Assembly (NCBI GenBank): GCA_963758195.1 | Contig: CAVWUH010000002.1 | Span: 3,981,560 to 4,045,559 of the forward strand | Direction: 5' to 3' | DNA length: 64,000 nucleotides | Source of the DNA: an uncultured Acidobacteriota bacterium | Lineage (GTDB): Bacteria; Acidobacteriota; Thermoanaerobaculia; Gp7-AA8 | Shown here: positions 1-64,000 of the stretch, in pieces | Layout: each line of letters opens with the position of its first letter | How positions within the stretch are numbered: position 1 is the first letter of the stretch | The notes under the pieces: generated by a model | What the model was told of the DNA's origin: nothing | The model's database searches: none | What the model saw: the letters and a program-made list of their open reading frames with translations, nothing else | Program-made: the position numbers and the translations under genes

Positions 1-409
1 CTTCTTCGCCGATCTTCTTCAGGATCCGATCGCGGCCTCCGTTGAACAACTTTGCGGAGTACGAGCCCTCGGGACGTTTCTCATTGCGATCACGCAGGAC
101 GGACATCAGCCGTTCCAATGGACGCGGCGGTACGTCCGCGAAGCACGACGTTGCGCCGGTGTGACACGCCGGACCGCGCGGTTCGACCGTGATGACCAGC
201 GCGTCGCGATCGCAGTCTTCGGCGATGTGGAGGACGCGTTGCGTGTTGCCGCTCGTTGCGCCTTTGTGCCAGAGCTCGTTGCGGCTGCGGCTCCAGAACC
301 AGGTCTCGCCGGTCTCGCGCGTTTTGGCGAGCGATTCTTCGTTCATGTAGGCGAGCGTGAGGATCGCGCCGGTTCTCGCGTCGCGAATGATTGCGGGGAT
401 GAGGTTCAT
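1..409 (-). CDS. hisIE: bifunctional PR-AMP cyclohydrolase / PR-ATP pyrophosphatase HisIE, C-terminus beyond window edge
   Basis: Hand translation from ATG 409..407: [90 protein letters not shown] (HisI core), then HisE-like [24 protein letters not shown] overlap with hisF stop. Missing from the ORF track only because it is truncated. Confidence 0.85.
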
Positions 410-1866
410 CGGACTGGAATCCCTTCTGCGTCGAGGTGGTGCTTCACGTCGCTGACCGTGAGCACGCCGTCGTGAAAGAGAGAGGCGGCGAGGATGGCGC
501 GCGCGCCGCCGGACTCGATGGCGTCGCGAAAGTCGTCGAGACAACCCGCGCCGCCCGAGGCGATCACCCCGATGCGGAGGCGCGAGGTGACGGCGCGCAG
601 CAACTCGATGTCGAAGCCGCGGTTCGTTCCGTCGCGATCGACGGACGTGAGCAGAATCTCGCCGGCTCCCAGCTCTTCGGCGCGCGCGCACCATTCGACG
701 GCATCGACGCTCGTGAGTTCGCGTCCGCTGCGCATTGTGGCCAAACCTTCCTTCGCGTCGCAGGAAAGCACGACTGCCTGCACGCCGAACTCCTGCGCGC
801 ATTCGCGGATCAGTTCGGGTCTGCGCATGGCGGCGGTGTTGATGGCGACGCGATCGGCGCCGGCGCGCAACGTCGAACGAAAGTCGTCGATCGTGCGCAC
901 GCCGCCGCCGACGGTGAGCGGGATGAAGATCGACTCGGCGACCCGGCGAACGGTTTCCGTCGCCGTCGTCGTGTCGCGGTCCGTGGCGGAGACGTCGAGC
1001 ATCACCAGTTCGTCCGCTCCCTCCTGCTCGTAGCGCATCGCACATGCGACCGGATCGCCGGCATCGCGGAGATTCGCGAACGACACGCCCTTCACGACGC
1101 GTCCGTCGCGTACGTCGAGGCAGGGGATGACGCGCTCGGGGATCGCGTTCGGTGTCGCGAGCCGCGCACGTACCTCGCGAAAATCGATTCGCCGCTCGAG
1201 CAGCGCCCGGCCGATGACGGAGCCGCTGATGTTGCCGAGGCGCGCGAGCGAGATCGTGTCGCTGACGGTGGAAACGCCGCCGGACGCGATGATACCCACG
1301 CTCGTCATCCGGCGAAGCTCGCGATACAGCGCGAAGGAAGGACCGCGCAGGACGCCGTCGCGAGAGATGTCGGTGACGAGTGCCTCGGGAATCGCGAGCG
1401 CTTCGATGCGCGCGAAGATGTCCGCGAGGGTCGTTGTCGATGCGCTCTCCCAGCCGTCGGTGCGAATGACGCCGTCGCGCACGTCGACCGCGGGAAGGAT
1501 CCGATCGGCGCCGAATGCGTCGACGAGCGCGGCCAGGAGATGCGGCGAGGTCGCGGCGACCGTTCCGACGACGACGCGCTGCACGCCGCAATCGAGCCAG
1601 CGGCGCGCGTCGTCGGTCGAGCGGATGCCGCCGCCGACTTGCAGGATGAGATCACGACGCGCGAGACGGCGAACGATCTCGGTCTCGATGGGTCGTCCCG
1701 TTCGCGAGGCTTCGAGGTCGACGAGATGCAGCCGCGTTCCGCGCGGAACGTCGAGCGAATCGAGCACCGCTTCCGGCTCGCCGTAGTCGCGCGCCGACGC
1801 GAACTCACCGCGCGTCAGACGAACGACGCGGCCATTGAGCAGATCGAGCGAAGGGATCAGTTCCAT
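406..1866 (-). CDS. hisA-hisF: HisA (ProFAR isomerase, ~1866..1141) and HisF (IGP synthase cyclase subunit, ~1140..409) in one uninterrupted reading frame
   Basis: Part of ORF 406..2751(-). [17 protein letters not shown]...QVGGGIRS...[12 protein letters not shown] is HisA-like. It continues directly as ...[24 protein letters not shown]...LTVGGGVR...SVDRDGT...ASGGAG...ASLFH, which is HisF-like. No stop and no ATG/GTG/TTG lies between the two barrels. Confidence 0.8.
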
Positions 1867-2604
1867 TGCACGAAGTTCCTCAGCACACGCAGGCCCGCGT
1901 CGGACGATTTCTCGGGATGGAACTGCACGCCGAACACGCGTCGCTCCTGGGCCGCGGCGGTGAAGGTGCCGTCGTAGTCCGCAGACGCGATCTCGTCTGG
2001 CGACGCCGCGCGCCGCAAACGAGTTGACGAAGTAGAACGGCGTTCCGTCGTCGATGCCATCGAAGAGCGGACCGTGCCCGGTCACGCGATTCCATCCGAT
2101 CTGTGGCACGGGCAGCGGTCCGTCGAAGTGCTCGACCTCACCGCGAAGGAGACCGAGGCCGCGCGTGGAGCCCATCTCGCTGGAGACGTCGAAGAGAACT
2201 TGATGGCCGACGCAGATGCCGAGGAGGAGCGCCTCATTCGTCACCGCCTCGCGAATCGCGGCGTCGAGGTGCGTCGACTCGAGAAACTGCATCGCCGCCG
2301 CGAACGAACCGACCCCCGGCAGCACCAGTTTGCGCGCCCGCGCGATCGCACGCGGTTCACGCGTGAGCTCGAGATCTGCGCCGCACGCGCGCAACGCGCG
2401 CGCGATGTTCGCGACGTTGGCGACGGGAGAATCGATAAGGGTGACGGCAGAAGCCGCAGGCTTCGGCGGTTCTGTGTAGCGACGGCCGCCCTCGGCCGTC
2501 GGCTCGAGCGCCACACGAAAATCCGAGACGGAATGCACATCGTTCTGCTTGCCGGCCGAGGGCGGCCAGCACCACACAGAACCGCGTTCGCTCCGCGAAA
2601 ACAT
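1857..2604 (-). CDS. hisH: IGP synthase glutamine amidotransferase subunit HisH, frame-disrupted near 2004-2016
   Basis: N-part is in the frame of ORF 406..2751 (VTLIDSPVANVANIARAL...LVLPGVGSFAAAM...LLGICVGHQVLF...FYFVNSFAA). C-part is in ORF 1857..2060 (ASPDEIASADYDGTFTAAAQERRVFGVQFHPEKS). A +1 shift is needed inside GCGGCGCGCGGCG. TGATG junction with hisB at 2604. Start uncertain: ATG 2604 or GTG 2514. Confidence 0.8.
2464..2586. repeat. hairpin repeat family F (arms GGTTCTGTGTAGCG.GGCCGCCCTCGGCCG / CGGCCGAGGGCGGCC..CACACAGAACC) lying in the 5' part of the hisH frame
   Basis: Arms 2464-2498 and 2553-2586 are reverse complements. A second copy with the same arms and a different loop lies at 16394-16550. 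Confidence 0.8.
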
Positions 2605-3191
2605 CAAATCACTCCCTTCGTGCTCGGCACGTCCGCTCCGACAACTTCCTTCGCCATACGAACCGCGATCGCGAACGCCTTGAAGATCGCCTCCGCCGCG
2701 TGGTGGCCGTTGCGGCCGCGGATCAGGTCGACGTGGATGTTGCAGGCGCACTTGTTCGCGAACGACTTGAAGAACTCCTCGACGAGCGCGAACGGAAAGT
2801 CGCGGTGGATGAGCAGCATCTCGCGATCGATCGGAACGTCGAACACGAGAAACGGACGGCCGGAGAAATCGACGACCACGCGCGCGAGCGATTCGTCGAG
2901 CGGCACGTAGGCGTGGCCGAAGCGACGGATGCCGCGCTTGTCGTTGAGCGCGGCGGCGAACGCTTCGCCGAGGACGAGGCCCGTGTCTTCGACGGTGTGG
3001 TGATAGTCGATGAACGTGTCGCCGGTAGCGACGATGTCGAGATCGACCTGGCCGTGACGGGAGATCACCTCGAGCATGTGCGAGAGAAATCCGATCGGCG
3101 TGTCGATCTTCGAACGGCCGATGCCGTCGAGGTCGAGCGTGACCGCGACCGAGGTTTCCTTCGTGGCGCGTGTGACCGTGGCCGTTCTCAT
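2604..3191 (-). CDS. hisB: imidazoleglycerol-phosphate dehydratase
   Basis: ORF 195 aa: TKETSVAVTLDLDG...GFLSHMLEVISRHG...DYHHTVEDTGLVLGEAF...NGHHAAEAIFKAFA. ATGA overlap with the hisC stop. Confidence 0.95.
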   Translation of the reverse strand: MRTATVTRATKETSVAVTLDLDGIGRSKIDTPIGFLSHMLEVISRHGQVDLDIVATGDTFIDYHHTVEDTGLVLGEAFAAALNDKRGIRRFGHAYVPLDESLARVVVDFSGRPFLVFDVPIDREMLLIHRDFPFALVEEFFKSFANKCACNIHVDLIRGRNGHHAAEAIFKAFAIAVRMAKEVVGADVPSTKGVI

Positions 3192-4217
3192 GCGAGCTCC
3201 TTCAGTGCGGCGAGGAAGCAGTCGTTCTCGTCACGCGTGCCGATCGACACGCGCAGGCAGCGCTGCATGCGCGGATACGACGAAACGTCGCGCAGGAGAA
3301 TGCCGCGGCGATGGAAGTCGTCAAGCAACAACGCGGAGCGGAAGGCGACGAAGTTCGCCGACGTCGGAAAGACGGTTAGCGCCGGAATCGCGCGCATCAC
3401 GGCGAGGATGCGCTCGCGCTCGGCGAGCATACGCGCGACGTTGCCGTCGCGGATGTCGCGGCGCGCGAGCGCGGCCGCGGCGATGGTTTCGCTGACGATG
3501 TTGAGGCTGTAGGGGAGCTTCACCTTACGGATCTGGCGGCAGGTCGCGGCGGTCGACGCGAGCCAGCCGACGCGCAGACCGGCGAGGCCCCAGGCCTTCG
3601 AGAAGGTCGAGAACGTGACGAGGCGATCGTGCAGCGGAGGCAGCGTGTCGTTCGCGAAGTCGCCGTACGCGCGATCGAAGAGCACGGTTGCGCCAGTGGC
3701 CAGCAGCGCGTCGAGTCCGCCGCGTGGCAGCACGCCGCCCGTGGGGTTGTTCGGCGAGCAGAGAATCGCGATGGAGCCGGGAAGCTCTTCGAGCGCGCGA
3801 AGCATCTCGTCGAGCGGCAGAAAACCGGAATCGGGATCGAACTCGATGGGAACTGCGTTGCCGCCGGCGATCGTGATCAGTTTCTCGTAAAGCGTGAAGG
3901 TCGGGCGCGGAAAGACCACGGGCAGTGCCTGGCCCGACGAACGCGCCGATCGCGGCGGCGAGAAGCTCATTCGAGCCGTTGCCGGTGAGGATCTCTTCCG
4001 CGCGCAGGTCGTACGCATTCGCGAGCGCGTTGCGGAGCGTGGTCGATTCGAAGTCGGGATAGCGATTCCAGGGCATGGCTTCGATCTGCGCGAGGAGCTG
4101 TTGTTTGATCTCGCGCGGAACGTCGAACGGGCTTTCGTTCTGATTCACCTTGACCTCGGCTTCGCGGAGCTCGAGGGTGTAAGCGGTCATGGCGGCGACG
4201 GCGGCGCGGGCGTTCAT
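3188..4217 (-). CDS. hisC: histidinol-phosphate aminotransferase, frame-disrupted near 3925-3940
   Basis: N-part is in ORF 3525..4217 (VKVNQNESPFDVPREIKQQL...ILTGNGSNELLAAAIGAFVGPG). The rest is in ORF 3188..4018 (QALPVVFPRPTFTLYEKL...LCSPNNPTGGVL...STFSKAWGLAGLRVGW). A +1 shift is needed at GGGCCAGGC. Confidence 0.85.
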
Positions 4218-5455
4218 TTCGTGGCTCCTGCGATCGGCTGGAAGCCGGTGGACCGGCAGGCTGGAAGCCTGCGCTCCGTGATCCTGCGCTCCATCGACTG
4301 GGCGTGTTGCGGCAGGCCTTCGAATCGGGCGATGGCGGCGGCGGACGGGGCGAGATCCTGCAGTTCCTCTTCGCTCAGCGTGATGATGTTCGTGCGTTTC
4401 ACGAAGTCGTAAACGCCGAGGGGCGAGAAGAAGCGCGCGCTGCCGGCGGTGGGGAGAACGTGATTCGAGCCGATCACGTAATCGCCCGCGGCCGGCGGCG
4501 CAAACGGGCCGCAGTAGATCGCGCCGGCATTGCGGGCGCGGTCGGCAATCGATCGCGCGTCGCGCGCGTGAATCGAAAGATGCTCGGGCGCGATGCGGTC
4601 GGCGATGGCGATCGCTTCGTCGACCGAGCTTGCGGTGAGCGTGAGCGTCGCGCGAACGTCAAGCGCCTTTCCTATGCAGATGCAGATCACGGCGGAGTCG
4701 GGGCCGTGCTCCTGTTGCGCGTCGAGATCGGCCTGCACGTATTCGACGTTCGCGGAGTCATCGGCGATCACGACGAGCTCCGTCGGCCCGGCGGTCATGT
4801 CAATGCCGACTTCGCCGATGAGCCGCGCCTTTGCCGCGGTGACGTAGGCGTTCCCGGGGCCGGCGATCTTGTCGACGCGCGTGAGCGTTTGCGTTCCGAG
4901 GGCGAGCGCGGCGATGCCCGACGCGCCGCCGGAGCGATAGATCTCACGAATGCCGAGGCGCGAGCAGACGTAGTGCAGCTCATTGCGCGCGGCGACCGCA
5001 GGCGTCGTGGCGACCACGATCTCTTCGACGCCGGCGATCCGCGCGGGAACGGCGCACATGATCAGCGTCGAGACGTACACCGCACGTCCGCCGGGAACAT
5101 AAACGCCGACGCGCCGCAGCGGCTTCACGCGATGCGTCACGCCTTCCCACGTGTACGAGGCAGGCAATTGCGCACGATGGAACGCCTCGACCCGCGCGAT
5201 GGCGAGATCGAGCGCCTGCGCGAGTCCGGCATCGATGTGCGCTTCGCGCACCGTCATGAGGATCTCTTCGGGCTCGATCGAGACGCCGTCGAAGCGTTCG
5301 ATCTGTCGCGCGACGTAGCGATCTCCCTCCGCGCGCACGCCGGCGATCATGTCGTCGGCAACGCGCAGCGCGTCTTCGTTCGCGCGTCCGCGACGCGCTT
5401 CGATCTCCCGCAACGCGGCTTCTGCTTCAGGCGACGCAGCTTCGAGCTTGTTCAT
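4214..5455 (-). CDS. hisD: histidinol dehydrogenase with a repeat-encoded C-terminal tail
   Basis: ORF 413 aa: VGVYVPGGRAVYVSTLIM...IAGPGNAYVTAAK...QQEHGPDS...IGSNHVLPTAGSARF. The last ~19 aa (RRLPACRSTGFQPIAGATK) are read from repeat family G. ATGA overlap with the hisC start. Confidence 0.95.
   Translation of the reverse strand: MNKLEAASPEAEAALREIEARRGRANEDALRVADDMIAGVRAEGDRYVARQIERFDGVSIEPEEILMTVREAHIDAGLAQALDLAIARVEAFHRAQLPASYTWEGVTHRVKPLRRVGVYVPGGRAVYVSTLIMCAVPARIAGVEEIVVATTPAVAARNELHYVCSRLGIREIYRSGGASGIAALALGTQTLTRVDKIAGPGNAYVTAAKARLIGEVGIDMTAGPTELVVIADDSANVEYVQADLDAQQEHGPDSAVICICIGKALDVRATLTLTASSVDEAIAIADRIAPEHLSIHARDARSIADRARNAGAIYCGPFAPPAAGDYVIGSNHVLPTAGSARFFSPLGVYDFVKRTNIITLSEEELQDLAPSAAAIARFEGLPQHAQSMERRITERRLPACRSTGFQPIAGATK
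4234..4275. repeat. repeat family G (GGCTGGAAGCC twin mini-hairpins) inside the hisD 3' end
   Basis: CGGCTGGAAGCCGGTGGACCGGCAGGCTGGAAGCCTGCGCTC. Near-identical copy at 6085-6127. Confidence 0.85.
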
Positions 5456-6068
5456 GTTTCGCTTCCTCGATCCGCGCGATCAGCTCGCGGATCCGTTGGT
5501 TGTTCATGCGGTAAACGTTCTTCGACACGATGAGCCGCGGCGTGATTTCCGCGACGAGGTCCTGCAATTCGAGGTTGTGGACGCGCACGGTCTCGCCGGT
5601 CTCCACGAGGTCGACGACGTGCGAGGTGAGGCCGAGCACCGCCGCCAGCTCGACCGAACCGGCGAGCGGCACGACCTCGGCGCGCAGGGCGTTCGCGTCG
5701 AGGTATTGGCGCGTGACGCGCGGATATTTCGTGGCAATGCGCGCGGTGATGTCGCGCGACAATCGTGGCGAGCCGGCGGCGCCAATCACCATCATCCGGC
5801 AGCGCCCGTACGGCAGTTCGAGCGATTGGTAGGCCGTGCTCTCGTGCTCGAGAATCTGATCGAAGCCCGCGACGCCGGCGTCCGCCGCGCCATGCTCGAC
5901 ATAGGCGGGGACATCGGAGTCCTTGACGAAGATCCACTCGATGCCGCCGCGCGTGAAGACGAGCCTTCGCGTGCGGAGATCGAGCTCGGTGGGAACGTCG
6001 TAGCCCGCGGCTTCGAACGTCGCCAGAACGGGCGATTGCAGTCGCCCTTTGGGAATTGCGATTCTCAT
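5427..6068 (-). CDS. hisG: ATP phosphoribosyltransferase, short (HisZ-dependent) form
   Basis: ORF 213 aa: [15 protein letters not shown]...FVKDSDVPAYVEHGAADAGVAGFD...VATKYPRVT...LTSHVVDLVETGETV. ATGA overlap with the hisZ stop. Confidence 0.9.
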   Translation of the reverse strand: MRIAIPKGRLQSPVLATFEAAGYDVPTELDLRTRRLVFTRGGIEWIFVKDSDVPAYVEHGAADAGVAGFDQILEHESTAYQSLELPYGRCRMMVIGAAGSPRLSRDITARIATKYPRVTRQYLDANALRAEVVPLAGSVELAAVLGLTSHVVDLVETGETVRVHNLELQDLVAEITPRLIVSKNVYRMNNQRIRELIARIEEAKHEQARSCVA

Positions 6069-6844
6069 GATTGCTCCTGTGGTGCCGGCTGGAAGCCGGC
6101 GGACCGGCCGGCTGGAAGCCTGCGCTCCTCCAATTCATCGATGGTGAAGGTGAAGCCGATCGCCGGCGCGTCGTGGCCGAAACGGCCGTAGAGCGTGTCG
6201 TAGCGTCCGCCCTGCGCGATCAACGTGCGGCGATCGTTGCCGAAGACGCCGAAGCGGAGACCGGTGTAGTAGCCGGTGTCGGTTTCGCGGTCATCGACAT
6301 AGGCGACGAATCGCGGATCGTCGCCGAGATCGGCGGTGAGCTCGGAGCCGAGCGCCGCGACGCCGGTGTACGTGACGAGGGGATCGATGTCGAACGATCG
6401 CGCGATCGTCGCGACGAGCCGCAGGATCGCGGCGTCCGCTGATGGAGAAGGATCGCCAATCAGTTCTGCGCCGATCTGGAAGAGCTCGCGGTTGGCGCCG
6501 AGTCGCGTGGCCTGACAACGAATGACGTCGCCGCGATAGAAGACGCGCAGCGGCAGATCGTCTTCGTCGAGCGCCGGCGCGAGCGCGCGGGCAACCATCG
6601 GTGTGAAGTCGGATCGAATCGCGACGAGCTCACCGTCGCGATCGGTGAATCGATAGCTCTGTCGCGCGGCGTCGCGTCCCATCACCGTCGCGTAGGGTTC
6701 CGCGAAGTCGATGATCGGCAGGACGACCTCGGCGAAGCCTTCGCTTTCGAGGAGCGCAACGAAACGCGATTCGATGCGTCTTCGCCGCGCCGTCTCTTCG
6801 ATCAGCAGCGGTCGTGCGCCCGTCGGATATCTGAATTTGCCCAT
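6065..6844 (-). CDS. hisZ: ATP phosphoribosyltransferase regulatory subunit (HisRS paralogue) with a repeat-encoded C-terminal tail
   Basis: ORF 259 aa: class-II aaRS-like core ([46 protein letters not shown]). It sits next to a short hisG. The tail [19 protein letters not shown] comes from repeat family G. Confidence 0.8.
6085..6127. repeat. repeat family G copy inside the hisZ 3' end
   Basis: CCGGCTGGAAGCCGGCGGACCGGCCGGCTGGAAGCCTGCGCTC. Same reading frame and same position relative to the downstream ATGA junction as the hisD copy. Confidence 0.85.
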
Positions 6845-6845
6845 C

Positions 6846-6884
6846 AGTCAAAAAACCTCTTCCCCGTGTTCAGGAAGAGGTTTT
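6846..6884 (-). terminator. rho-independent terminator-like hairpin plus U6 directly upstream of the hisZ start (candidate attenuator terminator)
   Basis: Minus-strand RNA AACCUCUUCC-UGAACACGG-GGAAGAGGUU followed by UUUUUUGACUG-AUG(hisZ). Perfect 10-bp stem at 6854-6863/6873-6882. Confidence 0.6.
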
Positions 6885-6948
6885 CGACTCGTCGCAGATG
6901 CTCATCGCGTGCGCCCCCTCCTTTCGGCGGGGCACAACGAACGCACCC

Positions 6949-7032
6949 CTACCGCCTGTGATGGTGGTGGTGGTGCCGATGCGTGCGAGTGGCGTTCACG
7001 TCGCCGGGCAGTGTAGCAGAATGCGTTCCCAT
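6949..7032 (-). CDS. candidate his operon leader peptide (27 aa, His-codon run)
   Basis: Tail of ORF 6949..8169(-) from ATG 7032..7030: [27 protein letters not shown]. Codons are CAT CGG CAC CAC CAC CAC CAT CAC. It lies upstream of the terminator and hisZ. No obvious SD. Confidence 0.5.
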
Positions 7033-7047
7033 TACAATCGCGCGACC

Positions 7048-8247
7048 ATGACGTCCACCATGACAATTGATGAACAACTCGACTACCTCGCCAAGGGGAC
7101 GGTCGATCTGATCGAGCGCGCTGACCTCAAGTCGAAGATGGAGCGGGGCAAGCCGCTGACGATCAAGGTCGGGTTCGATCCGACGGCGCCGGACATTCAC
7201 CTCGGCCACACGGTCGTGATCCGCAAGATGCGCCACTTCCAGCAGCTCGGGCATCGCGTGATTTTTCTCATCGGCGACTTCACCGGCATGATCGGCGACC
7301 CAACGGGCAAGAAGGCCACGCGTCCCGCGCTGTCGCGGGAAGAGATCGCCCAGAACGCGGAGACGTACCGCCGGCAGGTCTACAAGATTCTCGATCCCGA
7401 GAAGACGGAGATCCGCTTCAACTCCGAATGGCTCGGCGCCCTCGGCGCGGAAGGGATGGTCCGTCTTGCCGCGAAGTACACGCTGGCGCGCATCCTCGAA
7501 CGCGACGATTTTCGAAAACGCTTCGAAGCGCATCAGCCGATCGCCATCCACGAACTGCTTTATCCGCTCGCGCAAGGCTACGACTCCGTCGCGCTGAAGT
7601 GCGATGTGGAGATGGGCGGGACCGATCAGCTTTTCAATCTGCTCGTCGGCCGCGATCTCATGCGCGAGTACAAGCTCGAGCCGCAGGTCGTGATCACGAT
7701 GCCGCTGCTCGAAGGTCTCGATGGTGTCGAGAAGATGTCGAAGTCTCTCGGCAATTACATCGGCATCGACGAGGCGCCGGCGCAGATGTTCGGCAAGGTG
7801 ATGTCGATCTCCGATGAGCTGATGTGGAAGTACTACGTGCTCTGCACCGATCTCACGCCCGCGCAGATCGCCGAGCGGCGTTCGCTCCATCCCATGGATG
7901 CGAAGAAGGAACTGGCGAAGTCGATCATCCGCGACTTCCACGATGCCGATGCGGCGGAAGCGGCGGAAGCCGAGTTCAAGCGGATCTTCAGCGACGGACA
8001 GAGACCGACCGAGATCGAGGAGAAGTCGCTGCCGTCGACCGCCGAGCCCCAGCTCCTTGCCCGCGTCATCACCGCGGCGGGCCTGGCCGAGAGCAACAAG
8101 GACGCGCAGCGTCTGATCGCGCAAGGCGGAGTGCTCGTCGACGAAGTGAAGATCGAGTCGATCAAGCACGCGCTCGATGCCGCTGCGGGGAAGAGCTACG
8201 TGATCAAGGTGGGAAAGCGCCGGTTCGCGCGAGTGACGTTCGGCTAA
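7048..8247 (+). CDS. tyrS: tyrosine--tRNA ligase
   Basis: ORF 6898..8247, start taken at ATG 7048 ([14 protein letters not shown]). HLGH and KMSKS class-I signatures, with a C-terminal S4-like domain ([14 protein letters not shown]). Confidence 0.93.
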
Positions 8248-8257
8248 AGCGCAAACC

Positions 8258-8375
8258 GTGGAGGGCGGGCTTATAGCCCGCCGATTCGGGGTGGAGGCGA
8301 TTTTGGGTGGGGCGGCGTTGGAACATCCAACACCACCACCACCCAGAACCGGCGGGCTATAAGCCCGCCCTCCAC
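8258..8375. repeat. repeat family E (GGAGGGCGGGCTTATAGCCCGCC twin hairpins), between convergent genes
   Basis: Arm GTGGAGGGCGGGCTTATAGCCCGCCG and its complement CGGCGGGCTATAAGCCCGCCCTCCAC. Each arm is itself palindromic. Second copy at 50267-50356. Confidence 0.8.
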
Positions 8376-8385
8376 GTGATCGGGA

Positions 8386-9453
8386 CTACTTGAAATTCAC
8401 CGGGATCGTGAGGATGGACGAGGAGTTGCCGCTCGTGGCGCGGACGCGGATCGCGCCGGTCGTGTTCTTCACGTCGCCGAAGGCGATCACGCGCATCGTT
8501 CCACGCGTGTCGAGCAGGTCGATGTGGGCGGGGGAGGAGACGACTTCGATGGTTACCGTCTCGCCGAACTCGCCCGCCGCGACGACGCGCAGGGTCTCGG
8601 GGAAGCTGGAGGTGGCGATGAGGATCGGGGCGTCGAGCACACCGTCGCCGTCGGCGTCAGCGATGTCGATCGTGCCGTTCTCGTCGAGATCGACGCCGGC
8701 GAAGTTGATGAGGATGTCGTCGCGCGTGCGCATGGCCGGAACGAAGGTCGGGTCGTCGGTCGTGTTCACGATGCTGCCGTAGAAGATCGCCTTGCCCTCG
8801 AGCAGCGTGGCGTGCACGGTGTCGTTGGCTTTCTTCTCGGCGCCGACGAACTCGATCGCGCCGTTGTACTGCGCGTGCTCACCGGCGGCGAGCGTCACTT
8901 CCTTTGTCGCGGCGATCGTGCCGTCGGCGCGAAGGACTTCCCACTTCACCTTCGCCGCTTCGACGGCATAGACGCCAGCGTTGAAGCGATTCTCGGCGAC
9001 GGAGGGTCCGGGGATGGCGGCGACGTCGCCGGCGATGTTCGCGCTGGTGACGTTGAAGGACGGGATGTCCTGACCGAACTCGCCCTTCGCCGAGGTGTTG
9101 AAGGTGCGCGAGGTGACGGCGATGGTCTTGGCGTCGCGGTCGGCGACGTTGATGACCAGCGCGCCCGTACCGGCGGCGACGCCGAACTTCGTCTTGACGA
9201 TGTCGGCGATCGAGATTGTCTGGCGCGCCTGGAGCGTCACTTCGGCGGGTCCGAGAACGGTCTTGCCCTGGTGGAATTCGATGGAGAGCGTGACGGCGCG
9301 CGGCGCGGCCGTGTGCAGTGTCAGCTCGCTCTGCCACTGACTGTTGTTGGCGCCCGGACCCGTGCCAGCCGCGGGAACGATGAGAGTGGCCGCCTGCGCG
9401 GCGAACGGCAGCAGCGCTACGGCCGCCGCGGTGATGAGATTACGAAACTTCAT
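8386..9453 (-). CDS. secreted hypothetical protein (signal peptide, beta-rich, DxDxDG-type Ca-binding-like motif)
   Basis: ORF 8386..9528, start taken at ATG 9453 preceded by AAGGAGG. MKFRNLITAAAVALLPFAAQAA looks like a signal peptide. DLDENGTIDIADADGDGVLD motif. No family recognised. Confidence 0.6.
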   Translation of the reverse strand: MKFRNLITAAAVALLPFAAQAATLIVPAAGTGPGANNSQWQSELTLHTAAPRAVTLSIEFHQGKTVLGPAEVTLQARQTISIADIVKTKFGVAAGTGALVINVADRDAKTIAVTSRTFNTSAKGEFGQDIPSFNVTSANIAGDVAAIPGPSVAENRFNAGVYAVEAAKVKWEVLRADGTIAATKEVTLAAGEHAQYNGAIEFVGAEKKANDTVHATLLEGKAIFYGSIVNTTDDPTFVPAMRTRDDILINFAGVDLDENGTIDIADADGDGVLDAPILIATSSFPETLRVVAAGEFGETVTIEVVSSPAHIDLLDTRGTMRVIAFGDVKNTTGAIRVRATSGNSSSILTIPVNFK

Positions 9454-9555
9454 TTGATGCCTCCTTAGGGATTCACGACGTTGTTGCCCGGTGATACGGA
9501 GGCATGAAAAGAAATGTCTATAACGCATATTGTTAATTCATCGTGAAAAAGAAAA

Positions 9556-9637
9556 CGGTTATCGGTTGTCGGTTATCAGTTGTCCGGGAAGCGTCGCGAG
9601 ACGTCACGGACAACGGACAACTGACACCCGATAACCG
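9556..9637. repeat. heptamer-arm hairpin, family A (GGTTGTC / ACAACCG units)
   Basis: CGGTTATCGGTTGTCGGTTATCAGTTGTCCG ... CGGACAACGGACAACTGACACCCGATAACCG. Confidence 0.8.
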
Positions 9638-9670
9638 GCACTGATACGCATCACCTATCCAAACCGTCCA

Positions 9671-10816
9671 ATGTCATATATTCGCCCCGCCATGCCGATC
9701 CCTCTTCTCGATCTCAAACTCCAGTACGCCGCCATTCGTGACGAGGCTCTTCGCGTCACCGCGGAGATCTACGAATCGCAGTACTTCATCCTGGGAAAGC
9801 GCGTCGACGATTTCGAGCGCGACTTCGCGGCTTATTGCAAGACCCCACATGCCATCGGCGTCTCGTCGGGAACAGACGCGTTGCTCGAGGCGCTGATGGT
9901 CCTGGGCATCGGCGTGGGCGATGAAGTGATCGTGCCCGCGTACTCCTTCTTCGCCACGGCCGGAGTCGTGTCGCGGCTCGGGGCGACGCCGGTGTTCGTC
10001 GACATCGACCTCGCCGACTACAACATCGATCCGAAGGCCATCGACGCGAAGATCACGCCGCGCACGAAAGCGATCATGCCGGTGCACCTCTACGGACAGT
10101 CGGCGCCGATGGACGAGATCATGGCCATCGCCGAAGCGCGCGGTCTCGCCGTGGTCGAAGATGCGGCGCAGGCGGTCGGCTGCGACTACAAAGGCCGGCG
10201 GATTGGTTCGATCGGCACGATCGGCTGCTTCTCCTTCTTCCCGTCGAAGAACCTCGGCGCCTTCGGCGACGCCGGCGCGATCACGACGAACGACGCCGAG
10301 CTGGCGCAGAAGCTCGTCGACTTTCGCGTGCACGGCATGAGGCCGAAGTATTTTCACCACTACGTCGGCGGGAACTTTCGCATCGACGCGCTGCAGGCGG
10401 CGATGCTGCACATCAAGCTGCCACTCCTCGAATCGTGGCACGAAGGAAGACGCCGCAACGCGGACATCTATCGTCGCGCTTTCAACGACGCCGGGCTGGG
10501 CGAGCGTGCCGTTCTCCCCGAGGAGATGCCGGGACGGCGGCACATCTATAACCAGTACATCGTCCGCTTCCCCGAGGGACGTGCGACGCGCGATCGCGTC
10601 ATCGAGCACCTCAGAAGTGTCTCCATCGGCTGCGAGATCTATTACCCGCTCACGTTGCCGCAGCAGGAGTGCTTCCGCGACGTTCCGGGAGCCTCCGATC
10701 GCTACCCCAACTCCGAGCTCGCCGCGGAGCAAACGCTGGCCATCCCGGTCTTCCCGGAACTGAAAGAGGAACAGATCCACGAGGTCGTGAGCGAGATCGC
10801 CAAGGCGCTGGGATGA
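9671..10816 (+). CDS. DegT/DnrJ/EryC1/StrS family PLP-dependent sugar aminotransferase
   Basis: ORF 381 aa: FILGKRVDDFERDFAAY..., GVSSGTDAL, FSFFPSKNLGAFGDAG, NFRIDALQAA. The start may instead be ATG 9692. Confidence 0.85.
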   Translation: MSYIRPAMPIPLLDLKLQYAAIRDEALRVTAEIYESQYFILGKRVDDFERDFAAYCKTPHAIGVSSGTDALLEALMVLGIGVGDEVIVPAYSFFATAGVVSRLGATPVFVDIDLADYNIDPKAIDAKITPRTKAIMPVHLYGQSAPMDEIMAIAEARGLAVVEDAAQAVGCDYKGRRIGSIGTIGCFSFFPSKNLGAFGDAGAITTNDAELAQKLVDFRVHGMRPKYFHHYVGGNFRIDALQAAMLHIKLPLLESWHEGRRRNADIYRRAFNDAGLGERAVLPEEMPGRRHIYNQYIVRFPEGRATRDRVIEHLRSVSIGCEIYYPLTLPQQECFRDVPGASDRYPNSELAAEQTLAIPVFPELKEEQIHEVVSEIAKALG

Positions 10817-10818
10817 AT

Positions 10819-10954
10819 GTTGCTGGTTGCTCGTTGCTGGTTGTCTGTGGTGTTTCGCGAGTAGGCACGGACAACGAGCTACCTATTACCGAGGTCTGAG
10901 GCTACTCGCGAGATCCCACAGACAACCAGCAACCAGTAACCAGTAACCAGCAAC
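10819..10954. repeat. heptamer-arm hairpin, family B (TGGTTGC / GCAACCA units) with a nested inner hairpin
   Basis: GTTGCTGGTTGCTCGTTGCTGGTTGTCTGTGG ... CCACAGACAACCAGCAACCAGTAACCAGTAACCAGCAAC. Inner inverted repeat TCGCGAGTAG/CTACTCGCGA. Confidence 0.8.
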
Positions 10955-10966
10955 GCCTCTCCATTC

Positions 10967-11656
10967 ATGATTCCTCTTCGCCACACGCTCGATCGCCATT
11001 CCGCACCGATTGTGAATCGCGCGCTGGTGGCGACGAACGTCGCCGTGTTCATCGCTCAGCTCTTTCTGGGATCGATGACGGAGCGGATCATCCAGACCTT
11101 CGGATTCATCCCGGCGCGGCTGATGAATCCCGCGGCGTTTCACTTTCAGGCGTGGGAAGTGGCGATCACGCTCATCACGTCGCTTTTCCTGCACGGCGGT
11201 TTCGTCCATCTCATCGGCAATCTCATTTACTTATGGGTCTTCGGCGGGGCGGTCGAGGATGGGATGGGGCACGTGCGCTACCTCATCTTCTACATCGCCT
11301 GCGGAGCGATGGGGAGCCTGACGCACACGATCCTCTTCCCAACGTCGCTCACGCCTTCGATCGGCGCGTCGGGAAGCATCGCCGGAGTGCTCGGCGCGTT
11401 TCTCGTTCTGCGCCCGCACGCGAAGATCGTCACGCTCTTTCCGCTCGTCGTCTATTGGGCGATGGCGGAGATTCCGGCCGTGCTGTTCCTGCCGGTCTGG
11501 CTGGGGATGCAGTTCTTCAACGGTTTCCTCTCGCTGCGCGCTGCCTCGGGCACCTACGAAGTCGCCGGCGTGGCCTGGTGGGCGCACGTCGGCGGCTTTC
11601 TGTTCGGCGCGATCATCGCCGTGACGGTGCGTTTATCCCGCGGCCGGCAGTCGTGA
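10967..11656 (+). CDS. rhomboid family intramembrane serine protease
   Basis: ORF 229 aa, multi-TM: HGGFVHLIGNLIYLWVFG, GASGSIAGVLGAF (GxSG), AHVGGFLFG. Confidence 0.85.
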   Translation: MIPLRHTLDRHSAPIVNRALVATNVAVFIAQLFLGSMTERIIQTFGFIPARLMNPAAFHFQAWEVAITLITSLFLHGGFVHLIGNLIYLWVFGGAVEDGMGHVRYLIFYIACGAMGSLTHTILFPTSLTPSIGASGSIAGVLGAFLVLRPHAKIVTLFPLVVYWAMAEIPAVLFLPVWLGMQFFNGFLSLRAASGTYEVAGVAWWAHVGGFLFGAIIAVTVRLSRGRQS

Positions 11657-13228
11657 GCTCTTCGTGCCCTCGGCGGCGTCTTCTTCGCGGATGCGGTTGT
11701 GAATGAGGCAGCCGAAGATGATCAGCGGAAACGCGATGAACAAGGTCAGTAGACCGTAGAGCGCCAGGCGCGTGATGCCGACGATCCGCTCGACGCGCGT
11801 CGAGGGACTGCCGGTCGTCGTGATCAGCTCCGTCGAGGGATTGAGATTCGCGGAGAGGGCCAGATAGATCTTGCGGATCTCGAGGAGGAGCTGACGCACT
11901 TCCTGGCGCGTCGCACCGATCTCCTGATTCACGACCTGCCGGCTCATGCCTCCACCAGCGCCGCCGGGATTGCGCACGAGCGCAAGAACGGAGCGATCGT
12001 ACTCCACGGCCTGCTGGACCGGAGCGATGGCCACCGCGGTCTCGCGATAGCGGTCGGCGAGCCTCTGCCGGTACTCGAAATCGACGTTGCTCGAGGTGAG
12101 CTGCATCAGGCGGTCGAGAAACGTATCGCCGACGACCGGCGTCAGCGTCTCCGTCCCGGGCTTCGCGGGTGCCTGACGTTGGACGGCGGCGGTGCTGTCC
12201 GGCATGTCGGTCTGCTCGCGTTGGCCCGTGTACATGGCCATCGCTTTTCGCGCGGCTTCGGTTGCCTGAATCTGCGCGTCGAGCTGACGCTCGTCGTACG
12301 AGACCTGCGTTTCGAGGAAGTGAATGGTGGTGGCGCGGTCGTCGAGCTGACTCGCCGCGATTCCGTGAACCAGTGGCTCGAGACGAAAGCGGACGAGGTC
12401 ATCGAGGCGGATGCGGATGTCATTGAGCGACAGACCATCCTGCTTCGAACGCACCAGTTCCGCCGCGGGCAAGGCGCGCAGGACATCGATGTTGGCCATC
12501 ACGCGCAGGATCTTGGCGCGCAGCATCTCGGTGGCGATGATCGGGTTGCTCTCTTCGATCCCCGTCGCCGTGACCATGTCCGGCGAAAGAACGGGAACGC
12601 GGTATTCGAGAACGTGCTGTTCGTGTGAGACGAATTCGGCCCATTCGCGCAGGATGTCGTGCATGGTCTTGCGAACGACGACATCCGGAATCGGATCATT
12701 GTTGCCGGTGTGCAGATAGTTGAGTCCGTACTCGGACTTGCTAAGCGTGGCCAGCTTCAGCTCGTACTCGTGCTGAATTCGTTCGCGATCGGCGGGCGTG
12801 AGCCGCGGATCGGAGAGTCGCGATTGAAAGTAGCGGGAGAGCGCTTCCTGCGCGGTATTCGACTCCAGCACGAAGACCGAGCGCGCAAATTTGCTGAAGG
12901 GCGTGAAGCGGGAGAGGTTGTTCTGGTTGTACGCCTTCAGAAGTACCGGCATGGAAATGATCTCCGCGCTCGAGAACTTCGTTCCGTTGGGATACTCGCC
13001 GCGTTCCGCGCCTTCGAACTCCAGCCGGAAGGTCATGGTCGTCACGCGCTGCGAAGGCGCATAGATGTACACGGCCAGTGCAACGATGACATAGCCGATG
13101 GCCACTGCTGCCAGCGCGAGACCGATGATCGGACCGTAAGCGCCGAGAACCTTGAAAAAATGGCTGACGGAGACCGGCGGCTCGAGATGCTCGGCGGGTG
13201 GACTCTCGTGGTGCAGCGGATCAGGCAT
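11633..13228 (-). CDS. polysaccharide chain-length-determinant-like (Wzz/PCP-type topology) membrane protein
   Basis: ORF 531 aa. One N-terminal TM (GPIIGLALAAVAIGYVIVALAVYIY), one C-terminal TM (LALYGLLTLFIAFPLIIFGCLI), and a long helical middle region. No kinase domain. EPS context. The call rests on topology only. Confidence 0.5.
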   Translation of the reverse strand: MPDPLHHESPPAEHLEPPVSVSHFFKVLGAYGPIIGLALAAVAIGYVIVALAVYIYAPSQRVTTMTFRLEFEGAERGEYPNGTKFSSAEIISMPVLLKAYNQNNLSRFTPFSKFARSVFVLESNTAQEALSRYFQSRLSDPRLTPADRERIQHEYELKLATLSKSEYGLNYLHTGNNDPIPDVVVRKTMHDILREWAEFVSHEQHVLEYRVPVLSPDMVTATGIEESNPIIATEMLRAKILRVMANIDVLRALPAAELVRSKQDGLSLNDIRIRLDDLVRFRLEPLVHGIAASQLDDRATTIHFLETQVSYDERQLDAQIQATEAARKAMAMYTGQREQTDMPDSTAAVQRQAPAKPGTETLTPVVGDTFLDRLMQLTSSNVDFEYRQRLADRYRETAVAIAPVQQAVEYDRSVLALVRNPGGAGGGMSRQVVNQEIGATRQEVRQLLLEIRKIYLALSANLNPSTELITTTGSPSTRVERIVGITRLALYGLLTLFIAFPLIIFGCLIHNRIREEDAAEGTKSSRLPAAG

Positions 13229-13346
13229 TACGGTGGCTTACCTCATCAAAATTGATCGTCACAGCATCCCAGCGCGACGAACGCGCGTCAAGGAGGCCGA
13301 ATCGCGGAGAGCCGGCCGGTGATGTCATTGCCCTCTTATGATCTAA

Positions 13347-13367
13347 TGTGTTCAACAGTTGAACACA
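13347..13367. promoter_or_regulatory. perfect 10-1-10 palindrome abutting the MarR start codon (candidate operator)
   Basis: TGTGTTCAAC-A-GTTGAACACA ends 1 nt before ATG 13369. It lies in the divergent spacer between the Wzz-like and MarR-like genes. Confidence 0.45.
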
Positions 13368-13368
13368 C

Positions 13369-13713
13369 ATGAGCCACGTCCTCACCGATGAAGTGCGCTA
13401 TCGACTCCTGACGCATCTGGCCGAACATCCCTCCGCCAGCCAGCGCGAGCTCGCCTCCGATCTCGGGATCAGTCTCGGCAAGGTGAACTACTGCCTGCAC
13501 GCGCTGATGGAAAAAGGGCTTGTAAAAGCGCGCAACTTCAAGAACAGCAGGAACAAGTCTGCTTACGCGTACATCCTCACGCGCAAGGGACTGGAAGAGA
13601 AGCTCGACGTGACGTACGCGTTCCTGCGCCGCAAGATCGCCGAATACGACAACGTCGCGGCGGAGATCGAGCGCCTCACCGCCGAGGTGAGGACGATGAC
13701 CGAGAAACAGTAG
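13369..13713 (+). CDS. MarR-family, EPS-locus-associated winged-helix transcriptional regulator
   Basis: ORF 114 aa: SQRELASDLGISLGKVNYCLHALMEKGLVKARNFKNSRNKSAYAYILTRKGLEEK. Pattern recalled from MarR-type regulators next to EPS/exosortase loci. Confidence 0.75.
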   Translation: MSHVLTDEVRYRLLTHLAEHPSASQRELASDLGISLGKVNYCLHALMEKGLVKARNFKNSRNKSAYAYILTRKGLEEKLDVTYAFLRRKIAEYDNVAAEIERLTAEVRTMTEKQ

Positions 13714-13719
13714 TTGTTT

Positions 13720-13753
13720 GCAGATCGCAGTTTGCAGATCGCGGATCGCAGTG
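13720..13753. repeat. tandem heptamer tract (GCAGATC-like x5), no inverted partner found
   Basis: GCAGATC GCAGTTT GCAGATC GCGGATC GCAGTGG, immediately after the MarR stop. Confidence 0.6.
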
Positions 13754-13890
13754 GTGCGTTGCGGCTGCGGGACTTGCAGGCTGGAAGGAAGGTTCGGAAT
13801 CGCCCCGGACCGAAGACACGATGACGGCGACCAGCTCGAGACGCTTTTCGATCGGTTCGTCAACCGACGGGGGCGAAGCCCGCGCGCGCG

Positions 13891-13977
13891 CGGTTGTCGG
13901 TGATCGGTTGTCGGTTGTCCGCGATTCATCGTATCGCCGGAGATCGCAGACAACCGACAACGGACAACCGACAACGG
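13891..13977. repeat. heptamer-arm hairpin, family A
   Basis: CGGTTGTCGGTGATCGGTTGTCGGTTGTCCGCGAT ... ATCGCAGACAACCGACAACGGACAACCGACAACGG. Confidence 0.8.
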
Positions 13978-14002
13978 TTCTCGAAGAGAAGAAACAGAAA
14001 TC

Positions 14003-15013
14003 ATGAAAGTGCTCGTCACCGGCGCCGCCGGATTCATCGGCTCCCACACCGCGCAACGTCTTCTCGAGCGGGGAGACGAAGTCCTCGGCGTCGACAACCT
14101 CAACAACTACTACGACGTCACGCTCAAGGAAGCGCGGGTCGCGCGGCTGCGGGCGCATCCGGCGTTCCGTCTCGAGCGCCTCGACATCGCCGATCGCGAC
14201 GGCATGGCCGCGCTCTTCGCGCGCGAGCAACCGGCGCGCGTCGTCCATCTCGCCGCCCAGGCCGGCGTGCGTTACTCCATCGACAATCCTCACGCCTACA
14301 CCGACAGCAACGTCACCGGCTTTCTCAACATCCTCGAGGGATCACGCCACAACGGCGTCGAGCATCTCGTCTTCGCTTCCACCAGCTCGGTCTACGGCGC
14401 GAATACGATGCAGCCCTTCTCCGAGCACCAAAACGTCGACCATCCGGTCTCGCTCTACGCGGCGACGAAGAAGGCCAACGAGCTGATGGCTCATACCTAT
14501 GCGCATCTCTTCGGCGTCCGCACGACCGGCCTGCGCTTCTTCACCGTCTATGGACCGTGGGGCCGCCCGGACATGGCGCTCTTCAAGTTCACGCGCGGCA
14601 TCCTCGCCGGCGAAGCGATTCCGGTGTTCAACAACGGTCAGATGATTCGCGACTTCACCTACGTCGACGACATCGTCGAAGGCGTCGTGCGCACGCTCGA
14701 TCATCCGGCGCAGCCTGATCCCGAGTGGAACGGCGATGATCCCGATCCCGCAACGAGCGATGCGCCGTACCGCGTGTACAACATCGGTAACAACCAACCG
14801 GTCCTGCTGCTCGACTGCATCGCCATGCTGGAAGAAGAGCTCGGACGCAAAGCAAAGATGGAGTTTCTTCCGATTCAGCCCGGCGACGTCGTCTCCACGA
14901 TGGCCGACGTCTCGGAGCTCGAGCGTGCGGTTGGTTTCCGGCCCAGCACGCCGCTGCGCACGGGCATTGCTCGATTCGTGAGCTGGTATCGCGAGTACTA
15001 CGGAGTCCAATGA
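14003..15013 (+). CDS. NAD-dependent nucleotide-sugar 4-epimerase (UDP-glucuronate / UDP-HexNAcA 4-epimerase family)
   Basis: ORF 336 aa: [56 protein letters not shown]. Confidence 0.85.
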
Positions 15014-16365
15014 TGGATGCAGCGATCAAAGCCGGAGAGCCGGCCAACAGCGAGCTCCTCGACTCGTTTCTGAAGCGCGTCGAAACGCGCGAAGCCGTCG
15101 TCGGCGTGGTGGGACTCGGCTATGTCGGCCTCCCGCTCGTCCTTCTTTACGAGGAAGCCGGATTCTCTGTCGTCGGCTTCGACGTCGACGCCGAGAAAGC
15201 GGAGCGCCTCACCGCCGGCGACTCGTACATCCGCCATATCGGCCCGGAGCGCGTGCGCAAGGCATTCGTCGGCGGGAAAGCGCGCGCGGTCTCCGACTTC
15301 AGCGGGATGGCAGAGTGCGACGCGATCATCATCTGCGTCCCGACCCCGCTCGGCGCGCATCGCGAGCCCGACCTCAAGTACATCCGCATCACCGCCGAGA
15401 CGATCGCCAAACATCTTCACCGCGGTCAGCTCGTCGTTCTCGAATCGACGACCTATCCCGGAACCACTCGTGAAGAACTGCTGACTCGCTTCGAAGCGGC
15501 CGGTCTTCGCTGCGGGACCGATTTCTTTCTCGCGTTCTCTCCCGAGCGCGAAGACCCGGGCAACGAGAAGTTCAACACGCGCAACATCCCTAAGGTCGTG
15601 GGCGGCGTCGATCCTCCCTCGCTGCGCGCGGCCGCCGCGCTTTACGGCGCGGCGATCGATCAGGTCTATCCCGTCTCCTCCGCGGAAGTCGCCGAGTCCT
15701 CGAAGCTGCTCGAGAACATCTTCCGCGCCGTGAACATCGCCCTCGTCAACGAGATGAAGATCATCTTCGACCGCATGGACATCAACGTCTGGGAAGTGAT
15801 CGAGGCAGCGAAGACGAAGCCCTTCGGCTTCATGCCCTTCTATCCCGGCCCCGGCCTCGGCGGTCATTGCATTCCGCTCGATCCGTTCTATCTGACCTGG
15901 AAGGCCGCCGAGTACGGCGTCTGGGCGAAGTTCATCGAGCTTGCCGGCGAAGTGAACACCTCGATGCCACGCTACGTCGTCGCGAAAGTCGCCGACGCCG
16001 TCAACGCCGACGGCAAGAGCATCGTCGGAGCGAAGGTCCTCGTGCTCGGGCTCTCGTACAAGGCGGACATCGACGACGATCGCGAGTCCCCTTCCTTCGA
16101 GCTCATCGAGTTGCTGCAGGAGCGCGGCGCGATCGTGTCGTATTGCGATCCCTTCGTCCCCGTCGCGCGCAAGGGCCGCAAGCACGACCTCGGACTAGCA
16201 TCCGTAGCATGTACCGCCGAGGAGTTCGGAAAGTACGACGCGGTCCTCGTGTCGACCGCGCATTCGGTGTTCAAGGATCAGTCGCTGTACGCAAACGCGC
16301 GGCTCGTGATCGACACACGGAATGTCGTGCATGATCTCCACGGACCGCGCATCGTACGAGCGTAG
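15010..16365 (+). CDS. nucleotide-sugar 6-dehydrogenase (UDP-GlcNAc/ManNAc dehydrogenase family, TviB/WbpO/WecC-like)
   Basis: ORF 451 aa: [56 protein letters not shown] overlap with the upstream epimerase. Confidence 0.85.
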
Positions 16366-16393
16366 TTTTTCCATTCTGAGCGAAGCGAAGTGC

Positions 16394-16550
16394 GTCTCTG
16401 TGTAGCGCTGGCCGCCCTCGGCCGGCGGCGCGCGCCGAGAACGAGATCGTCCCATCCTTCGAAATGGTGCAGGCAACGTCGGCGGCAGAGGGATGTGGGC
16501 GTGGCGTTTGCGCGAGAGGACGGCCGAGGCGGCCATCACTACACAGAACC
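16394..16550. repeat. hairpin repeat family F copy (preceded by a CATTCTGAGCGAAGCGAAG half-motif)
   Basis: GTCTCTGTGTAGCGCTGGCCGCCCTCGGCCGG ... CGGCCGAGGCGGCCATCACTACACAGAACC. A family-B heptamer half-arm CAGCAACCAGCAACC follows at 16571-16585. Confidence 0.8.
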
Positions 16551-16592
16551 TGAGATCGACCGAAACCACTCAGCAACCAGCAACCGAAACCT

Positions 16593-17651
16593 ATGCAACG
16601 CAAGAAAGCGCTCATCACCGGAATCACAGGCCAGGACGGCTCGTATCTGGCCGAGCTTCTGCTCGCCAAGGGCTACGAGGTGCACGGCGTCGTGCGCCGC
16701 TCGTCGTCCTTCAACACGCAGAGGATCGACGCGATCTATCAGGATCCGCACGACGAGGATCGTCGCCTCTTTCTGCACTTCGGCGATCTCAACGATGCCT
16801 CGTCTCTGAATCGCATTCTGCGCATCGTCGATCCCTCCGAGATCTACAACCTCGGCGCGCAGAGTCACGTGAAGGTCTCCTTCGACACGCCAGAGTACAC
16901 GGGCGATGTGACGGGGCTCGGTGCCGCGCGGCTGTTGGAAGCGATTCGTGAGCTGCAGATCCGGCCGCGTATCTACCAGGCGTCGTCTTCCGAGATGTTC
17001 GGCAAAGTCGAGGAAGTGCCGCAGAGCGAGCGCACCCCGTTCTATCCACGCAGCCCGTACGGCGTGGCCAAGGTTTACGCGTATTGGCTGACCGTCAACT
17101 ATCGCGAGGCCTACGGTCTTTACGCCGTGAACGGCATCCTCTTCAATCACGAATCGCCGCGTCGCGGTGAGACGTTCGTCTCGCGCAAGATCACGCGCGC
17201 CGTGGGACGCATCGCCGAGGGGCTGCAGGATCGTCTTTATCTCGGCAACCTCGACGCGCGGCGTGACTGGGGCTACGCGAAGGATTACGTCGACGCCATG
17301 TGGCGAATGCTTCAGCAGGACGAGCCCGACGACTACGTGATCGCCACCGGCGAGACGCACACCGTTCGCGACTTCTGCCAGCGTGCATTCAAGCGCGCCG
17401 GCATCGACATCGAGTGGCAGGGGAGTGGCCATGCCGAGATCGGCGTTGAGCGCGGTTCGGGACGCTCGCTCGTGGAGATCGATCCGCGTTACTTGCGCCC
17501 CACCGAGGTGGATCTGTTGCTGGGTGATGCGAGCAAAGCGAAGGCTCGGCTCGGATGGACTTCGTCCACGAGCTTCGACGAGCTCGTCGACATCATGGTC
17601 GATCACGACCTCGAGCTCGCGCGCGACGAAGCACACTTGAAGAACCGCTGA
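16593..17651 (+). CDS. gmd: GDP-mannose 4,6-dehydratase
   Basis: ORF 352 aa: [72 protein letters not shown]. Confidence 0.95.
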
Positions 17652-17654
17652 CTC

Positions 17655-18620
17655 ATGAGCAACGCCTTCTGGAAGGATCGCCGCGTCTTCATCACCGGGG
17701 GAGGCGGTTTCCTCGGCGGATTTCTACGCGCTCGGATCGAACGCGAGAATCCGGCGGAGATCCTCACGCCGCGCGCCACGGAGCTCGACCTTCGTGAGCC
17801 GCGGGCAATTCGCGACTACCTCCAAGCGCACAAGCCCGATCTCGTGATCCATGCCGCGGCCGTCGTCGGCGGCATCGGTGCGAATCGAGTGCATCCCGGC
17901 CGCTTCTTTTACGAGAACGCGGTGATGGGCATTCATCTCATCGAGGAATCGCGCCGCGCGGAAGTCGCGAAGCTCGTCTGCCTCGGCACCATCTGCGCGT
18001 ATCCGAAGTTCACTCCTGTTCCGTTCCGCGAGGATTCCTTGTGGGACGGCTATCCCGAAGAGACGAACGCGCCGTACGGAATCGCCAAGAAAGCGCTGCT
18101 CGTGCAGTTGCAGGCCTATCGCGATGAATACGGCTTCAACGGCATCTTCCTTCTGCCCGTGAATCTCTATGGTCCGCGCGACAACTTCGACCTCGAGACC
18201 AGCCACGTGATTCCGGCGATGATCCGCAAGTTCATCGAAGCGGAAGAATCGGGCGCGCACACCGTGACGCTCTGGGGCGACGGCTCGCCGACGCGCGAGT
18301 TTCTTTACGTCGAGGATGCGGCGGATGGCGTGGTGCGCGCTGCCGAGCTCTATGACGGAGCGGATCCCGTGAACCTCGGCCGCGGGGAGGAGATCTCCGT
18401 TCGCGATCTGGCCACACTCATCGCCGAGAAGACCGGGTTCCGCGGCGAGATCGTGTGGGACACCACGCGACCGAACGGACAGCCGCGGCGCATGCTCGAC
18501 ACGACGCGCGCCGCGCAACTCTTCGGCTTTCGCGCGGGAACGTCCATGGATGTCGGCCTGGCCAGGACGATCGAGTGGTATCGAGCGCATCGCGCCGAAA
18601 CCTTGGAGCCACGGCAGTGA
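17655..18620 (+). CDS. fcl: GDP-L-fucose synthase
   Basis: ORF 321 aa: [57 protein letters not shown]. It immediately follows gmd. Confidence 0.9.
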
Positions 18621-19486
18621 ATGAATCCCCGGTGTTGACGATCGGGATGCCGATTTACAACGGAGCGTCCTTGATGCGCCGTGCGATCGACTCCGTTCTG
18701 ATGCAGGACTTCCGCGATCTCGAACTGATCATTTCCGACAACGCCTCGACCGACGAAACGGCGGCCATCGCCGCGGAGTACATTGCGGCGGATTCGCGCG
18801 TGCGCCACGTGAGGCGCGTTGAAAAGTGCGATCCAATGGGCAATTTTCAGAATGCGCTCTCGCTGGCGCGCGGTGAGATGTTCTCGTGGCTAGCCCATGA
18901 TGACTTCTATCACCGGCCGGACCACGTGCGTCGGCTTGTCGAAAAGATCCGCGACGGAAAGACATTCGTCTTCCCCGGCGTGCACATGGTGCATCTGTAT
19001 GAAGACGGCACGACCATGCGTGAGGAGCGCGATGCGCTGGCGCACTTTGGAGGGATCCGAACGCGGCGGCAGCTCGTGAGGGAGGCCATCCGCGTTCCCT
19101 CGGTGCAGATCTACGGCATGTTCCGTACGGAAACCGTTCGCGAGTACTTCCGGCTGCTGCTCGAGGACAGCGACATGACCTGCTACTTCGAAGGGCGATT
19201 CGTGCAGGCGCTGCTGATCAATGAACCGTGGGCTTTCGTGCCCGAGGCGAATCTGAATGTCGGGCAGAGCACGGCGAACTACTCGCGGCGGATCGATCCG
19301 AGCCCGCTGTTGCGCGACTACCTCCGCTACTCGATGAGATTGCTCTCCATGTATCGCCACAGCGCGCGGTTCAGCGCGCTGGAGCGGCTCACCAGCTATG
19401 CCGAAGTCGTCCGCGCCCACACTCCGCACGCGGTGGCGCTGCTGGCTTCGGTCATGAAGCAAAGACTGCGAACGAGTCCATCATGA
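18617..19486 (+). CDS. family 2 glycosyltransferase
   Basis: Frame of ORF 18455..19486, start taken at GTG 18617 (GTGA overlap with the fcl stop). [41 protein letters not shown]; AHDD. Confidence 0.75.
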
Positions 19487-20244
19487 AAGTCGTCATTCTG
19501 GCGGGAGGCCTGGGCAGCCGGCTCAGTGAAGAGACCGTACTTCGTCCCAAGCCGATGGTCGAGCTCGGGGGGAAGCCCGTGCTCTGGCACATCATGAAGT
19601 CATACTCTCACTTCGGGCTCAACGACTTCGTGATCTGCCTCGGGTACAAGGGCTACATGATCAAGGAGTACTTCGCCAACTACTTCCTGCACATGTCCGA
19701 CGTCACGATCAACCTTCGCAATAACGAGGTGAAGGTTCATCAGAATCTTTCGGAGCCGTGGTCGGTGACTCTCGTCGACACGGGAGCGGATACGCAGACC
19801 GGCGGGCGCCTGAAACGCGTCGCACCGCACATCGACGGTACGTTCTGCTTCACGTATGGCGACGGCTTGAGCGACGTCGACATCAGCGCGCTCATCGCCT
19901 TTCATCGCGAGCAGGGAAATCAGGCCACGCTCACCGCGGTACAGCCGCCGGGACGCTTCGGCGTGATCGACTTCCAGGAAGACAGGATCTCCGCGTTCCA
20001 GGAAAAGCCACCGGGCGACGGCGGCTGGATCAACGGCGGCTTCTTCGTTCTCGAGCCGGAAGTGCTGGATCGGATCGAAGGCGACGACACGGCCTGGGAG
20101 CGCGAGCCACTCGAAGGACTGGCCCGCGACGGCCAGCTCTCCGCGTTCAAACATCGCGGCTTCTGGCAACCGATGGACACGCTGCGCGACAAGCTCTATC
20201 TCGAACAGCTATGGGCCAGCGGCAACGCGCCGTGGAAACGTTGA
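19483..20244 (+). CDS. rfbF: glucose-1-phosphate cytidylyltransferase
   Basis: Frame of ORF 19228..20244 from ATG 19483: [64 protein letters not shown]. Confidence 0.92.
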   Translation: MKVVILAGGLGSRLSEETVLRPKPMVELGGKPVLWHIMKSYSHFGLNDFVICLGYKGYMIKEYFANYFLHMSDVTINLRNNEVKVHQNLSEPWSVTLVDTGADTQTGGRLKRVAPHIDGTFCFTYGDGLSDVDISALIAFHREQGNQATLTAVQPPGRFGVIDFQEDRISAFQEKPPGDGGWINGGFFVLEPEVLDRIEGDDTAWEREPLEGLARDGQLSAFKHRGFWQPMDTLRDKLYLEQLWASGNAPWKR

Positions 20245-20248
20245 ATCT

Positions 20249-20340
20249 GTTGCTGGTTGCTAGTTGCTGGTTGTCTGCGGATCTCGGTGGAATTGGATTG
20301 TTCGCGATGCCCCGCAGATAACCAGCAACCAGTAACCAGC
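20249..20340. repeat. heptamer-arm hairpin, family B
   Basis: GTTGCTGGTTGCTAGTTGCTGGTTGTCTGCGG ... CCGCAGATAACCAGCAACCAGTAACCAGC. It fills the rfbF-rfbG spacer. Confidence 0.8.
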
Positions 20341-20348
20341 CACTAATC

Positions 20349-21335
20349 ATGAATCCTTCTTTTTGGCGCAATCGGCGCGTGTTCGTCACGGGTCATACCG
20401 GCTTCAAGGGAAGCTGGTTGATGCCGTGGCTGAGCCGTCTCGGCGCGAATGCGACCGGGTACGCGTTGCCGGATCACGACGTTCGTGATCTCGACGCTCT
20501 TCGCCGTGCTCTCGTCGAGAGCGACGCCGAGGTCGTGTTTCACCTCGCGGCGCAATCGCTGGTGCGCGAGTCGTATGCCGATCCCGTGGAGACGTACTCG
20601 ACGAACGTCATGGGGACTGTCCATCTGCTCGAAGCCGTGCGCGCAGCGAAAAACGTTCGCGCGACGGTCGTCGTCACGAGCGACAAGTGCTATGAGAACC
20701 GCGAGTGGATCTGGCCCTATCGCGAGAACGAACCGCTCGGCGGACATGATCCGTACTCGAGCAGCAAGGCTTGTCAGGAGCTCGTCGCCGCGGCCTATCG
20801 CCACTCCTTCGCCGGATCTCCCATCGCCACCGCGCGTGCCGGGAACGTCATCGGTGGAGGAGACGAAGCGAAGGACCGGCTCGTTCCCGATCTGATTCGC
20901 GCGTTCGCGCGCCGCGAGGCGGCGACGATTCGCAATCCGCGCGCGATCCGTCCGTGGCAGCACGTGCTCGAACCGCTGGCCGGCTATCTCCTGCTCGCGG
21001 AGTGGCTCGTCGACGATCCGGCATTTGCCGACGCCTGGAACTTCGGTCCGCACGAGCATGATGTTCGCTCCGTCGGCGAGATCGCCGACGCGCTGGCCGC
21101 GCGTTGGGGAGCGGGCGCGCATTGGAAGCAGGACGAGAGCACGCATCCGCACGAAGCACAGACCTTGAAGCTCGACAGCACACGCGCGCGGACGCGCCTC
21201 GGCTGGACGCCGCGTCTCTCGCTCGACACCGCGCTCGACTGGATCGTCGAATGGCATCACCACCACGACCCGCGTGCGATCACCATGCAGCAGATCGAAC
21301 GCTTCGAGAAACTCGCCACGGTGCAATCGTCATGA
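20349..21335 (+). CDS. rfbG: CDP-glucose 4,6-dehydratase
   Basis: ORF 328 aa: FWRNRRVFVTGHTGFKGSWL, VFHLAAQSLVR.SY..P, TSDKCYEN, DPYSSSKAC.EL, RAGNVIGGGD, RPWQHVLEPL.GYL. Confidence 0.9.
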   Translation: MNPSFWRNRRVFVTGHTGFKGSWLMPWLSRLGANATGYALPDHDVRDLDALRRALVESDAEVVFHLAAQSLVRESYADPVETYSTNVMGTVHLLEAVRAAKNVRATVVVTSDKCYENREWIWPYRENEPLGGHDPYSSSKACQELVAAAYRHSFAGSPIATARAGNVIGGGDEAKDRLVPDLIRAFARREAATIRNPRAIRPWQHVLEPLAGYLLLAEWLVDDPAFADAWNFGPHEHDVRSVGEIADALAARWGAGAHWKQDESTHPHEAQTLKLDSTRARTRLGWTPRLSLDTALDWIVEWHHHHDPRAITMQQIERFEKLATVQSS

Positions 21336-22566
21336 CCGCCATCCGTTGCCGCTTCTGCGACGCCGAGCTCCATCACGTTTTCGCGGACCTCGGCGTGTCT
21401 CCACTGTCGAATGCCTTCCTGCGCGCGCAGCAGCTCGAGCATCGGGAGACGTTCTATCCGCTGACGGTCTACGTCTGCGCGCAGTGTCTCCTCGTGCAGT
21501 TGCCGGCGAGCGAGACGCCGGAGAACATCTTCGGCGACTACGCCTACTTCTCCTCGTACTCCGATTCCTGGCTCGCGCACGCGCGCGATTACTGCCGATC
21601 GATGATTGCGCGACTCGGTCTCGATGCCGCGACGCAGGTCGTCGAGATCGCCAGCAACGACGGCTATCTCCTGCAGTACTTCCTCGAAGCCGGCGTCCCG
21701 GTCCTCGGCGTCGAGCCGGCGGCGAATGTCGCCGCGGTCGCGCAGGAAAAAGGGATCGAGACCGTCGTCCGATTCTTCGGCGTCGAGACCGCGCGCGCTC
21801 TCGCCGCGGACGGCCGCAAGGCGAAGCTCCTCCTCGGCAACAACGTTCTCGCGCACGTTCCCGACCTCAACGACTTCGTGGCGGGGGTGAAGATTCTTCT
21901 CGATGCCGGCGGCGTCATCACGATGGAGTTCCCTCATCTGATGCGCCTCATCGATGGCAATCAGTTCGACACCATCTACCACGAGCATTTCTCGTACTTT
22001 TCGTTGCTCGCAGTGCAGAAGATTTTCGCCGCGCACGGATTGACCATCGTCGACGTCGACGAATTGCCGACGCACGGTGGCTCGCTGCGCATTCACGCAC
22101 GTCACACCGAAGAGCATGGCGGGACGACGGACAATCGCGTGGCGGCATTGCTCGCAGCGGAGCGCGAGTTCGGTCTCGATCGCATCGAGACCTACGCACG
22201 CTTCGCCGAGCAGGTGCGGAAGACAAAGCGCGATCTCCTTTCGTTTCTCATCCGCGCAAGAGAAGAGGGAAAGCAGGTCGTTGGCTACGGCGCGCCGGCG
22301 AAAGGCAACACGCTCCTCAATTACTGCGGCATCCGCGCGGATTTCATCGACTACACGGTCGATCGTAGCCCGCACAAACAGGGGCTCTTTCTTCCCGGCA
22401 CGCGCATCCCGATTCACGCACCCGATCGCATTCGCGAGACGAAGCCGGACTTCATTCTCATCCTGCCGTGGAATCTGAAGGACGAGGTCATCGGCCAGAT
22501 GGCCGATGTGCGCGCGTGGGGGGGCGTTTCGTCGTGCCGATCCCGCGCGTGGAGATCGTGGAGTGA
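21332..22566 (+). CDS. NDP-hexose C-methyltransferase-type class I SAM methyltransferase (Zn-ribbon N-terminus, C-terminal C-methyltransferase domain), frame-disrupted in a G7 run
   Basis: Frame of ORF 21104..23107 from ATG 21332: CRFCDAEL..VFADLGVSPLSNAF...YPL.VYVC..C.LVQL, EIASNDGYLL, GNNVLAHVPDLNDF, DTIYHEHFSYFS. After GGGGGGG (22518-22524) the expected tail WGGRFVVPIPRVEIVE* is in the -1 frame. Confidence 0.75.
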
Positions 22567-22573
22567 TCCTGGC

Positions 22574-23107
22574 GTGATTTTCACGGAGACGCTGATTGTC
22601 GGCGCGTTTCTGATCGACCTCGAGCGGCGCGAGGATGAGCGCGGCTTCTTCGCGCGCACCTTCTGCGAAAACGAGTTTCGCGCGAATGGACTCGAGCCGC
22701 GGATCGCACAGTGCAACATCTCCTGGAATCGCGCGGCCGGAACGCTGCGCGGGCTTCACTATCAGGCGGCGCCGCACGAGGAGACGAAGATCGTCCGCTG
22801 CACGAGCGGCGGCATCTGGGACGTCGTCGTCGATCTGCGTCCCGACTCGTCAACGTATGGCCAGTGGACAGGAGTCGAGCTCACGAGCGAAAACCGTCGC
22901 GCTCTTTACATCCCGCGGGGCCTTGCGCATGGATTCATTACCAGGACCGATGACGCCGAGGTCCTTTACATGATGGGCGAGACCTACGTGGAGGGAGCGG
23001 CACGCGGCATTGCGTGGGACGATCCCGCATTCGCGATTCAATGGCCGATCGCGCCGGCTGTCATCTCCGGGCGCGATCGGAGCTATCCGCCATGGCCGGT
23101 CAGTTGA
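22574..23107 (+). CDS. NDP-4-keto-6-deoxyhexose 3,5-epimerase (RfbC/cupin family)
   Basis: GTG 22574 in the frame of ORF 21104..23107: F.D.RGFFARTF, LRGLHYQ..PHEE.K.VRC..G.I.DVVVDLR..S.TYG.W, LYIP.G.AHGF. Confidence 0.85.
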   Translation: MIFTETLIVGAFLIDLERREDERGFFARTFCENEFRANGLEPRIAQCNISWNRAAGTLRGLHYQAAPHEETKIVRCTSGGIWDVVVDLRPDSSTYGQWTGVELTSENRRALYIPRGLAHGFITRTDDAEVLYMMGETYVEGAARGIAWDDPAFAIQWPIAPAVISGRDRSYPPWPVS

Positions 23108-23114
23108 CGCCGGG

Positions 23115-23549
23115 TCAGTTGACGGCCCGGCGTTTCGCTCCGGAATCGCAATTCGACAGCGACACGATCACAGCGCGTCCGTCCGGTACATTGAGGATCA
23201 TGGGGGCGTGACACGACTCCATCGTCGCGAAATTCAGGCTGGCGTCCGCGACCGTTGGATAGACTACACAATGGAACGGTTCGTCCTCTGGAATGTACAG
23301 CGAACCTTCCTCGACCCTCTTGAGAACCAGCCAGGGCCGTTCCTCACGTCCCGTCGGTAAAGCGATCAGATCCGGTTTGCCGTTGGCCATGACGAGCGCA
23401 GCCGCGGCACAATTCCAAGTCATGCACGACGTCACGATCCAGGTGTAACGGATCGGCTTGGTTACTTCCTGTGCGTAAGTAAATGTCGTGAGGAGAAGAG
23501 TAAGGGCGGCGACGATTGCAACACGATGGATCAGTCTAGCGCGGTTCAT
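23115..23549 (-). CDS. small secreted Cys-containing hypothetical protein
   Basis: C-terminal 144 aa of ORF 23115..24560 from ATG 23549. MNRARLIHRVAIVAALTLLLTTFTYAQE looks like a signal peptide. No family recognised. Confidence 0.45.
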   Translation of the reverse strand: MNRARLIHRVAIVAALTLLLTTFTYAQEVTKPIRYTWIVTSCMTWNCAAAALVMANGKPDLIALPTGREERPWLVLKRVEEGSLYIPEDEPFHCVVYPTVADASLNFATMESCHAPMILNVPDGRAVIVSLSNCDSGAKRRAVN

Positions 23550-23672
23550 AGAAGAGTTCTCCGAATATTCCCTCAATGTCCGCGAGTGAAAGCACCGTGC
23601 CAGCATTGACGTCCTCGACCGTGTTGTCAAAAGCGGCGCGAAGTTTTCATAGGAACGGCGTCGGAGGAACTC

Positions 23673-26136
23673 ATGACGCCCCGGAAATCCATTCTCGCCT
23701 GCGTGCTGATGCTTCTGTTCGCCAGTGCTGCACAGGCAACCTCGTTCGTGGTTCCAAACGATGATGAAATGATCGCGAAGTCGATGGCCATCGCTATCGG
23801 AACGGTAGAAGGATCGTACGTTCAGGAAATGAGTGGAACGATCGAAACGGTGTACGAGATCCGCGTCGAGCGCGCCATCAAAGGTGCGGCGAAGACTTCC
23901 GATCTCCTGCGCGTCGTCAGTCCCGGCGGCGTGATCGGGAATCGCGGTGTCTTCGTTCCGGCTGCCGCACATTTCTCGCAAGGTGATCGCGTACTTGTCT
24001 TTCTGACGCGTAATCGAGATCGCTGGGAGACGACTGATCTCACTCTCGGCAAGTTCAAGTTCGTCAGCTCTACGATCGGAGAGCGCCTCCTCGTCCGCGA
24101 CATGGAAGACGTCGTCGGCTGGGACCACAATGGCGAAGTCCATCACGAAAACGTGCGTAAAGAATCCGGCTTCCTGCAGTTCATTGAAGATCGCATGCGC
24201 GGACGTGCGGCGCAGGCCAATTACTCCGTCGATGCCTCGACGGTCACGCTTCCACCGGACAAGAACGATCCGCGGCGCATTCAGGCGAATGCCACGTCGT
24301 TCGCCGGCGCGACTTACACCGACTGGGTGAACAATCAACCGATCCGCTGGCCGAACATCTCCGCGGGCGTGACCTACTTCAAGCGCGTCGATCAGAACAT
24401 CTCCGGCGTGGCCGATGGCGGAGTGGCGGTCATCAAGAGTGGCCTCGCGGCCTGGACGAACGAGTGCGGCTCGAACATCAATCTCATCTACGGCGGCACG
24501 ACCACCACGGTGTCGAAAGACTTTGATACGACGCACGTCGTCGAGTTCAATGATCCGCAAGGACGCGTGAGCGGATCGTGGACCGGCTCCGGCACGATCG
24601 CCATTTCATTCATGTCCTTCTCCAGCACACATTCCTTCGCCGGCCAGACCTGGTGGAGCATCAGCGACGGTGACGTCGTGTTTCAGGATGGCTTTCCCGG
24701 AACGCACAGTGCGTTCTCGACGGCGATGACCCACGAACTGGGTCACACGATCGGCTGGCGCCATTCGAATCAGGACTACAACACCGGCGGCGCCTGCAAC
24801 TCCGCGACGCAGGAGTGCACCTCGGCCGCGATCATGAACTCGACCGTGAGCGCGGCGTACGGTTTCACACTGCAACCGTGGGACATCAATGCCGCGCAGA
24901 CCGTGTATCCGGGCGGCACATGCGGCGGTCCCACCTGTACACCTCCATCGATTACATCGAATCCGCAGTCGGCGACGATCTCCGGCGGCAGCCGCACGCT
25001 CAGCGTGACCGCCACCGGTACGACGCCACTGTCGTATCAGTGGTACATCGGAACGTCGGGTAATACCTCGAGCCCGATCTCCGGCGCGACGTCGAGCTCC
25101 GTGACCGTGACGCCGACGTCCACGACGTCGTATTGGGTGCGCGTGAGCAACTCCTGCGGAAGTGCAAACAGCGCGACGGCGACGATCACGGTGACCTCCA
25201 CGCCACCGCCGCCTCCCCCTTCCACGCTGGGGCTCACCGCGACGCGCGCCGATTTCAACGGCGACGGCAGGTCGGACATCTTCTGGAACAATCCTTCGAC
25301 CGGCCAGTCGGTGACGTGGTTGATGAACGGAACAGCCACTCCGACCGTCGTCAGCTCTCCGACGGTGCCGGTTGGTTGGGTGCCGCAGGCGACCGGCGAT
25401 TTCAACGCCGATGGCAGGGGCGATCTCTTCTGGCGCAACATTTCCACTGGAGAGACTTCAGTGTGGCTCATGAACGGCGCGACTTACTCCGTGGCCTATC
25501 GAGCGCCGACGATGCCGGCCCCGTGGGCGCCGGCTGTCAGCGCCGATTTCAATGGCGACGGCCGCACGGATATCTTCTGGAGTAACCGCTCGACCGGCGC
25601 GGCGGCGGTGTGGTTCATGAACGGAACCGCGCAGCCGACGCCAGTCAACTCGTCCACGGTTCCGATCGAATGGGTCCCGATGGCCGCCGGGTGACTTCAA
25701 TCGCGACGGAAGAGGCGACATCTTCTGGTTCAACTCCATCACTGGTGAGACGTCGGTGTGGCTGATGAATGGTGCAAACTACTCGGTTGCGTTCCGATCG
25801 ATCACCGTTCCGACTTCCTGGAAAGTCGCGGGAAGCGCCGATTTCGACGGCGACGGTCGCGGCGATCTCTTCTGGTTCAATCCATCGACCGGACAGACGT
25901 CGATCTGGTTGATGAACGGAACCGGCTCACCCAATGCGACGTACACCACCCGAGCATTGCCGCGGGGTGGAAGTCCGGCGAACCTCGGCGACTACAACGG
26001 GAATGGCCGGGGCGACGTGTTCTGGCGCAATCCCTCGAGCGGTCAGACCAGGGTATGGCTGATGAATTCCGGGAGCATTGCGTCGCAGTTCGATTCCCTC
26101 ACGGTGCCGCTGCCATGGAAAGTGGTGTCGCCGTGA
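23673..26136 (+). CDS. secreted matrixin-like zinc metalloprotease with an Ig-like domain and C-terminal FG-GAP/VCBS-type repeats, frame-disrupted at 25689-25691
   Basis: ORF 23673..25694 plus ORF 25756..26136. Signal peptide, HELGHTIGWRHS (HExxHxxGxxH), LSYQWY Ig-like segment, and repeated DFNGDGR.D.FW.N..TG....WLMNG units. These continue across the apparent TGA if one G of GGG is dropped. Confidence 0.75.
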
Positions 26137-26176
26137 ACGGTGGCGCCAAACCGGGGCACGGATAGAATGCGAGCCC

Positions 26177-27250
26177 ATGCCTGATATTGAAGAGTTGAAT
26201 TCGGACGAGGTTCGGTCTGCCCTTGCGAAAGCGGGAGCGGACCCTTCGTTCCGAACGGCGATGTTGGAGTCGCTGCGCAGCGCACAACTTCGCGCCGTAG
26301 ATCCGAACGGGTTTCGCGACGCCGTGCGTTGGCCGCTCATTGCGGCTCTGCTTCAAGAGGCTCGCGTTCATCAGGTGCGACTCAGCAATGGCGTAGTTTT
26401 CGAGGTGATGCCGCAGAGTCGCATCGAGCGCGCGCTCCTCTTGAGTACACAGGCTCAGCCTGATCACGTCTGGGAGCCGCAGACGACGCGGCTTCTCTGC
26501 ATGCTCAGCGAGGGTTCAAACGCGGTGATCATTGGTGGCGCGTATATCGGCGATCATGCGCTGACGATCGCCGCGATGCTCGTCCAGCAGGGCGGAGGCG
26601 GCGTAGTCCATGCGTTCGAGCCGATGGAGATCGCGTACAAACAACTCGAACGCAACATCGAGCTCAATGGGTTGGGCAATGTTCGTCCCCGGCGGCTCGG
26701 GCTCTGGGCCGATAGCGGCCGGCTTCTCAAGATCGATGGGCCGGCCGCACTCGGGTCGTCGCATGTCATCGCTGAAGACGCACAAGACGGAGTTCGGGCG
26801 ATCTCGATCGATGACTATGTCACGGCCGAGGGGATCGCCTCCGTCGGATTGATCATGCTCGATACCGAAGGGGGTGAAGAAGAAGCGCTCCGCGGCGCGC
26901 GCAAACTTCTAAGCCGTCCGGACGCTCCAAACATCGTGTTCGAGATTCATCGCTCTTTCGTCGACTGGAGTGAGGGGTTGCCGAAGACTTCCGTCGTCCG
27001 CATGCTCACCGATCTCGGCTACGAGGTCTTCGCAATCCGCGATTTCCACGACAACTACAGCATGACCGGACGGCCGATCGAGATCGTTCCCGCCGGCAGC
27101 GTTTACCTCGACGGCCCTCCCCACGGTTTCAACATGCTGGCGACGAAGGACCGTGAGCTCGTCGCTCGCCTTGGACTTCGCGTCGTTGAGAACGTCAGCC
27201 CCAAACTGCTGCTCGACAAGGATCCGCGTCTGCACCATCCGCTGCCCTGA
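26177..27250 (+). CDS. FkbM-family methyltransferase
   Basis: Frame of ORF 26078..27250 from ATG 26177: VIIGGAYIGDHAL, VHAFEP, LIMLDTEGGEEEAL.GA..LL, IVFEIH. Confidence 0.7.
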   Translation: MPDIEELNSDEVRSALAKAGADPSFRTAMLESLRSAQLRAVDPNGFRDAVRWPLIAALLQEARVHQVRLSNGVVFEVMPQSRIERALLLSTQAQPDHVWEPQTTRLLCMLSEGSNAVIIGGAYIGDHALTIAAMLVQQGGGGVVHAFEPMEIAYKQLERNIELNGLGNVRPRRLGLWADSGRLLKIDGPAALGSSHVIAEDAQDGVRAISIDDYVTAEGIASVGLIMLDTEGGEEEALRGARKLLSRPDAPNIVFEIHRSFVDWSEGLPKTSVVRMLTDLGYEVFAIRDFHDNYSMTGRPIEIVPAGSVYLDGPPHGFNMLATKDRELVARLGLRVVENVSPKLLLDKDPRLHHPLP

Positions 27251-27271
27251 GTCTCAGGGCGCTCCCACAAC

Positions 27272-28087
27272 ATGAAGTTCACCGTCCTCGGAGCATCGGG
27301 GTTCATCGGCTCTCACCTCGTGGCGCACCTCCGCGCGCGCGGCGATGACGTGACGTGCCCGCCACGCGACGACTGGTCGAAGCTGACCAATGGCCTCGGA
27401 CACGTCATCTACTCTGTTGGTATCACCGCTGACTTCCGCGTGCGCACCGTCGACACGGCGGAGGCGCATGTGGGTCGCCTGACCGAGGTGCTGCGGCGCG
27501 GAGACTTCGAATCATTGCTCTATCTTTCTTCGACACGCCTCTATGGAGGCGCATCGCGCGCCAGCGAAGAGGCAACCTTCACTGTCGACCCGGCCCGACT
27601 CGACGACGTGTACAACCTCTCCAAGCTCCTGGGGGAATCGCTTTGTCTCGCCATGCCCAACGAACGCGTTCGCGTGGCTCGTCTCTCAAACGTATTTGGT
27701 CCTGATTGGAGCTCGCGGAACTTTCTCGCTTCCGTGATCTCCGAAGTGATCGACACCGGTGCGCTGCTGCTCCATACGGCTGCCGATTCCGCAAAGGACT
27801 ACATCGCCGTCGATGACGTTGTCGCGGCACTGTTGGCCATCGTCGCGCGCGGCAGCGAGCGCATCTACAACGTTGCCAGCGGAAAGAACGTCACCAACGC
27901 CGAGATCGCGATGCGACTGACGGAGATCTGCGGATGTCGTGTTGACGTCGTCCCGAATGCGCCGTCGGTTGTCTTTCCCATCATCGAGCGAGATCGGCTG
28001 AACCGCATTCTCGAGATCGCGCCGGTGCCACTGCTCGATGCCCTTCCGTCGCTTGTCGACGACTACAGGAGATGGAAAAGCCGATGA
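27272..28087 (+). CDS. NAD(P)-dependent SDR epimerase/reductase (candidate 4-ketoreductase of the CDP-sugar route)
   Basis: ORF 271 aa: MKFTVLGASGFIGSHL, LSSTRLYG, YNLSKLLGE. The substrate assignment is inference from context. Confidence 0.6.
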   Translation: MKFTVLGASGFIGSHLVAHLRARGDDVTCPPRDDWSKLTNGLGHVIYSVGITADFRVRTVDTAEAHVGRLTEVLRRGDFESLLYLSSTRLYGGASRASEEATFTVDPARLDDVYNLSKLLGESLCLAMPNERVRVARLSNVFGPDWSSRNFLASVISEVIDTGALLLHTAADSAKDYIAVDDVVAALLAIVARGSERIYNVASGKNVTNAEIAMRLTEICGCRVDVVPNAPSVVFPIIERDRLNRILEIAPVPLLDALPSLVDDYRRWKSR

Positions 28088-28847
28088 TCCACATTGATCT
28101 TGAAACTGGCCGGGTGACGACGGACGGAGCGGACGGAGACTCGTCGTTCGACATCGGCACACCCGAGGGATTTGGCGTGATCTCGAAGGCATGGCTGCGG
28201 AGCGGATGGGATGCGAAATACGTCTACTCATTTGCGTGGATGGGCCGGCCCGTCATTCAGCTTCCTGAGGATCTCATCCGCCTTCAGGAGGTCATCTACA
28301 AACTCCAGCCCGACGTCATCATCGAGACCGGTATTGCTCACGGCGGTTCGTTGATTTCTATGCCTCGCTTTGCAAGGCGATGGAGAAGGGCCGAGTCATC
28401 GGCATCGACATCGAGATCCGGCCGCACAATCGGACGGCAATCGATGAGCATCCACTCAGGTCGTGGCTGACCCTCATCGAAGGGAGCTCCGTCGACCCCG
28501 CGATCGTCGGACAGGTTCGAGGGGCTGTGAAACCGGGTGAATCAGTGCTCGTGCTCCTCGATTCCAATCACACGAAGGCGCACGTTCTTGCGGAGCTGGA
28601 AGCCTACGGGCCGATGGTGACGCCAGGTTCCTTCATCGTGGCCACGGACGGCATCATGAGCTGGCTGGGCAACGCTCCGCGTTCGCAGCCCGACTGGTCG
28701 TGGAACAACCCGTACGAAGCGGCGCGCGATTTCGTGACACGGCATCCTGAGTTCGTCGTCGAGGAGCCCGCATTTCCCTTCAATGAAGGCGTGGTCCGCG
28801 ACCGCGTCACCTACTGGCCCGGTGCTTTCCTGCGACGAATTCGATGA
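28072..28847 (+). CDS. CmcI / cephalosporin-hydroxylase-family (rhamnosyl O-methyltransferase-like) methyltransferase, frame-disrupted in a T run
   Basis: ORF 28072..28470 (WMGRPVIQLPEDLIRLQEVIYKLQPDVIIETGIAHGGSLI) continues in ORF 28380..28847 (MEKGRVIGIDIEIRPHNR...LLDSNHTKAHVL.EL) if TTT 28355-28357 is read as TTTT. An alternative start is ATG 28084 (ATGA overlap). Confidence 0.7.
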
Positions 28848-30367
28848 CGGCAGGAGTCGTCACTCGGAACATCCTCGCCAACGTCACCGGCAGCGTCTGG
28901 AGCGGCCTCATGGCTCTGGCGTTCATCCCCATCTACATCCGCTTCATGGGGATTGAGGCCTACGGTCTGGTCGGATTTTTCATCACATTGCAGGCTGTTT
29001 TCTCGCTGCTCGATCTCGGATTGAGCACGACGTTGAATCGCGAACTGGCGCGGTTGGCGGCGCGGGAAGGGACGCAGCGCGACATGCGCAACCTCCTTCG
29101 CTCGATGGAGATCATCTATTGGATCACCGGCCTTCTGAGCGCGGTGGCGATCATCGCCTTGTCGCACGTGATCGCCTATCGATGGGTGCACGCGGAGCAC
29201 CTCGCCGAGTCGACGGTGCAGCGCGCGGTGATCGTGATGGGACTCGTCGTCGCGGTGCAGTGGCCCCTCGCCCTGTACAGCGGCGGCTTGCTCGGTCTGC
29301 AGCGCCAGGTCGTGCTGAATGGAGTCAATGCCGCGGCCGCGACGGCGCGCGGAGCGGGTGCGATTCTCGTTCTGTGGCTGGTCTCGCCGACGATCGTCGC
29401 GTACTTCCTGTGGCAGGTGGTCGTGAGTTGCGTGCACACGTTGGTCGTTGCCTCGATTCTCTGGCGCCAGCTCGCGATGACCGGAGAACGCGCGCGATTC
29501 GACGGGGGGTTGATCCGATCAATTCATCGATTCGCCGCGGGGATGCTCGGCATCAGCGCGCTCGGTGTGCTGCTGACCCAAATGGACAAGTTGATTCTCA
29601 GCAGGCTGCTGACGCTGGAGGCCTTCGGCTACTACAGCCTCGCCGCGGCCGTGGCCGGGAGTCTTTACCGGCTCGTCTCGCCGATCTTTACGGCGCTCTT
29701 CCCGCGTTTTTCGCAGCTTGCCGCGACCGACGAGACATCCCTGGTGCCGCTCTATCACCGCGCCTGTCAGGGGATGACCGCACTCATCGTTCCGATCACG
29801 ATGTTCATCGCTTTCTTTTCGTTCGAGCTGCTGCGTCTCTGGACGCGCGACGCGTCCACCTCGCGCATCGCCGCTCCGATTCTCACGCTGCTCGTCCTCG
29901 GCACGGCCGTGAATGGACTCCTGAACCTGCCGTACGCGCTGCAGCTCGCCTATGGATGGACGCGCCTGAGCTTCATCGCCAACCTCGTGGCCGTTGCCAT
30001 CCTCGGGCCGGCGCTGTTCTTCGCGACCGCCCGTTATGGCGCGATCGGCGCGGCGGCGGTCTGGTGCATCTACAACGCCGGCTATGCGGTGATCGTCGTG
30101 CGGATCATGCACCGCCGCATTCTCAGAGGCGAAGAGTGGCGCTGGTACTTTCAGGACGTCGGCCTGCCGGTCGTCGTCGCACTGGCCGCGACAGCCATGG
30201 CGCGCCTGCTCGTAACAGGTGCGTCGATGACCATGTTGGTCGTGCAGCTCGTTGCGGCCGGTGCCTTCATTCAACTCGCAACCTGCGCCGCGCTGCCGGA
30301 TTTCCGGCGCATGGCGCTGGCCTTCGTGCGCCGCGGAGCGGCGTCCCCGATTGGACCGAGTCGCTGA
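28844..30367 (+). CDS. wzx: Wzx-type polysaccharide/oligosaccharide flippase (MOP superfamily)
   Basis: ORF 507 aa, about 12-14 hydrophobic segments, N-terminus NILANVTGSVWSGLMALAFIPIYIRFMG.EAYGLVGFF typical of lipopolysaccharide biosynthesis flippases. Confidence 0.7.
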   Translation: MTAGVVTRNILANVTGSVWSGLMALAFIPIYIRFMGIEAYGLVGFFITLQAVFSLLDLGLSTTLNRELARLAAREGTQRDMRNLLRSMEIIYWITGLLSAVAIIALSHVIAYRWVHAEHLAESTVQRAVIVMGLVVAVQWPLALYSGGLLGLQRQVVLNGVNAAAATARGAGAILVLWLVSPTIVAYFLWQVVVSCVHTLVVASILWRQLAMTGERARFDGGLIRSIHRFAAGMLGISALGVLLTQMDKLILSRLLTLEAFGYYSLAAAVAGSLYRLVSPIFTALFPRFSQLAATDETSLVPLYHRACQGMTALIVPITMFIAFFSFELLRLWTRDASTSRIAAPILTLLVLGTAVNGLLNLPYALQLAYGWTRLSFIANLVAVAILGPALFFATARYGAIGAAAVWCIYNAGYAVIVVRIMHRRILRGEEWRWYFQDVGLPVVVALAATAMARLLVTGASMTMLVVQLVAAGAFIQLATCAALPDFRRMALAFVRRGAASPIGPSR

Positions 30368-30377
30368 TGGTGATCGT

Positions 30378-31142
30378 GTGAGCTGGAAACGTTCTCCCGT
30401 CGTGCGCAGCGCCTATTCGTGGGCGTCAGCCTTCGGCGATCCCTTGCGGACGTTGCGTGCGCTTCGGAACCTTCCGCTGTTCGTTCGCGACTACGTCCGC
30501 TATCGGCGCCAGCCCGACGCCGAGCAACTTGCCTGGCGCGAGATGCAGCCCGCGTTGCACGAACGGACTGGATCGCACGATCTCGATGCGCATTACTACT
30601 ATTCGAATGCCTGGGCTTCGCGCAGAGTGGCCGCGACCGCGCCGTCGCTTCATGTCGATGTCGGATCGCAGTCCATTCTGTCGGCCGTTCTTTCGGCGAC
30701 GATGCCGGTGATGTTCATCGATTACCGGCCGCTCGTCGCGGGCTTGCGCGGACTCACGAGCGTGTCGGGCGATCTGGTTCACCTGCCGCTCCGGAGCGAG
30801 AGCGTCCGTTCGCTCTCCTGCCTCCACGTGGCGGAGCACATCGGTCTCGGCCGCTATGGCGATCCGATTGACGCGAATGGAACGCGCAAGGCCATTGCCG
30901 AGCTGACGCGCGTGCTCGCGCCGGGCGGCAATCTTTTGTTCGCGGTGCCGGTGGGTCGGGAGCGCGTTGCATTCAACGCGCATCGCATTCATGCGGCATC
31001 GACGATCCGTGAGCTGTTCGCGTCGCTCACGCTTCGCGAGTTCAGCGGCGTGAACGACGAAGGCCACTACGCGGAGAACGTGCCTCTCGATGCCTTCACC
31101 GCCGACGACTACGCCTGCGGTTTCTTCTGGTTCACGAAATGA
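30378..31142 (+). CDS. SAM-dependent methyltransferase-like protein (DUF268-like)
   Basis: Frame of ORF 30252..31142, start taken at GTG 30378: HVAEHIGLGRYGDPID..G..KA..EL.RVL.PGG.L.FAVPVG. Family recalled from memory. Confidence 0.5.
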   Translation: MSWKRSPVVRSAYSWASAFGDPLRTLRALRNLPLFVRDYVRYRRQPDAEQLAWREMQPALHERTGSHDLDAHYYYSNAWASRRVAATAPSLHVDVGSQSILSAVLSATMPVMFIDYRPLVAGLRGLTSVSGDLVHLPLRSESVRSLSCLHVAEHIGLGRYGDPIDANGTRKAIAELTRVLAPGGNLLFAVPVGRERVAFNAHRIHAASTIRELFASLTLREFSGVNDEGHYAENVPLDAFTADDYACGFFWFTK

Positions 31143-32089
31143 CTTCGTCGTTGCCGTTCTTCAGCATCATCATGCCGGTTTACAACCGTGCGGCTGTCGT
31201 GGGGCGCGCGCTGCGCAGTTGTCTTTCGCAATCATTCGACTCGTTCGAAGTCGTCGTCGTGGACGACGGTTCCAGCGATACGTCAGTGGAAGCGGTCCTT
31301 GCCTTCGACGACCCGCGTGTACGCCTCCTGCGCCATGAGCGCAACCGCGGCCGCGGACCGGCGCGCAACACCGCGATGGCCGCGGCGCGCGGAGAATGGC
31401 TGGTCTTCCTCGACAGCGATGACGAGTTGCTCCCCGATGCTCTGCAGATCATCCATCGCCGCGCCATCGCCGCCGATCCTTCCATCGGAGGATTGCGCTT
31501 CATGTGCGTCGATGAAGAAGGGATCTCTCCCGATCCGCCGCACCGCGATGAAGTGCTCGATTACGAGGGTTACCTTCGCTGGCTCGACGTCGCCGTGAAA
31601 CAGGAGACGCTTCCCTGTGCGCGGGCTTCGACGTTTCCCGCCGTCCGGTATGCCGACTCACATGCGTCGGAACGCTGGTATCACCTCGAGCTGGCGCGTA
31701 CGTCGCGCGTTCAGGCGTGCAGTGAGGTCGTACGCCGCTACTATCATGACGTCGCCGATCGCATCACCGTTCCCGTGGCCGAGCGCACGCTGCGCTACGC
31801 GGCCGATGAAGCGGACGACGCGCGCAACGTTCTCGCCGTGCACGAAGACTCTCTGCGCCGGTTTGCCCCGAAGACGTATCGCCAGACCTTGGCGGCGGCG
31901 GCGACGGCGAATTTCGTGGCCGGGCGGAGGTGGGATGGGCTTCGTTTCGCCGCGCGTGCCTGGCGATGGATGCCGCTGTCGCCAAGACTCTACGCCGTCG
32001 TGGCGTTGGGAATGCTCGGGCGGCGGCCGCTCGCGGAAATGCAGGCGCTGCGCGCCCGCGCCGTGACCACGAGGCGGACCGCGTCATGA
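31139..32089 (+). CDS. family 2 glycosyltransferase
   Basis: ORF 316 aa: FSIIMPVYNRAAVVGRALRSCLSQSF..FEVVVVDDGSSD; FLDSDDE. Confidence 0.85.
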   Translation: MTSSLPFFSIIMPVYNRAAVVGRALRSCLSQSFDSFEVVVVDDGSSDTSVEAVLAFDDPRVRLLRHERNRGRGPARNTAMAAARGEWLVFLDSDDELLPDALQIIHRRAIAADPSIGGLRFMCVDEEGISPDPPHRDEVLDYEGYLRWLDVAVKQETLPCARASTFPAVRYADSHASERWYHLELARTSRVQACSEVVRRYYHDVADRITVPVAERTLRYAADEADDARNVLAVHEDSLRRFAPKTYRQTLAAAATANFVAGRRWDGLRFAARAWRWMPLSPRLYAVVALGMLGRRPLAEMQALRARAVTTRRTAS

Positions 32090-33567
32090 CTGCCGTTCCG
32101 TTCGACCAACGATCCGCATCTCCGTACTGGCCGCGCAGATCTCACGGGGGAGCGCGTGGGTTCCGGACGTTTTCGCTCCTGTTCGTCGCCTCCGCGAGCA
32201 TCGGCCTGTACTTCGGCAATGCTGACGTGCGCGCAGTGCTCGCACCGGCTGTCGTCGTGGCCGCAACGGCGCTGTTCTATCTCAGCGTTCAGATCCGGCG
32301 CGAAGGCCATCTGCCGATCTTCGAGGCAGCGTCGCTGTTCGTCGTGGCTACTGCCGTGTACACGATCGTTCCGCTGCTGCAATTCGCGTTGGGCGGAATG
32401 CGGTGTGGACCGTGGGGCGACAACCGTCTCTATCAGTGGGATCCGACGCCGCAGGAGTTCGGTGGATTCGCTTGGCGTCACGCCGTTCTGCTGATCACAT
32501 TCGTGGTGGTCTATCTCCCGGTGCGCGGCCGGCGCCTCTGGCCTCTCCGAACTCCGGCCCGTCCGATGCGCACCACGACCGCGGTGATCATCGGGTCGGT
32601 CGTCGCCGTCAGCATCTGGTTCCTGGTTCTCGGCCTCTACGCGGGACCGACGGTGAGCGCGTATCACGGTGGAACCAACGCGACGTTGCGGCCGGTCCCG
32701 TTGATCGTGCTGCAGATCGCGAACGTCGCGCAGATCGTCGGCCTGACTCTGAAGCAGTGCCTCATCGTCCTCCTCCTCCTCGGATGGCGCCGCCGCACGT
32801 ATCGTTATGCGCTCGTCGTCTGGATGGCGTTCGAGGTTGCGAAGACCTTGGTCACCTTCGAAAGCCGCGCGTCGACGATGCTGCTGCTGCTCACCGTGGT
32901 CGTCGGCTATCACGGTCTGGTCCGGCCTCTCCGCGTGAAGTTTGCGTTTGCGGTCGGTGTGATCGCGCTCATCGGCTTCCTGGTGTTCGGCATCTTTCGC
33001 GACATCGGCAGCGAGACGGTGAAGCAGGATCCGCACGCCGTATGGGGCGCGGCGACCGAGTTCCAGATTCTGTTCGGCACTGCCTACGATCTGCACATGC
33101 GGCGTGTGTCGGGGACGCTGCCGCCGATTCCCTGGCAGCTCTACTTCAGCGACTTCTATCGCGTCATTCCCAGCCAGCTGCTTCCGTTCTACAAGTGGGA
33201 TCCGGCCGACTGGTACGTGGATGTGCTGGGGCTCGGCGGCACGGGGCAGGGATTCATGTTCGGGGTCGTGGCGCAGTCGGCGATCGGATTCGGTTACCCC
33301 GAGTTGATCGTTCGCGCCATCATCCTGGCGCTCCTGTATGCCTTTGCCCATCGCTTCTATCGGCGTTACAGCCGCTCGTTCTGGGCGACGATCGCCTATC
33401 TCTTCGTCGTGACCTGGGCCTACTACGCGTTCCGGTCGACGTCGTTCGACATCCTCTACCGCCTCGTCTACTACTTCGCGCCGACGTGGCTTTTGGTCAA
33501 GACATTGACGGTCATCATCACCAAGGTGAAGGAACCGCGGCGTCGCGCGGCGGCCGTCGCCACATGA
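32086..33567 (+). CDS. polytopic membrane protein, candidate Wzy-type polymerase
   Basis: Frame of ORF 31930..33567 from ATG 32086 (ATGA overlap). At least 10 hydrophobic segments with one larger loop. It sits between glycosyltransferases. Call is by topology and context only. Confidence 0.5.
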   Translation: MTAVPFDQRSASPYWPRRSHGGARGFRTFSLLFVASASIGLYFGNADVRAVLAPAVVVAATALFYLSVQIRREGHLPIFEAASLFVVATAVYTIVPLLQFALGGMRCGPWGDNRLYQWDPTPQEFGGFAWRHAVLLITFVVVYLPVRGRRLWPLRTPARPMRTTTAVIIGSVVAVSIWFLVLGLYAGPTVSAYHGGTNATLRPVPLIVLQIANVAQIVGLTLKQCLIVLLLLGWRRRTYRYALVVWMAFEVAKTLVTFESRASTMLLLLTVVVGYHGLVRPLRVKFAFAVGVIALIGFLVFGIFRDIGSETVKQDPHAVWGAATEFQILFGTAYDLHMRRVSGTLPPIPWQLYFSDFYRVIPSQLLPFYKWDPADWYVDVLGLGGTGQGFMFGVVAQSAIGFGYPELIVRAIILALLYAFAHRFYRRYSRSFWATIAYLFVVTWAYYAFRSTSFDILYRLVYYFAPTWLLVKTLTVIITKVKEPRRRAAAVAT

Positions 33568-34664
33568 GGATCGCGCTCCTCACTCTGACTCGCGGCAATG
33601 TCAGCGGCGGGTTTCGAAAGTACCTCGACCGGCTCGTGCCGTTGCTGCAACGCGACGCCGAGGTCGAGCGATTGGATGTATTCGTCCCGATGCAGATCGC
33701 GCGAAGCGGGGAGCGGTCGTGGCCGGACGGCGACGACGTTCGCGGATTCCGCGCGTTGCGATCCATGGTGTCGGAGTTGAAGCCGGACGTGGTCTTCGTT
33801 CCCACGGCTCGCGCGCTGCGGGTCGGGCGAATTCCGCTGGTCACGATGGTGCGCAACATGGAGCCGCTCGAAGTGCCGTTCGGCGGCAACACCATGCTCG
33901 AGGGTTTGAAGAACGTGGCGCGCGCGTCCGCGGCGCGATCGGCATGCCGGAGCTCGGATCGCGTCATCGCCGTTTCCGATCACGTTCGGCGCTTTCTCGT
34001 CGAGCACTGGCGGATTCCGGAGGCGCGGATCGGCACGGTTTATCACGGCATCGATCCGGCGGAAGATGTTCTCGAGCCGCCTGACGCGTTGCAGTCCATG
34101 ATCGGACGTCGCTTCCTTTTTACCGCCGGATCGATCCGGCCGGCGCGCGGTGTGGAGGACGCGATCGAGGCTCTGAGCAGCGTGCCGAACGATATCCATC
34201 TCGTCGTCGCCGGCTCCGTCGATCGCGGCGCCGAACACTACGCCGCGAAGATGCGGCGGCTCGCGGAAGTGCGCGGCGTCACGCAACGTGTGGTGTGGGC
34301 GGGCCAACTCGACGCGCGGGCCATGGCTTGGTGCTTTCGCACGGCAGAAGCGTTCGTCATGACCAGCCGCGCCGAGGCCTGTCCCAACGTCGTGCTCGAA
34401 GCATTGGCGCAGGGATCGGTCTCGATCTCCACCACGCATCCGCCGATGCCGGAGTTTTTCGGCGATGTCGCGTGGTACTACAAAGAACGTGATGCCGCAG
34501 ATTTAGTCGCGCGCATCCATGAAGTGCTCGCCGCGCCGCTGGCGGAACGAGAGCGAAGGCAGAACGCCGCACGTGCCCGGGCCGGACTCTTTCCCTGGGC
34601 AGCGACCGCTCGCGCCACAATCGCGCAGTTGCGCATGGCGATGAGTGCGCCGGCGCAGTCATGA
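33564..34664 (+). CDS. family 4 (GT-B) glycosyltransferase
   Basis: Frame of ORF 32403..34664 from ATG 33564: [39 protein letters not shown]. Confidence 0.75.
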
Positions 34665-35758
34665 CGCGAAAAACGATTTCGACAAAGGACGGAACCCCAG
34701 TGCGCAGAGTCATCATCACCGGAAGCAGTGGCCTCATCGGCTCCGAGGCCGTGGCCTATTACGACCGCATCGGGTGCGAAGTTCACGGCGCCGACAACAA
34801 CATGCGGCGCGAATTCTTCGGGCCCAAAGGCGACACGCTCTGGAACCTGCACCGCCTGCAGGCCAGCACGCGCAACTTCATTCACCACGACCTCGACATC
34901 CGCGATCGCGAATCGGTCTTCCGGCTCTTTCAGGAGCACGCCTTCGATCTCATCATCCATTGCGCGGCGCAGCCGTCGCACGACCGCGCCCGCGACATCC
35001 CGCTCGATGACTTCGACGTCAACGCCGTCGGCACGGTGAATCTCCTCGAGGCCACGCGCCGCTACCGTCCCGAGGCCGTGTTCATCTTCATGAGCACGAA
35101 CAAGGTCTACGGCGACGCGCCGAACGAGCTACCGCTCAGCGAGCTCGCGACGCGATGGGAGTACGCGAGGCCGGAGGATTGGAAAGGGATCTCCGAGGAG
35201 TGCCGGATCGATCGCAACATGCACTCGATCTTCGGAGCGTCGAAAGTCGCCGCCGACGTGATGACCCAGGAGTACGGGCGCTATTACGGACTCAGGACCG
35301 GAACATTTCGCGGTGGCTGTCTCACCGGCCCCAATCATTCCGGCGTCGAGCTGCACGGCTTTCTCAGCTATCTCGTGAAAGTCGCCGCCGCGGATGGCGA
35401 GTACTCGGTGTTCGGCTACAAGGCCAAGCAGGTGCGCGATCAGATCCACAGCATCGACGTCATCGGCGCATTCGAAGCCTTCGCCGAGAATCCGCGTCCC
35501 GGCGAGGTCTACAACCTCGGTGGAGGTCGCGACAACAGCGCGTCCATTCTCGAGTGCTTCGCCATGCTCGAGCAGCGGCTGCAGCGGCCGGTGCGCTGGA
35601 AATACATCGAAGAGAATCGCCAGGGGGATCACATCTGCTACATCAGCGATCTCTCCAAGCTGATGCAGCACTATCCGAACTGGCGGATCACACGATCTCT
35701 TGAGTCGATCGTCGATGAAATGCTCGCCGCCGAGTTGGCGGCGGGATCCGCGGTCTGA
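34661..35758 (+). CDS. NAD-dependent epimerase, CDP-paratose 2-epimerase-like family
   Basis: ORF 365 aa: [61 protein letters not shown]. Confidence 0.7.
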
Positions 35759-35772
35759 CTCGTGAGCAACTG

Positions 35773-37029
35773 ATGGGCAACGACAATCCTCCTTCCATTC
35801 GCCGGCTCGTGCCGATTCCTTCGAAGTTGAAGGAGCGGCTGCGCGCGTGGGGTCCAGCGCGCGAAGCGTGGACCGCCGTGCGTGCGCGCCAGGTCGAGGA
35901 GGAGTACCGCAAGCGCCGCGATTTCTACGCGCGCACTGCCGCCGAGCGAGGGCTCGTCTACAGCGAAGCGCGCATCACCGGCGAAGTGCGCGCCCGTCTT
36001 GCTGCGCGCGGCTACACGCCAGTGCGGCGCGTCACAGGAGAGATCCACACCTTCGCATCGATTCCGATGTTCGGCTGGCACGAGCACCTCGTTCCCGACC
36101 TCGGCGAGCTCGGGCCGGTCACGCACTTCGACTACACCAAGCTCGGATTCGATTTCGAGCGCCTTGCCGCGACTGAAGGAGAGGCGACGCAGCGCGAGCG
36201 CGCGCGGATGAACGATCTGCTCGTCAATGCCATCCGCGAAGCGCATGTTCGAGGCCCTGTCGACTGGGTGTTCTTGTACGGCGGCGGCCAGGACTATTCG
36301 CCGGCGATGCTTCGCCGGATCACCGAAGAGCTCGGGATCCCGGTCGCGAACATGTCGCTCGACGACAAGCAGGGCTTCGTCGGCGCCAGCGCCGGCGACG
36401 CGCGCACCGGTGCGATCGACATCACCCGCGACACCGATCTCTACATGACCTCCGCGCGCGTCGCCTGCGAATGGCACATGGTCGAAGGCGGGCGTCCGCT
36501 GTATCTCCCGGAAGGGTTCAGCACCGCGGCCTATCGCCCGATGAACGTGCCGCGCGACATTCCGGTGAGCTTCGTCGGCGGCGCGTACGGATTTCGCGTC
36601 GCGGTGATCGATGCGATTCGCCGCGCCGGAATCGACGTGCATCCGTTCGGCGGCGGCTGGGGCACGCGTTCGGTCTGGCGCGACGAGCAGGTCGAGATCA
36701 TCAACCGCAGCGCGATCAACCTCGGCATGGGCGGCATCGAGTACTCGGAGACGTTCACGAATGTGAAGACGCGCGACTTCGAGATTCCCGGCACCGGAGG
36801 CGGCGTCTATCTCACTTCCTTCAACGCCGATCTCGCGCAGCACTTCGTCGTCGGCGACGAGATCCTCTGTTATCACACGCGCGACGAGATGATCGATCTC
36901 ATTCGCTACTACCTGGCCCGTCCCGAGGAAGCGGACGCGATCGCGCGACGCGCACGTGCGCGATCTCTTCGAGAGCACCGCTGGTTGCATCGCTACGAAG
37001 CGATGCTCCGCATTCTGGGCGTGTTGTGA
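35773..37029 (+). CDS. CgeB-like / glycosyltransferase-1-like protein
   Basis: ORF 418 aa. The C-terminal part (SFVGGAYGFR, INLGMGGI, TRDFEIPGTGG.YLT, EEADAIARRARARSL.EH.W..R) resembles CgeB-family spore-maturation/glycosyltransferase proteins. Confidence 0.5.
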   Translation: MGNDNPPSIRRLVPIPSKLKERLRAWGPAREAWTAVRARQVEEEYRKRRDFYARTAAERGLVYSEARITGEVRARLAARGYTPVRRVTGEIHTFASIPMFGWHEHLVPDLGELGPVTHFDYTKLGFDFERLAATEGEATQRERARMNDLLVNAIREAHVRGPVDWVFLYGGGQDYSPAMLRRITEELGIPVANMSLDDKQGFVGASAGDARTGAIDITRDTDLYMTSARVACEWHMVEGGRPLYLPEGFSTAAYRPMNVPRDIPVSFVGGAYGFRVAVIDAIRRAGIDVHPFGGGWGTRSVWRDEQVEIINRSAINLGMGGIEYSETFTNVKTRDFEIPGTGGGVYLTSFNADLAQHFVVGDEILCYHTRDEMIDLIRYYLARPEEADAIARRARARSLREHRWLHRYEAMLRILGVL

Positions 37030-37045
37030 CGCGCGCAATCCGCTG

Positions 37046-38107
37046 ATGCGCGTTCTCCATCTGATCCCGACCCTCGGCGGCGGCGGCGCCGAGCGCCAGA
37101 TCGTGGCTCTCGCGCAGGGGCTTCGCACGCTCGGCGTCGACGTGCACGTCGGGATCGTGAGCGAAGGTGCGAACCTGACACGGCTCGAAGCGGCCGGCGC
37201 GATCGTGCATCGCATCGCCGCGCGCGGCAACTACGATCCAATGCTTCCGCTGCGCATCGCCAGGCTCATTCGACGCGTGCATCCGGACGTCGTGCAGACC
37301 TGGCTGACGCAGATGGACGTCGTTGGCGGACTCGCGGCGCTGATGACGCGGACGCCGTGGATCATCAGCGAGCGCACCAACAAGGTCTACTATCCGCGCG
37401 ACCTCAAACATGGCTTTCGACATTTCATCGGGCGGTTCGCCAGCGCCATCGTGGCGAATTCGCGCGGCGGGGCGGAGTACTGGAGCGCGATGCCTTCGAA
37501 GAAAGTCGTCGTCGTGCCGAATGCCCTTCCGCTCGCGGACATCGAGCTCGCCGTGCGCGACGAGCGCGACCTCGGAGCATCGGAAGTCATCCTCTTCGCC
37601 GGCCGCTTCGATCCGGCGAAGAACCTGCCGAATCTCATCGATGCACTGTCGAACGTCATCCGCGAACGCGACGCCGTGGCGCTGCTCTGCGGGGAAGGTC
37701 CGCTTGAAGGTGAAGTGCGGGCCAGGATCGGAAGTGCAGAGATGTCGGATCGCATCCGACTCCTTGGTTTCACCGATCAGGTGTTCGGCCTCATGAAGCG
37801 CGCCGACGTCTTCGTCTCCTCGAGCTGGTTCGAAGGTCAGCCCAATGCCGTCCTCGAAGCGGCGGCGTGCGGTGGTCCGCTCGTGCTCTCCGACATTCCC
37901 GCGCATCGCGAATGCTTCGGCAACGACGCCGCGCTGTATGCCGATCCGTCCGATCCCGCTGCGATCGCCGGCGCAATTCGGCAAACGTTGGACGATCGCA
38001 ATGCCGCGCGCCAGCGCGCGGAGCGCGCGCGCTCGATCGCAAGGCAATGGTCGATCGAGCGTGCGGCGTCGTCGTATCTGCAAACGTACAAGATGGTGAC
38101 TGCCTGA
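37046..38107 (+). CDS. family 4 glycosyltransferase
   Basis: Frame of ORF 36956..38107 from ATG 37046: MRVLHLIPTLGGGGAERQ, FAGRFDPAKN, FVSSSWFEGQPNAVLEAAACG. Confidence 0.85.
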   Translation: MRVLHLIPTLGGGGAERQIVALAQGLRTLGVDVHVGIVSEGANLTRLEAAGAIVHRIAARGNYDPMLPLRIARLIRRVHPDVVQTWLTQMDVVGGLAALMTRTPWIISERTNKVYYPRDLKHGFRHFIGRFASAIVANSRGGAEYWSAMPSKKVVVVPNALPLADIELAVRDERDLGASEVILFAGRFDPAKNLPNLIDALSNVIRERDAVALLCGEGPLEGEVRARIGSAEMSDRIRLLGFTDQVFGLMKRADVFVSSSWFEGQPNAVLEAAACGGPLVLSDIPAHRECFGNDAALYADPSDPAAIAGAIRQTLDDRNAARQRAERARSIARQWSIERAASSYLQTYKMVTA

Positions 38108-39978
38108 TGTGCGGAATCGTCGGATACGCAGGGGGACACGCCGGCCGGGAACGGATCGACGGCGAGCAGCTCGCGCGCATGCGCGACACGATGACGCATC
38201 GCGGTCCCGACGACCTCGGGATCTGGATCTCCGTGGACGGCGCCGCCGGTCTCGCGCAACGACGGCTGGCGATCATCGATCTCTCGCCTGGCGGACATCA
38301 GCCGATGGCCGATCCGTCGTGTCGCGTTCACCTCTCGTTCAACGGCGAGATCTACAACTTCATGGACGTGCGCCGCGAGCTCGAAGAGCGCGGTCACGCG
38401 TTTCACACGTCGAGCGATACCGAGGTGATCCTCGCGGCGTATCGCGAATGGGGCGAGGATTGCGTCCAGCATCTCGTCGGGATGTTCGCGCTGTCGCTGT
38501 ACGACGAGAACAAGCGCGCGCTCTACCTCGCGCGCGATCGCGCCGGCGAGAAGCCGCTCTTTCTCTGGAGAACACCGTCGCGGGTCGTGTTCGCCTCGGA
38601 GCTCAAAGCGCTGTTCGCGATGCCGGAGATGCCGCGCCGGCTCAGCCGCGAAGCGCTCGAGCACTATCTCGCCTTTGCCTACGTTCCGCGCGAGCTTTGC
38701 ATGATCGACGGCGTGTCCAAGCTTCTGCCGGGGACGATGCTGCGCTACGACGTCGACAGCGGAGACATTCGCACGTGGCGCTACTGGGACCTTCCCGAGC
38801 TCGACGAGAAGGCAGCGCAGCGCTCGCCGGACGATCTCGCCGACGAGCTGCACGAGTTGCTGCGCGCCGCGGTATCGCGACAGCTCGTTGCCGACGTGCC
38901 GGTGGGCATTCTGCTCAGCGGCGGAGTCGACTCCAGCCTCGTCACGGCGATGGCCGCGAGCGTGTCGTCGAAGCCGGTGCGCACGTTTACGATCACATTT
39001 CCCGGCCACGGCAGTTACGACGAGGCGCCGTACGCGCGCATGGTTGCGCAGCACTTCGGCACGGAGCACGTCGAGCTCCCCGGCGAAGAAGCGACGCTGT
39101 CGCTGCTTCCCGCGCTCGTGCGGCAGTACGACGAACCGCTCGGCGATTCGTCGGCGATTCCGACGTATCTCGTCTCGCGCCTGATCCGCCAGCACGCGAC
39201 GGTCGCCCTCGGCGGCGACGGTGGCGACGAGCTGTTCGGCGGCTATCCGCAGTATCTCTGGATCCAGCGCATCGCCACGCTGCAACGCACGATGCCCGGC
39301 CCGCTGCGCCGGCTCCTGAGCGCTGCCGCGCACGCGCTGCCGGTCGGAACGCGCGGGCGCAACTACGGCGTGGCCGCCGGCGCGAATGGACACGATCCCG
39401 TCACGCGGGCGAGTCTCTTCTTCGATCGCGAATGGCGCGCGTCGCTGCTCGCGAACAATGGTGCGTCGGCGAACGGCCCCGAAGCGCTTCGCATGGAGCT
39501 GACGCAGGGCGCGCATTCGTTGTTGCAGGCGATGCAGCGCGTCGACTTCCGCAGCTACATGGTCGACGACATCCTCGTGAAGGTCGATCGCGCCAGCATG
39601 CTCGCCTCACTCGAAACGCGCGCTCCGTTCCTCGATCCGGCCGTCGTGGAGTTCGCATACGGCAAGGTTCCCGATCGTTTGAAAGTCGGGTTCCGCGACC
39701 GAAAGATCCTGCTGCGCCGCCTCGCGGCACGACTCCTTCCGCCGCAGCTCGATCTGAAACGCAAGCAGGGGTTCTCGATCCCCCTCGCCAAATGGTTCGC
39801 CGGCGACTGGGGTCCGATGATGCGCTCGGTTCTCGCGGAAGCCGATCCGGCGATCTTCAATCCGAAGGGCATTGCGGCGCTGTTCGATGGCGATCCGCAG
39901 CACGGAAACCAACTGCACCGCATTTACGCGCTGACGGTGTTCGAGCTGTGGCGGCGCGAGTATCAGGTGACGCTGTAG
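38107..39978 (+). CDS. asnB: asparagine synthase (glutamine-hydrolysing) family amidotransferase, EPS-associated
   Basis: Frame of ORF 37867..39978 from ATG 38107: MCGIVGY (Ntn Cys2), RGPDD, FNGEIYN, SDTEVIL, LLSGGVDSS PP-loop. Confidence 0.9.
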   Translation: MCGIVGYAGGHAGRERIDGEQLARMRDTMTHRGPDDLGIWISVDGAAGLAQRRLAIIDLSPGGHQPMADPSCRVHLSFNGEIYNFMDVRRELEERGHAFHTSSDTEVILAAYREWGEDCVQHLVGMFALSLYDENKRALYLARDRAGEKPLFLWRTPSRVVFASELKALFAMPEMPRRLSREALEHYLAFAYVPRELCMIDGVSKLLPGTMLRYDVDSGDIRTWRYWDLPELDEKAAQRSPDDLADELHELLRAAVSRQLVADVPVGILLSGGVDSSLVTAMAASVSSKPVRTFTITFPGHGSYDEAPYARMVAQHFGTEHVELPGEEATLSLLPALVRQYDEPLGDSSAIPTYLVSRLIRQHATVALGGDGGDELFGGYPQYLWIQRIATLQRTMPGPLRRLLSAAAHALPVGTRGRNYGVAAGANGHDPVTRASLFFDREWRASLLANNGASANGPEALRMELTQGAHSLLQAMQRVDFRSYMVDDILVKVDRASMLASLETRAPFLDPAVVEFAYGKVPDRLKVGFRDRKILLRRLAARLLPPQLDLKRKQGFSIPLAKWFAGDWGPMMRSVLAEADPAIFNPKGIAALFDGDPQHGNQLHRIYALTVFELWRREYQVTL

Positions 39979-39982
39979 TGAT

Positions 39983-40066
39983 GTGATCGGTTGTCGGTTG
40001 TCAGTTCTCCGGGACGTTGCGATCCGACGCGAGTCCCAGACAACCGACAACCGATCACCGACAACC
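39983..40066. repeat. heptamer-arm hairpin, family A
   Basis: GTGATCGGTTGTCGGTTGTCAGTTCTCCGGG ... CCCAGACAACCGACAACCGATCACCGACAACC. It ends 4 nt before ATG 40071. Confidence 0.85.
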
Positions 40067-40070
40067 AATC

Positions 40071-41039
40071 ATGAATCCCGATCTTCTCGACTTACTCTCC
40101 TGTCCCACCTGCCACGCGACGCTCACGCGCGACGACGACTCGCTACGCTGCAGCGCCTGCTCGTCCGCTTTTCCGATCGTGAATGGCATTCCGCGCTTCG
40201 TGCCGGCGGAGAACTACGCGTCGAGTTTTGGCTTTCAGTGGAATCGCTTTCCGCGCACACAGCTCGACAGCCATAGCGGCGTGTCGATCAGTCGCGATCG
40301 TTTCTTCGCGCAGAGCGGGTGGACGCCGGAAGAGCTGCGCGGAAAGCGCGTGCTCGATGCCGGCTGCGGCTCGGGACGTTTCGCGGAGATCGCGTTGTCC
40401 GCCGGCGCGCGCGTCGTGGCCATCGATTACTCGGCGGCCGTCGAGGCGGTGCAGGCGAACCTCGGCGCGAATCCGAATCTCGACGTGGTGCAGGCCGACA
40501 TGTTCCGTCTTCCGTTCCGCGCGGAGTCGTTCGACTACGTCTACTCCTTCGGCGTCCTGCAGCACACGCCCGATCCCGAGCGCGCATTTCGCGCGATCCT
40601 GCCGATGCTGAAGCCCGCGGGGAAGATCGCCGTCGATGTTTATCCGAGGAGCTGGATGAACGTGCTCTGGCCGAAATACTGGCTGCGCCCGCTCACGAAG
40701 CACATCCGCGGCGAGCGGCTCTTCGCGATCGTCGAGCGCCTCGTGCCGGTGCTCCTTCCGATCAGCCGCCTCGTCGGGCGAACGCCCGTGCTCGGCCGGA
40801 AGCTGCGATGGTTCGTGCCGGTCGCGAATTACGAAGGGATTCATCCGCTGAATGATCAACAGATCCGCGAGTGGGCCGTGCTCGACACCTTCGACATGTT
40901 CTCGCCGGCGCACGACCACCCGCAGTCGCGCGAGACGCTGCAGCGCTGGATCGCCGAGGCCGGGCTTCGCAACGGAGAAGTCGTGAAGACGGGGCATCTC
41001 GTCGCGCGTGGTGTGAAATCGATGGACGTGAACGCCTGA
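40071..41039 (+). CDS. class I SAM-dependent methyltransferase with N-terminal Trm112-like Zn ribbon
   Basis: Frame of ORF 40017..41039 from ATG 40071: LSCPTCHATL....LRCSACSSAFPIVNGIPRF, VLDAGCGSGRF, FGVLQHTPDP. Confidence 0.8.
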   Translation: MNPDLLDLLSCPTCHATLTRDDDSLRCSACSSAFPIVNGIPRFVPAENYASSFGFQWNRFPRTQLDSHSGVSISRDRFFAQSGWTPEELRGKRVLDAGCGSGRFAEIALSAGARVVAIDYSAAVEAVQANLGANPNLDVVQADMFRLPFRAESFDYVYSFGVLQHTPDPERAFRAILPMLKPAGKIAVDVYPRSWMNVLWPKYWLRPLTKHIRGERLFAIVERLVPVLLPISRLVGRTPVLGRKLRWFVPVANYEGIHPLNDQQIREWAVLDTFDMFSPAHDHPQSRETLQRWIAEAGLRNGEVVKTGHLVARGVKSMDVNA

Positions 41040-42172
41040 TGGACTACACACGCCAGCCGCTGCTCTTCAAGATCCGCAAGGCCGCGCGTTACGTGCGTCT
41101 CTACGGATTGCGCCGCACGCTCATCAAGATCAAGGGGCAGTATCACGCGAACCGTACGTTCGATCCGCTACCGGCGGAGCGTTCCGATCGCACAGGCCGT
41201 CATGTCGGCATTCTCGGTTGCGGCAACTTCGCCTACTCGCACATCGCCTACTACCTTCGCAAGAACTACGGCTCGGTGATTCGCGGAGTCATGGACCCGT
41301 CGATTCAGAAGGCGGCGTCGCTTTTCGACGAGTACGACGCCGACTACTACACGACCGACGCGCAACGGATCCTCGACGATCCGAAGATCGATCTCGTCTT
41401 CATTGCCTCGAACCACGCCTCGCACGCGGAGTACGCAATCGAAGCGCTGGCGCGCGGGAAAAGTGTGCACATCGAGAAGCCGCACGTCGTCACCTACGAT
41501 CAGCTCCGCAGGCTCTGCGACGCGATGGCGAGATCCAGCGCACGCGTCGCCCTCGGCTTCAATCGTCCCAACAGCCGCATCGGACAGGAGATCCGCGAGC
41601 AACTCTGGTCGCAGAGTGGCCCGTCGATGTTCAACTGGTTCATCGCCGGCCACGAGATTCCGCCGGATCACTGGTACTACCGCGCCGAGGAGGGGGGAAG
41701 GATTCTCGGAAACCTCTGTCATTGGACCGACTTCGTCATGCAACTCGTGCCGGCGGACGTGCGCTACCCGATCACGATCACGCCGACGCGCGCCGAAAAA
41801 TCTGATTGCGACATCGCCGTCACCTACATCTTCGGCGACGGCTCGATCGCGGCGATCACCTTCTCCGCCAAAGGCCACACCTTCGAAGGCGTGCGCGAAC
41901 GCTTCGCCGCCCATCGCGGCAACGTCCTCATCGCCATGGACGACTTCAAAGACCTCACCATCGAAGTCGTCGACCGGAAGCACAAGACCTCGCAGCGCCT
42001 TCGCGATCACGGTCACGAAAACGCGATCCGCACGAGCTACGCGCTGACGCGAGACAACCCCGGTGTCACACGCGACTACGTCTGGCAGACCGGCGATCTG
42101 TTCCTGCGCACGAAAGATGCGCTGGAGCAGAACAAGGTGCTGATCATCGAGAGCGGAGCGGCGCCCCTATAA
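41039..42172 (+). CDS. Gfo/Idh/MocA-family oxidoreductase
   Basis: Frame of ORF 40871..42172 from ATG 41039: VGILGCGNFAYSHIAY, DLVFIASNHASHAEYAIEALARGKSVHIEKP. Confidence 0.75.
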   Translation: MDYTRQPLLFKIRKAARYVRLYGLRRTLIKIKGQYHANRTFDPLPAERSDRTGRHVGILGCGNFAYSHIAYYLRKNYGSVIRGVMDPSIQKAASLFDEYDADYYTTDAQRILDDPKIDLVFIASNHASHAEYAIEALARGKSVHIEKPHVVTYDQLRRLCDAMARSSARVALGFNRPNSRIGQEIREQLWSQSGPSMFNWFIAGHEIPPDHWYYRAEEGGRILGNLCHWTDFVMQLVPADVRYPITITPTRAEKSDCDIAVTYIFGDGSIAAITFSAKGHTFEGVRERFAAHRGNVLIAMDDFKDLTIEVVDRKHKTSQRLRDHGHENAIRTSYALTRDNPGVTRDYVWQTGDLFLRTKDALEQNKVLIIESGAAPL

Positions 42173-42188
42173 TCGAAACGCACCCCTT

Positions 42189-42292
42189 GTCATCCCGAGC
42201 GTCGTGCGAGGGACCTGGGCGGGTGTGTGGCACGAGGCTCGAGTTGCGCGCCGCCCAACCACCCAGGTCCCTCGCTCGACGCTCGGGATGAC
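42189..42292. repeat. hairpin repeat family H (GTCATCCCGAGCG...GAGGGACC arms)
   Basis: GTCATCCCGAGCGTCGTGCGAGGGACCTGGG ... CCCAGGTCCCTCGCTCGACGCTCGGGATGAC. A single family-A arm GACAACTGACAACCGACAACC (42318-42338) follows just before ATG 42343. Confidence 0.8.
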
Positions 42293-42342
42293 ATGTTGAT
42301 TTCTCGAGACATCGCGCGACAACTGACAACCGACAACCATTC

Positions 42343-44472
42343 ATGAAACAGCTCATCCAGAACATCCGCACCGGCCAGAGCGTCGTCGAAGACGTTCCTG
42401 CTCCGGGCATCACGAGCGGGCGCGTGCTCATTCGCGTCGCCAGCTCGCTCGTTTCCGCGGGGACAGAGCGGATGATCGTCGAGTTCGCGGAGAAGAACCT
42501 CCTCGAGAAGGCGCGCTCGCGTCCCGATCTCGTGCGGCAGACGCTCGATAAAGTTGCGCGTGATGGCGTGCTGGCGACGCTGGAGACCGTGCAGAACCGG
42601 CTCGATCAGCCGATGACGCTCGGCTACTCCGTCGCCGGAGAAGTCATCGGCGTCGGCGCGGGCGTCGAGGGAATCGCGATCGGCGATCGCGTCGCCGCGG
42701 CGGGTGCGAATCAGGCCGTACACGCCGAAGTCGTATCGGTGCCGAAGAACCTCGTGGCGAAGATTCCGGAAGGCGTCGACTTCGACGCCGCGGCGTTCAC
42801 CACCGTTGGCGCCATCGCTCTGCAGGGCGTGCGTCTCGCCGAGCCCCGCCTAGGCGAAGTCGCCGGTGTCATCGGGCTCGGACTCCTGGGACAGATCACC
42901 GTGCAGCTCCTGCGCGCGAACGGCTGCCGCGTCGTCGGACTCGATCCTCAGGCCGCACGCGCGGAGATGGCCAAGCGCTTCGGCGCCGAAGAGAGCGTGA
43001 CCAGCGAAGCCGATTTCCGCGGGGCGTGTGCGCGCGCGACGAATGGACGTGGCGTCGACGCCGTGCTCATCACCGCCGACACGAGCTCCGACGGGCCGGT
43101 GATTCTCGCCGGCGACGTCGCGCGCGACAAAGGCGTCGTCGTCAGCGTCGGCGCGGTCGGCATGAACATCCCGCGCAAAACGTACTTTGAGAAAGAGCTC
43201 GACTTCCGCATCTCGCGCTCGTACGGGCCCGGCCGCTACGACGACGTATACGAGCAGCAAGGAAACGACTATCCGTACGGCTTCGTGCGCTGGACGGAGA
43301 ACCGCAACATGCAGGCGTTTCTCTGGCTCGCCGGCGAAAAGAAACTCGACCTCGGCGCGCTCATCACGCATCGCATCGACATCGCCGAAGGAACGCGCGC
43401 GTACGACCTCATCACCGGCAAGAGCGGTGAGCCCTTCATGGGCGTGCTCCTGCAGTATCCGCGCGACGAACAACCGTCATCGCGCACGATCGCGTCCACC
43501 GCCCACCGCCCACCGCCAACCGCCAACTCCCTGCGCATCGGCTTGATCGGCGCCGGCAAGTTCGCGAGCGCGGTGCTGCTTCCGGCGATGAAGGCCGCGG
43601 ACGCGGAGCTCGTCGGTGTCGCCGCGGCGAGCGGCACCTCGGCGCGACACGCGCTGAATCGCTACGGCTTCCACTACTGCACCACCGACGACGAACAGAT
43701 CCTCGCCGATCCCAACGTCAACGCCGTCGTCATCGCCACGCGACACGATCTGCACGCGACGCAGACGATGCGCGCGCTGTGCGCGGGGAAACACGTCTTC
43801 GTCGAGAAACCGCTCTGCCTCACCGAGGAGGAGCTCGTTGAAATTCGCGCCGTATACGCGGAACATCCGTCGATCGTGATGGTCGACTTCAATCGTCGTT
43901 TCGCACCGATGTCGATCGCGCTCCGCGACTTCATGCGCGGCGCGGGCGAGCCGCTGATGATTCACTATCGCGTCAACGGCGGCTTCGTTCCGGCCACGGA
44001 ATGGGTGCAGCGCGAGCAGGGAGGCGGGCGGCTGGTGGGGGAGGGCGTGCACTTCATCGACTGGGCGGTCTGGCTCACCGGCGACGTGCCCGAGCGCGTG
44101 CAATGCGTCGCTGCCGACAACGCCGGCCGCTACTCGAACGACAATTTCTCGGTCGTGATTCGCTTTCGCGGCGGGAGCGTGTTCCAACTCCTCTACGTGG
44201 CGTCCGGCGATCGCGCGCTCGGAAAAGAGCGCGTCGAAGTCCACGGCGGCGGACGCAGCGCGGTACTCGAAGACTTTCGCAAGCTCGAGCTCTTCGCGAA
44301 TGGCCGCAAGTCGGTGACGCGATCCATCCTTCGCTCCGACAAGGGACACCGCGCCGGATTCGCGGCCTTCGCCGACGCGATTCGCAAAGGCGGCGCATCG
44401 CCGATTCCGTTCGAAGAGATCGTCACGACTATGCGCGCCGCTTTCGACGCGCGGCGGAGTCTGAGCGCGTGA
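42343..44472 (+). CDS. bi-domain oxidoreductase (N-terminal MDR/zinc-alcohol-dehydrogenase-like, C-terminal Gfo/Idh/MocA-like)
   Basis: ORF 709 aa. N half: GYSVAGEVIGVG, GVIGLGLLGQITVQLL. C half: LRIGLIGAGKFA, VVIATRHDLHA, HVFVEKP. The linker carries a heptamer tract (43496-43530). Confidence 0.8.
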   Translation: MKQLIQNIRTGQSVVEDVPAPGITSGRVLIRVASSLVSAGTERMIVEFAEKNLLEKARSRPDLVRQTLDKVARDGVLATLETVQNRLDQPMTLGYSVAGEVIGVGAGVEGIAIGDRVAAAGANQAVHAEVVSVPKNLVAKIPEGVDFDAAAFTTVGAIALQGVRLAEPRLGEVAGVIGLGLLGQITVQLLRANGCRVVGLDPQAARAEMAKRFGAEESVTSEADFRGACARATNGRGVDAVLITADTSSDGPVILAGDVARDKGVVVSVGAVGMNIPRKTYFEKELDFRISRSYGPGRYDDVYEQQGNDYPYGFVRWTENRNMQAFLWLAGEKKLDLGALITHRIDIAEGTRAYDLITGKSGEPFMGVLLQYPRDEQPSSRTIASTAHRPPPTANSLRIGLIGAGKFASAVLLPAMKAADAELVGVAAASGTSARHALNRYGFHYCTTDDEQILADPNVNAVVIATRHDLHATQTMRALCAGKHVFVEKPLCLTEEELVEIRAVYAEHPSIVMVDFNRRFAPMSIALRDFMRGAGEPLMIHYRVNGGFVPATEWVQREQGGGRLVGEGVHFIDWAVWLTGDVPERVQCVAADNAGRYSNDNFSVVIRFRGGSVFQLLYVASGDRALGKERVEVHGGGRSAVLEDFRKLELFANGRKSVTRSILRSDKGHRAGFAAFADAIRKGGASPIPFEEIVTTMRAAFDARRSLSA

Positions 44473-45527
44473 AGCACGTCGCGCACGTCGTCGGAGCGCG
44501 GCCGAACTTCATGAAAGCGGCCCCCGTGTACGCGGCACTGGCCGCGCGCGGCGTCCGGCAGACGCTCATCCACACCGGCCAGCATTACAGCGAGAAGATG
44601 TCCGACATCTTCTTCGACGAGCTGCAACTGCCGCGCCCCGATGTGAACCTCAACGTCGGCTCCGGCACGCACGCCGTGCAAACCGGCGAGGTCATGATCC
44701 GCATCGAGCCCGTGCTCGAATCGCTTCGGCCCGACTGGCTGCTCGTCTATGGCGACGTGAACTCCACCGTTGCCGCCGCTCTCGTCTGCGCGAAGCTGCG
44801 CGTTCCTTTCGCGCATGTCGAAGCGGGATTGCGTTCGCGCGATCGTGCGATGCCGGAAGAGATCAACCGCATCGTGACGGACCAGCTCGCGGATCTGCTC
44901 TTCACGCCATCGAGTGATGGCGACGAGAACCTCGCGGCCGAGGGTGTTCCGCGCGAGCGTGTGCACCTCGTTGGGAACGTCATGATCGACACGCTCGTGC
45001 GGCTTCTGCCGTTGGCGCGCGAGCGTTGGGCGCAATGGAATCTCGATCGCTTCGTGCTGGTCACGCTGCACCGGCCGTCGAATGTCGATGACGTCGACAA
45101 GCTCGTGAAGCTGCTCGACGTGCTCGCCGGAATCAGCCGCGAGCTCACCGTCGTCTTTCCGATTCACCCGCGCACGCAGGAGTCGATCCGCCGCGCCGGG
45201 TTCACGTTTCCGGAGACGATGCGCGTCGTCGAGCCCCTCGGCTATCTCGATTTCATCGCCCTCGAGGAGCGCGCCGCGTTCGTCATCACCGACTCCGGGG
45301 GCGTGCAGGAGGAGACGACGTTCCTCGGCGTTCCCTGTCTCACGCTGCGCGCGAATACGGAGCGGCCGGTGACGGTGACGATGGGCACGAACACGCTCGT
45401 CGGCGAGGATCTGGAAATGCTGCGCGCAAAACTGCGCGAGACGCCGAAGCGCGGATCGATCCCGCCGCTCTGGGATGGCCGCGCCGCCGAGCGGATCGCC
45501 GACGAATTGCTCGGTTCCGTCCGATGA
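44469..45527 (+). CDS. wecB: UDP-N-acetylglucosamine 2-epimerase (non-hydrolysing)
   Basis: Frame of ORF 44001..45527 from GTG 44469 (GTGA overlap): GARPNFMK.AP, HTGQHY, GDVNST.AAAL.A, HVEAGLRS.D..MPEEINR, SGG.QEE. Confidence 0.92.
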   Translation: MKHVAHVVGARPNFMKAAPVYAALAARGVRQTLIHTGQHYSEKMSDIFFDELQLPRPDVNLNVGSGTHAVQTGEVMIRIEPVLESLRPDWLLVYGDVNSTVAAALVCAKLRVPFAHVEAGLRSRDRAMPEEINRIVTDQLADLLFTPSSDGDENLAAEGVPRERVHLVGNVMIDTLVRLLPLARERWAQWNLDRFVLVTLHRPSNVDDVDKLVKLLDVLAGISRELTVVFPIHPRTQESIRRAGFTFPETMRVVEPLGYLDFIALEERAAFVITDSGGVQEETTFLGVPCLTLRANTERPVTVTMGTNTLVGEDLEMLRAKLRETPKRGSIPPLWDGRAAERIADELLGSVR

Positions 45528-47149
45528 GTCTCTTCTTCGAGACCGTCCGCCACCTCTCGCTCCGCCAGATCGTCACGCGCGCCATGCGCATGACCGAGCG
45601 CGCCTGGTGGCGGCTGACCGCGCCGCCTCCGCTGCCGTGGCGGCCTCCCGTTCCCGCGGACAACCGCTATCTCACCGCGCCAGAGGGCTCGCGTCTGCGC
45701 GGCTTTCAGGAACAGTCGTTCGAATGGGCGTGCGATCTTGACGCGGACACGTTCCGCCAGGCCGCCCATTCCTGGATCGAAGCGCATCGCCATCGCCGCG
45801 GCGACGCCTGGCATCCGTATCCAACTTCGCTCCGCATCGCGAGCTGGTGTGATGCGTTGATCGCCTACGGCGACGACGCCGGGATCCGCGCGAGCCTCGC
45901 CGCGCAAGCGCGATTTCTCGCGCGGCATCTCGAGCACGACGTCCGCGGCAATCATCTCCTCGAAAACGCGCGAGCCCTCGTGCGCGCCGGCGCGTTTCTC
46001 GGCGATGCGTCGCTGACGAATCGCGGCGTTGCCGTGCTGCGCGACGAAGTCCCGGAACAGATCCTCGCCGACGGCGGCCACTTCGAGCGCACGCCCGGCT
46101 ATCACGTGCGCGTGCTGGAAGTTCTCGAAGACGCGTCGCGATTCGTCGACGAACCGTGGCTGCGCGACGCGATCGCGCGCATGCGGGTGTTTCTCAACGC
46201 GATCACGGGGCCGGGCGGGCGCCTGCCGTTAATCAAAGACACGGTCATCATTGCCCCTCTCCCCGCGTCAGCGGGGAGAGGGGGGAGCGAAGCGACGGGT
46301 GAGGGGACGCGCCTCGAGCAAGGGACGACCCCTCACTCTAACCTTCTCCCCACCGCGATGAGGCTGCGGCGGGGAGAGGGGACTCGTTCGTGGCTCGCCG
46401 ATTCTGGTTTCGCGATCATGCGCAGCGGCGACGACTTTCTCATCGCTGACTTCGGGCGCGTCTGTCCTGACTACCTGCCGGCGCACGCGCATGCGGACAT
46501 GTTCTCGTTCGAGCTGACCATCGGCGGGGCGCCGGTCATCGTCGATTCAGGTGTCTTCGAATACGCGGAAGGGGAGTGGCGCACGTGGTTCCGCTCGACC
46601 GCCGCGCACAACACCGTCGAGATCGATGGCCGCGATCAGTCGGAGATGTGGGGGAGTTTCCGCGTCGGCCGGCGTGCGCGGCCGACGCAGGTCCTTTGGA
46701 CCGACGACGCGGCCTTCACCGCCATCTCCGGTGAACATGATGGCTACGCGCCGGTGATCCACCATCGCACGATCGTCGCGTTGCGCGACGCGCGCATCTG
46801 GATCGTCGTCGATCGCATCTTTGGTCCGGCGGAGCGCGTCGCGCGCAGCTTCATCCATTTGCATCCCGACGCCATCGCTCCGCACATCGCGCCGTTGGGA
46901 GCCGCGATCGCGGAAGGCGAGGGGTGGTATTCAGAACGCTTCGGCGAGAAGCGGCGGAATCGCGTGCTCGTTCTCGAGCGGACGACGCCGGGATCGTTCG
47001 GCTACGTCGTGAGCGTGGACGAATTGTCGAGCGCCACGTTGCGCGAAGACGCCTCGGGTTGCGTCATCGACATCGCTTCATTGCGGTGGCGGGGCGCGAT
47101 TCGGATCGGGTCTCCGGGCGCGCCGCCATCGCTCGAGCGAATGCTCTGA
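45524..47149 (+). CDS. heparinase II/III-family protein carrying an in-frame repeat insertion
   Basis: ORF 541 aa: W.PYP.S.RI..W, RGNH.LEN..AL, ADGGHFERTPGYH, HAHAD..SFEL, AHNTV..DG. Residues ~244-287 (PLPASAGRGG...RLRRGEGT) are read from palindromic repeats. Confidence 0.75.
   Translation: MSLFFETVRHLSLRQIVTRAMRMTERAWWRLTAPPPLPWRPPVPADNRYLTAPEGSRLRGFQEQSFEWACDLDADTFRQAAHSWIEAHRHRRGDAWHPYPTSLRIASWCDALIAYGDDAGIRASLAAQARFLARHLEHDVRGNHLLENARALVRAGAFLGDASLTNRGVAVLRDEVPEQILADGGHFERTPGYHVRVLEVLEDASRFVDEPWLRDAIARMRVFLNAITGPGGRLPLIKDTVIIAPLPASAGRGGSEATGEGTRLEQGTTPHSNLLPTAMRLRRGEGTRSWLADSGFAIMRSGDDFLIADFGRVCPDYLPAHAHADMFSFELTIGGAPVIVDSGVFEYAEGEWRTWFRSTAAHNTVEIDGRDQSEMWGSFRVGRRARPTQVLWTDDAAFTAISGEHDGYAPVIHHRTIVALRDARIWIVVDRIFGPAERVARSFIHLHPDAIAPHIAPLGAAIAEGEGWYSERFGEKRRNRVLVLERTTPGSFGYVVSVDELSSATLREDASGCVIDIASLRWRGAIRIGSPGAPPSLERML
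46254..46383. repeat. composite palindromic repeat (family I: CCCCTCTCCCCGC/GCGGGGAGAGGGG, GTGAGGGGAC/CCCCTCAC) inside the heparinase-family CDS
   Basis: Three hairpin units can be read directly. The flanking protein sequence stays in frame. Confidence 0.75.
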
Positions 47150-47650
47150 GCCGAGTCGCTTGTGGCGTGTGATCACCGCCACGGCGACTTCCGTTCGCAG
47201 AGGCTCGGAGACCGCCTCGACGACGGTCATGTTGAAGAGCGCGCCGTGGTAGAGATTCTTGCGCGCCTCCTCCGTCCGTCCCTGCTCGAGCTGCATCACT
47301 CCCAGATACGCAAACGCTTCCGGTCGTTCGTTGAGAGCGATCGACCGGAGAAAGCTTTGCTCCGCCCCTTCCATGTCGCCGACGAACAGGAGATTCGAGG
47401 CCAGGAGGAGGTGGAACTCGTTGTCGTTCGGAAAGCGCTCCAGACAGCGGCGGCACATCTCCACGAGCTCGCGCGCTTTCGTGGTTCGTTCGTAGTCGGC
47501 GGGGCCGCGGGAGAGGCGAATGGTCCAGGCGTTGACGATCGCCTTGTCACGATTGCAGCCGTAGCGTGGGATCACGAGCCGCCAGGCGGCGGTGAGAGAG
47601 GCCACGACGACCAGCAGCGCGAGGAATGTTCTAAGCCACTTCATCGACAT
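47078..47650 (-). CDS. membrane-anchored TPR-like protein
   Basis: ORF 190 aa. N-terminal TM (WLRTFLALLVVVASLTAAW), then TPR-like helices (AEQSFLRSIALNERPEAFAYLGVMQLEQGRTEEARKNL). The 3' end overlaps the convergent gene by ~70 nt, so the true stop and extent are uncertain. Confidence 0.5.
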   Translation of the reverse strand: MSMKWLRTFLALLVVVASLTAAWRLVIPRYGCNRDKAIVNAWTIRLSRGPADYERTTKARELVEMCRRCLERFPNDNEFHLLLASNLLFVGDMEGAEQSFLRSIALNERPEAFAYLGVMQLEQGRTEEARKNLYHGALFNMTVVEAVSEPLRTEVAVAVITRHKRLGSEHSLERWRRARRPDPNRAPPPQ

Positions 47651-48929
47651 CCGTCCATGCGAAGCAGAGCGCGGCGAGGAACACCGCCGGCATCATCGTC
47701 GACGTCAGTTGCATCGGGAAATGGGCGAGAGCGAGCACGGCAAACGCCGCCGCCGCCGGGAACGCGAACGACCGCACGAAGCGGGCTCGCTCGCTCATCT
47801 CGCCTCGCCGCAGGAACGAGAGCCTCCCCAGCAAGACCAGCGACGCGAGAAAGAGCAGATAGCCCGGCAGTCCGGTCTCGGCCAGCAGTTGCAAGTGATC
47901 GTTGTGGACTTCGCCGAAATTCTGATTGCCGATGCGGATCCACTCCGGATGATCCTCGTCGATCCTCAGCTTGTAAGCCATGTAGCGCGCCGCGAAGACG
48001 CCCGGGCCGACGCCGAGGAGCGGACGCTCGCGAAACATGCGTGCGGCGACGGCGAACGCCGGAAGTCGATACGACGTCATCTCCAGCAGCTCGCCTGATT
48101 GCGCGTTCTGCACGAGCGTCGTCATGCGCGCGCGCGCGCCGGGGTGGAGCGAGACCGCCGTCACGAGAAGCACCAGCGTGATGATGCCCGCGTAGCGAAT
48201 CGCGCGCGCGCCCGGCAGCAGCGTCATCGCCGCGACGCCGGCGGCGGTGGCGATGACGGACGTCACCGATTGCGCCGCGACGACGCCGCCGGCGAGGATC
48301 AGCGCCGTCGCGCCGAATCCCCAGCGGAGCCGCGGCCAGGCGATCGCCGCGGCGATCGCCGCCATGAGCGGCAGCACGAAGTAGCCGCCGAGCTCATTCG
48401 GATTTCCGATCAGGCCGGAGACCCACATCCTCCGGCTCACCACGTCTCGCGTGACGACGAGAATCGCCGAAGGCGTGGACTGGAGAAACGCCACGACGGC
48501 GTTCAATGCCGCCGGTGCGATCGCCAGCCCGAGCGCGGTCAGGCCGCGCCGCCTCGTCGTCCAAAGCGCCGCGGTGAAGAACACCGCGAGGCAGAAGACG
48601 AAGAGAGGTTTGAAGAAGCTCACCTCGCGCTGCAGCGAGGTCGTGACCACGATCGCCGTCCAGAGCACGGCCGCCGCGGCGATCAGCAATACCGGTCGAT
48701 GCGCGCGAAACGAGACGACTGCGCGGCTGTTGATCAGCATACCGGCGACGCCCGTCGCGAAGAGGATCAGCGCCAGTGTTTCGAATACAACGTCCTTCGG
48801 CGTGCGATAGACGTCCACCGCGGGGCGCATGATGACGAACGGAATGGCCAGCATCATCACTGCGACGAGCGTCCAGACGATCGTCTCCAGGTTCGTGGCT
48901 TCTTCGTCGGAAGGGGTCGATTGATGCAC
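47631..48929 (-). CDS. O-antigen ligase / Wzy_C-family polytopic membrane protein
   Basis: ORF 432 aa, ~10-12 TM segments. Periplasmic loop with NQNFGEVHNDHLQLLAETGLPG typical of O-antigen-ligase-like proteins. Confidence 0.7.
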   Translation of the reverse strand: MHQSTPSDEEATNLETIVWTLVAVMMLAIPFVIMRPAVDVYRTPKDVVFETLALILFATGVAGMLINSRAVVSFRAHRPVLLIAAAAVLWTAIVVTTSLQREVSFFKPLFVFCLAVFFTAALWTTRRRGLTALGLAIAPAALNAVVAFLQSTPSAILVVTRDVVSRRMWVSGLIGNPNELGGYFVLPLMAAIAAAIAWPRLRWGFGATALILAGGVVAAQSVTSVIATAAGVAAMTLLPGARAIRYAGIITLVLLVTAVSLHPGARARMTTLVQNAQSGELLEMTSYRLPAFAVAARMFRERPLLGVGPGVFAARYMAYKLRIDEDHPEWIRIGNQNFGEVHNDHLQLLAETGLPGYLLFLASLVLLGRLSFLRRGEMSERARFVRSFAFPAAAAFAVLALAHFPMQLTSTMMPAVFLAALCFAWTDVDEVA

Positions 48930-48989
48930 GAGGAAGGGCGCGATTATAGCGCGCCGGGTTGGCGCGAAGTTTGTTAGAGTCGGAGCCGC

Positions 48990-50213
48990 ATGCGGATCCT
49001 CTGGATCGCCCAGTGGTTCCCTCCCGACCTCGGCGCATTACCGGCACGCATCACGGAAATGGCGAGCGTGTGGGTGGCCGAGGGGCATCAGGTCACGGTC
49101 CTCACCGCATTTCCACACCATCCGCTGGGTGAAGTTCCGCCGCGCTATCGCGGCCGTTGGGTCGTCCGCGAGAAGTACGGCGAGATCGACGTCGTTCGCT
49201 GCTGGCTGCTCGCGCTTCCCAATCGGCGGATGTGGCAACGGACGCTCTGCCAGGTGTCGTTCGGCATCACGGCGCTCCTCCTCGGCATCTGGCGCGCGGG
49301 AAAGCCCGACGTCGTCGTCGTGAGCTCGCCCCCGTTCTTCACCGTTCCCGCGGTCTGGCTCCTGGCGCGCATCAAACGCCGGCCGCTCGTCTTCGAAGTG
49401 CGCGATCTCTGGCCCGCGGTCTTCGTCGAGATGGGCGTGATGAAGCGCGGCCTCGCGTATCGCATCCTCGAATCGATGGAGGAGTTCTTCTATCGCGCCG
49501 CGGCGCGCGTGATCGTCGTGACGCGCGCGTTTCGCCAGGATCTGATCAGCCGCGGCGTCGACGCGAACAAGATCGGCGTCATCCCGAACGGCGCCGACAT
49601 CGACATCTACGGCGGCGATGACGCTCGCCCGCGCTTTCGCGAAGCGCTCGGCGGCAACGGCAAGTTTCTCGTCACCTTCGTCGGAACGCACGGAGTGGCG
49701 ACGGGCCTCGATCAGATCCTCGACGCAGCTCAGATCCTGAACGACGACGCGCGCTTCACGTTCGCCTTCGTCGGCGAAGGAGCGGAGCGCGATCGGTTGA
49801 TCGAGTCCGCGCGCTCACGCGGCCTGACGAATATCCTGTTTCATCACGCCGTGGCGAAGGAAGACGTGCGCGACGTCTACGCGTCGTCCGATCTTTCGAT
49901 CGTCTGCCTGAAGCCCGTGCCGTTCCTCGACAAGTTCATCCCCTCGAAGATTTTCGAGATCATCGCCAGCGGCACGCCGATCATCGCCGCCCTCGGCGGC
50001 GAGGCGGCCGACATCGTGCGCGAAGCGGGTCACGCCGTCGTTCCCGCCGGCGACGGCGCCGCAATCGCGCGCGAGATCCGCGCGCTCGCCGAGAATCCCT
50101 CGCGGATCGAAGAGATGAAGCGCCGCGGCCGCATCTCCATCGCCGAGCACTTCGATCGCCGAAAGTTGGCGAGGGAGTATGTCGAGCAGTTGACTGGGAT
50201 CAGTAGACGGTAG
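48990..50213 (+). CDS. family 4 glycosyltransferase, WbuB/WcaI-like
   Basis: ORF 407 aa: MRILWIAQWFPPD, FEVRDLWP, FVGTHG.A.GLDQ, PSKIFEI.ASG.P. The stop codon TAG lies inside the first family-J heptamers. Confidence 0.8.
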   Translation: MRILWIAQWFPPDLGALPARITEMASVWVAEGHQVTVLTAFPHHPLGEVPPRYRGRWVVREKYGEIDVVRCWLLALPNRRMWQRTLCQVSFGITALLLGIWRAGKPDVVVVSSPPFFTVPAVWLLARIKRRPLVFEVRDLWPAVFVEMGVMKRGLAYRILESMEEFFYRAAARVIVVTRAFRQDLISRGVDANKIGVIPNGADIDIYGGDDARPRFREALGGNGKFLVTFVGTHGVATGLDQILDAAQILNDDARFTFAFVGEGAERDRLIESARSRGLTNILFHHAVAKEDVRDVYASSDLSIVCLKPVPFLDKFIPSKIFEIIASGTPIIAALGGEAADIVREAGHAVVPAGDGAAIAREIRALAENPSRIEEMKRRGRISIAEHFDRRKLAREYVEQLTGISRR

Positions 50214-50265
50214 ACGGGTGACGGGGGACGTTCGTGGGTTGCGCAAGCGTTCCCATTGCACACAA
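50202..50265. repeat. heptamer-arm element, family J (GTAGACG units; core GGGGACGTTCGTGGGTTGCGCAAGCGTTCCC)
   Basis: GTAGACG GTAGACG GGTGACG GGGGACG, then a core homologous to 53405-53435. Confidence 0.7.
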
Positions 50266-50266
50266 A

Positions 50267-50356
50267 GGAGGGCGGGCTTATAGCCCGCCGATTCTTTTGG
50301 GTGGAGGGGGACCGGTCCCGCCCGCTCAAAGTCGGCGGGCCATAAGCCCGCCCTCC
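50267..50356. repeat. repeat family E copy
   Basis: GGAGGGCGGGCTTATAGCCCGCCG ... CGGCGGGCCATAAGCCCGCCCTCC, between convergent genes. Confidence 0.8.
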
Positions 50357-52287
50357 TAGGAATCCATCCCTTTCGTCGTCTTCAGGATCGCCGCGGCGTC
50401 GACGACGTAGGTGCTGCCGTAGGCGCGGACCTGGAGGCGGGGCTCGGGGATGGAGACGGACGACTCTTCGGCGAGAACGTCGCGATCCCAGGAGTTGATC
50501 GGCGTGAGCTCGATGCGCATCTGGCGGAGCGGGATGCCCATCGTGTCGCACTCTTCGATGATCGTGCTGCGGCGTCCGTCGTGGAGTTTGGAGGTCGAGA
50601 CGAGGACTTCCTGCACCGCGTGGTTCTCACAGACTTCGCGCAGCCGGTCGCCGGCGTAGACGCGCAGGCCGTGAACGACGCGGCCGACTTTCTTCGGATC
50701 GTCGTCCACGAGCGCCACCGGTTGATAGCCGAGGTCGGGATTGTTGAAGATCTCGCGGAGCAGCAGCTCACCGGCGTCGCCCGCGCCATAGATCACGATC
50801 GGGCGGCCCGCCAGCGCGCGCGGAACGGCGAGGAGCCGGCGCGCCACGCGGAAGGCCATGCGGCTCGAGGTGATCAGCATGAGCAGCAGCAGAACGTCGA
50901 GCAGGAACACTTCGCGCGCGAACTCGAACTTGCGGAACGTGAGCAGGATCGTGACCGTGCTCGCGGCGGAAGCGATGATCGTCGACTTCGTCACGCCGAC
51001 GAGATCGTGAACGCTCGTATAGCGCCACAACCCGCGGTAGACGCCGGTCGCGAGGAACACACCGGCCTTGATCGCCACGATGATCGGCAGCGTGCGGATC
51101 ATCATCATGCAGTTCGGATCGGTCGGATCCATCCGTCCGAAGCGCAACGACCAGGCCGCGTAATACGCGATGACGATCAGCCCCGCGTCGAGCAGCGTCT
51201 CGAAGATGCGCCGCTTGTACGACAGATCGACGAGGAACGTCACCAGAGGGCGCTTGCCGAGATCGGTGTTCGGTGGATAGACCTTGACGCCCGCGAGATA
51301 CGCGCCGGTGAGCGTCAGCAGGATCGTGAAGCCGAGGATGGCCACGACGCTCTCGTACAACGCCAGCGACCGCACCTGCGTCGAGAGAAACCCCGAGATC
51401 GCCGCCAGCGAGTAGAGCAGCCACACCGCGCGGCGCTCGCTCAGACCTAGCGCCACGAGACGATGCGACGTGTGATCGCGGCCGCCCTGCGAGGCCGAGC
51501 GGCCGGAGAGCTTGCGCAGGAGCGTCACGAACGTCGTGTCGAAGATCGGGATCACCAGCGTCAGCACCGGCACGGCGATGACCGGCAGGAAGCTGCGCGT
51601 GCGACCGCTCGTCGTGGTGAGCAGCGCGGTGCTGGCGAGGAAGAAGCCGATGAACATCGAGCCGCAGTCGCCCATGAAGATCGACGCCGGCTGCGAGTTG
51701 TAGATCAGGAATCCGCACAGCGACGCCGCGAGAACGGCGATGACCGTTCCCTCGACCATCTGGCCGAGCGAGAAGAAGTTGATGGCCAGGAACACGGATG
51801 CGATCGCGGCGACGCCGGCCGCGAGACCGTCCATGTTGTCGAGCATGTTCAGCGCGTTCGTGATGCCGACGAGCCAGAACACGGTGATCGCCGAGTTGAA
51901 CAGCCCGGACGACGTCCAGGGCAGCACGAGCCCGGCGTAGACGACGATCGACGCGGCGATGATTTGCACGACGAGCTTCTGATACGGCTTGAGGTTGTAG
52001 ATGTCGTCGATGAGGCCGAGCAGGAACAGCAGCGCGCTGGCCGGGATGATGGCGTGCGTGAGATCGCTCGGCGTGTCGAGCGTGAACAGCGAAACGGCGG
52101 CGACGGAGATGAAGATCGCCGTTCCGCCCAGCAGCGCGGTCGGCTTGCTGTGCCAGCGGTCCTTCTTCGGCGCGGCCACCATCCCCGTCGCACGCGCGAT
52201 GCGGGCCACGAGTGGCGTGAGCAAAGCGGTGACGATCAGCGACAGCAGCGCCGGATGCCACACCTCGGGACGGGTGAACGCGCTCAT
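50356..52287 (-). CDS. WecA/MraY-family (GT4) polyprenyl-phosphate HexNAc-1-phosphate transferase fused to a 4-TM + Rossmann-like module resembling the N-terminus of CapD/WbpM/PglF proteins
   Basis: ORF 643 aa. N half: GLIDD, NA.NM.DNMDGLA, NS.PA.IFMGD.GS. C half: TM segments, then RPIVIYGAGDAGELLLREI...YQPVALVDDDPKKVG..V.GLRV. No dehydratase domain follows. Confidence 0.75.
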   Translation of the reverse strand: MSAFTRPEVWHPALLSLIVTALLTPLVARIARATGMVAAPKKDRWHSKPTALLGGTAIFISVAAVSLFTLDTPSDLTHAIIPASALLFLLGLIDDIYNLKPYQKLVVQIIAASIVVYAGLVLPWTSSGLFNSAITVFWLVGITNALNMLDNMDGLAAGVAAIASVFLAINFFSLGQMVEGTVIAVLAASLCGFLIYNSQPASIFMGDCGSMFIGFFLASTALLTTTSGRTRSFLPVIAVPVLTLVIPIFDTTFVTLLRKLSGRSASQGGRDHTSHRLVALGLSERRAVWLLYSLAAISGFLSTQVRSLALYESVVAILGFTILLTLTGAYLAGVKVYPPNTDLGKRPLVTFLVDLSYKRRIFETLLDAGLIVIAYYAAWSLRFGRMDPTDPNCMMMIRTLPIIVAIKAGVFLATGVYRGLWRYTSVHDLVGVTKSTIIASAASTVTILLTFRKFEFAREVFLLDVLLLLMLITSSRMAFRVARRLLAVPRALAGRPIVIYGAGDAGELLLREIFNNPDLGYQPVALVDDDPKKVGRVVHGLRVYAGDRLREVCENHAVQEVLVSTSKLHDGRRSTIIEECDTMGIPLRQMRIELTPINSWDRDVLAEESSVSIPEPRLQVRAYGSTYVVDAAAILKTTKGMDS

Positions 52288-52294
52288 GCAATCC

Positions 52295-53280
52295 TCAGGC
52301 GGGCACTCCCTCGACGACTTCCGCTCCGCGATGGAACGCGATCACGCTGCGCACGATGTCCTCGAGCGAATGCGTCGACTGGAATCCGACGAGATCGTGG
52401 ATCTTCGACGTGTCCGGAACGCGGCGGGGCATGTCTTCGAATCCTTCTTCGTAGGCCTCGTCGTAGGGGACGTGAACGATCTCCGAGGACGAGCTGGCGA
52501 GACGGCGTACGGTCTCCGCGAGCTGGCCGATGGAGACTTCCTCCGTCGAGCCGATGTTGAAGACCTGCCCGATCGCGGCGGGATGATCGACGAGTTCATG
52601 AGCGCGCTCACGACGTCGTTGACGTGGCAGAAGCAGCGCGTCTGCTTGCCGTCGCCGAACACGGTGAGCGGCGCGCCCGACAGCGCCTGCCGGACAAAGC
52701 GAGGAACGACCATGCCGTACTGGCCGGTCTGCCGCGGTCCGACCGTGTTGAAGAGGCGGACGATGATCGTCGGCAGCTTCTTCTCGCGCCAGTAGGCGAG
52801 AGCGAGGAACTCGTCGATGGCCTTGGAGCAGGCGTAGCTCCAGCGTCCCTTGTTCGTCGCGCCGAGGACGAGGTTGCCGTCCTCGCGGAACGGAACGCGG
52901 TCGCTCAGCCCGTAGACCTCGGAGGTCGAGGCGATGAGGACGGTCTTCTTCTTCTTGTTGGCGATCTCGAGGACCATCTCCGTTCCGCGCACGTTCGTCT
53001 CGATCGTGCGGACGGGACTCTCGACGATCAGCTTGACCCCGACCGCCGCCGCCAGATGGACAACGACGTCGGCGCGGTCGACCAGCTCCGCCAGGACCGG
53101 CGCGTTGCGGACGGAATCGATGGTGTACTAGAACCGTCGATTTGCCTTGAGATGCTGGATGTTGTCGATGCTGCCGGTCGAGAGATCGTCGATGATTCCG
53201 ACCTCGTCGCCGCGTTCCAGATAAGCCTCGGCCAGGTGCGATCCGATAAACCCAGCTCCCCCCGTGATCAACAGACGCAA
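52295..53280 (-). pseudogene. NAD-dependent nucleotide-sugar epimerase/dehydratase (ArnA-C/UXS-like SDR), with an in-frame TAG and a frameshift
   Basis: TTG 53280: LRLLITGGAGFIGSHLAEAYLERGDEV...NRRF*YTIDSV (TAG 53130..53128) ...HLAAAVGVKLIVESP...ASTSEVYG...YACSK...FGDGKQTRCF.HV.D. The frame then changes at ~52597 (MELVDHPAAIGQVFNIGS... to stop 52295). Pieces lie in ORFs 52342..52992 and 52295..53341. Confidence 0.75.
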
Positions 53281-53347
53281 ACCCTGCCTCCGACTCGCGA
53301 TGAATAATTTTTATTGTAGTGCGGAGATGCCTACGGCACAACGGGGC

Positions 53348-53489
53348 GAGTTGGCGGTTGGCAGGAGCGAGACCCGAAGCGGAGTGGACAGGGGACAGGG
53401 AACAGGGGACGCTCGTGCGTTGAGCAAGCGTCCCCTGTGGCCTGTCTACCGTCTACCGGTCAGTTCGTGTCTCCGCCAACCGCCAACGC
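53348..53489. repeat. nested heptamer-arm hairpins: family C outer arms, family J inner element
   Basis: GAGTTGGCGGTTGGCAGG ... [GGACAGG GGACAGG GAACAGG GGACGCTCGTGCGTTGAGCAAGCGTCCCC TGTGGCC TGTCTAC CGTCTAC C] ... CTCCGCCAACCGCCAACGC. Confidence 0.8.
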
Positions 53490-53509
53490 GAACGATTCAT
53501 AATGTCCCG

Positions 53510-54244
53510 GTGCTGCCGCCCATCGACGGCCTCTCCCGCGCCGATCTCGAGGCCTTCCTTGCCGAGAACCTCTCCTCCCTGACCGAGGACGAAGCGCTGA
53601 CCGTTCTCGAGAACCCGTTCATCACTCCGCAGCTCATCGGCAGGCTCGCGCAGAATCCACGCATCACTGGGTTTTACTCGGTTCGTCTGCGCATGGTCGG
53701 GCATCGGCAGACGCCGCAGGCGCACGCGGTGAAGCTCGTTCACTATCTTTACTGGTTCGATCTCGTCCGCCTCTCCGTCGACGTTCAAGTGAGGGCGCCG
53801 ATCCGCCGCGCGATCGACACGCAGCTTCTTCTTCGCGTCGAGCGACTCTCCCTCGGCGAGCGCGTGGCGTCGGCGCGCCGTTGCGGGTTTGCACTCATCA
53901 AGGTGCTGCTCTTCGATCCGCATCCGACGATCTTCGAGGCGCTGCTCAACAACCAGCTTCTGCGCGAGGACGATCTCCTGGCGCTCGTGACGTCGAGCCG
54001 GGCCACCGCGGAAAAACTGGCCATGGTCGCCGGCAACGCGAAGTGGTCGTACCGGTACGCCGTGCGCAAGGCGCTGGTCCTCAATCCGATCACGCCACGC
54101 GCGGCGGCCGCTTCGCAGTTGCGCTACCTGCGGCGCGTCGATCTCCGGCAGATCTACGTCAACCCGGCAACGTCGGTTTACCTGCGACGTTGTATTGAGC
54201 GCATGCGCCCGGACGATTTTTCGGCGGTCGTTCAGAGTGATTGA
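53510..54244 (+). CDS. hypothetical alpha-helical repeat protein
   Basis: Frame of ORF 53264..54244, start taken at GTG 53510, the first start after the repeat. Repeated L..NP.ITP motifs (LENPFITPQLIGRLAQNPRIT, LVLNPITPRAAA). No family recognised. Confidence 0.5.
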   Translation: MLPPIDGLSRADLEAFLAENLSSLTEDEALTVLENPFITPQLIGRLAQNPRITGFYSVRLRMVGHRQTPQAHAVKLVHYLYWFDLVRLSVDVQVRAPIRRAIDTQLLLRVERLSLGERVASARRCGFALIKVLLFDPHPTIFEALLNNQLLREDDLLALVTSSRATAEKLAMVAGNAKWSYRYAVRKALVLNPITPRAAAASQLRYLRRVDLRQIYVNPATSVYLRRCIERMRPDDFSAVVQSD

Positions 54245-54260
54245 CTACAATACCGGCCGG

Positions 54261-55127
54261 ATGCCTGATCAGGAGCCCGAGGGGCAGGGAGGCGGCTCGG
54301 AGCTCGCCTCGTTCGGGGAAGAGTTGCGACGCGAGCGCGAGATTCGCGGAATTTCGCTCAAAGAGATCGCGGACGCCACGAAGATCAGCCGACGCTTCCT
54401 CGAAGCCATCGAGCGCAACGACCACAAAACGCTTCCCGCGCCCGTGTTCACGCGGGGCTTCGTCCGCGAATACGCGCGCTACGTCGGCCTGAACATCGAG
54501 GACATGGTCAACCGCTACAACTTCGCGGCCTCGCGCGACGATCGGATCGAAAAGCCGCCGGAAGTGCAGCGCTATCCGCAGACTCCGGTGAAGGACATCA
54601 GTCCGAAGATTCAGCCGAAGCGCGGGATCCCGCCCGTCTACGCGCGCGTCAATCTCAACCTCCTCGCCGTGGCCGTCATCGCCGCCGCGCTCGCCGGCGT
54701 CGCCTGGTGGGCCGTCCACAACAAACGCTTCGATCTCGAATCGGGAACCGAGGCAACGGCCACGCTTCCGCTCACCACGCGTACGCCCGTTCGGGCTCCG
54801 GCGATTGCGCCGCCGCCGGCGCCCGCCGATGATTCGATGCTGCATCTGGCGGTCGAAGTCACGGAAAAATCGTGGGTGGTTCTCGACGCCGACGGAAAAA
54901 ATGTCTTCAGTGACGACATGCTGAAAGGGGAGCGGAAGACCTTCGACGCCAGCGAGGCCTTCAAGTTCCGCACGATCGGCAACGCCGCCGGTCTTTCCCT
55001 GATTTTGAACGGAACGAAGATCCCGCCCCTCGGCAAGGAGGGGGAAGTAATCAAGAACCGTGTCTTCGACCGCGAGGCGCTCAATCGTCTTCGCGGCGCG
55101 AAACCCGAGATCCAAACCGCGCCATGA
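54261..55127 (+). CDS. rodZ: RodZ-like protein (XRE-type HTH, one TM, C-terminal DUF4115-like domain)
   Basis: Frame of ORF 54195..55127 from ATG 54261: GEELRREREIRGISLKEIADATKIS.RFLEAIE.ND...LPAPVFTRGFVREYARY.GL, TM LLAVAVIAAALAGVAWWAV, and C-terminal W.....DG......ML.GE...F. Confidence 0.7.
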   Translation: MPDQEPEGQGGGSELASFGEELRREREIRGISLKEIADATKISRRFLEAIERNDHKTLPAPVFTRGFVREYARYVGLNIEDMVNRYNFAASRDDRIEKPPEVQRYPQTPVKDISPKIQPKRGIPPVYARVNLNLLAVAVIAAALAGVAWWAVHNKRFDLESGTEATATLPLTTRTPVRAPAIAPPPAPADDSMLHLAVEVTEKSWVVLDADGKNVFSDDMLKGERKTFDASEAFKFRTIGNAAGLSLILNGTKIPPLGKEGEVIKNRVFDREALNRLRGAKPEIQTAP

Positions 55128-56231
55128 GCACCACCGCACCGAGCGATCTCAGCGCAACCGCCGTCATCCAGATGATCGCCGCGGGTGCTTATCCACGCGA
55201 CGTCGTCACCACGATCGCCCGCGGCTTCATGCCGCTGGCGCAGGAAGATCTCATCGGCGTGCTGGCCTATCTCGTCAGCGCTGGTGACGGGGAGATCTCC
55301 GCGCTTGCGCGGACCTCGCTGCACGACGTTCCGATACGGGCGATGTTCGAGTACGCGTCGAATGAAGCGATCGCCGGCGATCAGCTCATCCGCCTCGTCG
55401 ACGTGGCAACCGACACCCTCGTGCTCGAGGCGCTCATCCGCAATCGCGCGGTGCCGGACTCCTCGATCGCCGAGCTTGCGCTGCGCGCCGAGGCGCGGCT
55501 GCAGGAAGTCATCGTCATCAACCAGGCGCGCATTCTTCGCGCGCCGGAGATCCTCGACGCTCTTCTCGAGAATCCGAATCTGACGCCCGACGCCCGCCGG
55601 CGGGCGATGGAGACGAAGGAAGAGTTCTTCGAGAAGAAAGCGCGGCTGCTGCTGATCGAACAGGAGCGGGCGGCGGAGGCCGAGAGAGAGCCGCTGATCG
55701 TCGATGCGCCGCTCGAGGAGATCGCCGACTTGCTCGAGAAGGCCGCGGAGCTCGGCGACGAGGTCACGCCGACGGTGGTGACGATCACCGACTCCGATCG
55801 CATGGATCCGCAGAAAGCGGCGGTGTGGGCGCGCATTCAGTTCATGACGATCAGCGAGAAAGTGCAGCTCGCGTTCAAGGGCGATCGCACGATCCGCATG
55901 ATCCTGGTGCGGGAGCGGAACAAGCTGATTTGCGCGGCGGTCATGCGCAATCCTCGGATGACGGAGACGGAAGTGGAGAGCATCGCCGGCATGCGCAACG
56001 TGGAGGAAGAGGTCCTTCGCCTCATCGCCTTGCGGCGCGACTGGATCAGCAAGTACAGCATCATGCTGGCGCTCCTCCGCAATCCGAAAGCGCCCATCGG
56101 GGTTGTCCTGCCGTTCGATCAATCGTTTAACCTTACGTGATTTGAAAGGGTTGAAGGACGACAAGGGAGTACAGGCAGTCGTCCGCGACATGGCGAGAAA
56201 GTCGTATACGTCTCGAACCCAGAAAGAATGA
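55124..56231 (+). CDS. hypothetical alpha-helical repeat protein, frame-disrupted near 56117
   Basis: ORF 55124..56140 (repeated ..RNP....... motifs). After VLPF the sensible continuation INRLTLRDLKGLKDDKGVQAVVRDMARKSYTSRTQKE* is in the +1 frame. It ends in an ATGA overlap with the next gene. Confidence 0.5.
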
Positions 56232-56876
56232 AGGTCAACTACTACGAGATTCTGGGCGTCGATCGATCGGCTAGCGAGCAGGAGATCCGCGAGAGATTCC
56301 GGAAGCTCGCCCGTGAGAATCACCCTGACCGCTACCGGGCAACGACAAGGCCGGAGCGGAGAGGATGTTCCAGACCCTGACCGAGGCCTCAACGTCCTGA
56401 CGAATCCGGCCAAGCGTAAACAGCACGACAGCGAGATCGCCGGCGGCGGCGGGCGCGGTCCGGCCGATTTCACTCAGGTGGCCAAGGCCTACCTGAGCAA
56501 GGGTGTGAAGGCTTTCAAGGAAGGCGACTGGAGCACGGCGTACGAGAACTTCGACATGGCCGTGAAGCACAACCCGCAGGATGCGAAAGCGTTTCACTAT
56601 CTCGCGCTGGCCGCGGCACGCATTCCGTCGCACACGCGCCAGGCCATGCAGGCCATCGAAACCGCCGTTGCAGCGCGAGCCGATGAATGCGTTGTTCCTC
56701 AAAGATGCCGGCCAGATCTGCCAAGCGCGCCGGCCTGCTCGCGAAAGCGGAGCGCTATTTCGAGATGGCCCTCAAGTGGGACGCCTCGAACGTCGAGGCT
56801 CAGGCTGGCACTGGCTGAGCTTCGCAGCCAAGGAGGCAGCCGGAAAGGCGGATTCTCGCTCTTCGGGAAACGCTGA
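56228..56876 (+). pseudogene. DnaJ (J-domain) + TPR protein with about 5 frameshifts
   Basis: MKVNYYEILGVDRSASEQEIRERFRKLARENHPDRYR | GNDKAGAERMFQTLTEA | LNVLTNPAKRKQHD...TPR-like KAFKEGDWSTAYENFDMAVKHNPQDAKAFHYLALAA... | REPMNALFLKDAGQIC | KRAGLLAKAERYFEMALKWDASNVEAQAG | LAELRSQ...GKR*. Each bar marks a frame change (~56338, 56387, 56673, 56722, 56810). Confidence 0.7.
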
Positions 56877-57642
56877 TGCTCATGGACGTCAAGGCATAGG
56901 GACTGACGCACGTCGGCCGGCAACGGCAGCACAACGAGGATGCGTTCCTCGTGGAGAAGGAGGCCGGCCTCTTTCTCGTCGCCGATGGCATGGGCGGCCA
57001 CGCCGCCGGCGAGATCGCGTCGCGCATCGCTGTCGACTCCATCTCCGAGTTCATCCTGCACACGAAGGAAGACGACGGCACCTGGCCGCACGCCTACGAC
57101 GAGCATTACTCGCGCACGACCAACCGGCTGATGGCCGCGCGTGCGCATGGCCAACACACGCGTGCTCGAAGCGATGCGCAAGGATGCGCGGCTGCGCGGC
57201 ATGGGCACGACCGTCGTCGCCTGTCTGGCCGAGGACGAGACGGTGTCCGTCGCGCACGTCGGCGATTCGCGCGCCTATCTCATCCGCGACGGAGCTCTCT
57301 CGCGGATCACGAACGATCACTCCTGGGTCTTCGAGCAGGTTCAGGCGGGGATGCTCACCGAGGCCGAGGCGGAGAAGCATCCTCTGCGCAACGTCATCAC
57401 CCGCGCCCTCGGCGGCGCGTCTGCAGGTCACGCCCGACGCGTCGGAGATCGCAGCGAAACCGGGCGACGTCTTCCTGCTCTGTTCGGACGGCCTCACGGG
57501 CATGGTCCCTGAAGATGAGATTCTTCGACTCGTCACTTCGAGCAACGGCGACCTGGAAGAGCCTGCCAGCGATCTGATCGACGCGGCGAACGAGCGGGGC
57601 GGCCTCGATAACGTCACCGCCGTCCTCGTCAAGACTGTTTAG
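56876..57642 (+). pseudogene. PP2C-family Ser/Thr protein phosphatase with an in-frame TAG and 2 frameshifts
   Basis: [48 protein letters not shown] (TAG 56897-56899) ... | VRMANTRVLEAMRKDARLRGMGTTVVA...VAHVGDSRAYL...ITNDHS...RNVITRALGG | LQVTPD...GDVFLLCSDGLTGMV...GGLDNVTAVLV*. Frame changes at ~57140 and ~57420. Confidence 0.8.
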
Positions 57643-57646
57643 AAAC

Positions 57647-57727
57647 GAGTTGGCGGTTGGCAGTTGGCGGTTGGCAGTAGACGCCAACCCGGCTGCTTGC
57701 TCCCGCCAACTGCCAACCGCCAACTGA
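57647..57727. repeat. heptamer-arm hairpin, family C (CAGTTGG/CGGTTGG ... GCCAACT/GCCAACC units)
   Basis: GAGTTGGCGGTTGGCAGTTGGCGGTTGGCAG ... CCGCCAACTGCCAACCGCCAACTG. Confidence 0.85.
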
Positions 57728-57735
57728 GGATCATC

Positions 57736-57960
57736 GTGCACGTTCGAATCGATTACTGCGGCGTTTGAAACTACCTTCCCAGGGCCTCCAGTCTGGCGGC
57801 CGAGATCCGAAAGAATTTCGATGTCGAGAGCGAGCTCGTTCGCGGCAGCGGCGGCATCTTCGTCGTCTCCGCGAACAATGAAGTGCTCTTCTCCAAGAAG
57901 GACGAAGGCCGCTTCCCGACGGAACGAGAGATCGTCGAAAAGCTCCGCGTGATCGCGTAG
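57736..57960 (+). CDS. SelW/SelT/SelH (Rdx) family selenoprotein, Sec encoded by in-frame TGA 57766-57768
   Basis: Hand translation from GTG 57736 (GAGGA 6 nt upstream): (M)HVRIDYCGV-U-NYLPRASSLAAEIRKNFDVESELVRGSGGIFVVSANNEVLFSKKDEGRFPTEREIVEKLRVIA*. CxxU at the family's CxxC/CxxU position. Not in the ORF track because of the TGA. Confidence 0.7.
57778..57801 (+). promoter_or_regulatory. candidate bacterial SECIS hairpin
   Basis: 12-36 nt after the UGA: GGCC-U-CC AGUCU GG-C-GGCC (57783-57801), or alternatively CCAG GGCCUCCAGU CUGG (57779-57796) with GG at the start of the loop. Confidence 0.4.
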
Positions 57961-57976
57961 TTCACGACAACCAAGA

Positions 57977-58050
57977 TTTCACGCGGAGACGCGGAGACGC
58001 GGAGATGCGGAGAAATGCGTCGCCGATTTCTCTCCGTGTCTCCGCGTCTC
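57977..58050. repeat. octamer-arm hairpin, family D (GCGGAGAC units)
   Basis: TTTCACGCGGAGACGCGGAGACGCGGAGATGCGGAGAAATGCGTCGCCGATTTCTCTCCGTGTCTCCGCGTCTCCGCGTGAACC. Confidence 0.85.
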
Positions 58051-58091
58051 CGCGTGAACCCGAACTCTGCGACTTCATCCATAATGTCTGC

Positions 58092-58433
58092 ATGTCGGAG
58101 CCAACCTTCATCGAGCGTCTCGGGGAGACTGTCCAACTTCACGCAAGTGCGAAGCAGGTGTATGGCGAGCCGGTCGAGCGCGATGGCACGACCGTCATTC
58201 CCGTCGCGCGCGTGCAGTGGGGATTCGGCGGCGGCGGGATCGGACGCGGGGTGGCCGAGCGAGGCGGGGGCGGGGGCGGCGCGCAGGCCTATCCGGTCGG
58301 CTTCATTCACTTCCGTGATGGCGTTGCGGAGTTCCGTCCGATACATGATCCGATGGGCATGATGACCCTCGCCGCGGCGGGCGCAGCTGGCCTCATCGCC
58401 GCGCTGCTTCTGACGAAACTCTTGCGGCGATAA
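58092..58433 (+). CDS. GerW/YtfJ-like small protein
   Basis: Frame of ORF 58005..58433 from ATG 58092: AKQVYGEPVERDGTTVIPVARVQWGFGGGG......GGGGGA.A.PVGFI, with a C-terminal TM. Family recalled from memory. Confidence 0.55.
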   Translation: MSEPTFIERLGETVQLHASAKQVYGEPVERDGTTVIPVARVQWGFGGGGIGRGVAERGGGGGGAQAYPVGFIHFRDGVAEFRPIHDPMGMMTLAAAGAAGLIAALLLTKLLRR

Positions 58434-58451
58434 CCGCCTACAATTCGCCCC

Positions 58452-60170
58452 GTGCGCCCGGAGGTCGAGGAGCTTCGTCCCCAACTGAAAGCGATTCTGT
58501 ACGACTGCGCGGTGGAGATCCGCGCCACGAAAGCCGCCGTGTACATCTTCGACGGTTCGGCGAAGTTCGAGCTCGTGACCGAGTACGGATTCCGCGGCAC
58601 CGGCGTGCGGCAGTGGGCCGATTTCAACGATCCGATCGTCGATCGCTGCGGCCGCGGACGAACGACCTTTGTCGTGAACGGCATCGCCGCCGATCCGCGC
58701 TTTTCTCCGCTGCTTTATGAAGCGTCGACAGACCGTCTTCTCGTCGCGCCTTTGTATTCGCGAGGGAAGCTGATCGGCTTCGTCGACATGCGCGACAAGT
58801 CCGGCCAGGCACCCTTCGAGAGCGGCGACATCGCCAGGGCGCAACACATCGCCGACCGCATGGTCGAGGTCTTCGCGGAGAAACAGCTCTTCGGGCATCA
58901 CTTCATCGCGCTGTCGAAGCTGAGCGGACCGCAGCCGGTCGCCGGATCGGAAAGTGGGAATGTCAGTCCGGTGCCGCCGGTCCGCGAGCATCCGATCGAA
59001 CCGAATCCGGTTGCGATGCCGGTCATTCCGCCCGCTCCTCTTCCCGTGAGCACTCCGACGACGGCACCCGAACCGCCGCCTCCTCGCGTTGCGGTATCGG
59101 CGTCGATGCGCGGTTTGCCTCTGCGCGAAGCACGCGATGCCGCCTATCGCATTCCGGCAACGCCTCCGCCGCCTTCCCTCACCGAGGGGGCGATGAATGC
59201 CGCAAAGGACGTGTTGCGCTCGGTGCTCCTGATTCCGGGCGCCGTCCTCGTTTCGCTCAATGCATTCGGACACCTCGGCGGACTGCAGGAAATCGCCGCG
59301 CGCTCGTCGCTCACCGATGATGCGAAGAAGCTACTCGAGTCGAAGGTCAACGCCTGGCTGGCGAAACGGGGAGAGGCGGGAGGCGCGGTGCGTACCTCCG
59401 TGCACACGCCGTACGGGACGTCGACGCCGCCGATCTCATCGGCTGACGTGCAAAAGATCTTCACCGCGCCGCTCGCCGTCGGCACATTGCGCGGGCTGTA
59501 TCTCACCGTCGCATTCGCCGGCAATCCCGATCGCGTCGGGCACGAGCTCCTCGCGTTGATGCACGCGCATCTGCAGCTCGTGCTCGAGCAGTCGATGCAG
59601 CGCGAGGTCGTTGGCGCGCTGCATGAACGGATCGCCGAGAAATTGATCGAGCCGGATCTCCAGAAGTTCCCGGAGTTACGCCGGCACTCCGAGGCGGTGG
59701 CGACGCTCACCGAGCGTTTCGCGCGGTTCCTGGCGCTGACGCCGCAGGAGGTTGAGAACGCGCGCATCGTGGCGTTGGTTCACGACGCGGGCATGCGCCT
59801 GCTCGATTACGAGCACCTGTATCGCAAGGCCGCGCTCACCGAGGACGAGCTCGGATTTCTGCGGCAACACCCCATCGTCGGCGCGGCGATCGTCGAGCCG
59901 CTCCTCGGCCCGGAGATCGCCCGCGCCGTGCTCTGTCATCACGAGCGCGCGGACGGTTTCGGCTATCCGAGCGCGCTGCGCGGCGAAGACATTCCGCTGC
60001 TCGCGCGCGTCGTGCAGATCTGCGATGCCTGGATCGCGATCACCGATCCCGACGGCTACCAGAAAGCGGACAAGCCCGAGGATGCGCTGGCGATGATGAC
60101 GATCGCCGGCGGAACGCAATTCGATCCCGAGCTCTGCGCGCGCTTCGTCGAGATGATGAAAACGCGTTGA
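58452..60170 (+). CDS. GAF-domain / HD-GYP-domain signalling protein (putative c-di-GMP phosphodiesterase)
   Basis: ORF 572 aa. N-terminal GAF-like region (LLVAPLYSRGKLIGFVDMRDK). C-terminal HS.AVA, ALVHDAGM, HHERADGFGYP. Confidence 0.8.
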   Translation: MRPEVEELRPQLKAILYDCAVEIRATKAAVYIFDGSAKFELVTEYGFRGTGVRQWADFNDPIVDRCGRGRTTFVVNGIAADPRFSPLLYEASTDRLLVAPLYSRGKLIGFVDMRDKSGQAPFESGDIARAQHIADRMVEVFAEKQLFGHHFIALSKLSGPQPVAGSESGNVSPVPPVREHPIEPNPVAMPVIPPAPLPVSTPTTAPEPPPPRVAVSASMRGLPLREARDAAYRIPATPPPPSLTEGAMNAAKDVLRSVLLIPGAVLVSLNAFGHLGGLQEIAARSSLTDDAKKLLESKVNAWLAKRGEAGGAVRTSVHTPYGTSTPPISSADVQKIFTAPLAVGTLRGLYLTVAFAGNPDRVGHELLALMHAHLQLVLEQSMQREVVGALHERIAEKLIEPDLQKFPELRRHSEAVATLTERFARFLALTPQEVENARIVALVHDAGMRLLDYEHLYRKAALTEDELGFLRQHPIVGAAIVEPLLGPEIARAVLCHHERADGFGYPSALRGEDIPLLARVVQICDAWIAITDPDGYQKADKPEDALAMMTIAGGTQFDPELCARFVEMMKTR

Positions 60171-60175
60171 ACACA

Positions 60176-60257
60176 AAGATTTCACGCGGAGACGCGGAGG
60201 ACGCGGAGAAAGAAGTTGCTGACTTTCCTCCGTGTCTCCGCGTCTCCGCGTGAAACC
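60176..60257. repeat. octamer-arm hairpin, family D
   Basis: AAGATTTCACGCGGAGACGCGGAGGACGCGGAGAAAGAAGTTGCTGACTTTCCTCCGTGTCTCCGCGTCTCCGCGTGAAACC. Confidence 0.85.
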
Positions 60258-60317
60258 TCCCTCGCGGCCGGGTAGGGATTCAGGCACGCCGGTCACTCCT
60301 TGGCGAAGGAGAACGGT

Positions 60318-61883
60318 ATGAATCGTCGGGTCGCAAGTGTCGTGTGCCTGGTGGTGATGGTGCTGGTGAGCGGGCCACCGACTCACGCGTTTCTCGAGGA
60401 CCTTTGCCTTCCGCGAAAAGCCGCCGACGGGAAGTTGAGCTGGTGCATCCGCCCGACTTGCGCGCTCCCCGTTTCCGAGAACCGGGCCTGTCCCGAGCAG
60501 ACGCTCGATTTCGCTTCGATCAAGCCGGGCCGCAGCATGATTCACGCGGACTCCACGTACTTCATCGCCATGGCCCTCGGCTATCGCGCCGACGTTGCCT
60601 ACTGGATCGCCGCATACAACGAGGTCACCGACTACGCGCAGTACGTTCCGATCGATCAGTGCGGCGTGCAGGCCGCGAATCAGAACGCCATCGCGCATCA
60701 GAACACGCTGCAGACCGCGCCGAACTCGGGACGCGACTACATTACCGCGTATTTCAACGGCTTTCAGCGGACGAACACCAGCACGGACGGCCCGCTCGAT
60801 CACTACATCGTGAACTTCTCGCCGAACAAGCAGGGCACGGACGTTCATGGTGCGGGCGGCGTGCAGGCGCTGTATCCGTTCCACTATCCGAAGCCGGGCT
60901 ATCCGCTGCAGATCGACGACACGTATCAGAAGACGCTGGCGAATCTGAGGCAGTGGGGCATGCTGCGCGGCGACGAGCCGGGTGTGCTCTGCACGGTCGG
61001 TCTGACGGATGACGCGGATCCGACGAAGTGCGTGACGACCATGACGATCACGGGAACGGTGCCGTTTTTCCCGAAGGCGAACGCCGGCGTGCCGATCAGC
61101 GTCGCCACGGGGAGGAAGGTGCTCAACCTCCCGCAGAAGGGAAACAACATCGTCTACTACGAGCAACTCGGAAACTGGCTGAGCGACAAAGTCAGGACGA
61201 CCGGGACGCTCTGGAAGGATCCGGTTCCGGCACCCGTGCCGGTGCAGATCGCGCGCTTCGGCCTCTATCTCCACGCGCTCCAGGATTCGTCCTCGCACGC
61301 GACGTACTGCGGCGACGACGCGCCGACGCCTCCGGGAGGCTGCGACGTCGGCACGTACATGTACATCTCCAACCCCAGGACCGTGCAGCTCTCCTTCGGC
61401 AGCTCCTGCGCGAACAGCCCGCATCTCGCCGGACACGTGCAGGAGACGGGCACCGGCGATGCGCCGCTGCCCCTCCGCGACTACGTGGCGCTGAACAATA
61501 CCGTTGATGAGTTGATCGTGTTCGCCAACGAAGTCGCGCGCCATCACGAGGGCTGGATCATCAATCCCGAGCTCCTGCCGCTCGACGTCGTCGGCGGGAA
61601 GAGTGCCCAAGGCAACAGCGCGGACGATCTCAAGTCGACCCTCGTCGGGACCATCATCAAGGGAACCGCCTACAGCCGCGCCGAGGTCTATCAATCGGGT
61701 GTCGTCACGAAGCCGCTACAGGAGAAGGACTCGCTGAATCGCCTGCACGCGATGAACGCGGCGTTGAGCGAATATTCGGAGACGGTCCGCAAGCAATCGG
61801 CCCATCCTGATTTGTTCGCTCCGTTCGAGCACATGCCGGGCAATTCGGCCGACCCGAAGGACACGAAGGTCTGCTGGCACTGA
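60318..61883 (+). CDS. secreted hypothetical protein
   Basis: Frame of ORF 60300..61883, start ATG 60318 after AAGGAG. Signal-like VASVVCLVVMVLVSGPPTHA. Many Cys. The motif FGLYLHALQDSSSH is weakly reminiscent of Zn-dependent phospholipase C / P1-nuclease folds. Confidence 0.5.
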   Translation: MNRRVASVVCLVVMVLVSGPPTHAFLEDLCLPRKAADGKLSWCIRPTCALPVSENRACPEQTLDFASIKPGRSMIHADSTYFIAMALGYRADVAYWIAAYNEVTDYAQYVPIDQCGVQAANQNAIAHQNTLQTAPNSGRDYITAYFNGFQRTNTSTDGPLDHYIVNFSPNKQGTDVHGAGGVQALYPFHYPKPGYPLQIDDTYQKTLANLRQWGMLRGDEPGVLCTVGLTDDADPTKCVTTMTITGTVPFFPKANAGVPISVATGRKVLNLPQKGNNIVYYEQLGNWLSDKVRTTGTLWKDPVPAPVPVQIARFGLYLHALQDSSSHATYCGDDAPTPPGGCDVGTYMYISNPRTVQLSFGSSCANSPHLAGHVQETGTGDAPLPLRDYVALNNTVDELIVFANEVARHHEGWIINPELLPLDVVGGKSAQGNSADDLKSTLVGTIIKGTAYSRAEVYQSGVVTKPLQEKDSLNRLHAMNAALSEYSETVRKQSAHPDLFAPFEHMPGNSADPKDTKVCWH

Positions 61884-61908
61884 CGTCGCGCCGAGGCTGG
61901 AGAGTTCG

Positions 61909-61980
61909 GTTTCACGCGGAGACGCGGAGACGCTGAGAAAGAAGTGCCTCTCTCCGTGTCTCCGCGTCTCCGCGTGAACC
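61909..61980. repeat. octamer-arm hairpin, family D
   Basis: GGTTTCACGCGGAGACGCGGAGACGCTGAGAAAGAAGTGCCTCTCTCCGTGTCTCCGCGTCTCCGCGTGAACC. Confidence 0.85.
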
Positions 61981-62013
61981 CAAGCTCTCCGGCCTCGTGA
62001 TAGTTTTCCGCGC

Positions 62014-62298
62014 ATGAAGATCGATCGTGACGAAGCGCGTCGCGTTGCGGAGCTGGCTCACCTCGAATTCGACGACGCAGGCCTCGATCGCATGGCCTCG
62101 GAGATGACGAAGATCCTGACCTACATCGACCAGTTGCGCGAGGTCGACGTCGAAGGATTCGAGGAGCGCGATGCGACGGTGACCCCGTTTCGCGAGGATG
62201 AACCGTCGGCGGGAATCGAGCGCGAGCTCGTGGCGCGCAATGCGCCGGCATGGCGCGATGGTCTCTTCGTCGTACCAAAGGTGATTGCTGGTGAGTGA
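62014..62298 (+). CDS. gatC: Asp-tRNA(Asn)/Glu-tRNA(Gln) amidotransferase subunit C
   Basis: ORF 94 aa: V..VA.LA.LEF.D..L......M..IL.YID.L.EVD. It immediately precedes gatA. Confidence 0.9.
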   Translation: MKIDRDEARRVAELAHLEFDDAGLDRMASEMTKILTYIDQLREVDVEGFEERDATVTPFREDEPSAGIERELVARNAPAWRDGLFVVPKVIAGE

Positions 62299-63679
62299 GG
62301 TTCTCGATCTCCCCTGGAGCGAAGCTCGTGCGGAAGTCTCGCCGCGCGAGTATGTCGACGCCTGCCTCGCCGCGGTCGAACGGCACAACGGCTCGCTCAA
62401 CGCGTTCCTGCGCGTCAATCGTGATGCGCCCGCGGGCGTTCTCCCGTTCGCGGCCAAGGACAACATCGTCACCACCGATCTGCCGGCGACGTGCGGATCG
62501 CGCATTCTCAAGGATTTTCAGTCCCCGTTCGATGCAACGGCAATCGCGCGACTGCGAGCCGCCAGTGGCTCGCTCATCGGTAAAACGAATCTCGACGAGT
62601 TCGCGATGGGCTCGTCCAACGAGCACTCCGCATTCGGTCCGGCGCGGAATCCGTGGGACACGACGCGCGTGCCCGGCGGCTCGTCCGGCGGCTCCGCGGC
62701 CGCCGTCGCCGCACGGCTCGTTCCCGTCGCTCTCGGCTCCGAGACCGGCGGCTCCGTGCGCCAGCCCGCCGCGCTCTGTGGCGTCGTCGGATTCAAACCG
62801 ACATACGGTCGCATCAGCCGTTCGGGCCTCGTCGCCTTTGCCTCGAGTCTCGATCAGATCGGCATCGTGACGAAGACCGCGCGCGACTGCGCCGAAGTCC
62901 TCGGCATCATCGCCGGCTACGATCCGCTCGATTCCACCTCGAGCCGCGAGCCTGCCGGCGACTACACGCGCGACCTCGGCGCGGGTGTGAAGGGATTGCG
63001 CTTCGGCATCGTGCGCGAAGCGCTCGCGCAGCTCGAAGGAGAAGTGCGCGCGAACTTCGACGCTGCCGTCGACGTGCTGCGCCGCGGCGGAGCGATCGTC
63101 GAAGAGGCGAGCGTGCCGACGATTGGCTACGCCATCGCCATCTACTACATCGTCGCCAACGCCGAGGCGAGCGCGAACCTCTCGCGATTCGACGGCATCC
63201 GCTACGGACATCGCAGCGAGCGCGCGCAGACGCTTGAAGACGTCTACTTCGACTCGCGTGGCGAAGGGTTCGGCGCGGAAGTGAAGCGCCGCATCATGCT
63301 CGGCACGTTCGCTCTGTCGTCGGGCTACTACGACGCCTACTACGGCCGCGCGCAGCGCGTGCGCGCCAAACTGCGTCACGAATTCGCGGAGTCGTTCCGC
63401 GCCTTCGACTATCTGATCACGCCGACGACTCCGGAGCCGGCCTTCCCGATCGGTGCGAAGACGGACGATCCGCTGTCGATGTATCTCTCCGACATCTTCA
63501 CGGCGCCGGCGAATCTCGTGGGCATCCCTGCGATCGCGGTCCCCTCGGGATTCAGTGCCGCGGGTCTGCCGCTGTCGCTGCAGATCATGGGACCGCACTT
63601 CGGCGAAGCATCGTTGTTCCGCGCAGCATCGTTCTTCGAAGGCGAAACCGGGTACTGGAAACGACGTCCGGTCATTTGA
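62285..63679 (+). CDS. gatA: Asp-tRNA(Asn)/Glu-tRNA(Gln) amidotransferase subunit A
   Basis: ORF 464 aa. Amidase signature GKTNLDEFAMGSSNE.SAFGP..NPWD..RVPGGSSGGSAAAVAA, GSDTGGS-like GSETGGSVRQPA. Start is TTG 62285 or GTG 62291. Confidence 0.93.
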   Translation: MLVSEVLDLPWSEARAEVSPREYVDACLAAVERHNGSLNAFLRVNRDAPAGVLPFAAKDNIVTTDLPATCGSRILKDFQSPFDATAIARLRAASGSLIGKTNLDEFAMGSSNEHSAFGPARNPWDTTRVPGGSSGGSAAAVAARLVPVALGSETGGSVRQPAALCGVVGFKPTYGRISRSGLVAFASSLDQIGIVTKTARDCAEVLGIIAGYDPLDSTSSREPAGDYTRDLGAGVKGLRFGIVREALAQLEGEVRANFDAAVDVLRRGGAIVEEASVPTIGYAIAIYYIVANAEASANLSRFDGIRYGHRSERAQTLEDVYFDSRGEGFGAEVKRRIMLGTFALSSGYYDAYYGRAQRVRAKLRHEFAESFRAFDYLITPTTPEPAFPIGAKTDDPLSMYLSDIFTAPANLVGIPAIAVPSGFSAAGLPLSLQIMGPHFGEASLFRAASFFEGETGYWKRRPVI

Positions 63680-63691
63680 GCAAAGTTTTTC

Positions 63692-63725
63692 ACTCCGCAT
63701 CTCCGCGCCTCCGCGTGAGAACCGT
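63692..63725. repeat. collapsed half copy of family D
   Basis: TTCAC-TCCGCATCTCCGCGCCTCCGCGTGAGAACC. Only the right-arm type is present. Confidence 0.6.
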
Positions 63726-63769
63726 TTCACCCATTTGATCCCGCGCTTCGCTGAGGCTAGACTGTTCGG

Positions 63770-64000
63770 GTGCGTGGGTGGGTGTGGCTCTTCCTGAATC
63801 TTCAGATCGCGGCGTATCTCTCCGCCGCGCCTTCCCCTCCCCCGAGCTCCATCGCGGTCGCGCAGATGTCGATCGACGTCCGCGCGTCCCTCACGCGTGA
63901 CTACGACATCGAAGTCGCCGTGAAGCCGCATGAGGGCGATGCCTGGACGCGGCTGGCGAAGCGGGTCACCGGCGATGCGGCGAACTGGGAAGACATCGCC
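63770..64000 (+). CDS. hypothetical protein, N-terminal fragment running off the window (hydrophobic N-terminus, possible LysM-like motif)
   Basis: Open from the stop at 63758-63760; GTG 63770: VRGWVWLFLNLQIAAYLSAAPSPPPSS...HEGDAWTRLAKRVTGDAANWEDIA. No stop before the window end. Not in the ORF track. Confidence 0.35.
   Translation, partial: MRGWVWLFLNLQIAAYLSAAPSPPPSSIAVAQMSIDVRASLTRDYDIEVAVKPHEGDAWTRLAKRVTGDAANWEDIA

Follow-up and report, generated by a model that had tools for sequence, protein, structure and literature searches.

Candidate histidine leader-peptide attenuator in front of a hisZ-first his operon in Thermoanaerobaculia (Acidobacteriota)

In E. coli trpL, the position of the ribosome on the leader ORF selects between an antiterminator and a terminator, and the hisL leader alternates between the pairings A:B, C:D and E:F on the one hand and B:C and D:E on the other. 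Attenuation at the enterobacterial hisL leader is an established mechanism (PMC9413887). In addition, His leaders have been predicted 5' of hisZ or his operons in the Bacillus cereus group, Peptostreptococcaceae and Erysipelotrichales (PMC2965389, PMC9413887), and a search for His leaders in Actinobacteria is cited as well. Moreover, leaderless polycysteine short ORFs attenuate Cys operons in mycobacteria (10.1101/834739; PMC4633059). No report of his leader-peptide attenuation in Acidobacteria was found in the literature searched. The initial annotation of the locus described here had regarded such an attenuator as new for this kind of organism, which holds for Acidobacteria only, as His leaders before hisZ have been described in Firmicutes (PMC2965389, PMC9413887).

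HisZ homologues place the source genome of the window (the whole 64-kb stretch of DNA analysed) in the class Thermoanaerobaculia, phylum Acidobacteriota, in line with the earlier impression of a non-proteobacterial host. On the minus strand, the leader is followed by the his genes in the order hisZ-hisG-hisD-hisC-hisB-hisH-hisA-hisF, and the divergent neighbor tyrS is located 5' of the leader, on the plus strand, with its start at 7048. The nearest relative (86% HisZ identity) has an almost identical leader and shares the tyrS/hisZ layout. The region in front of hisZ very probably contains a ribosome-mediated (leader-peptide) transcription attenuator, which would set expression of the his operon by the supply of charged tRNA-His. 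Strong comparative evidence supports this interpretation; the function is inferred, as are the transcription start, the translation of the leader, in vivo termination and a response to histidine. The elements of the locus are as follows; all five RNA segments originally quoted are present, at 6949-6854.

7032..7037, minus strand: predicted -35-like hexamer TTGTAA, 4/6 matches, 16-nt spacer to the -10
7010..7015, minus strand: predicted -10 hexamer TACACT, conserved in relatives
6949..6999, minus strand: putative leader peptide ORF GTG...TAG, 16 codons, the conserved form of the 7032..6949 ORF
6958..6981, minus strand: putative regulatory His codons CAT CGG CAC CAC CAC CAC CAT CAC, 7 His
6943..6949, minus strand: segment 1, GGGGUGC, whose first G is the G of the UAG stop
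6929..6936, minus strand: segment 2, UGUGCCCC, with segment 1 or segment 3 as alternative partners
6910..6922, minus strand: segment 3, AGGAGGGGGCGCA, whose 3' part pairs with segment 2 and whose 5' part, AGGAGGGGG, pairs with segment 4 (antiterminator)
6872..6882, minus strand: segment 4, AACCUCUUCCU, 5' arm of the terminator
6854..6863, minus strand: segment 5, GGAAGAGGUU, 3' arm of the terminator
6850..6883, minus strand: predicted intrinsic terminator, made of segment 4, loop, segment 5 and the T-run 6855-6850
6065..6844, minus strand: hisZ, short form, 259 aa, first gene of the operon, ATG at 6844

The minus-strand ORF 7032..6949, with 7 His among its last 10 sense codons, reads as it was first quoted. 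The His-run ORF itself stands, whereas the start originally assigned to it, ATG 7032, gives way to the conserved GTG 6999, leaving 16 codons. A 406-aa ORF in the leader frame (6949..8169) was rejected as a gene, being the antisense of tyrS. No other site in the window, in any of the six reading frames, reaches 6 or more His in 8 codons, and shuffled sequences are expected to hold 0.08 sites even at the looser threshold of at least 5 His in 8 codons. A scan of the window for other leader ORFs that combine an amino-acid run with a terminator found the his leader alone.

Relatives were collected by scanning one genome per GTDB species with HisZ, which gave 80 hisZ loci, 79 of them with upstream sequence; all 80 come from Thermoanaerobaculia or are labelled Acidobacteriota. 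In 78 of the 79 testable loci, down to 46% HisZ identity, hisZ is preceded by a short His-run ORF, which ends 99-121 nt from hisZ (136 nt in L071). These ORFs comprise 14-19 codons and begin with M or V in 78/79 loci. L077 (1790-2050), the sole testable relative without a His leader, has no ORF with a His run, and the GC-rich hairpins of its upstream region are different ones. With a covariance model derived from the alignment, each locus gave a single full copy, at 83-150 bits, and the window gave one at 122.9 bits. A second match in L017 (1-100, minus strand) was rejected as a second attenuator; it is an inverted duplicate of that locus's own promoter and leader ORF at the contig end, adjoins tandem GAGTCTTC repeats and is most likely a metagenome assembly artefact.

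In metagenomes, scanning was done with the pattern TAGGGGTGC..GYGCCCC..GGGGC, which is too loose: 26 of 120 stretches contain a His run in the TAG frame and 2 more have an upstream UGA stop, and the remainder are unrelated GC-rich hairpins, uninformative on other gene contexts. The element, about 160 nt in size, is counted in 78 genomes and at least 28 metagenome copies. Two metagenome contigs (L086 and L181) show a variant leader, in which 3-4 His end at a UGA located 5 nt 5' of GGGGUGC; this His run is in another frame than the usual UAG, and the RNA segments are otherwise the same.

These comparative data already contradict the reading that a chance ORF happens to lie beside a common terminator, or beside a bidirectional insulator separating tyrS from hisZ, and that nothing here is regulatory, to which we attach almost no credence. 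Spurious ORFs are common in GC-rich genomes, and the palindromic hairpin resembles a terminator when read on the plus strand too. But tyrS and hisZ diverge, so that no gene ends here, and the element tracks hisZ whatever the upstream gene and is kept in 78/79 genomes; such a His run by chance would appear about 0.08 times per window.

The His run bears the marks of a translated sequence. In its six-codon core, C at codon position 1 and A at position 2 are kept by 72-79 of the 79 sequences, and position 3 alternates between C and T (350 CAC and 168 CAT over the 79 sequences). This combination is a coding signature rather than one of RNA pairing; it indicates selection on coding in the His run and thus argues for translation of the ORF. 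Five to nine His are found in the last 12 codons of the 79 sequences, and the last His is 0-3 codons from the stop in 78 of them. The leader stop is UAG in 70/79, its G doubling as the first G of segment 1, and in the other nine segment 1 begins 1-5 nt past the stop.

These features also bear on the idea of an untranslated structured RNA (a metabolite or tRNA riboswitch, a T-box-like or protein-binding leader, or a small RNA), in which the His codons would be there by coincidence. Segments 1-3 do show an unusually invariant primary sequence, and an attenuated RNA of about 150 nt could act in trans, comparable to rnTrpL in Sinorhizobium (PMC6614838). However, the invariance is accounted for by the two alternative partners of each segment, and the His run, with its three-base periodicity and purely synonymous changes, speaks for coding selection. 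In addition, the in-frame start and stop are conserved and the geometry from stop to segment 1 is fixed. Rfam 15 gave no match at gathering over the whole window, RF00514 His_leader and RF00230 T-box included, and a search of 6700-7200 at E<=10 gave neither RF00514 nor T-box and only chance-level matches, for example Thr_leader at 17 bits against a gathering threshold of 55. An untranslated RNA is thus a very improbable account of the element.

The predicted promoter is located immediately upstream of the ORF. Its -10 hexamer TACACT is exact in 51/79 loci, most of the others having one-off variants, and TTGAC[AG] is present 17-18 nt 5' of the -10 in 48/79. In the window the -35 is weak because it overlaps the start region of the divergent tyrS; for this reason a simple promoter scan of the window found no site, and the promoter is visible only in the alignment of the relatives. 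The first in-frame ATG/GTG/TTG follows the -10 at 7-13 nt (mode 10) in about 66/79 loci and aligns with GTG 6999, which in the window is separated from the end of TACACT by 10 nt. ATG 7032 was rejected as the leader start: it is situated between the -35 and the -10, is not conserved and is probably not transcribed.

The same spacing suggests a leader 5' UTR of about 0-7 nt, with a mode of about 4, rather than of zero. No SD-like motif was found in the 10 nt before GTG 6999 or in the corresponding spacers of the relatives. Judging from promoter spacing, the leader mRNA is probably near-leaderless, with leaderless-type initiation that uses no Shine-Dalgarno sequence. GTG starts on mRNAs nearly without a leader are inefficient in some bacteria, which counts against the attenuator reading. 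In three acidobacterial genomes, about 13% of genes have been estimated to use leaderless initiation (PMC3160421).

The leader region folds more stably than shuffled sequences (z = -3.5). The sequence UAGGGGUGC in the segment 1 region is nearly invariant across the 79 sequences, and the pattern formed by segment 1 and segment 2 occurs once in the window against 0.04 expected. Segments 4 and 5 form the perfect 10-bp stem first described, but the U6 said to trail it is reduced to U4, as the stem takes two of the six U; the structure reads either as 10 bp and U4 or as 8 bp and U6. RNAfold lengthens the stem to 12 bp, and the energy in the window ranges from -14.4 (10 bp) to -17.2 kcal/mol. The T-run 6855-6850 is followed by GACUG and then by the hisZ ATG at 6844, so that it ends 5 nt before the ATG. 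Every one of the 79 sequences has, directly in front of hisZ, a hairpin of -12 to -23 kcal/mol that runs into a U-rich tail, and 4-8 T follow the stem (counted over 9 nt, the last 2 stem nt among them).

Segments 2 and 3 pair around the GAAA loop, as initially proposed. Their strongest pairing in the window is UGUGCCCC/GGGGCGCA together with CC/GG (-18.7 kcal/mol), rather than the CCCCGCC/GGAGGGG given before. The 1:2 pairing has an energy of -11.5 kcal/mol, and the 3:4 antiterminator is 9 bp long with -11.3 kcal/mol.

The alternative pairings are preserved among the relatives. The RNAalifold consensus contains 2:3 and 4:5, which corresponds to the terminated state; it also pairs, weakly, CAYC of the last His codons with the GGUG in segment 1. 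Over the 79 sequences, 2:3 is paired in 97.8% of cells, and column 93 of segment 2, either C or U, can still pair with G in segment 1 and with G/A in segment 3 (CG46/UG20/UA8). For 4:5, 89% of cells are paired and 9 of 13 pairs are changed on both sides. The 1:2 pairing is retained in 99% of cells, with one-sided changes only; compensatory ones are absent because the core segments are almost invariant, and such near-invariance of the G4/C4 cores is to be expected if each segment has to suit two partners.

Pairing of 3:4 is found in 86% of cells, compared with at most 62% for slid controls, and the fold made of 1:2 and 3:4 together reaches 87%, again against at most 62%. Compensatory GC<->AU switches between large clades affect two pairs of 3:4, at columns 106:190 (GC31/AU29) and 107:189 (GC40/AU24/GU8); this covariation may reflect few evolutionary events. 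In one clade, GAUCGGAcAAGGGG pairs with CCUCUUcUCCGAUC, and the 2:3 loop has co-evolved there with the upper end of the terminator. The search of orthologous hisZ upstream regions thus agrees with the first proposal, with a His run in 78/79 and covariation of 4:5, 2:3 and 3:4.

The outcome of a folding-energy comparison depends on how much of the leader exists. At equilibrium, the full-length RNA always forms the terminator, under any ribosome mask (P about 0.97), so the choice of fold must be kinetic or co-transcriptional, as in classical attenuators. Before segment 5 exists, the window RNA behaves as initially envisaged: 1:2 and 3:4 together (-22.8 kcal/mol) are more stable than 2:3 alone (-18.7), and when segment 1 is covered 2:3 (-18.7) is more stable than 3:4 (-11.3). 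The family medians are -16.5 for 2:3 and -14.0 for 1:2. As 2:3 is the more stable of the two, segment 3 could displace segment 1, which counts against the attenuator reading.

Ribosome positions were represented by folding the RNA that exists before segment 5 with the A-site codon and 9 nt masked. Segment 4 is more sequestered with the ribosome in the middle of the His run than at the stop in 77/79 sequences. The contrast is moderate, the median P(segment 4 paired) being 0.75 in the stalled state vs 0.51 at the stop, and it is sensitive to the assumed footprint, weakening when 3 nt extra are masked, with the median rising to 0.58. In the stalled state, segment 4 has the segment 3 region as its partner in 70/79 and segment 2 is paired with segment 1 in 65/79. 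The stop overlaps segment 1 or is at most 5 nt from it in 79/79.

In the window itself the stalled ensemble is mixed, with segment 2 paired to segment 3 at 0.69, and segment 4 paired to segment 1 at 0.36 and to segment 3 at 0.23. A three-strand switch of 1:4 vs 4:5 could be read from these values, in which a long-range antiterminator between segment 1 (GGUAGGGG) and segment 4 (CCUCUUCC) would enclose a constitutive 2:3 hairpin. The stalled-state MFE of the window is exactly this fold, 2:3 is the most stable local hairpin, and the ribosome logic would be the same. We nevertheless consider the 1:4 switch quite improbable. The family-wide partners listed above are segment 3 for segment 4 and segment 1 for segment 2, the clade-specific GAUCGGA...UCCGAUC and the GC<->AU switches tie segment 3, not segment 1, to segment 4, and segment 1 is invariant whereas the distal part of segment 4 varies.

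Taken with the 3:4 antiterminator, the attenuator logic put forward at the outset is supported by the same architecture in 78/79 loci, synonymous-only changes of the His codons, covariation in 3:4 and 4:5, and the mask folding in 77/79. Transcription would start at the sigma70-type promoter TTGTAA-16-TACACT, a few nucleotides before the 16-codon SD-less ORF (GTG 6999-TAG 6949). With ample His-tRNA, the ribosome would reach UAG and cover segment 1, since UAG overlaps it. Segments 2 and 3 would then pair, leaving segment 4 free to form the 4:5 terminator with its U-run, and transcription would end some 5 nt short of hisZ. When His-tRNA is scarce, the ribosome would stall in the His run, at least 9 nt 5' of segment 1, and 1:2 would pair once both segments are made. 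The free segment 3 would capture segment 4 before segment 5 is transcribed, no terminator would form, and RNA polymerase would continue into hisZGDCBH(AF). If the leader is not translated, the default fold of 2:3 and 4:5 would lead to termination.

The 3' arm of the terminator holds, as first pointed out, the only SD-like element for hisZ, a GAGG 11 nt from the ATG. This purine-rich GAGG/GGGG is conserved and is the sole such stretch within about 20 nt of the hisZ ATG. Its position within the arm makes a translational component possible. It is unlikely, in our estimation, that the leader and its alternative hairpins act mainly on translation, with 4:5 hiding the GAGG, a stalled ribosome freeing it via 3:4, and termination being minor or absent. 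Such a mode has precedents in the RBS sequestration used by the leaderless Cys sORF attenuators of mycobacteria (10.1101/834739) and in other attenuators with RBS sequestration (PMC9413887). However, the T-run that follows the stem in 79/79 is the signature of an intrinsic terminator and is superfluous for SD masking, 11 nt is a long distance for an SD, and the translational mode and termination are not mutually exclusive.

Both levels are joined in a broader proposal that we advance tentatively and hold to be possible, somewhat short of an even chance. In it, the attenuator would be class-wide, with an SD-less sensor ORF (often starting with GUG) on a leaderless or near-leaderless transcript. 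RNA polymerase would be coupled to the first ribosome that loads at the 5' end, this ribosome would decide on termination about 150 nt downstream, and the same hairpin would mask the hisZ RBS, giving dual control.

Compared with hisL of Salmonella and E. coli, the element has the same 16-codon leader with 7 His codons and a chain of overlapping hairpins, the last of which is an intrinsic terminator immediately in front of the first his gene. Stalling on His codons would likewise give read-through, and the default and fully translated states would terminate; moreover, the weak pairing between His codons and segment 1 resembles A:B of hisL. The two differ in that no sequence or CM similarity to hisL/RF00514 is seen, the phylum is another one, and the first gene is hisZ (the short-HisG system) rather than hisG. 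Furthermore, here the stop codon is fused to segment 1, the start in the window is GTG, and the predicted promoter, 10 nt from the start codon, leaves no room for a Shine-Dalgarno sequence.

With the Firmicutes His leaders, the element shares a hisZ-first operon, a short ORF with 3-5 or more consecutive His and alternative terminator/antiterminator structures, and both are known from comparative genomics only. The lineages are unrelated with no sign of common descent, a distinction drawn from descriptions rather than from sequences, and invariant G4/C4 core motifs of its own mark the acidobacterial family.

The mycobacterial Cys ORFs resemble the predicted arrangement in that the sensor ORF, which lacks an SD, starts with the transcript or shortly after its 5' end (suggested here by promoter spacing only), in a pause on a run of cognate codons that remodels the downstream RNA, and in an SD-like element within the regulated hairpin. 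They sense Cys and act by RBS sequestration, in contrast to the canonical terminator and U-run present here. As in trpL, ribosome position would choose the fold, and the hairpin that follows the ORF (1:2) may double as a pause site. trpL comprises four segments with the regulatory codons inside segment 1, whereas the acidobacterial element comprises five (six with the His codons), the codons being 5' of segment 1.

On these grounds, the element is a well-supported candidate for a new lineage-specific family of a classical mechanism, in which the SD-less sensor ORF is possibly unusual. It would extend classical leader-peptide attenuation to Acidobacteriota and would represent His-codon sensing that has arisen again, on a hisZ-first operon, in a clean and deeply conserved RNA family without a match in Rfam 15. 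The mechanism is a textbook one, and the conceptual surprise is therefore modest. The described leaderless amino-acid-sensing ORFs that we found, those for Cys in mycobacteria, act on translation and not on an intrinsic terminator; the present family offers a natural test case of whether SD-less, near-leaderless translation can drive transcription attenuation.

Several observations concern the genes around the leader. HisZ is unusually short across the clade, at 225-290 aa against profiles of about 314-430 positions, and lacks a central part; the HisZ of the window scores 164 bits, below the curated TIGR00443 cut-off of 272 bits. In the window, hisC (3188-4217, minus strand) has a frameshift near 3920, at about ...AFVGPG, which leaves a pair of overlapping ORFs, 3525..4217 and 3188..4018. 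The hisC of the nearest relative is intact (342 aa), and the frameshift is either an assembly indel error or recent decay. Similarly, the C-terminus of hisH (406-2751, minus strand) is out of frame, turning Arg-rich after ...FYFVNSFAA and continuing into hisA to form one 781-aa ORF. In the relative L201, hisH is separate (197 aa), and the loss of frame is probably a second indel within the same his operon.

No stop codon separates hisA from hisF, and the two genes share one ORF (about 406-1860 of the window, minus strand). The hisA-hisF ORF of L201 (L201:6503-7963) encodes 486 aa with two PF00977 domains, giving an apparent covalent HisA-HisF fusion in the lineage of the window and L201. A 2007 review of his gene fusions does not mention a HisA-HisF fusion (PMC1963479).

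On the other side of the leader, tyrS has a TACAAT box at 7033-7038 (plus strand), 9 nt before its ATG at 7048, and a near-leaderless transcript is possible for tyrS as well. The his -35, on the opposite strand, shares positions with this box, so that the two promoters overlap back to back. Gene callers stretch tyrS over the leader, as seen in the window ORF 6898..8247 (449 aa) and in L201, where 433 aa are called vs about 399. Such over-extended tyrS calls are an annotation trap, which would conceal the leader from annotation.

Follow-up and report, generated by a model that had tools for sequence, protein, structure and literature searches.

The window is the whole 64,000-nt stretch of Acidobacteriota (Thermoanaerobaculia) DNA that was analysed. 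Its intergenic spacers carry hairpins whose arms each consist of two to eight head-to-tail units of 7 nt, less often of 8-10 nt, and flank a short, variable stem-loop. All of the elements listed by the first-pass annotation were found where it had placed them, and we identified an octamer family that it had overlooked. Families A, B, C and the octamer family had 3, 2, 2 and 3.5 copies in the window, respectively, sharing inner stems within a family; the octamer copies have precise common ends. The unit consensus NCAACCR of families A-C was borne out.

Hairpin families and their host spacers

Complete hairpins are given without a strand; single arms and partial elements are on the plus strand. 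One family A hairpin, (CGGTTRT)x4 followed by a core and (AYAACSG)x4, lies at 9556..9637 (-50.2 kcal/mol, z -8.7), where a hypothetical gene (8386-9528, minus strand) and a DegT aminotransferase gene (9671-10816, plus strand) diverge. Another (13891..13977; -53.2 kcal/mol, z -7.9) is flanked by a conserved leader motif (13850-13885) and an epimerase start (14003). The third (39983..40066; -50.3 kcal/mol, z -8.7) spans the distance from an asparagine-synthase-like stop (39978) to a methyltransferase start (40071), both genes being named via Pfam. Between the DegT stop (10816) and the rhomboid start (10967), the spacer is filled by a family B hairpin at 10819..10954 (-89.5 kcal/mol, z -14.7). 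It reads (GTTGCTG)x3.5, GTTGTCTGTGG as an inner unit resembling family A, an inner palindrome nested in the element, CCACAGACAAC and (CAGYAAC)x4.5. The other family B hairpin (20249..20340; -55.7 kcal/mol, z -8.7) occupies the whole spacer from an NTP-transferase stop (20244) to an epimerase start (20349).

A family C hairpin, GTTGGCR x4 / YGCCAAC x3, begins 5 nt past the stop at 57642 (57647..57727; -59.8 kcal/mol, z -9.0). Family C also provides the outer arms (GTTGGCG / CGCCAAC) of a nested element in a divergent spacer (53348..53489; -90.3 kcal/mol, z -8.8), inside which GGACAGG x3 / CCTGTSY and CGTCTAC x2 surround a 31-nt core. As had been noted, this core is common to 50225-50255 and 53405-53435, with 27 of 31 positions identical. 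The element at 50202..50265, which overlaps a glycosyltransferase stop (50213) in a convergent spacer, had been listed among the tandem-armed hairpins. It is not a complete one: we found that its left-arm G-rich units (GTAGACG x2, GGTGACG), which precede the core stem-loop, have no complementary right arm, and that pairing is confined to an inner 9-bp stem (z -1.7).

The octamer family (ACGCGGAG/CTCCGCGT) has the same architecture. Its first copy (57975..58060; -64.8 kcal/mol, z -10.6) reads TTTCAC(GCGGAGAC)x3.5, loop, (TCTCCGYG)x3, TGAA. The second (60180..60258; -58.9 kcal/mol, z -10.7) lies between the gene of an HD/GAF protein (stop 60170) and the following gene (60300). The third (61910-61980) sits within a second, unique palindrome (61892-61909 / 61981-61997), and the composite at 61892..61997 folds at -88.8 kcal/mol (z -13.7). 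Nesting of one element in another was thus seen at 53348-53489, 61892-61997 and 10819-10954. The half copy (63690..63718), a C-rich arm only, lies upstream of a gene starting near 63761. Other single C-rich arms were found at 16571..16585 (CAGCAAC x2), 7 nt ahead of a GDP-mannose dehydratase start (16593), and at 42318..42338 (GACAACY x3), 4 nt ahead of the start at 42343. A tandem-only G-rich tract (GCAGATC/GCGGATC; 13716..13753) immediately follows the stop of a MarR-like gene (13713); it was kept in the relative L116 and decayed in L114.

Using TRF and our own scan of the window, with Markov shuffles for comparison, we found nine period-7 arrays against 0.3 expected (about 30 times chance) and five of period 8 where 0.1 were expected. 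For the family A hairpin, the search pattern gave four matches, with 0 expected. The ten complete hairpins had folding energies of -50 to -90 kcal/mol (z -7.9 to -14.7), and none of 200 shuffles folded equally well. Two absences reported earlier were confirmed: the complete copies have no U tract on the plus (sense) strand, with 0 calls in a terminator scan, and no target-site duplication or terminal signature was seen in the elements. No mobilising gene and no transposase gene was found within the window.

Period, polarity and gene context

The claim that architecture is conserved while the unit varies was supported in a 701-kb sample selected by protein homology, which contained 30 hairpins and, among them, no fewer than 17 distinct heptamer units. 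Period 7 accounted for 26 of these 30 hairpins, and for 111 of the 125 hairpins of period 7 or more in a pattern-selected sample, a count that omits four period-4 pairs regarded as noise. The periodicity had been called strict. Period 7 was indeed dominant, but the same architecture occurred with period 8 in the window and with periods 8, 9 and 10 in relatives. A mechanism that reads period was not shown; long SSRs of prokaryotes were already known to have an excess of heptamers, which was put down to polymerase slippage (Mrazek 2007, as quoted in PMC4679880).

The G-rich arm comes first in every complete copy in the window, as described, and also in 24 of the 26 heptamer hairpins and all four longer-unit hairpins of the protein-homology sample. 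That the C/A-rich arm adjoins the downstream start had been read as an orientation to genes. It is instead a polarity of the palindrome, identical on both strands, because (G-rich)n-loop-(C-rich)n keeps its form on reverse complementation. The same polarity was present in divergent and convergent spacers. Nor were the elements restricted to the co-directional spacers for which the first-pass annotation described them: 9556-9637 and 53348-53489 are divergent and 50202-50265 is convergent. Non-coding spacers of every gene orientation have been colonised (++ 27, -- 23, divergent 17, convergent 15), roughly in genomic proportions. Among 44 co-directional cases, the sense strand folded better in 22 and the antisense strand in 22, with 90 G-U pairs on each strand; these cases showed no transcribed-strand bias in stability or G-U content. 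The hairpin base lies 0-6 nt past the upstream stop and 0-19 nt ahead of the downstream start. The 3′ arm takes the place of any Shine-Dalgarno sequence, and the start contexts are A(A/T)TCATGA.

Turnover at orthologous spacers

Whole elements have been gained, lost and replaced in the same spacer among close relatives. For the DegT-to-rhomboid spacer, we compared 34 relatives: 7 were empty (26 nt or less), 15 had tandem-unit hairpins and 10 had other palindromic families. The tandem-unit hairpins comprised at least 12 different units. Similar turnover was observed at other orthologous spacers. Among the counterparts of the 9556-9637 spacer were ones with a family A copy in decay, with GGTTGCT units, with a short hairpin of two units and with octamer hairpins. 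The counterpart of 13891-13977 had no hairpin in L119, L124 and L128, where the leader motif abuts the ATG, and that of 20249-20340 had GGCAGTA/TACTGCC units in L116 and a decayed copy in L114.

The arms lengthen and shorten by whole units. Lengths of 85 and 78 nt were found in L143 and L144, a 7-nt step, and of 77 and 112 nt in L177 and L158, with an identical loop; L162 and L170 are a further close pair differing by 7-nt steps. The unit types of the two arms stay complementary, and both arms change together (GTTGCTG/CAGCAAC in the window versus GTTCCGG/CAGGAAC in L114). Variant units were not mirrored between arms above chance (1338 versus 1331 matches, p = 0.23). Therefore, position-specific compensatory evolution was not demonstrated. 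A stop or start codon was sometimes absorbed into the array (L162/L170, L146).

Each genome has several dispersed families, such as GGTTGCT (three copies) in L116 and GAATGCA (two copies) in L148. The Thermoanaerobaculia GACAACC family has an inner stem, GTTGTCTGTG...CACAGACAAC, common to many loci and MAGs. GACAACC hairpins whose cores are unrelated were found in eight or more phyla, so simple horizontal spread of one element is inadequate. The recurrence hints at a sequence-specific factor or constraint.

Interpretation and known systems

We put the chance at roughly one half that these are intergenic palindromic repeats in dispersed, genome-specific families, similar to REP/BIME/REPIN, with slippage-prone tandem arms. 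The multi-copy families with common inner stems, the use of every gene context, the strand symmetry, the turnover, the 7-nt steps, the joint change of both arms, the nesting and the flush geometry speak for this reading; the lack of a transposase gene in the window and of target-site duplications, the recurrence of GACAACC in many phyla and the unmirrored variant units speak against it. Replication slippage would alter the number of units, 7-nt units being the favoured size in prokaryotes, and a transposition- or conversion-like process may spread the families within a genome. A transcribed element would, we infer, form a stem-loop of 25-45 bp that punctuates operon mRNA. Such a role is probable because the elements lie flush between stop and start codons. 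The stem-loop could be a barrier to 3′ exonucleases or a substrate of RNase III, or it could mask the G-poor leader, devoid of a Shine-Dalgarno sequence, until the ribosome terminates at the stop. As the simplest view of the G-first polarity, we propose a filter that would keep G-rich, start-codon-rich sequence off start codons. The polarity persists in the few convergent spacers, where such a filter should not act.

A selected intercistronic RNA device, with the DNA-level dynamics secondary, seems rather unlikely. In such a device for operon punctuation, the leader would be masked until a ribosome at the adjacent stop melts the base (translational coupling), and/or a cut by RNase III would uncouple the stabilities of the cistrons. 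The close spacing to stop and start codons, the replaced Shine-Dalgarno sequence and the start contexts agree with this, and stems of 25-45 bp fit RNase III substrates. The heptamer hairpin of hmw1A provides an experimental precedent (PMC12721329), and single C-rich arrays lie just ahead of starts in Beggiatoaceae, Cyanobacteria and Bacteroidetes (PMC4679880) as well as in the window (16571, 42318, 63690). However, the sense strand is not favoured in stability or G-U content, about one third of the copies are divergent or convergent, and unit order is uncompensated between arms. Moreover, the empty spacers (7) and unrelated palindromes (10) among the 34 relatives mean that no specific device is required. 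Alternatively, the hairpins would be a neutral by-product of mutation in situ, with 7-nt slippage and templated (quasi-palindrome) repair lengthening any short inverted repeat in a spacer, without dispersal or function. The 7-nt steps, the codons drawn into arrays, the high diversity of units, the strand symmetry and the general heptamer excess in long prokaryotic SSRs (Mrazek 2007, as quoted in PMC4679880) are all consistent with it. We nevertheless consider it distinctly unlikely: one family recurs with identical inner stem and ends in several spacers of one genome, units recur across phyla, and neutral slippage does not predict the near-universal G-first polarity.

It is also conceivable, but very unlikely, that the arrays bind a DNA- or RNA-binding protein, either a nucleoid protein or global regulator of IHF/HU type, as suggested for Geobacter, or one of cold-shock-domain/S1 type with a footprint of about 7 nt. 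The tandem units would be iterated sites, and their inverted arrangement would allow symmetric binding. Cold-shock domains have a footprint of about 7 nt, which the period fits, and GACAACC/GATAACT-type units in many phyla suggest a conserved reader. Aklujkar et al. so interpreted the Geobacter pairs (PMC2700814), and MacGregor proposed S1, Csp or CsrA for the TAACTGA repeats (PMC4679880). However, close relatives contain no fewer than 17 unrelated units, with several families per genome and free swapping of units in one spacer, so no single sequence-specific protein fits. Stems as stable as these (-50 to -90 kcal/mol), beginning right behind stop codons and sometimes lying in convergent spacers, might also halt RNA polymerase, or make it pause, at the ends of genes as U-tract-less ('I-shaped') terminators or attenuators. 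This is extremely improbable, as the sense strand has no following U tract and the terminator scan called none. Many copies lie within evident operons, 0-19 nt from the next start, or between divergent genes, and in one spacer of L116 a tandem-unit hairpin precedes a canonical terminator that is separate from it.

REP, BIME and REPIN elements, which the hairpins resemble under our preferred reading of dispersed palindromic families, and their RAYT transposases were reportedly described by Higgins (1982), Gilson (1991), Nunvar (2010) and Bertels and Rainey (2011). They are extragenic imperfect palindromes, multi-copy and genome-specific, which occupy operon junctions in any orientation, vary in presence between strains and can be nested. 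As stem-loops in mRNA, REPs make upstream cistrons more stable, attenuate transcription or, where they lie no more than about 15 nt from a stop codon, stall ribosomes. The window elements share with them the genome-specific palindrome families, the indifference to orientation, the presence/absence variation and the nesting. However, REP arms are not tandem arrays, and the slippage dynamics of the arms are peculiar to the window class; the conserved 5′ tetranucleotide and co-occurring RAYT gene of REPs were not demonstrated for it. MITEs are likewise small, non-autonomous and intergenic, with inverted ends that fold as hairpins. They carry IS-derived terminal inverted repeats and target-site duplications. 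Neither was seen in the window elements.

Cyanobacterial STRR heptamers are said to have been described by Mazel in 1990. STRR and TAACTGA repeats are also intergenic tandem heptamers, often a few nt upstream of starts and in sense orientation, with 7-nt indel increments between strains and a patchy distribution across phyla (MacGregor 2015, PMC4679880). TAACTGA equals (GATAACT)n, which is one base off the family A arm variants GACAACT/GATAACC. Unlike the window elements, they are mostly single direct arrays rather than hairpins, with a single indirect repeat seen among 170 sets in the BOGUAY genome (PMC4679880). In the H. influenzae hmw1A 5′-UTR, one arm of a long hairpin in the mRNA is a tandem heptamer SSR array. 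RNase III processes this hairpin, and structure and transcription influence expression and repeat-number change (Rapun-Araiz et al. 2025, PMC12721329). The tandem heptamer arm is as in the window, but hmw1A is a single locus of pathogen phase variation, its opposite arm is non-repetitive and G-rich, and its polarity is reversed (pyrimidine-rich array first).

The view that the elements belong to no described class held only in part, since their architecture is known from G. metallireducens (2009) and Xanthomonas (2015). The paired tandem repeats of both behave in a REP-like manner and are precedents for the window elements (PMC2700814; PMC4692102). In Xanthomonas, each genome has 70-75 inverted pairs of convergent GGGAATC arrays, according to Rehm et al. 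(2015); these are heptameric as in the window, most commonly with about 4 copies, and about 90% of them lie between genes (PMC4692102). Their length and sequence differ between Xcc and Xac at conserved sites, and we read the convergence of the G-rich arrays as G-first polarity. The Xanthomonas units, unlike those of the window, contain runs of G, and the work on them concerned G-quadruplex/i-motif formation. Serial runs of three or more G are absent from the window units (GGTTGTC, GTTGCTG, GTTGGCG, ACGCGGAG), so G-quadruplex formation cannot be the general principle.

For G. metallireducens, Aklujkar et al. (2009) catalogued tandem repeats that are paired on opposite strands: GTTGCTYN (four tandem units, 24 pairs), TCTCCGTS[Y] (three tandem units, 21 pairs) and MTYCTGA (five tandem units, 8 pairs) (PMC2700814). 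These 'global regulator binding sites' (classes 1-3) resemble the window elements as paired arrays of 3-5 units of 7-9 nt at variable distance; they are intergenic (e.g. between proB and proA), multi-copy and missing from the sister species. By unit consensus, GTTGCTYN matches family B (GTTGCTG) and TCTCCGTS[Y] the octamer arm (TCTCCGTG/TCTCCGCG), and these units are in essence those of the two window families. However, the phylum is another one, and class 1 is octameric whereas family B is heptameric. Binding of IHF/HU is an interpretation without a test in that study, and polarity, turnover and cross-phylum spread lie outside its analysis. New here are the cross-phylum GACAACC hairpins, the spacer turnover, the 7-nt arm steps, the several dispersed families per genome and the lack of a transcribed-strand bias.

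Tandem-unit hairpins and their surroundings in the window

Every element named in the first-pass annotation, which had described intergenic hairpins with inverted arms of tandem heptamers, was recovered at its place in the window. Period-7 arrays were detected at each of the claimed arms, both with Tandem Repeats Finder and by an independent scan. Second-order Markov shuffles gave expectations of 0.3 strong period-7 arrays and 0.1 period-8 arrays, and the window held nine and five, respectively; the hairpin pattern of family A (units ACAACCG/ACAACGG) matched four times against 0 expected. Ten complete elements, each with two arrays of about 3-5 units of 7-9 nt on opposite strands within about 150 nt, folded at -50 to -90 kcal/mol, with z values of -7.9 to -14.7 relative to dinucleotide shuffles. 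The copies were intergenic throughout, numbered 2-3.5 per family within the 64 kb and were in some cases nested inside one another. The unit consensus NCAACCR is correct for families A, B (GCAACCA) and C (GCCAACC), and both copies of family J (GTAGACG, GGACAGG) have a 31-nt core in common. One of the latter, 50202-50265, contains this core but is not a complete hairpin: pairing is limited to an inner stem of 9 bp (z -1.7), and the GTAGACG units are without a partner.

The proposed strict 7-nt period did not hold. The window contains a family of the same architecture with period 8, absent from the first-pass annotation, which reads TTTCAC(GCGGAGAC)n, loop, (TCTCCGYG)n, TGAA. Its copies lie at 57975-58060, 60180-60258 and 61892-61997 (octamer part 61910-61980, nested in another palindrome), and a half copy consisting of the C-rich arm lies at 63690-63718. 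When the three copies were aligned with their flanks, they had sharply defined common ends, TTTCAC...GTGAA. The ends TTTCAC...GTGAAA of 57975-58060, 60180-60258 and 61910-61980 resemble the two halves of parS (TGTTTCAC|GTGAAACA) split by the tandem arms, a resemblance that is probably due to chance.

The lack of a U tract on the plus strand was borne out: within 10 nt of its end, the element is followed by 1-3 T in nine of the 10 complete copies and by six T in the case of 61892-61997. Canonical intrinsic terminators were rejected because no U tract directly follows the stems, and none of the four elements within 8000-21500 was among the terminator-like sites found by a scan of that region.

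In gene content, the window comprises a histidine operon and a tyrosyl-tRNA synthetase gene, followed by a long polysaccharide-biosynthesis cluster; close relatives of its DegT-like aminotransferase are labelled Thermoanaerobaculia or Acidobacteriota. The genes starting at 10967, 14003, 16593, 20349, 40071 and 42343 have no Shine-Dalgarno sequence and begin in the context A(A/T)TCATGA after C/A-rich sequence, a start-site pattern which suggests that initiation in this lineage may be Shine-Dalgarno-independent. Within the ORF 42343-44472, an in-frame heptamer tract at 43496-43527 (CCACCGC three times, CAACCGC, CAAC) encodes the linker STAHRPPPTANS, which joins the ADH_zinc_N and GFO_IDH_MocA domains. 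The tract resembles the C-rich arm of family C and stands where the start codon of the second domain would follow.

In the window (13850-13885) and in six relatives, the polysaccharide cluster's first epimerase gene is preceded by a conserved leader motif, CGGTTCGTACACCGAAGGGGGCGGAGCC, which combines a small hairpin with a G-rich tail. Among the numbered loci of relatives, the motif was located at 5420-5455 in L114, 17710-17745 in L117, 10610-10645 in L118, 14700-14735 in L119 and 8750-8785 in L128. A NusG paralogue (PF02357) is encoded just upstream of it in L117 and L119. A specialised antiterminator of the NusG/RfaH type may be recruited at the motif.

The window also has at least three further palindromic repeat families without tandem units. 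A REP-like family, GGAGGGCGGGCTTATAGCCCGCC, forms inverted pairs of ordinary palindromes in two convergent spacers, 8257-8376 and 50266-50357. A family with 47-nt arms, GTCATCCCGAGCG...GGGACCTGGGCGGGTG, occurs at 42188-42293, at 16620-16746 of L116 and in the spacers between the DegT and rhomboid genes of L147 and L165; its presence in different spacers of relatives shows competition among several palindrome types for the same positions. Another palindrome, TCTGTGTAGCG..GGCCGCCCTCGGCCG, has two copies, 16385-16555 and 2466-2585, the latter apparently inside or at the edge of a hisF/hisH-like ORF region.

Turnover at orthologous spacers

The comparison of orthologous spacers is the most informative result of this study. 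We extracted the spacer between the DegT stop codon and the rhomboid start codon (filled in the window by the hairpin 10819-10954) from 34 distinct relatives. A tandem-unit hairpin was present in 15 of them, and seven had no element, the spacer being 0-26 nt long. Unrelated REP-like palindromes occupied the spacer in 10 relatives, a C-rich right arm alone, (CGCCAAC)x5, was found in one, and the remaining spacer, 60 nt long and without the element, folded weakly (-17 kcal/mol). The heptamers observed there were GTTGCTG, GTTCCGG, GGCCGTT, ACAGCGG, CGGTGCT/CGGTTGT, GCGAGTT, GTTGTCG, TCGGTAG, CTCTYAG and GGTTGGCC, and octamers, AGGCTCAG and GAGTCGCA, were also found. The hairpin base began 0-6 nt past the stop codon and ended 0-19 nt ahead of the start codon. 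This amounts to a natural experiment: in one operon spacer, next to a flanking protein that is 70-95% identical, there are a dozen units, other palindromes or nothing, while the architecture, the period preference and the G-first polarity persist.

Other spacers showed similar variation. Upstream of DegT, the divergent spacer held, depending on the relative, family A units, GGTTGCT, AGATAGC, GAATGCA, ACGAGGT or the octamers GAGTCNCA and CACAGCTG. At the convergent spacer next to the tyrosyl-tRNA synthetase gene, the window has a REP pair, L116 a GGTTGCT hairpin with a canonical terminator, L119 a hairpin of the nonamer GTGGACNTY and L117 a plain terminator. The family A hairpin at 13891-13977 separates the leader motif from the ATG of the epimerase gene in the window, and in L119, L124 and L128 the motif directly abuts the ATG. 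Downstream of DegT in L152, L155, L157, L163, L164 and L166, we found a REP family, GCACAGACAAGAGTGTCTGTGC, as single copies and inverted doublets. Its stem, CACAGACA/TGTCTGTG, is also the inner stem of the GACAACC hairpins of Thermoanaerobaculia, which hints at a link between REP and tandem-unit hairpins.

Close relatives differed both in the presence of elements and in the number of units. The length differences were observed in whole units, as between L143 (85 nt) and L144 (78 nt), or between L177 (77 nt) and L158 (112 nt), which have an identical loop; between L162 and L170, the outer and inner arrays both differed. The unit type could change in both arms in concert, from GTTGCTG/CAGCAAC in the window to GTTCCGG/CAGGAAC in L114, and within one genome a single family could recur in several spacers with an identical inner stem. 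Covariation between the arms, proposed earlier as a check, was not detected at the level of unit order: variant units were mirrored by position 1338 times against 1331 expected (P = 0.23). No claim of position-specific compensatory evolution is made.

Distribution, unit period and polarity

When 185,579 species-representative genomes were searched for GGTTGTCGGTT-N15-45-GACAACSGACAAC, at least 113 loci matched. Among the matches listed, most were from metagenome-assembled genomes (MAGs) of Thermoanaerobaculia; the others came from Blastocatellia, Pyrinomonadaceae, Saprospiraceae, Lewinella, Chloroflexia, Planctomycetota, Poribacteria, Schekmanbacteria, Desulfobacterales and Gammaproteobacteria, and included the isolates Flavobacterium aquicola and Hymenobacter frigidus. 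The MAG DASYLL alone had at least 14 loci with the strict family A pattern. The architecture was identical across the taxa of the listed loci, and in several of them the C-rich arm stopped a few bases before the ATG. Hairpin cores differed between phyla, and identical units recurred despite unrelated cores; the GACAACC hairpins of Thermoanaerobaculia had a common inner stem, GTTGTCTGTG...CACAGACAAC. At the nucleotide level, no DNA was shared between the window and the 113 pattern-selected loci, and a metagenome search with a DNA pattern anchored in the rhomboid gene gave no match. A phage vector was not indicated, as the G-first family A pattern matched only two viral contigs and the pattern of reversed polarity none. 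In L039 and L073 (Desulfobacterales bacterium HSG2), the arms reached at least 10 units per side, in serial blocks of unit variants (TGCCGGT, CGTCGGT, TGTCGGT / GGACAAC, TGACAAC), so that arms can expand far past the 3-5 units seen in the window.

Two samples were used to describe period and polarity. In the pattern-selected sample (882 kb), 125 inverted tandem-arm pairs were counted, of which 111 had period 7, 10 period 8 and four period 10; four further pairs with period 4 were taken as noise, and direct pairs were few. The protein-selected sample (701 kb; 80 DegT-relative loci, seven syntenic loci and the window), which is unbiased for unit sequence, contained 30 hairpins (26 heptamer, three octamer and one nonamer) with at least 17 distinct heptamer units. 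Most of the apparently single arrays were arms of degenerate hairpins, which makes a classification of unpaired arrays by flanking genes uninformative.

The G-rich arm came first in 121 cases and the C-rich arm in five, mostly period-4 noise, in the pattern-selected sample. The corresponding numbers in the protein-selected sample were 28 and two, G-first hairpins making up 24 of the 26 heptamer ones and all of the octamer and nonamer ones. The polarity thus belongs to the class as a whole, in which period 7 is dominant but not exclusive. It cannot be read as an orientation to genes, as had been suggested. Read on the opposite strand, [G-rich]n-loop-[C-rich]n keeps its layout, which makes G-first an intrinsic polarity of the palindrome, and this polarity was also present in convergent spacers. 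Nor are the elements confined to co-directional spacers: in the window, 9556-9637 and 53348-53489 are in divergent spacers and 50202-50265 is in a convergent one, and the gene contexts in the pattern-selected sample were ++ in 27 cases, -- in 23, divergent in 17 and convergent in 15.

Nature of the elements and comparison with described repeats

The observation made in the first-pass annotation is confirmed, and its interpretation is partly supported. We regard the elements as dispersed palindromic repeat families with REP/BIME/REPIN-type behaviour, the known behaviour of those families serving as the yardstick. This reading follows from the genome-specific multi-copy families, the occupation of any type of spacer, the presence/absence differences, the replacement, the nesting and the REP-like co-residents. 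Like REP, BIME and REPIN sequences, the elements are short, extragenic, imperfect palindromes with many dispersed copies that vary between strains. REP sequences are further marked by a cognate RAYT, a Y1 transposase of the IS200/IS605 type, and by a conserved 5' tetranucleotide beside the hairpin. No transposase domain was found in the 20 window proteins scanned (64 kb of genome), and no conserved flanking tetranucleotide was seen across families. What distinguishes them from REP/BIME/REPIN is their slippage-prone tandem-unit arms. The arms would evolve by whole-unit slippage and inter-arm homogenisation, the families would spread within a genome, and the elements would be tolerated or exploited in spacers.

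The dynamics of the elements look DNA-level and strand-symmetric. The 44 co-directional cases were split evenly, the sense strand being the better folder in 22 and the antisense strand in the other 22, and there were 90 G-U pairs per strand. Since folding energy and G-U pairs showed no strand difference, specific optimisation of the transcribed strand was dropped as an explanation. Rapid homogenisation would erase a sense-strand signal, so that this equality is compatible with a role in RNA, yet gives it no positive support. Once transcribed, the elements would form stem-loops of 25-45 bp flush with stop and start codons. REP sequences reportedly act as a barrier to 3'-exonucleases, in attenuation and in ribosome stalling within about 15 nt of a stop codon (Newbury 1987; Espeli 2001; Liang 2015), and by analogy such functions would fit this geometry. 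RNase III processing, as at hmw1A, would suit it too.

It is also conceivable, though in our judgement unlikely, that the G-first hairpins are the footprint of a dedicated cross-phylum system, either mobile or writing machinery or a conserved trans-acting reader. Such machinery may be a hairpin-targeting mobile element of a new kind, or a reiterative polymerase which writes units of 7-9 nt and then their snap-back complement. A reader, which may be of the RNase III, cold-shock-domain or S1 type, would employ the hairpins as a general punctuation code between cistrons in bacteria that depend little on Shine-Dalgarno sequences. If true, a dedicated system would account for a polarity that is nearly universal, for the preferred period and for the recurrence of the units GACAACC, GTTGCTN and TCTCCGYG in Acidobacteriota, Bacteroidota, Chloroflexota, Planctomycetota, Poribacteria and Desulfobacterota, and would make the finding much more interesting.

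Several other classes were considered and rejected. MITEs have the terminal inverted repeats of an insertion sequence together with a target-site duplication; duplicated flanks were not seen in the alignment of the three octamer copies or for families A-C. CRISPR arrays have repeats of 24-48 nt with unique spacers of similar length, whereas the units here are 7-10 nt long and contiguous, in two inverted blocks. For integron attC sites, the order of the core sites is reversed, and the flanking genes are ordinary housekeeping or polysaccharide genes. G-quadruplex elements were rejected because GGG runs are missing from GGTTGTC, GTTGCTG, GTTGGCG and ACGCGGAG; the requirement of at least four runs of at least three G is approached only at 53386-53410, by GGACAGG/GGGGACG. 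RecBCD Chi-like arrays would explain nothing, because either polarity gives a correctly oriented arm from either side. Pairing of the family C unit CCAACCGC with GCGGUUGG of 16S rRNA (E. coli sequence) was discarded because helix 45 of the ribosome already engages that stretch in base pairs.

The elements had not been recognised as a described REP, BIME, MITE or CRISPR class. In Rfam, no family was matched at gathering thresholds, and the hits below threshold were chance ones to eukaryotic miRNA precursor hairpins. In the literature, paired inverted tandem arrays are on record (PMC2700814, PMC4692102). For Geobacter metallireducens, Aklujkar et al. (2009) listed tandem repeats paired across opposite strands with varying separation: GTTGCTYN in fours (24 pairs), TCTCCGTS[Y] in threes (21 pairs) and MTYCTGA in fives (eight pairs). 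The interval between proB and proA is one example. G. sulfurreducens does not have these pairs, and the authors' guess was that they are IHF/HU sites (PMC2700814). In each Xanthomonas genome, Rehm et al. (2015) counted 70-75 inverted pairs in which GGGAATC arrays converge; these were studied as G-quadruplex formers, and a function was not found (PMC4692102). The window class has the traits of Geobacter classes 1-3 and the Xanthomonas pairs, namely convergent G-rich arrays in multiple intergenic copies. At the level of consensus, GTTGCTYN and TCTCCGTS[Y] are similar to family B (GTTGCTG) and to the octamer arm (TCTCCGTG/TCTCCGCG) of the window, whereas the units of families A, C and J are unlike the published GTTGCTYN, TCTCCGTS[Y], MTYCTGA and GGGAATC. 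Within the searchable literature, the literal repeat strings gave nothing relevant.

Unpaired heptamer repeats are also known. MacGregor (2015) described (GATAACT)n direct repeats shortly before start codons in Beggiatoaceae, Cyanobacteria and Bacteroidetes (PMC4679880), and according to the summary given there of Mrazek (2007), heptamers are the commonest long simple sequence repeats (SSRs) in prokaryotes. Heptamer arrays near start codons are reported to affect expression in Nostoc (preprint, 10.1101/2022.06.06.494920), and RNase III processing was shown for the heptamer hairpin of Haemophilus influenzae hmw1A (PMC12721329). Each arm taken alone is a heptamer SSR of the STRR/TAACTGA type (intergenic direct repeats with 7-nt copy steps), but the inverted pairing of the window elements exceeds that definition. 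Heptamer repeats have been noticed repeatedly since 1990 (STRR, TAACTGA, GGGAATC, the Geobacter sites) without receiving a name, a database entry or a function. Such elements are of practical concern as well, because they break short-read assemblies, mislead gene callers at high GC and are missing from Rfam-type resources. The kind of element described here is thus already on record, though unnamed and uncatalogued. As far as the searchable literature shows, what is new is its members in Acidobacteriota, the presence of several unit families side by side within a single genome, the recurrence of GACAACC hairpins across phyla and the replacement of units at orthologous spacers with the polarity kept.

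Follow-up and report, generated by a model that had tools for sequence, protein, structure and literature searches.

Results

A selW-like gene with an in-frame TGA codon

As listed in Table 1, the stretch of DNA that was analysed here, which measures 64 kb and is referred to as the window, carries on its + strand a short selW-like gene that is interrupted by a TGA codon. The original prediction had read this gene as GTG-HVRIDYCGV-TGA-NYLPRASSLAAEIRKNFDVESELVRGSGGIFVVSANNEVLFSKKDEGRFPTEREIVEKLRVIA-TAG, and both sequence and translation confirm this reading, including the GAGGA that was suggested as Shine-Dalgarno sequence ahead of the GTG. The 74-residue product contains the redox motif C8-G-V-U11, in which the TGA occupies the second redox position. 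It was also anticipated that ORF finders would overlook the gene, and indeed this frame holds no ORF of at least 40 aa in the ORF list of the window, because the in-frame UGA looks like a stop. The same region contains a 500-aa ORF on the - strand (57771-59273) that runs across three genes of the + strand, namely selW and those for the YtfJ-like and GAF-HD proteins, all of which are backed by Pfam or by orthologues. This antisense ORF has the composition of a high-GC shadow frame and was rejected as a gene; it could mislead gene callers.

Table 1. Position of the selW-like gene and of its sequence features in the window.
Feature	Position	Strand	Remarks
selW-like (Rdx family) gene, very probably encoding a selenoprotein	57736..57960	+	74 codons plus TAG stop, GTG start
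Shine-Dalgarno-like GAGGA	57726..57730	+	5 nt before the GTG start; direct reading
Cys codon TGC, first residue of the CxxU redox motif	57757..57759	+	Cys8; alignment of 54 sequences
In-frame TGA, presumed selenocysteine codon, residue 11	57766..57768	+	TGA in 54/54 distinct aligned sequences
Putative SECIS hairpin	57783..57801	+	4 bp, U/C mismatch 57787/57797, 3 bp, apical loop GUC 57791-57793
TAG stop of the selW-like gene	57958..57960	+	Sequence and translation

The in-frame TGA is conserved among relatives

A protein search over 5.8 billion proteins returned 196 homologues, 120 of which were listed. Almost all of the listed homologues (118 of 120) were fragments of 40-64 aa that start after the TGA, and many of these fragments were already labelled "Rdx family protein" or "putative selenoprotein". 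For two of them the surrounding DNA was inspected, and in both cases the missing N-terminus was present, with a TGA just upstream of the called start. Relatives were also collected at the DNA level by a scan with one genome per species, which gave 53 loci, and the window and loci L001-L004 were added to these. The loci originate from Thermoanaerobaculia, other Acidobacteriota, Vicinamibacterales, Pirellulaceae, Gemmatimonadota, Betaproteobacteria, Zixibacteria, and Eisenbacteria. TGA was found at the same codon in 57 sequences including the window (54 of them distinct), covering at least six phylum-level groups, and the 56 related loci that share this codon with the window come from other assemblies. 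An orthologue with a Cys codon (TGC or TGT) in place of the TGA was found in none of the related loci.

In the 54 distinct sequences, the Ile, Tyr, and Cys residues upstream of the TGA are invariant while their codons vary synonymously, the first Cys of the motif being encoded by TGC in 52 sequences and by TGT in 2. A start codon was located ten codons before the TGA in 52 of the 54 (43 ATG, 8 GTG, and 1 TTG). Downstream of the TGA, the pattern PRASSLAAEI...GGxF...FSK...RFP is conserved across the orthologues, to which the window gene aligns without any indel. The original prediction had described the frame as coherent on both sides of the TGA, with a downstream GGxFxV...FSK...GRFP pattern that fits the family, and both statements agree with the coding conservation that is seen up- and downstream in the orthologues. 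It had also called for a comparison of the codon itself, and this showed that the relatives keep the TGA, instead of either using Cys or ending at this position, and that conservation continues beyond it.

Three exceptions came to light. In two full-length SelW homologues the TGA is replaced by AGA (Arg; L058, positions 1105-1107) or by TTA (Leu; L059, positions 142-144). Both are located on short soil-metagenome contigs, each is a single substitution away from TGA, and in both the SECIS hairpin is intact, in L059 with a compensated U-A pair. Rather than being Cys forms, both probably go back to errors in the reads or to a very recent loss of function. The only related locus without TGA is L052 (approximately 3001-3213), from chromosome 2 of a Vicinamibacterales MAG (OZ219745.1). 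It reads TYCTH-LPRASS where sister genomes read TYCTR-U-KY-LPRASS, an in-frame deletion of three codons that removes the Sec codon and keeps the sequence encoding the hairpin.

The product belongs to the Rdx family

For profile searches, U was replaced by C in the window protein. Full-length matches above the curated cut-offs were obtained with the selT/selW/selH models that had been proposed as a check: Pfam Rdx (PF10262) gave E=2.6e-19 and 69.6 bits against a cut-off of 22.6, covering profile positions 1-73 of 74, the NCBIfam equivalog NF041051 ("SelT/SelW/SelH family (seleno)protein") gave 92.9 bits against a cut-off of 88, and TIGR02174 ("CXXU_selWTH", NCBIfam) gave 55.8 bits against a cut-off of 34.2. 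A sequence search of the PDB matched the bacterial SelW-related structures 3DEX, 2FA8, 2OJL, 2P0G, 2OKA, and 2OBK with E values from 2.6e-10 to 1e-4, as well as MIEN1 (E=1.5e-7) and mouse SelW (E=0.24). In the alignments with 3DEX and 2FA8, the Sec position coincides with the second Cys of their CxxC motif, which corroborates the proposal that the TGA sits at the second redox position of a CxxC/CxxU motif.

A full-length orthologue with 73 % identity (P0001) stood in for the window protein in the structural comparison. Its AlphaFold2 model (pLDDT 88.6) shows the order b1, CxxU loop, a1, b2, b3, b4, a2, with b1 formed by residues 3-8, a1 by residues 14-28, and the redox motif in the loop between them. 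Foldseek aligned this model to 2FA8, 2OBK, 2OKA, 2OJL, 2P0G, and 3DEX with TM scores of 0.87-0.92 and an RMSD of 1.1-1.7 A, and MIEN1, mouse SelW, and thioredoxins followed after these six bacterial structures. Thus HMM, CxxU motif, and fold all agree, and on every feature that can be tested computationally the protein is a member of the Rdx family.

A covarying hairpin follows the TGA

The hairpin GGCC U CCA GUC UGG C GGCC is located downstream of the UGA, at a distance of 14 nt to the base of the stem and 22 nt to the loop, and comprises seven pairs. Bacterial SECIS elements have been described as stems of 6-8 bp with a loop G approximately 20 nt from the UGA (PMC4605307), and with a UGA-to-loop distance of 16-37 nt (PMC10778597); the geometry of the window hairpin lies within both descriptions. 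The folding energy of the region in the window sequence alone was no better than that of shuffled sequences (z -0.33 and +0.46), therefore the case for a hairpin that is not a product of chance rests on comparative evidence.

For this comparison we used a gapless alignment of 43 sequences, in which the core GCC-UCC-AGU-YUG-GCG-GC is nearly invariant and the loop reads GUY, with the G and U invariant. Across these 43 sequences, 99.3 % of the cells in the hairpin were paired, and when the partners were slid by 1-3 columns as a control, pairing was 14-44 %. Cells changed on both sides numbered 17 versus 4.1 expected, and none of 500 shuffles reached this value. Only two pairs are variable, columns 24-42 (GC 27, AU 11, CG 1, UA 1, GU 1, and two mismatches) and columns 27-39 (CG 39, UA 4). 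Both covary, and both link synonymous third codon positions. RNAalifold, applied to the same 43 sequences, returned the same seven pairs.

The synonymous sites within the core are constrained as well. The third-position entropy of codons +6 to +10 (GCC UCC AGU YUG GCG) was 0.38, 0, 0, 0, and 0.38 bits, respectively, and that of the invariant residues Pro15, Gly40, Val44, and Arg59, outside the core in the same gene, was 1.57, 1.84, 1.27, and 1.89 bits. The serine codon AGU is invariant although these genomes otherwise favour G or C at third positions. The core occurs once in the window. Its 17-nt sequence, GCCUCCAGUYUGGCGGC, is shared without change by the selW genes from Acidobacteriota, Planctomycetota, Gemmatimonadota, Betaproteobacteria, Zixibacteria, and Eisenbacteria, whose proteins diverge to ~45 % identity.

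The original prediction had offered two hairpins as possible bacterial SECIS. Geometry, covariation, and the agreement with RNAalifold support the one listed in Table 1. The alternative at 57779-57796, in which GG would open the loop, did not hold up, since only 72 % of its cells were paired, its pair 22-35 was broken in 31 of the 43 sequences, and it performed no better than shuffles. A search of Rfam gave no family match at the gathering score, and at permissive E values only meaningless miRNA-like matches to the flanking palindromes.

Gene neighbourhood and the remainder of the window

The downstream neighbour of selW encodes a YtfJ/GerW-like protein (PF09579), as had been predicted. The gene upstream was predicted to be a PP2C gene, and this identity stands, but the gene is frameshifted in the window. 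The context of PP2C, DnaJ/TPR, YtfJ, and GAF-HD genes is confined to Thermoanaerobaculia/Acidobacteria, and in other phyla selW is found next to genes for an M42 peptidase, a LON-domain protein, a sulfite-oxidase-like enzyme, PFK, GNAT, or phytoene synthase. Because the neighbours are confined to a clade and unrelated in other phyla, gene context is of no help with the function.

A comparison with ten orthologous Thermoanaerobaculia loci revealed six single-base insertions, at positions 56116, 56668, 56721, 56806, 57140, and 57420, each of them relative to at least nine of the ten. Each causes a +1 frameshift and none is located in a homopolymer run. Together they break the three consecutive genes immediately upstream of selW: an unnamed gene of the 362-aa type, the DnaJ/TPR gene, and the PP2C gene. 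An apparent in-frame stop at 56138 turned out to be the result of a frameshift. The insertions reflect either a stretch of the assembly that is locally rich in errors or three pseudogenes. No such damage affects selW or the genes downstream of it, and an independent assembly carries an identical GAF-HD protein.

Two types of palindromes, both of which recur elsewhere in the window, bracket selW. The first type consists of tandem ACGCGGAG octamers and their reverse complement, and is found in intergenic regions at 57978-58058, 60184-60251, 61914-61975, and 63693-63716. This octamer has 14 matches versus 0.5 expected by chance, and one copy is located directly after the selW stop; the palindromes look like a REP-like repeat family. 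The second type is built from AGTTGGCGGTTGGC units (10 matches versus 0.35 expected) and occurs at 57648-57726, 53349-53488, and 43508-43528. One copy fills the spacer between PP2C and selW and abuts the Shine-Dalgarno sequence. In relatives this spacer is much shorter, for example 13 nt in L001.

Most of the window (9635-53127) is taken up by one very large biosynthesis cluster of the polysaccharide/O-antigen type. It encodes a DegT aminotransferase, several NAD-dependent epimerases, Gmd, Fcl, a UDP-glucose dehydrogenase family protein, glycosyltransferases, a C-methyltransferase fused to a dTDP-sugar epimerase, asparagine synthase, Wzx-like (Polysacc_synt) and Wzy_C proteins, and a heparinase II/III-like protein. 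A his operon is located at 2604-8247, together with a gene for a class I (Trp/Tyr-type) aminoacyl-tRNA synthetase.

Other selenoprotein candidates and the Sec machinery

TGA is the commonest ordinary stop codon in the window. Three pairs of ORFs that are separated by TGA in the same frame were examined as further candidates, and none qualified as a selenoprotein gene. In the first, Gmd terminates at the TGA and Fcl begins right after it, the second consists of an epimerase followed by a glycosyltransferase, and the third is an antisense shadow frame. Since TGA serves as an ordinary stop elsewhere in the window, a reassigned genetic code is excluded.

No tRNA genes, including tRNA-Sec, were detected in the 64-kb window, for which ARAGORN was used, or in 55 related loci. 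Pfam annotation of ~40 ORFs of the window revealed no SelA, SelB, or SelD, and tblastn with the E. coli proteins as queries matched nothing, neither in the window nor in related loci totalling 371 kb. At this sampling depth, the absence of selA, selB, selC, and selD from 64 kb of a contig that exceeds 1 Mb is uninformative. Acidobacteria are documented users of Sec (PMC1794560). A search of the literature gave no paper in which Thermoanaerobaculia and selenocysteine are mentioned together.

Discussion

The locus described here combines a gene for an Rdx-fold protein, a UGA that is conserved in frame at the catalytic position, and a hairpin under selection at SECIS distance. We are highly confident that this is a functional SelW-like selenoprotein gene together with its SECIS, in which the UGA is almost certainly decoded as selenocysteine, assisted by the downstream hairpin. 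When the UGA is at the ribosome, the hairpin would sit at the mRNA entrance, where the C-terminal winged-helix domains of SelB could bind the GU-containing apical loop, as in the established bacterial mechanism. SelB-GTP would then deliver Sec-tRNA(Sec) to the A site, and selenocysteine would be inserted instead of translation being terminated. The nucleotides of the hairpin also encode the start of helix alpha1 (P-R-A-S-S-L-A-A), and this double use accounts for the invariance of the peptide across phyla. By homology, the mature protein may be a small thiol/selenol oxidoreductase, and redox cycling could proceed through a Cys8-Sec11 selenenylsulfide.

We considered three other explanations for the in-frame TGA. 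It is very unlikely that the TGA is a genuine stop, which would leave a pseudogene or a peptide of 10 residues, with the Rdx-like remainder either untranslated or started internally. Such a stop would fit with the frequent use of TGA for termination in the window, with public annotations that call the downstream part only, and with the broken appearance of the neighbouring genes in the window, but in the 54 distinct sequences the first ten codons show conservation at the protein level, begin with a conserved start codon, and are in frame with the downstream part. Moreover, in the window no in-frame ATG, GTG, or TTG follows the TGA before the GTG of Val50. A start there leaves 25 residues, and this shortened product would be devoid of strand b1 and of the whole CxxU motif, which define the fold. 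A covarying hairpin at the distance of a SECIS would have no role in this situation.

We attach an equally slight chance to a UGA that is decoded differently, be it as Cys on tRNA(Sec), by near-cognate readthrough with Trp, or in a reassigned code. That the window and the related loci yielded no Sec machinery is in keeping with this, but in most of the window's Pfam-supported genes TGA marks the end just where the C-terminus is expected, hence the code is not reassigned, and the codon specifies the catalytic second residue of CxxC/CxxU, for which Sec and Cys are the only states in the family. The strong selection on a SelB-type hairpin points to the Sec pathway, and if Cys were inserted through this pathway when selenium is limiting, this would amount to a variant of selenocysteine decoding as proposed here. 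Finally, there is next to no chance that an error in sequencing or assembly has turned TGC or TGT into TGA in an ordinary Cys-type Rdx gene, since, even with six window-specific single-base insertions in the 1.3 kb immediately upstream that make local quality questionable, and with two metagenome homologues carrying AGA or TTA, the TGA is present in 56 other loci from independent assemblies and TGC or TGT in none, the nearby errors are indels and not substitutions, and a Cys gene would have no use for a SECIS hairpin.

Selenocysteine decoding at this locus would be in line with what is known of related proteins. Bacterial SelW-like selenoproteins with a CxxU motif are an established family (PMC1088965, PMC1794560). 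In 2005 the Sargasso Sea data yielded 48 of these genes, more than for any other selenoprotein family (PMC1088965), and in 2006 they were catalogued in many genomes (PMC1794560). The window gene shares with the members from the Sargasso Sea, Geobacter, Desulfotalea, Symbiobacterium, and Campylobacter the HMM family, the CxxU motif, and the small single domain, and like them it carries a SECIS that follows the UGA directly and is itself coding. SelW-like proteins with Cys are rare in organisms that decode Sec (PMC1794560), in agreement with their rarity among close relatives. The window gene differs in its lineage, which according to its best matches is Thermoanaerobaculia-like Acidobacteriota. 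Its 17-nt SECIS core is identical in its relatives across several phyla.

The Cys-type bacterial Rdx proteins (2FA8 Atu0228, 3DEX SAV_2001, 2OBK, 2OKA, 2OJL, and 2P0G) have the same fold at 30-38 % identity, and carry their redox motif in the same b1-a1 loop. However, this motif is CxxC (typically C-T-Q-C), encoded by ordinary Cys codons for which no SECIS is needed, the proteins are ~20-30 residues longer than the window protein, and helix a1 starts with (W)L(P/L)RA(A/G)W(L/M)AQE instead of YLPRASSLAAE. Mammalian selenoprotein W (2NPB) and MIEN1 (2LJK) belong to the same Rdx superfamily and have CxxU or CxxC at the same structural position, the similarity to mammalian selenoprotein W being distant only (E=0.24 by sequence, TM 0.66). 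Whereas eukaryotic SECIS elements reside in the 3' UTR, have a different structure, and depend on SBP2/eEFSec, those of bacteria are read directly by SelB. The SECIS of the E. coli fdhF type is a hairpin that follows immediately 3' of the UGA inside the ORF. The window hairpin resembles it in this position, in its short stem, in the small apical loop that exposes G-U, in a U that is left unpaired three pairs below this loop, and in the distance of approximately 20 nt between UGA and loop G, but it has a 1x1 U/C mismatch in place of the single bulged U of fdhF, and its sequence is different. Its loop, the putative binding site of SelB, comprises 3 nt (GUY), or 5 nt if the closing A-U pair opens.

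The identity of the 17-nt core is tighter than recognition by SelB alone is usually thought to demand. The core might thus serve another purpose as well, for example by making translation or mRNA stability respond to selenium, or selW and its SECIS could be spreading horizontally among soil bacteria as a cassette. The locus would, in addition, document Sec decoding explicitly for the first time in the class Thermoanaerobaculia. We consider this reading as a whole rather improbable.

SelW-like selenoproteins of bacteria have been known since 2005, and the gene is a further member of this kind. It leaves known selenoprotein biology unchanged. Its value lies in part in annotation. selW-like genes have been missed or truncated by annotation in Epsilonproteobacteria (PMC4607533), and in nearly all related public genomes of the present set selW is called as a fragment of 40-64 aa without the active site. 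The 17-nt core could serve as a probe, or as a seed for a covariance model, with which mis-annotated selW genes could be found in large numbers. The locus also illustrates how an intragenic SECIS freezes synonymous sites together with the peptide that they encode. For the organism itself, the selW gene marks this Thermoanaerobaculia-like soil acidobacterium as a probable user of selenium.
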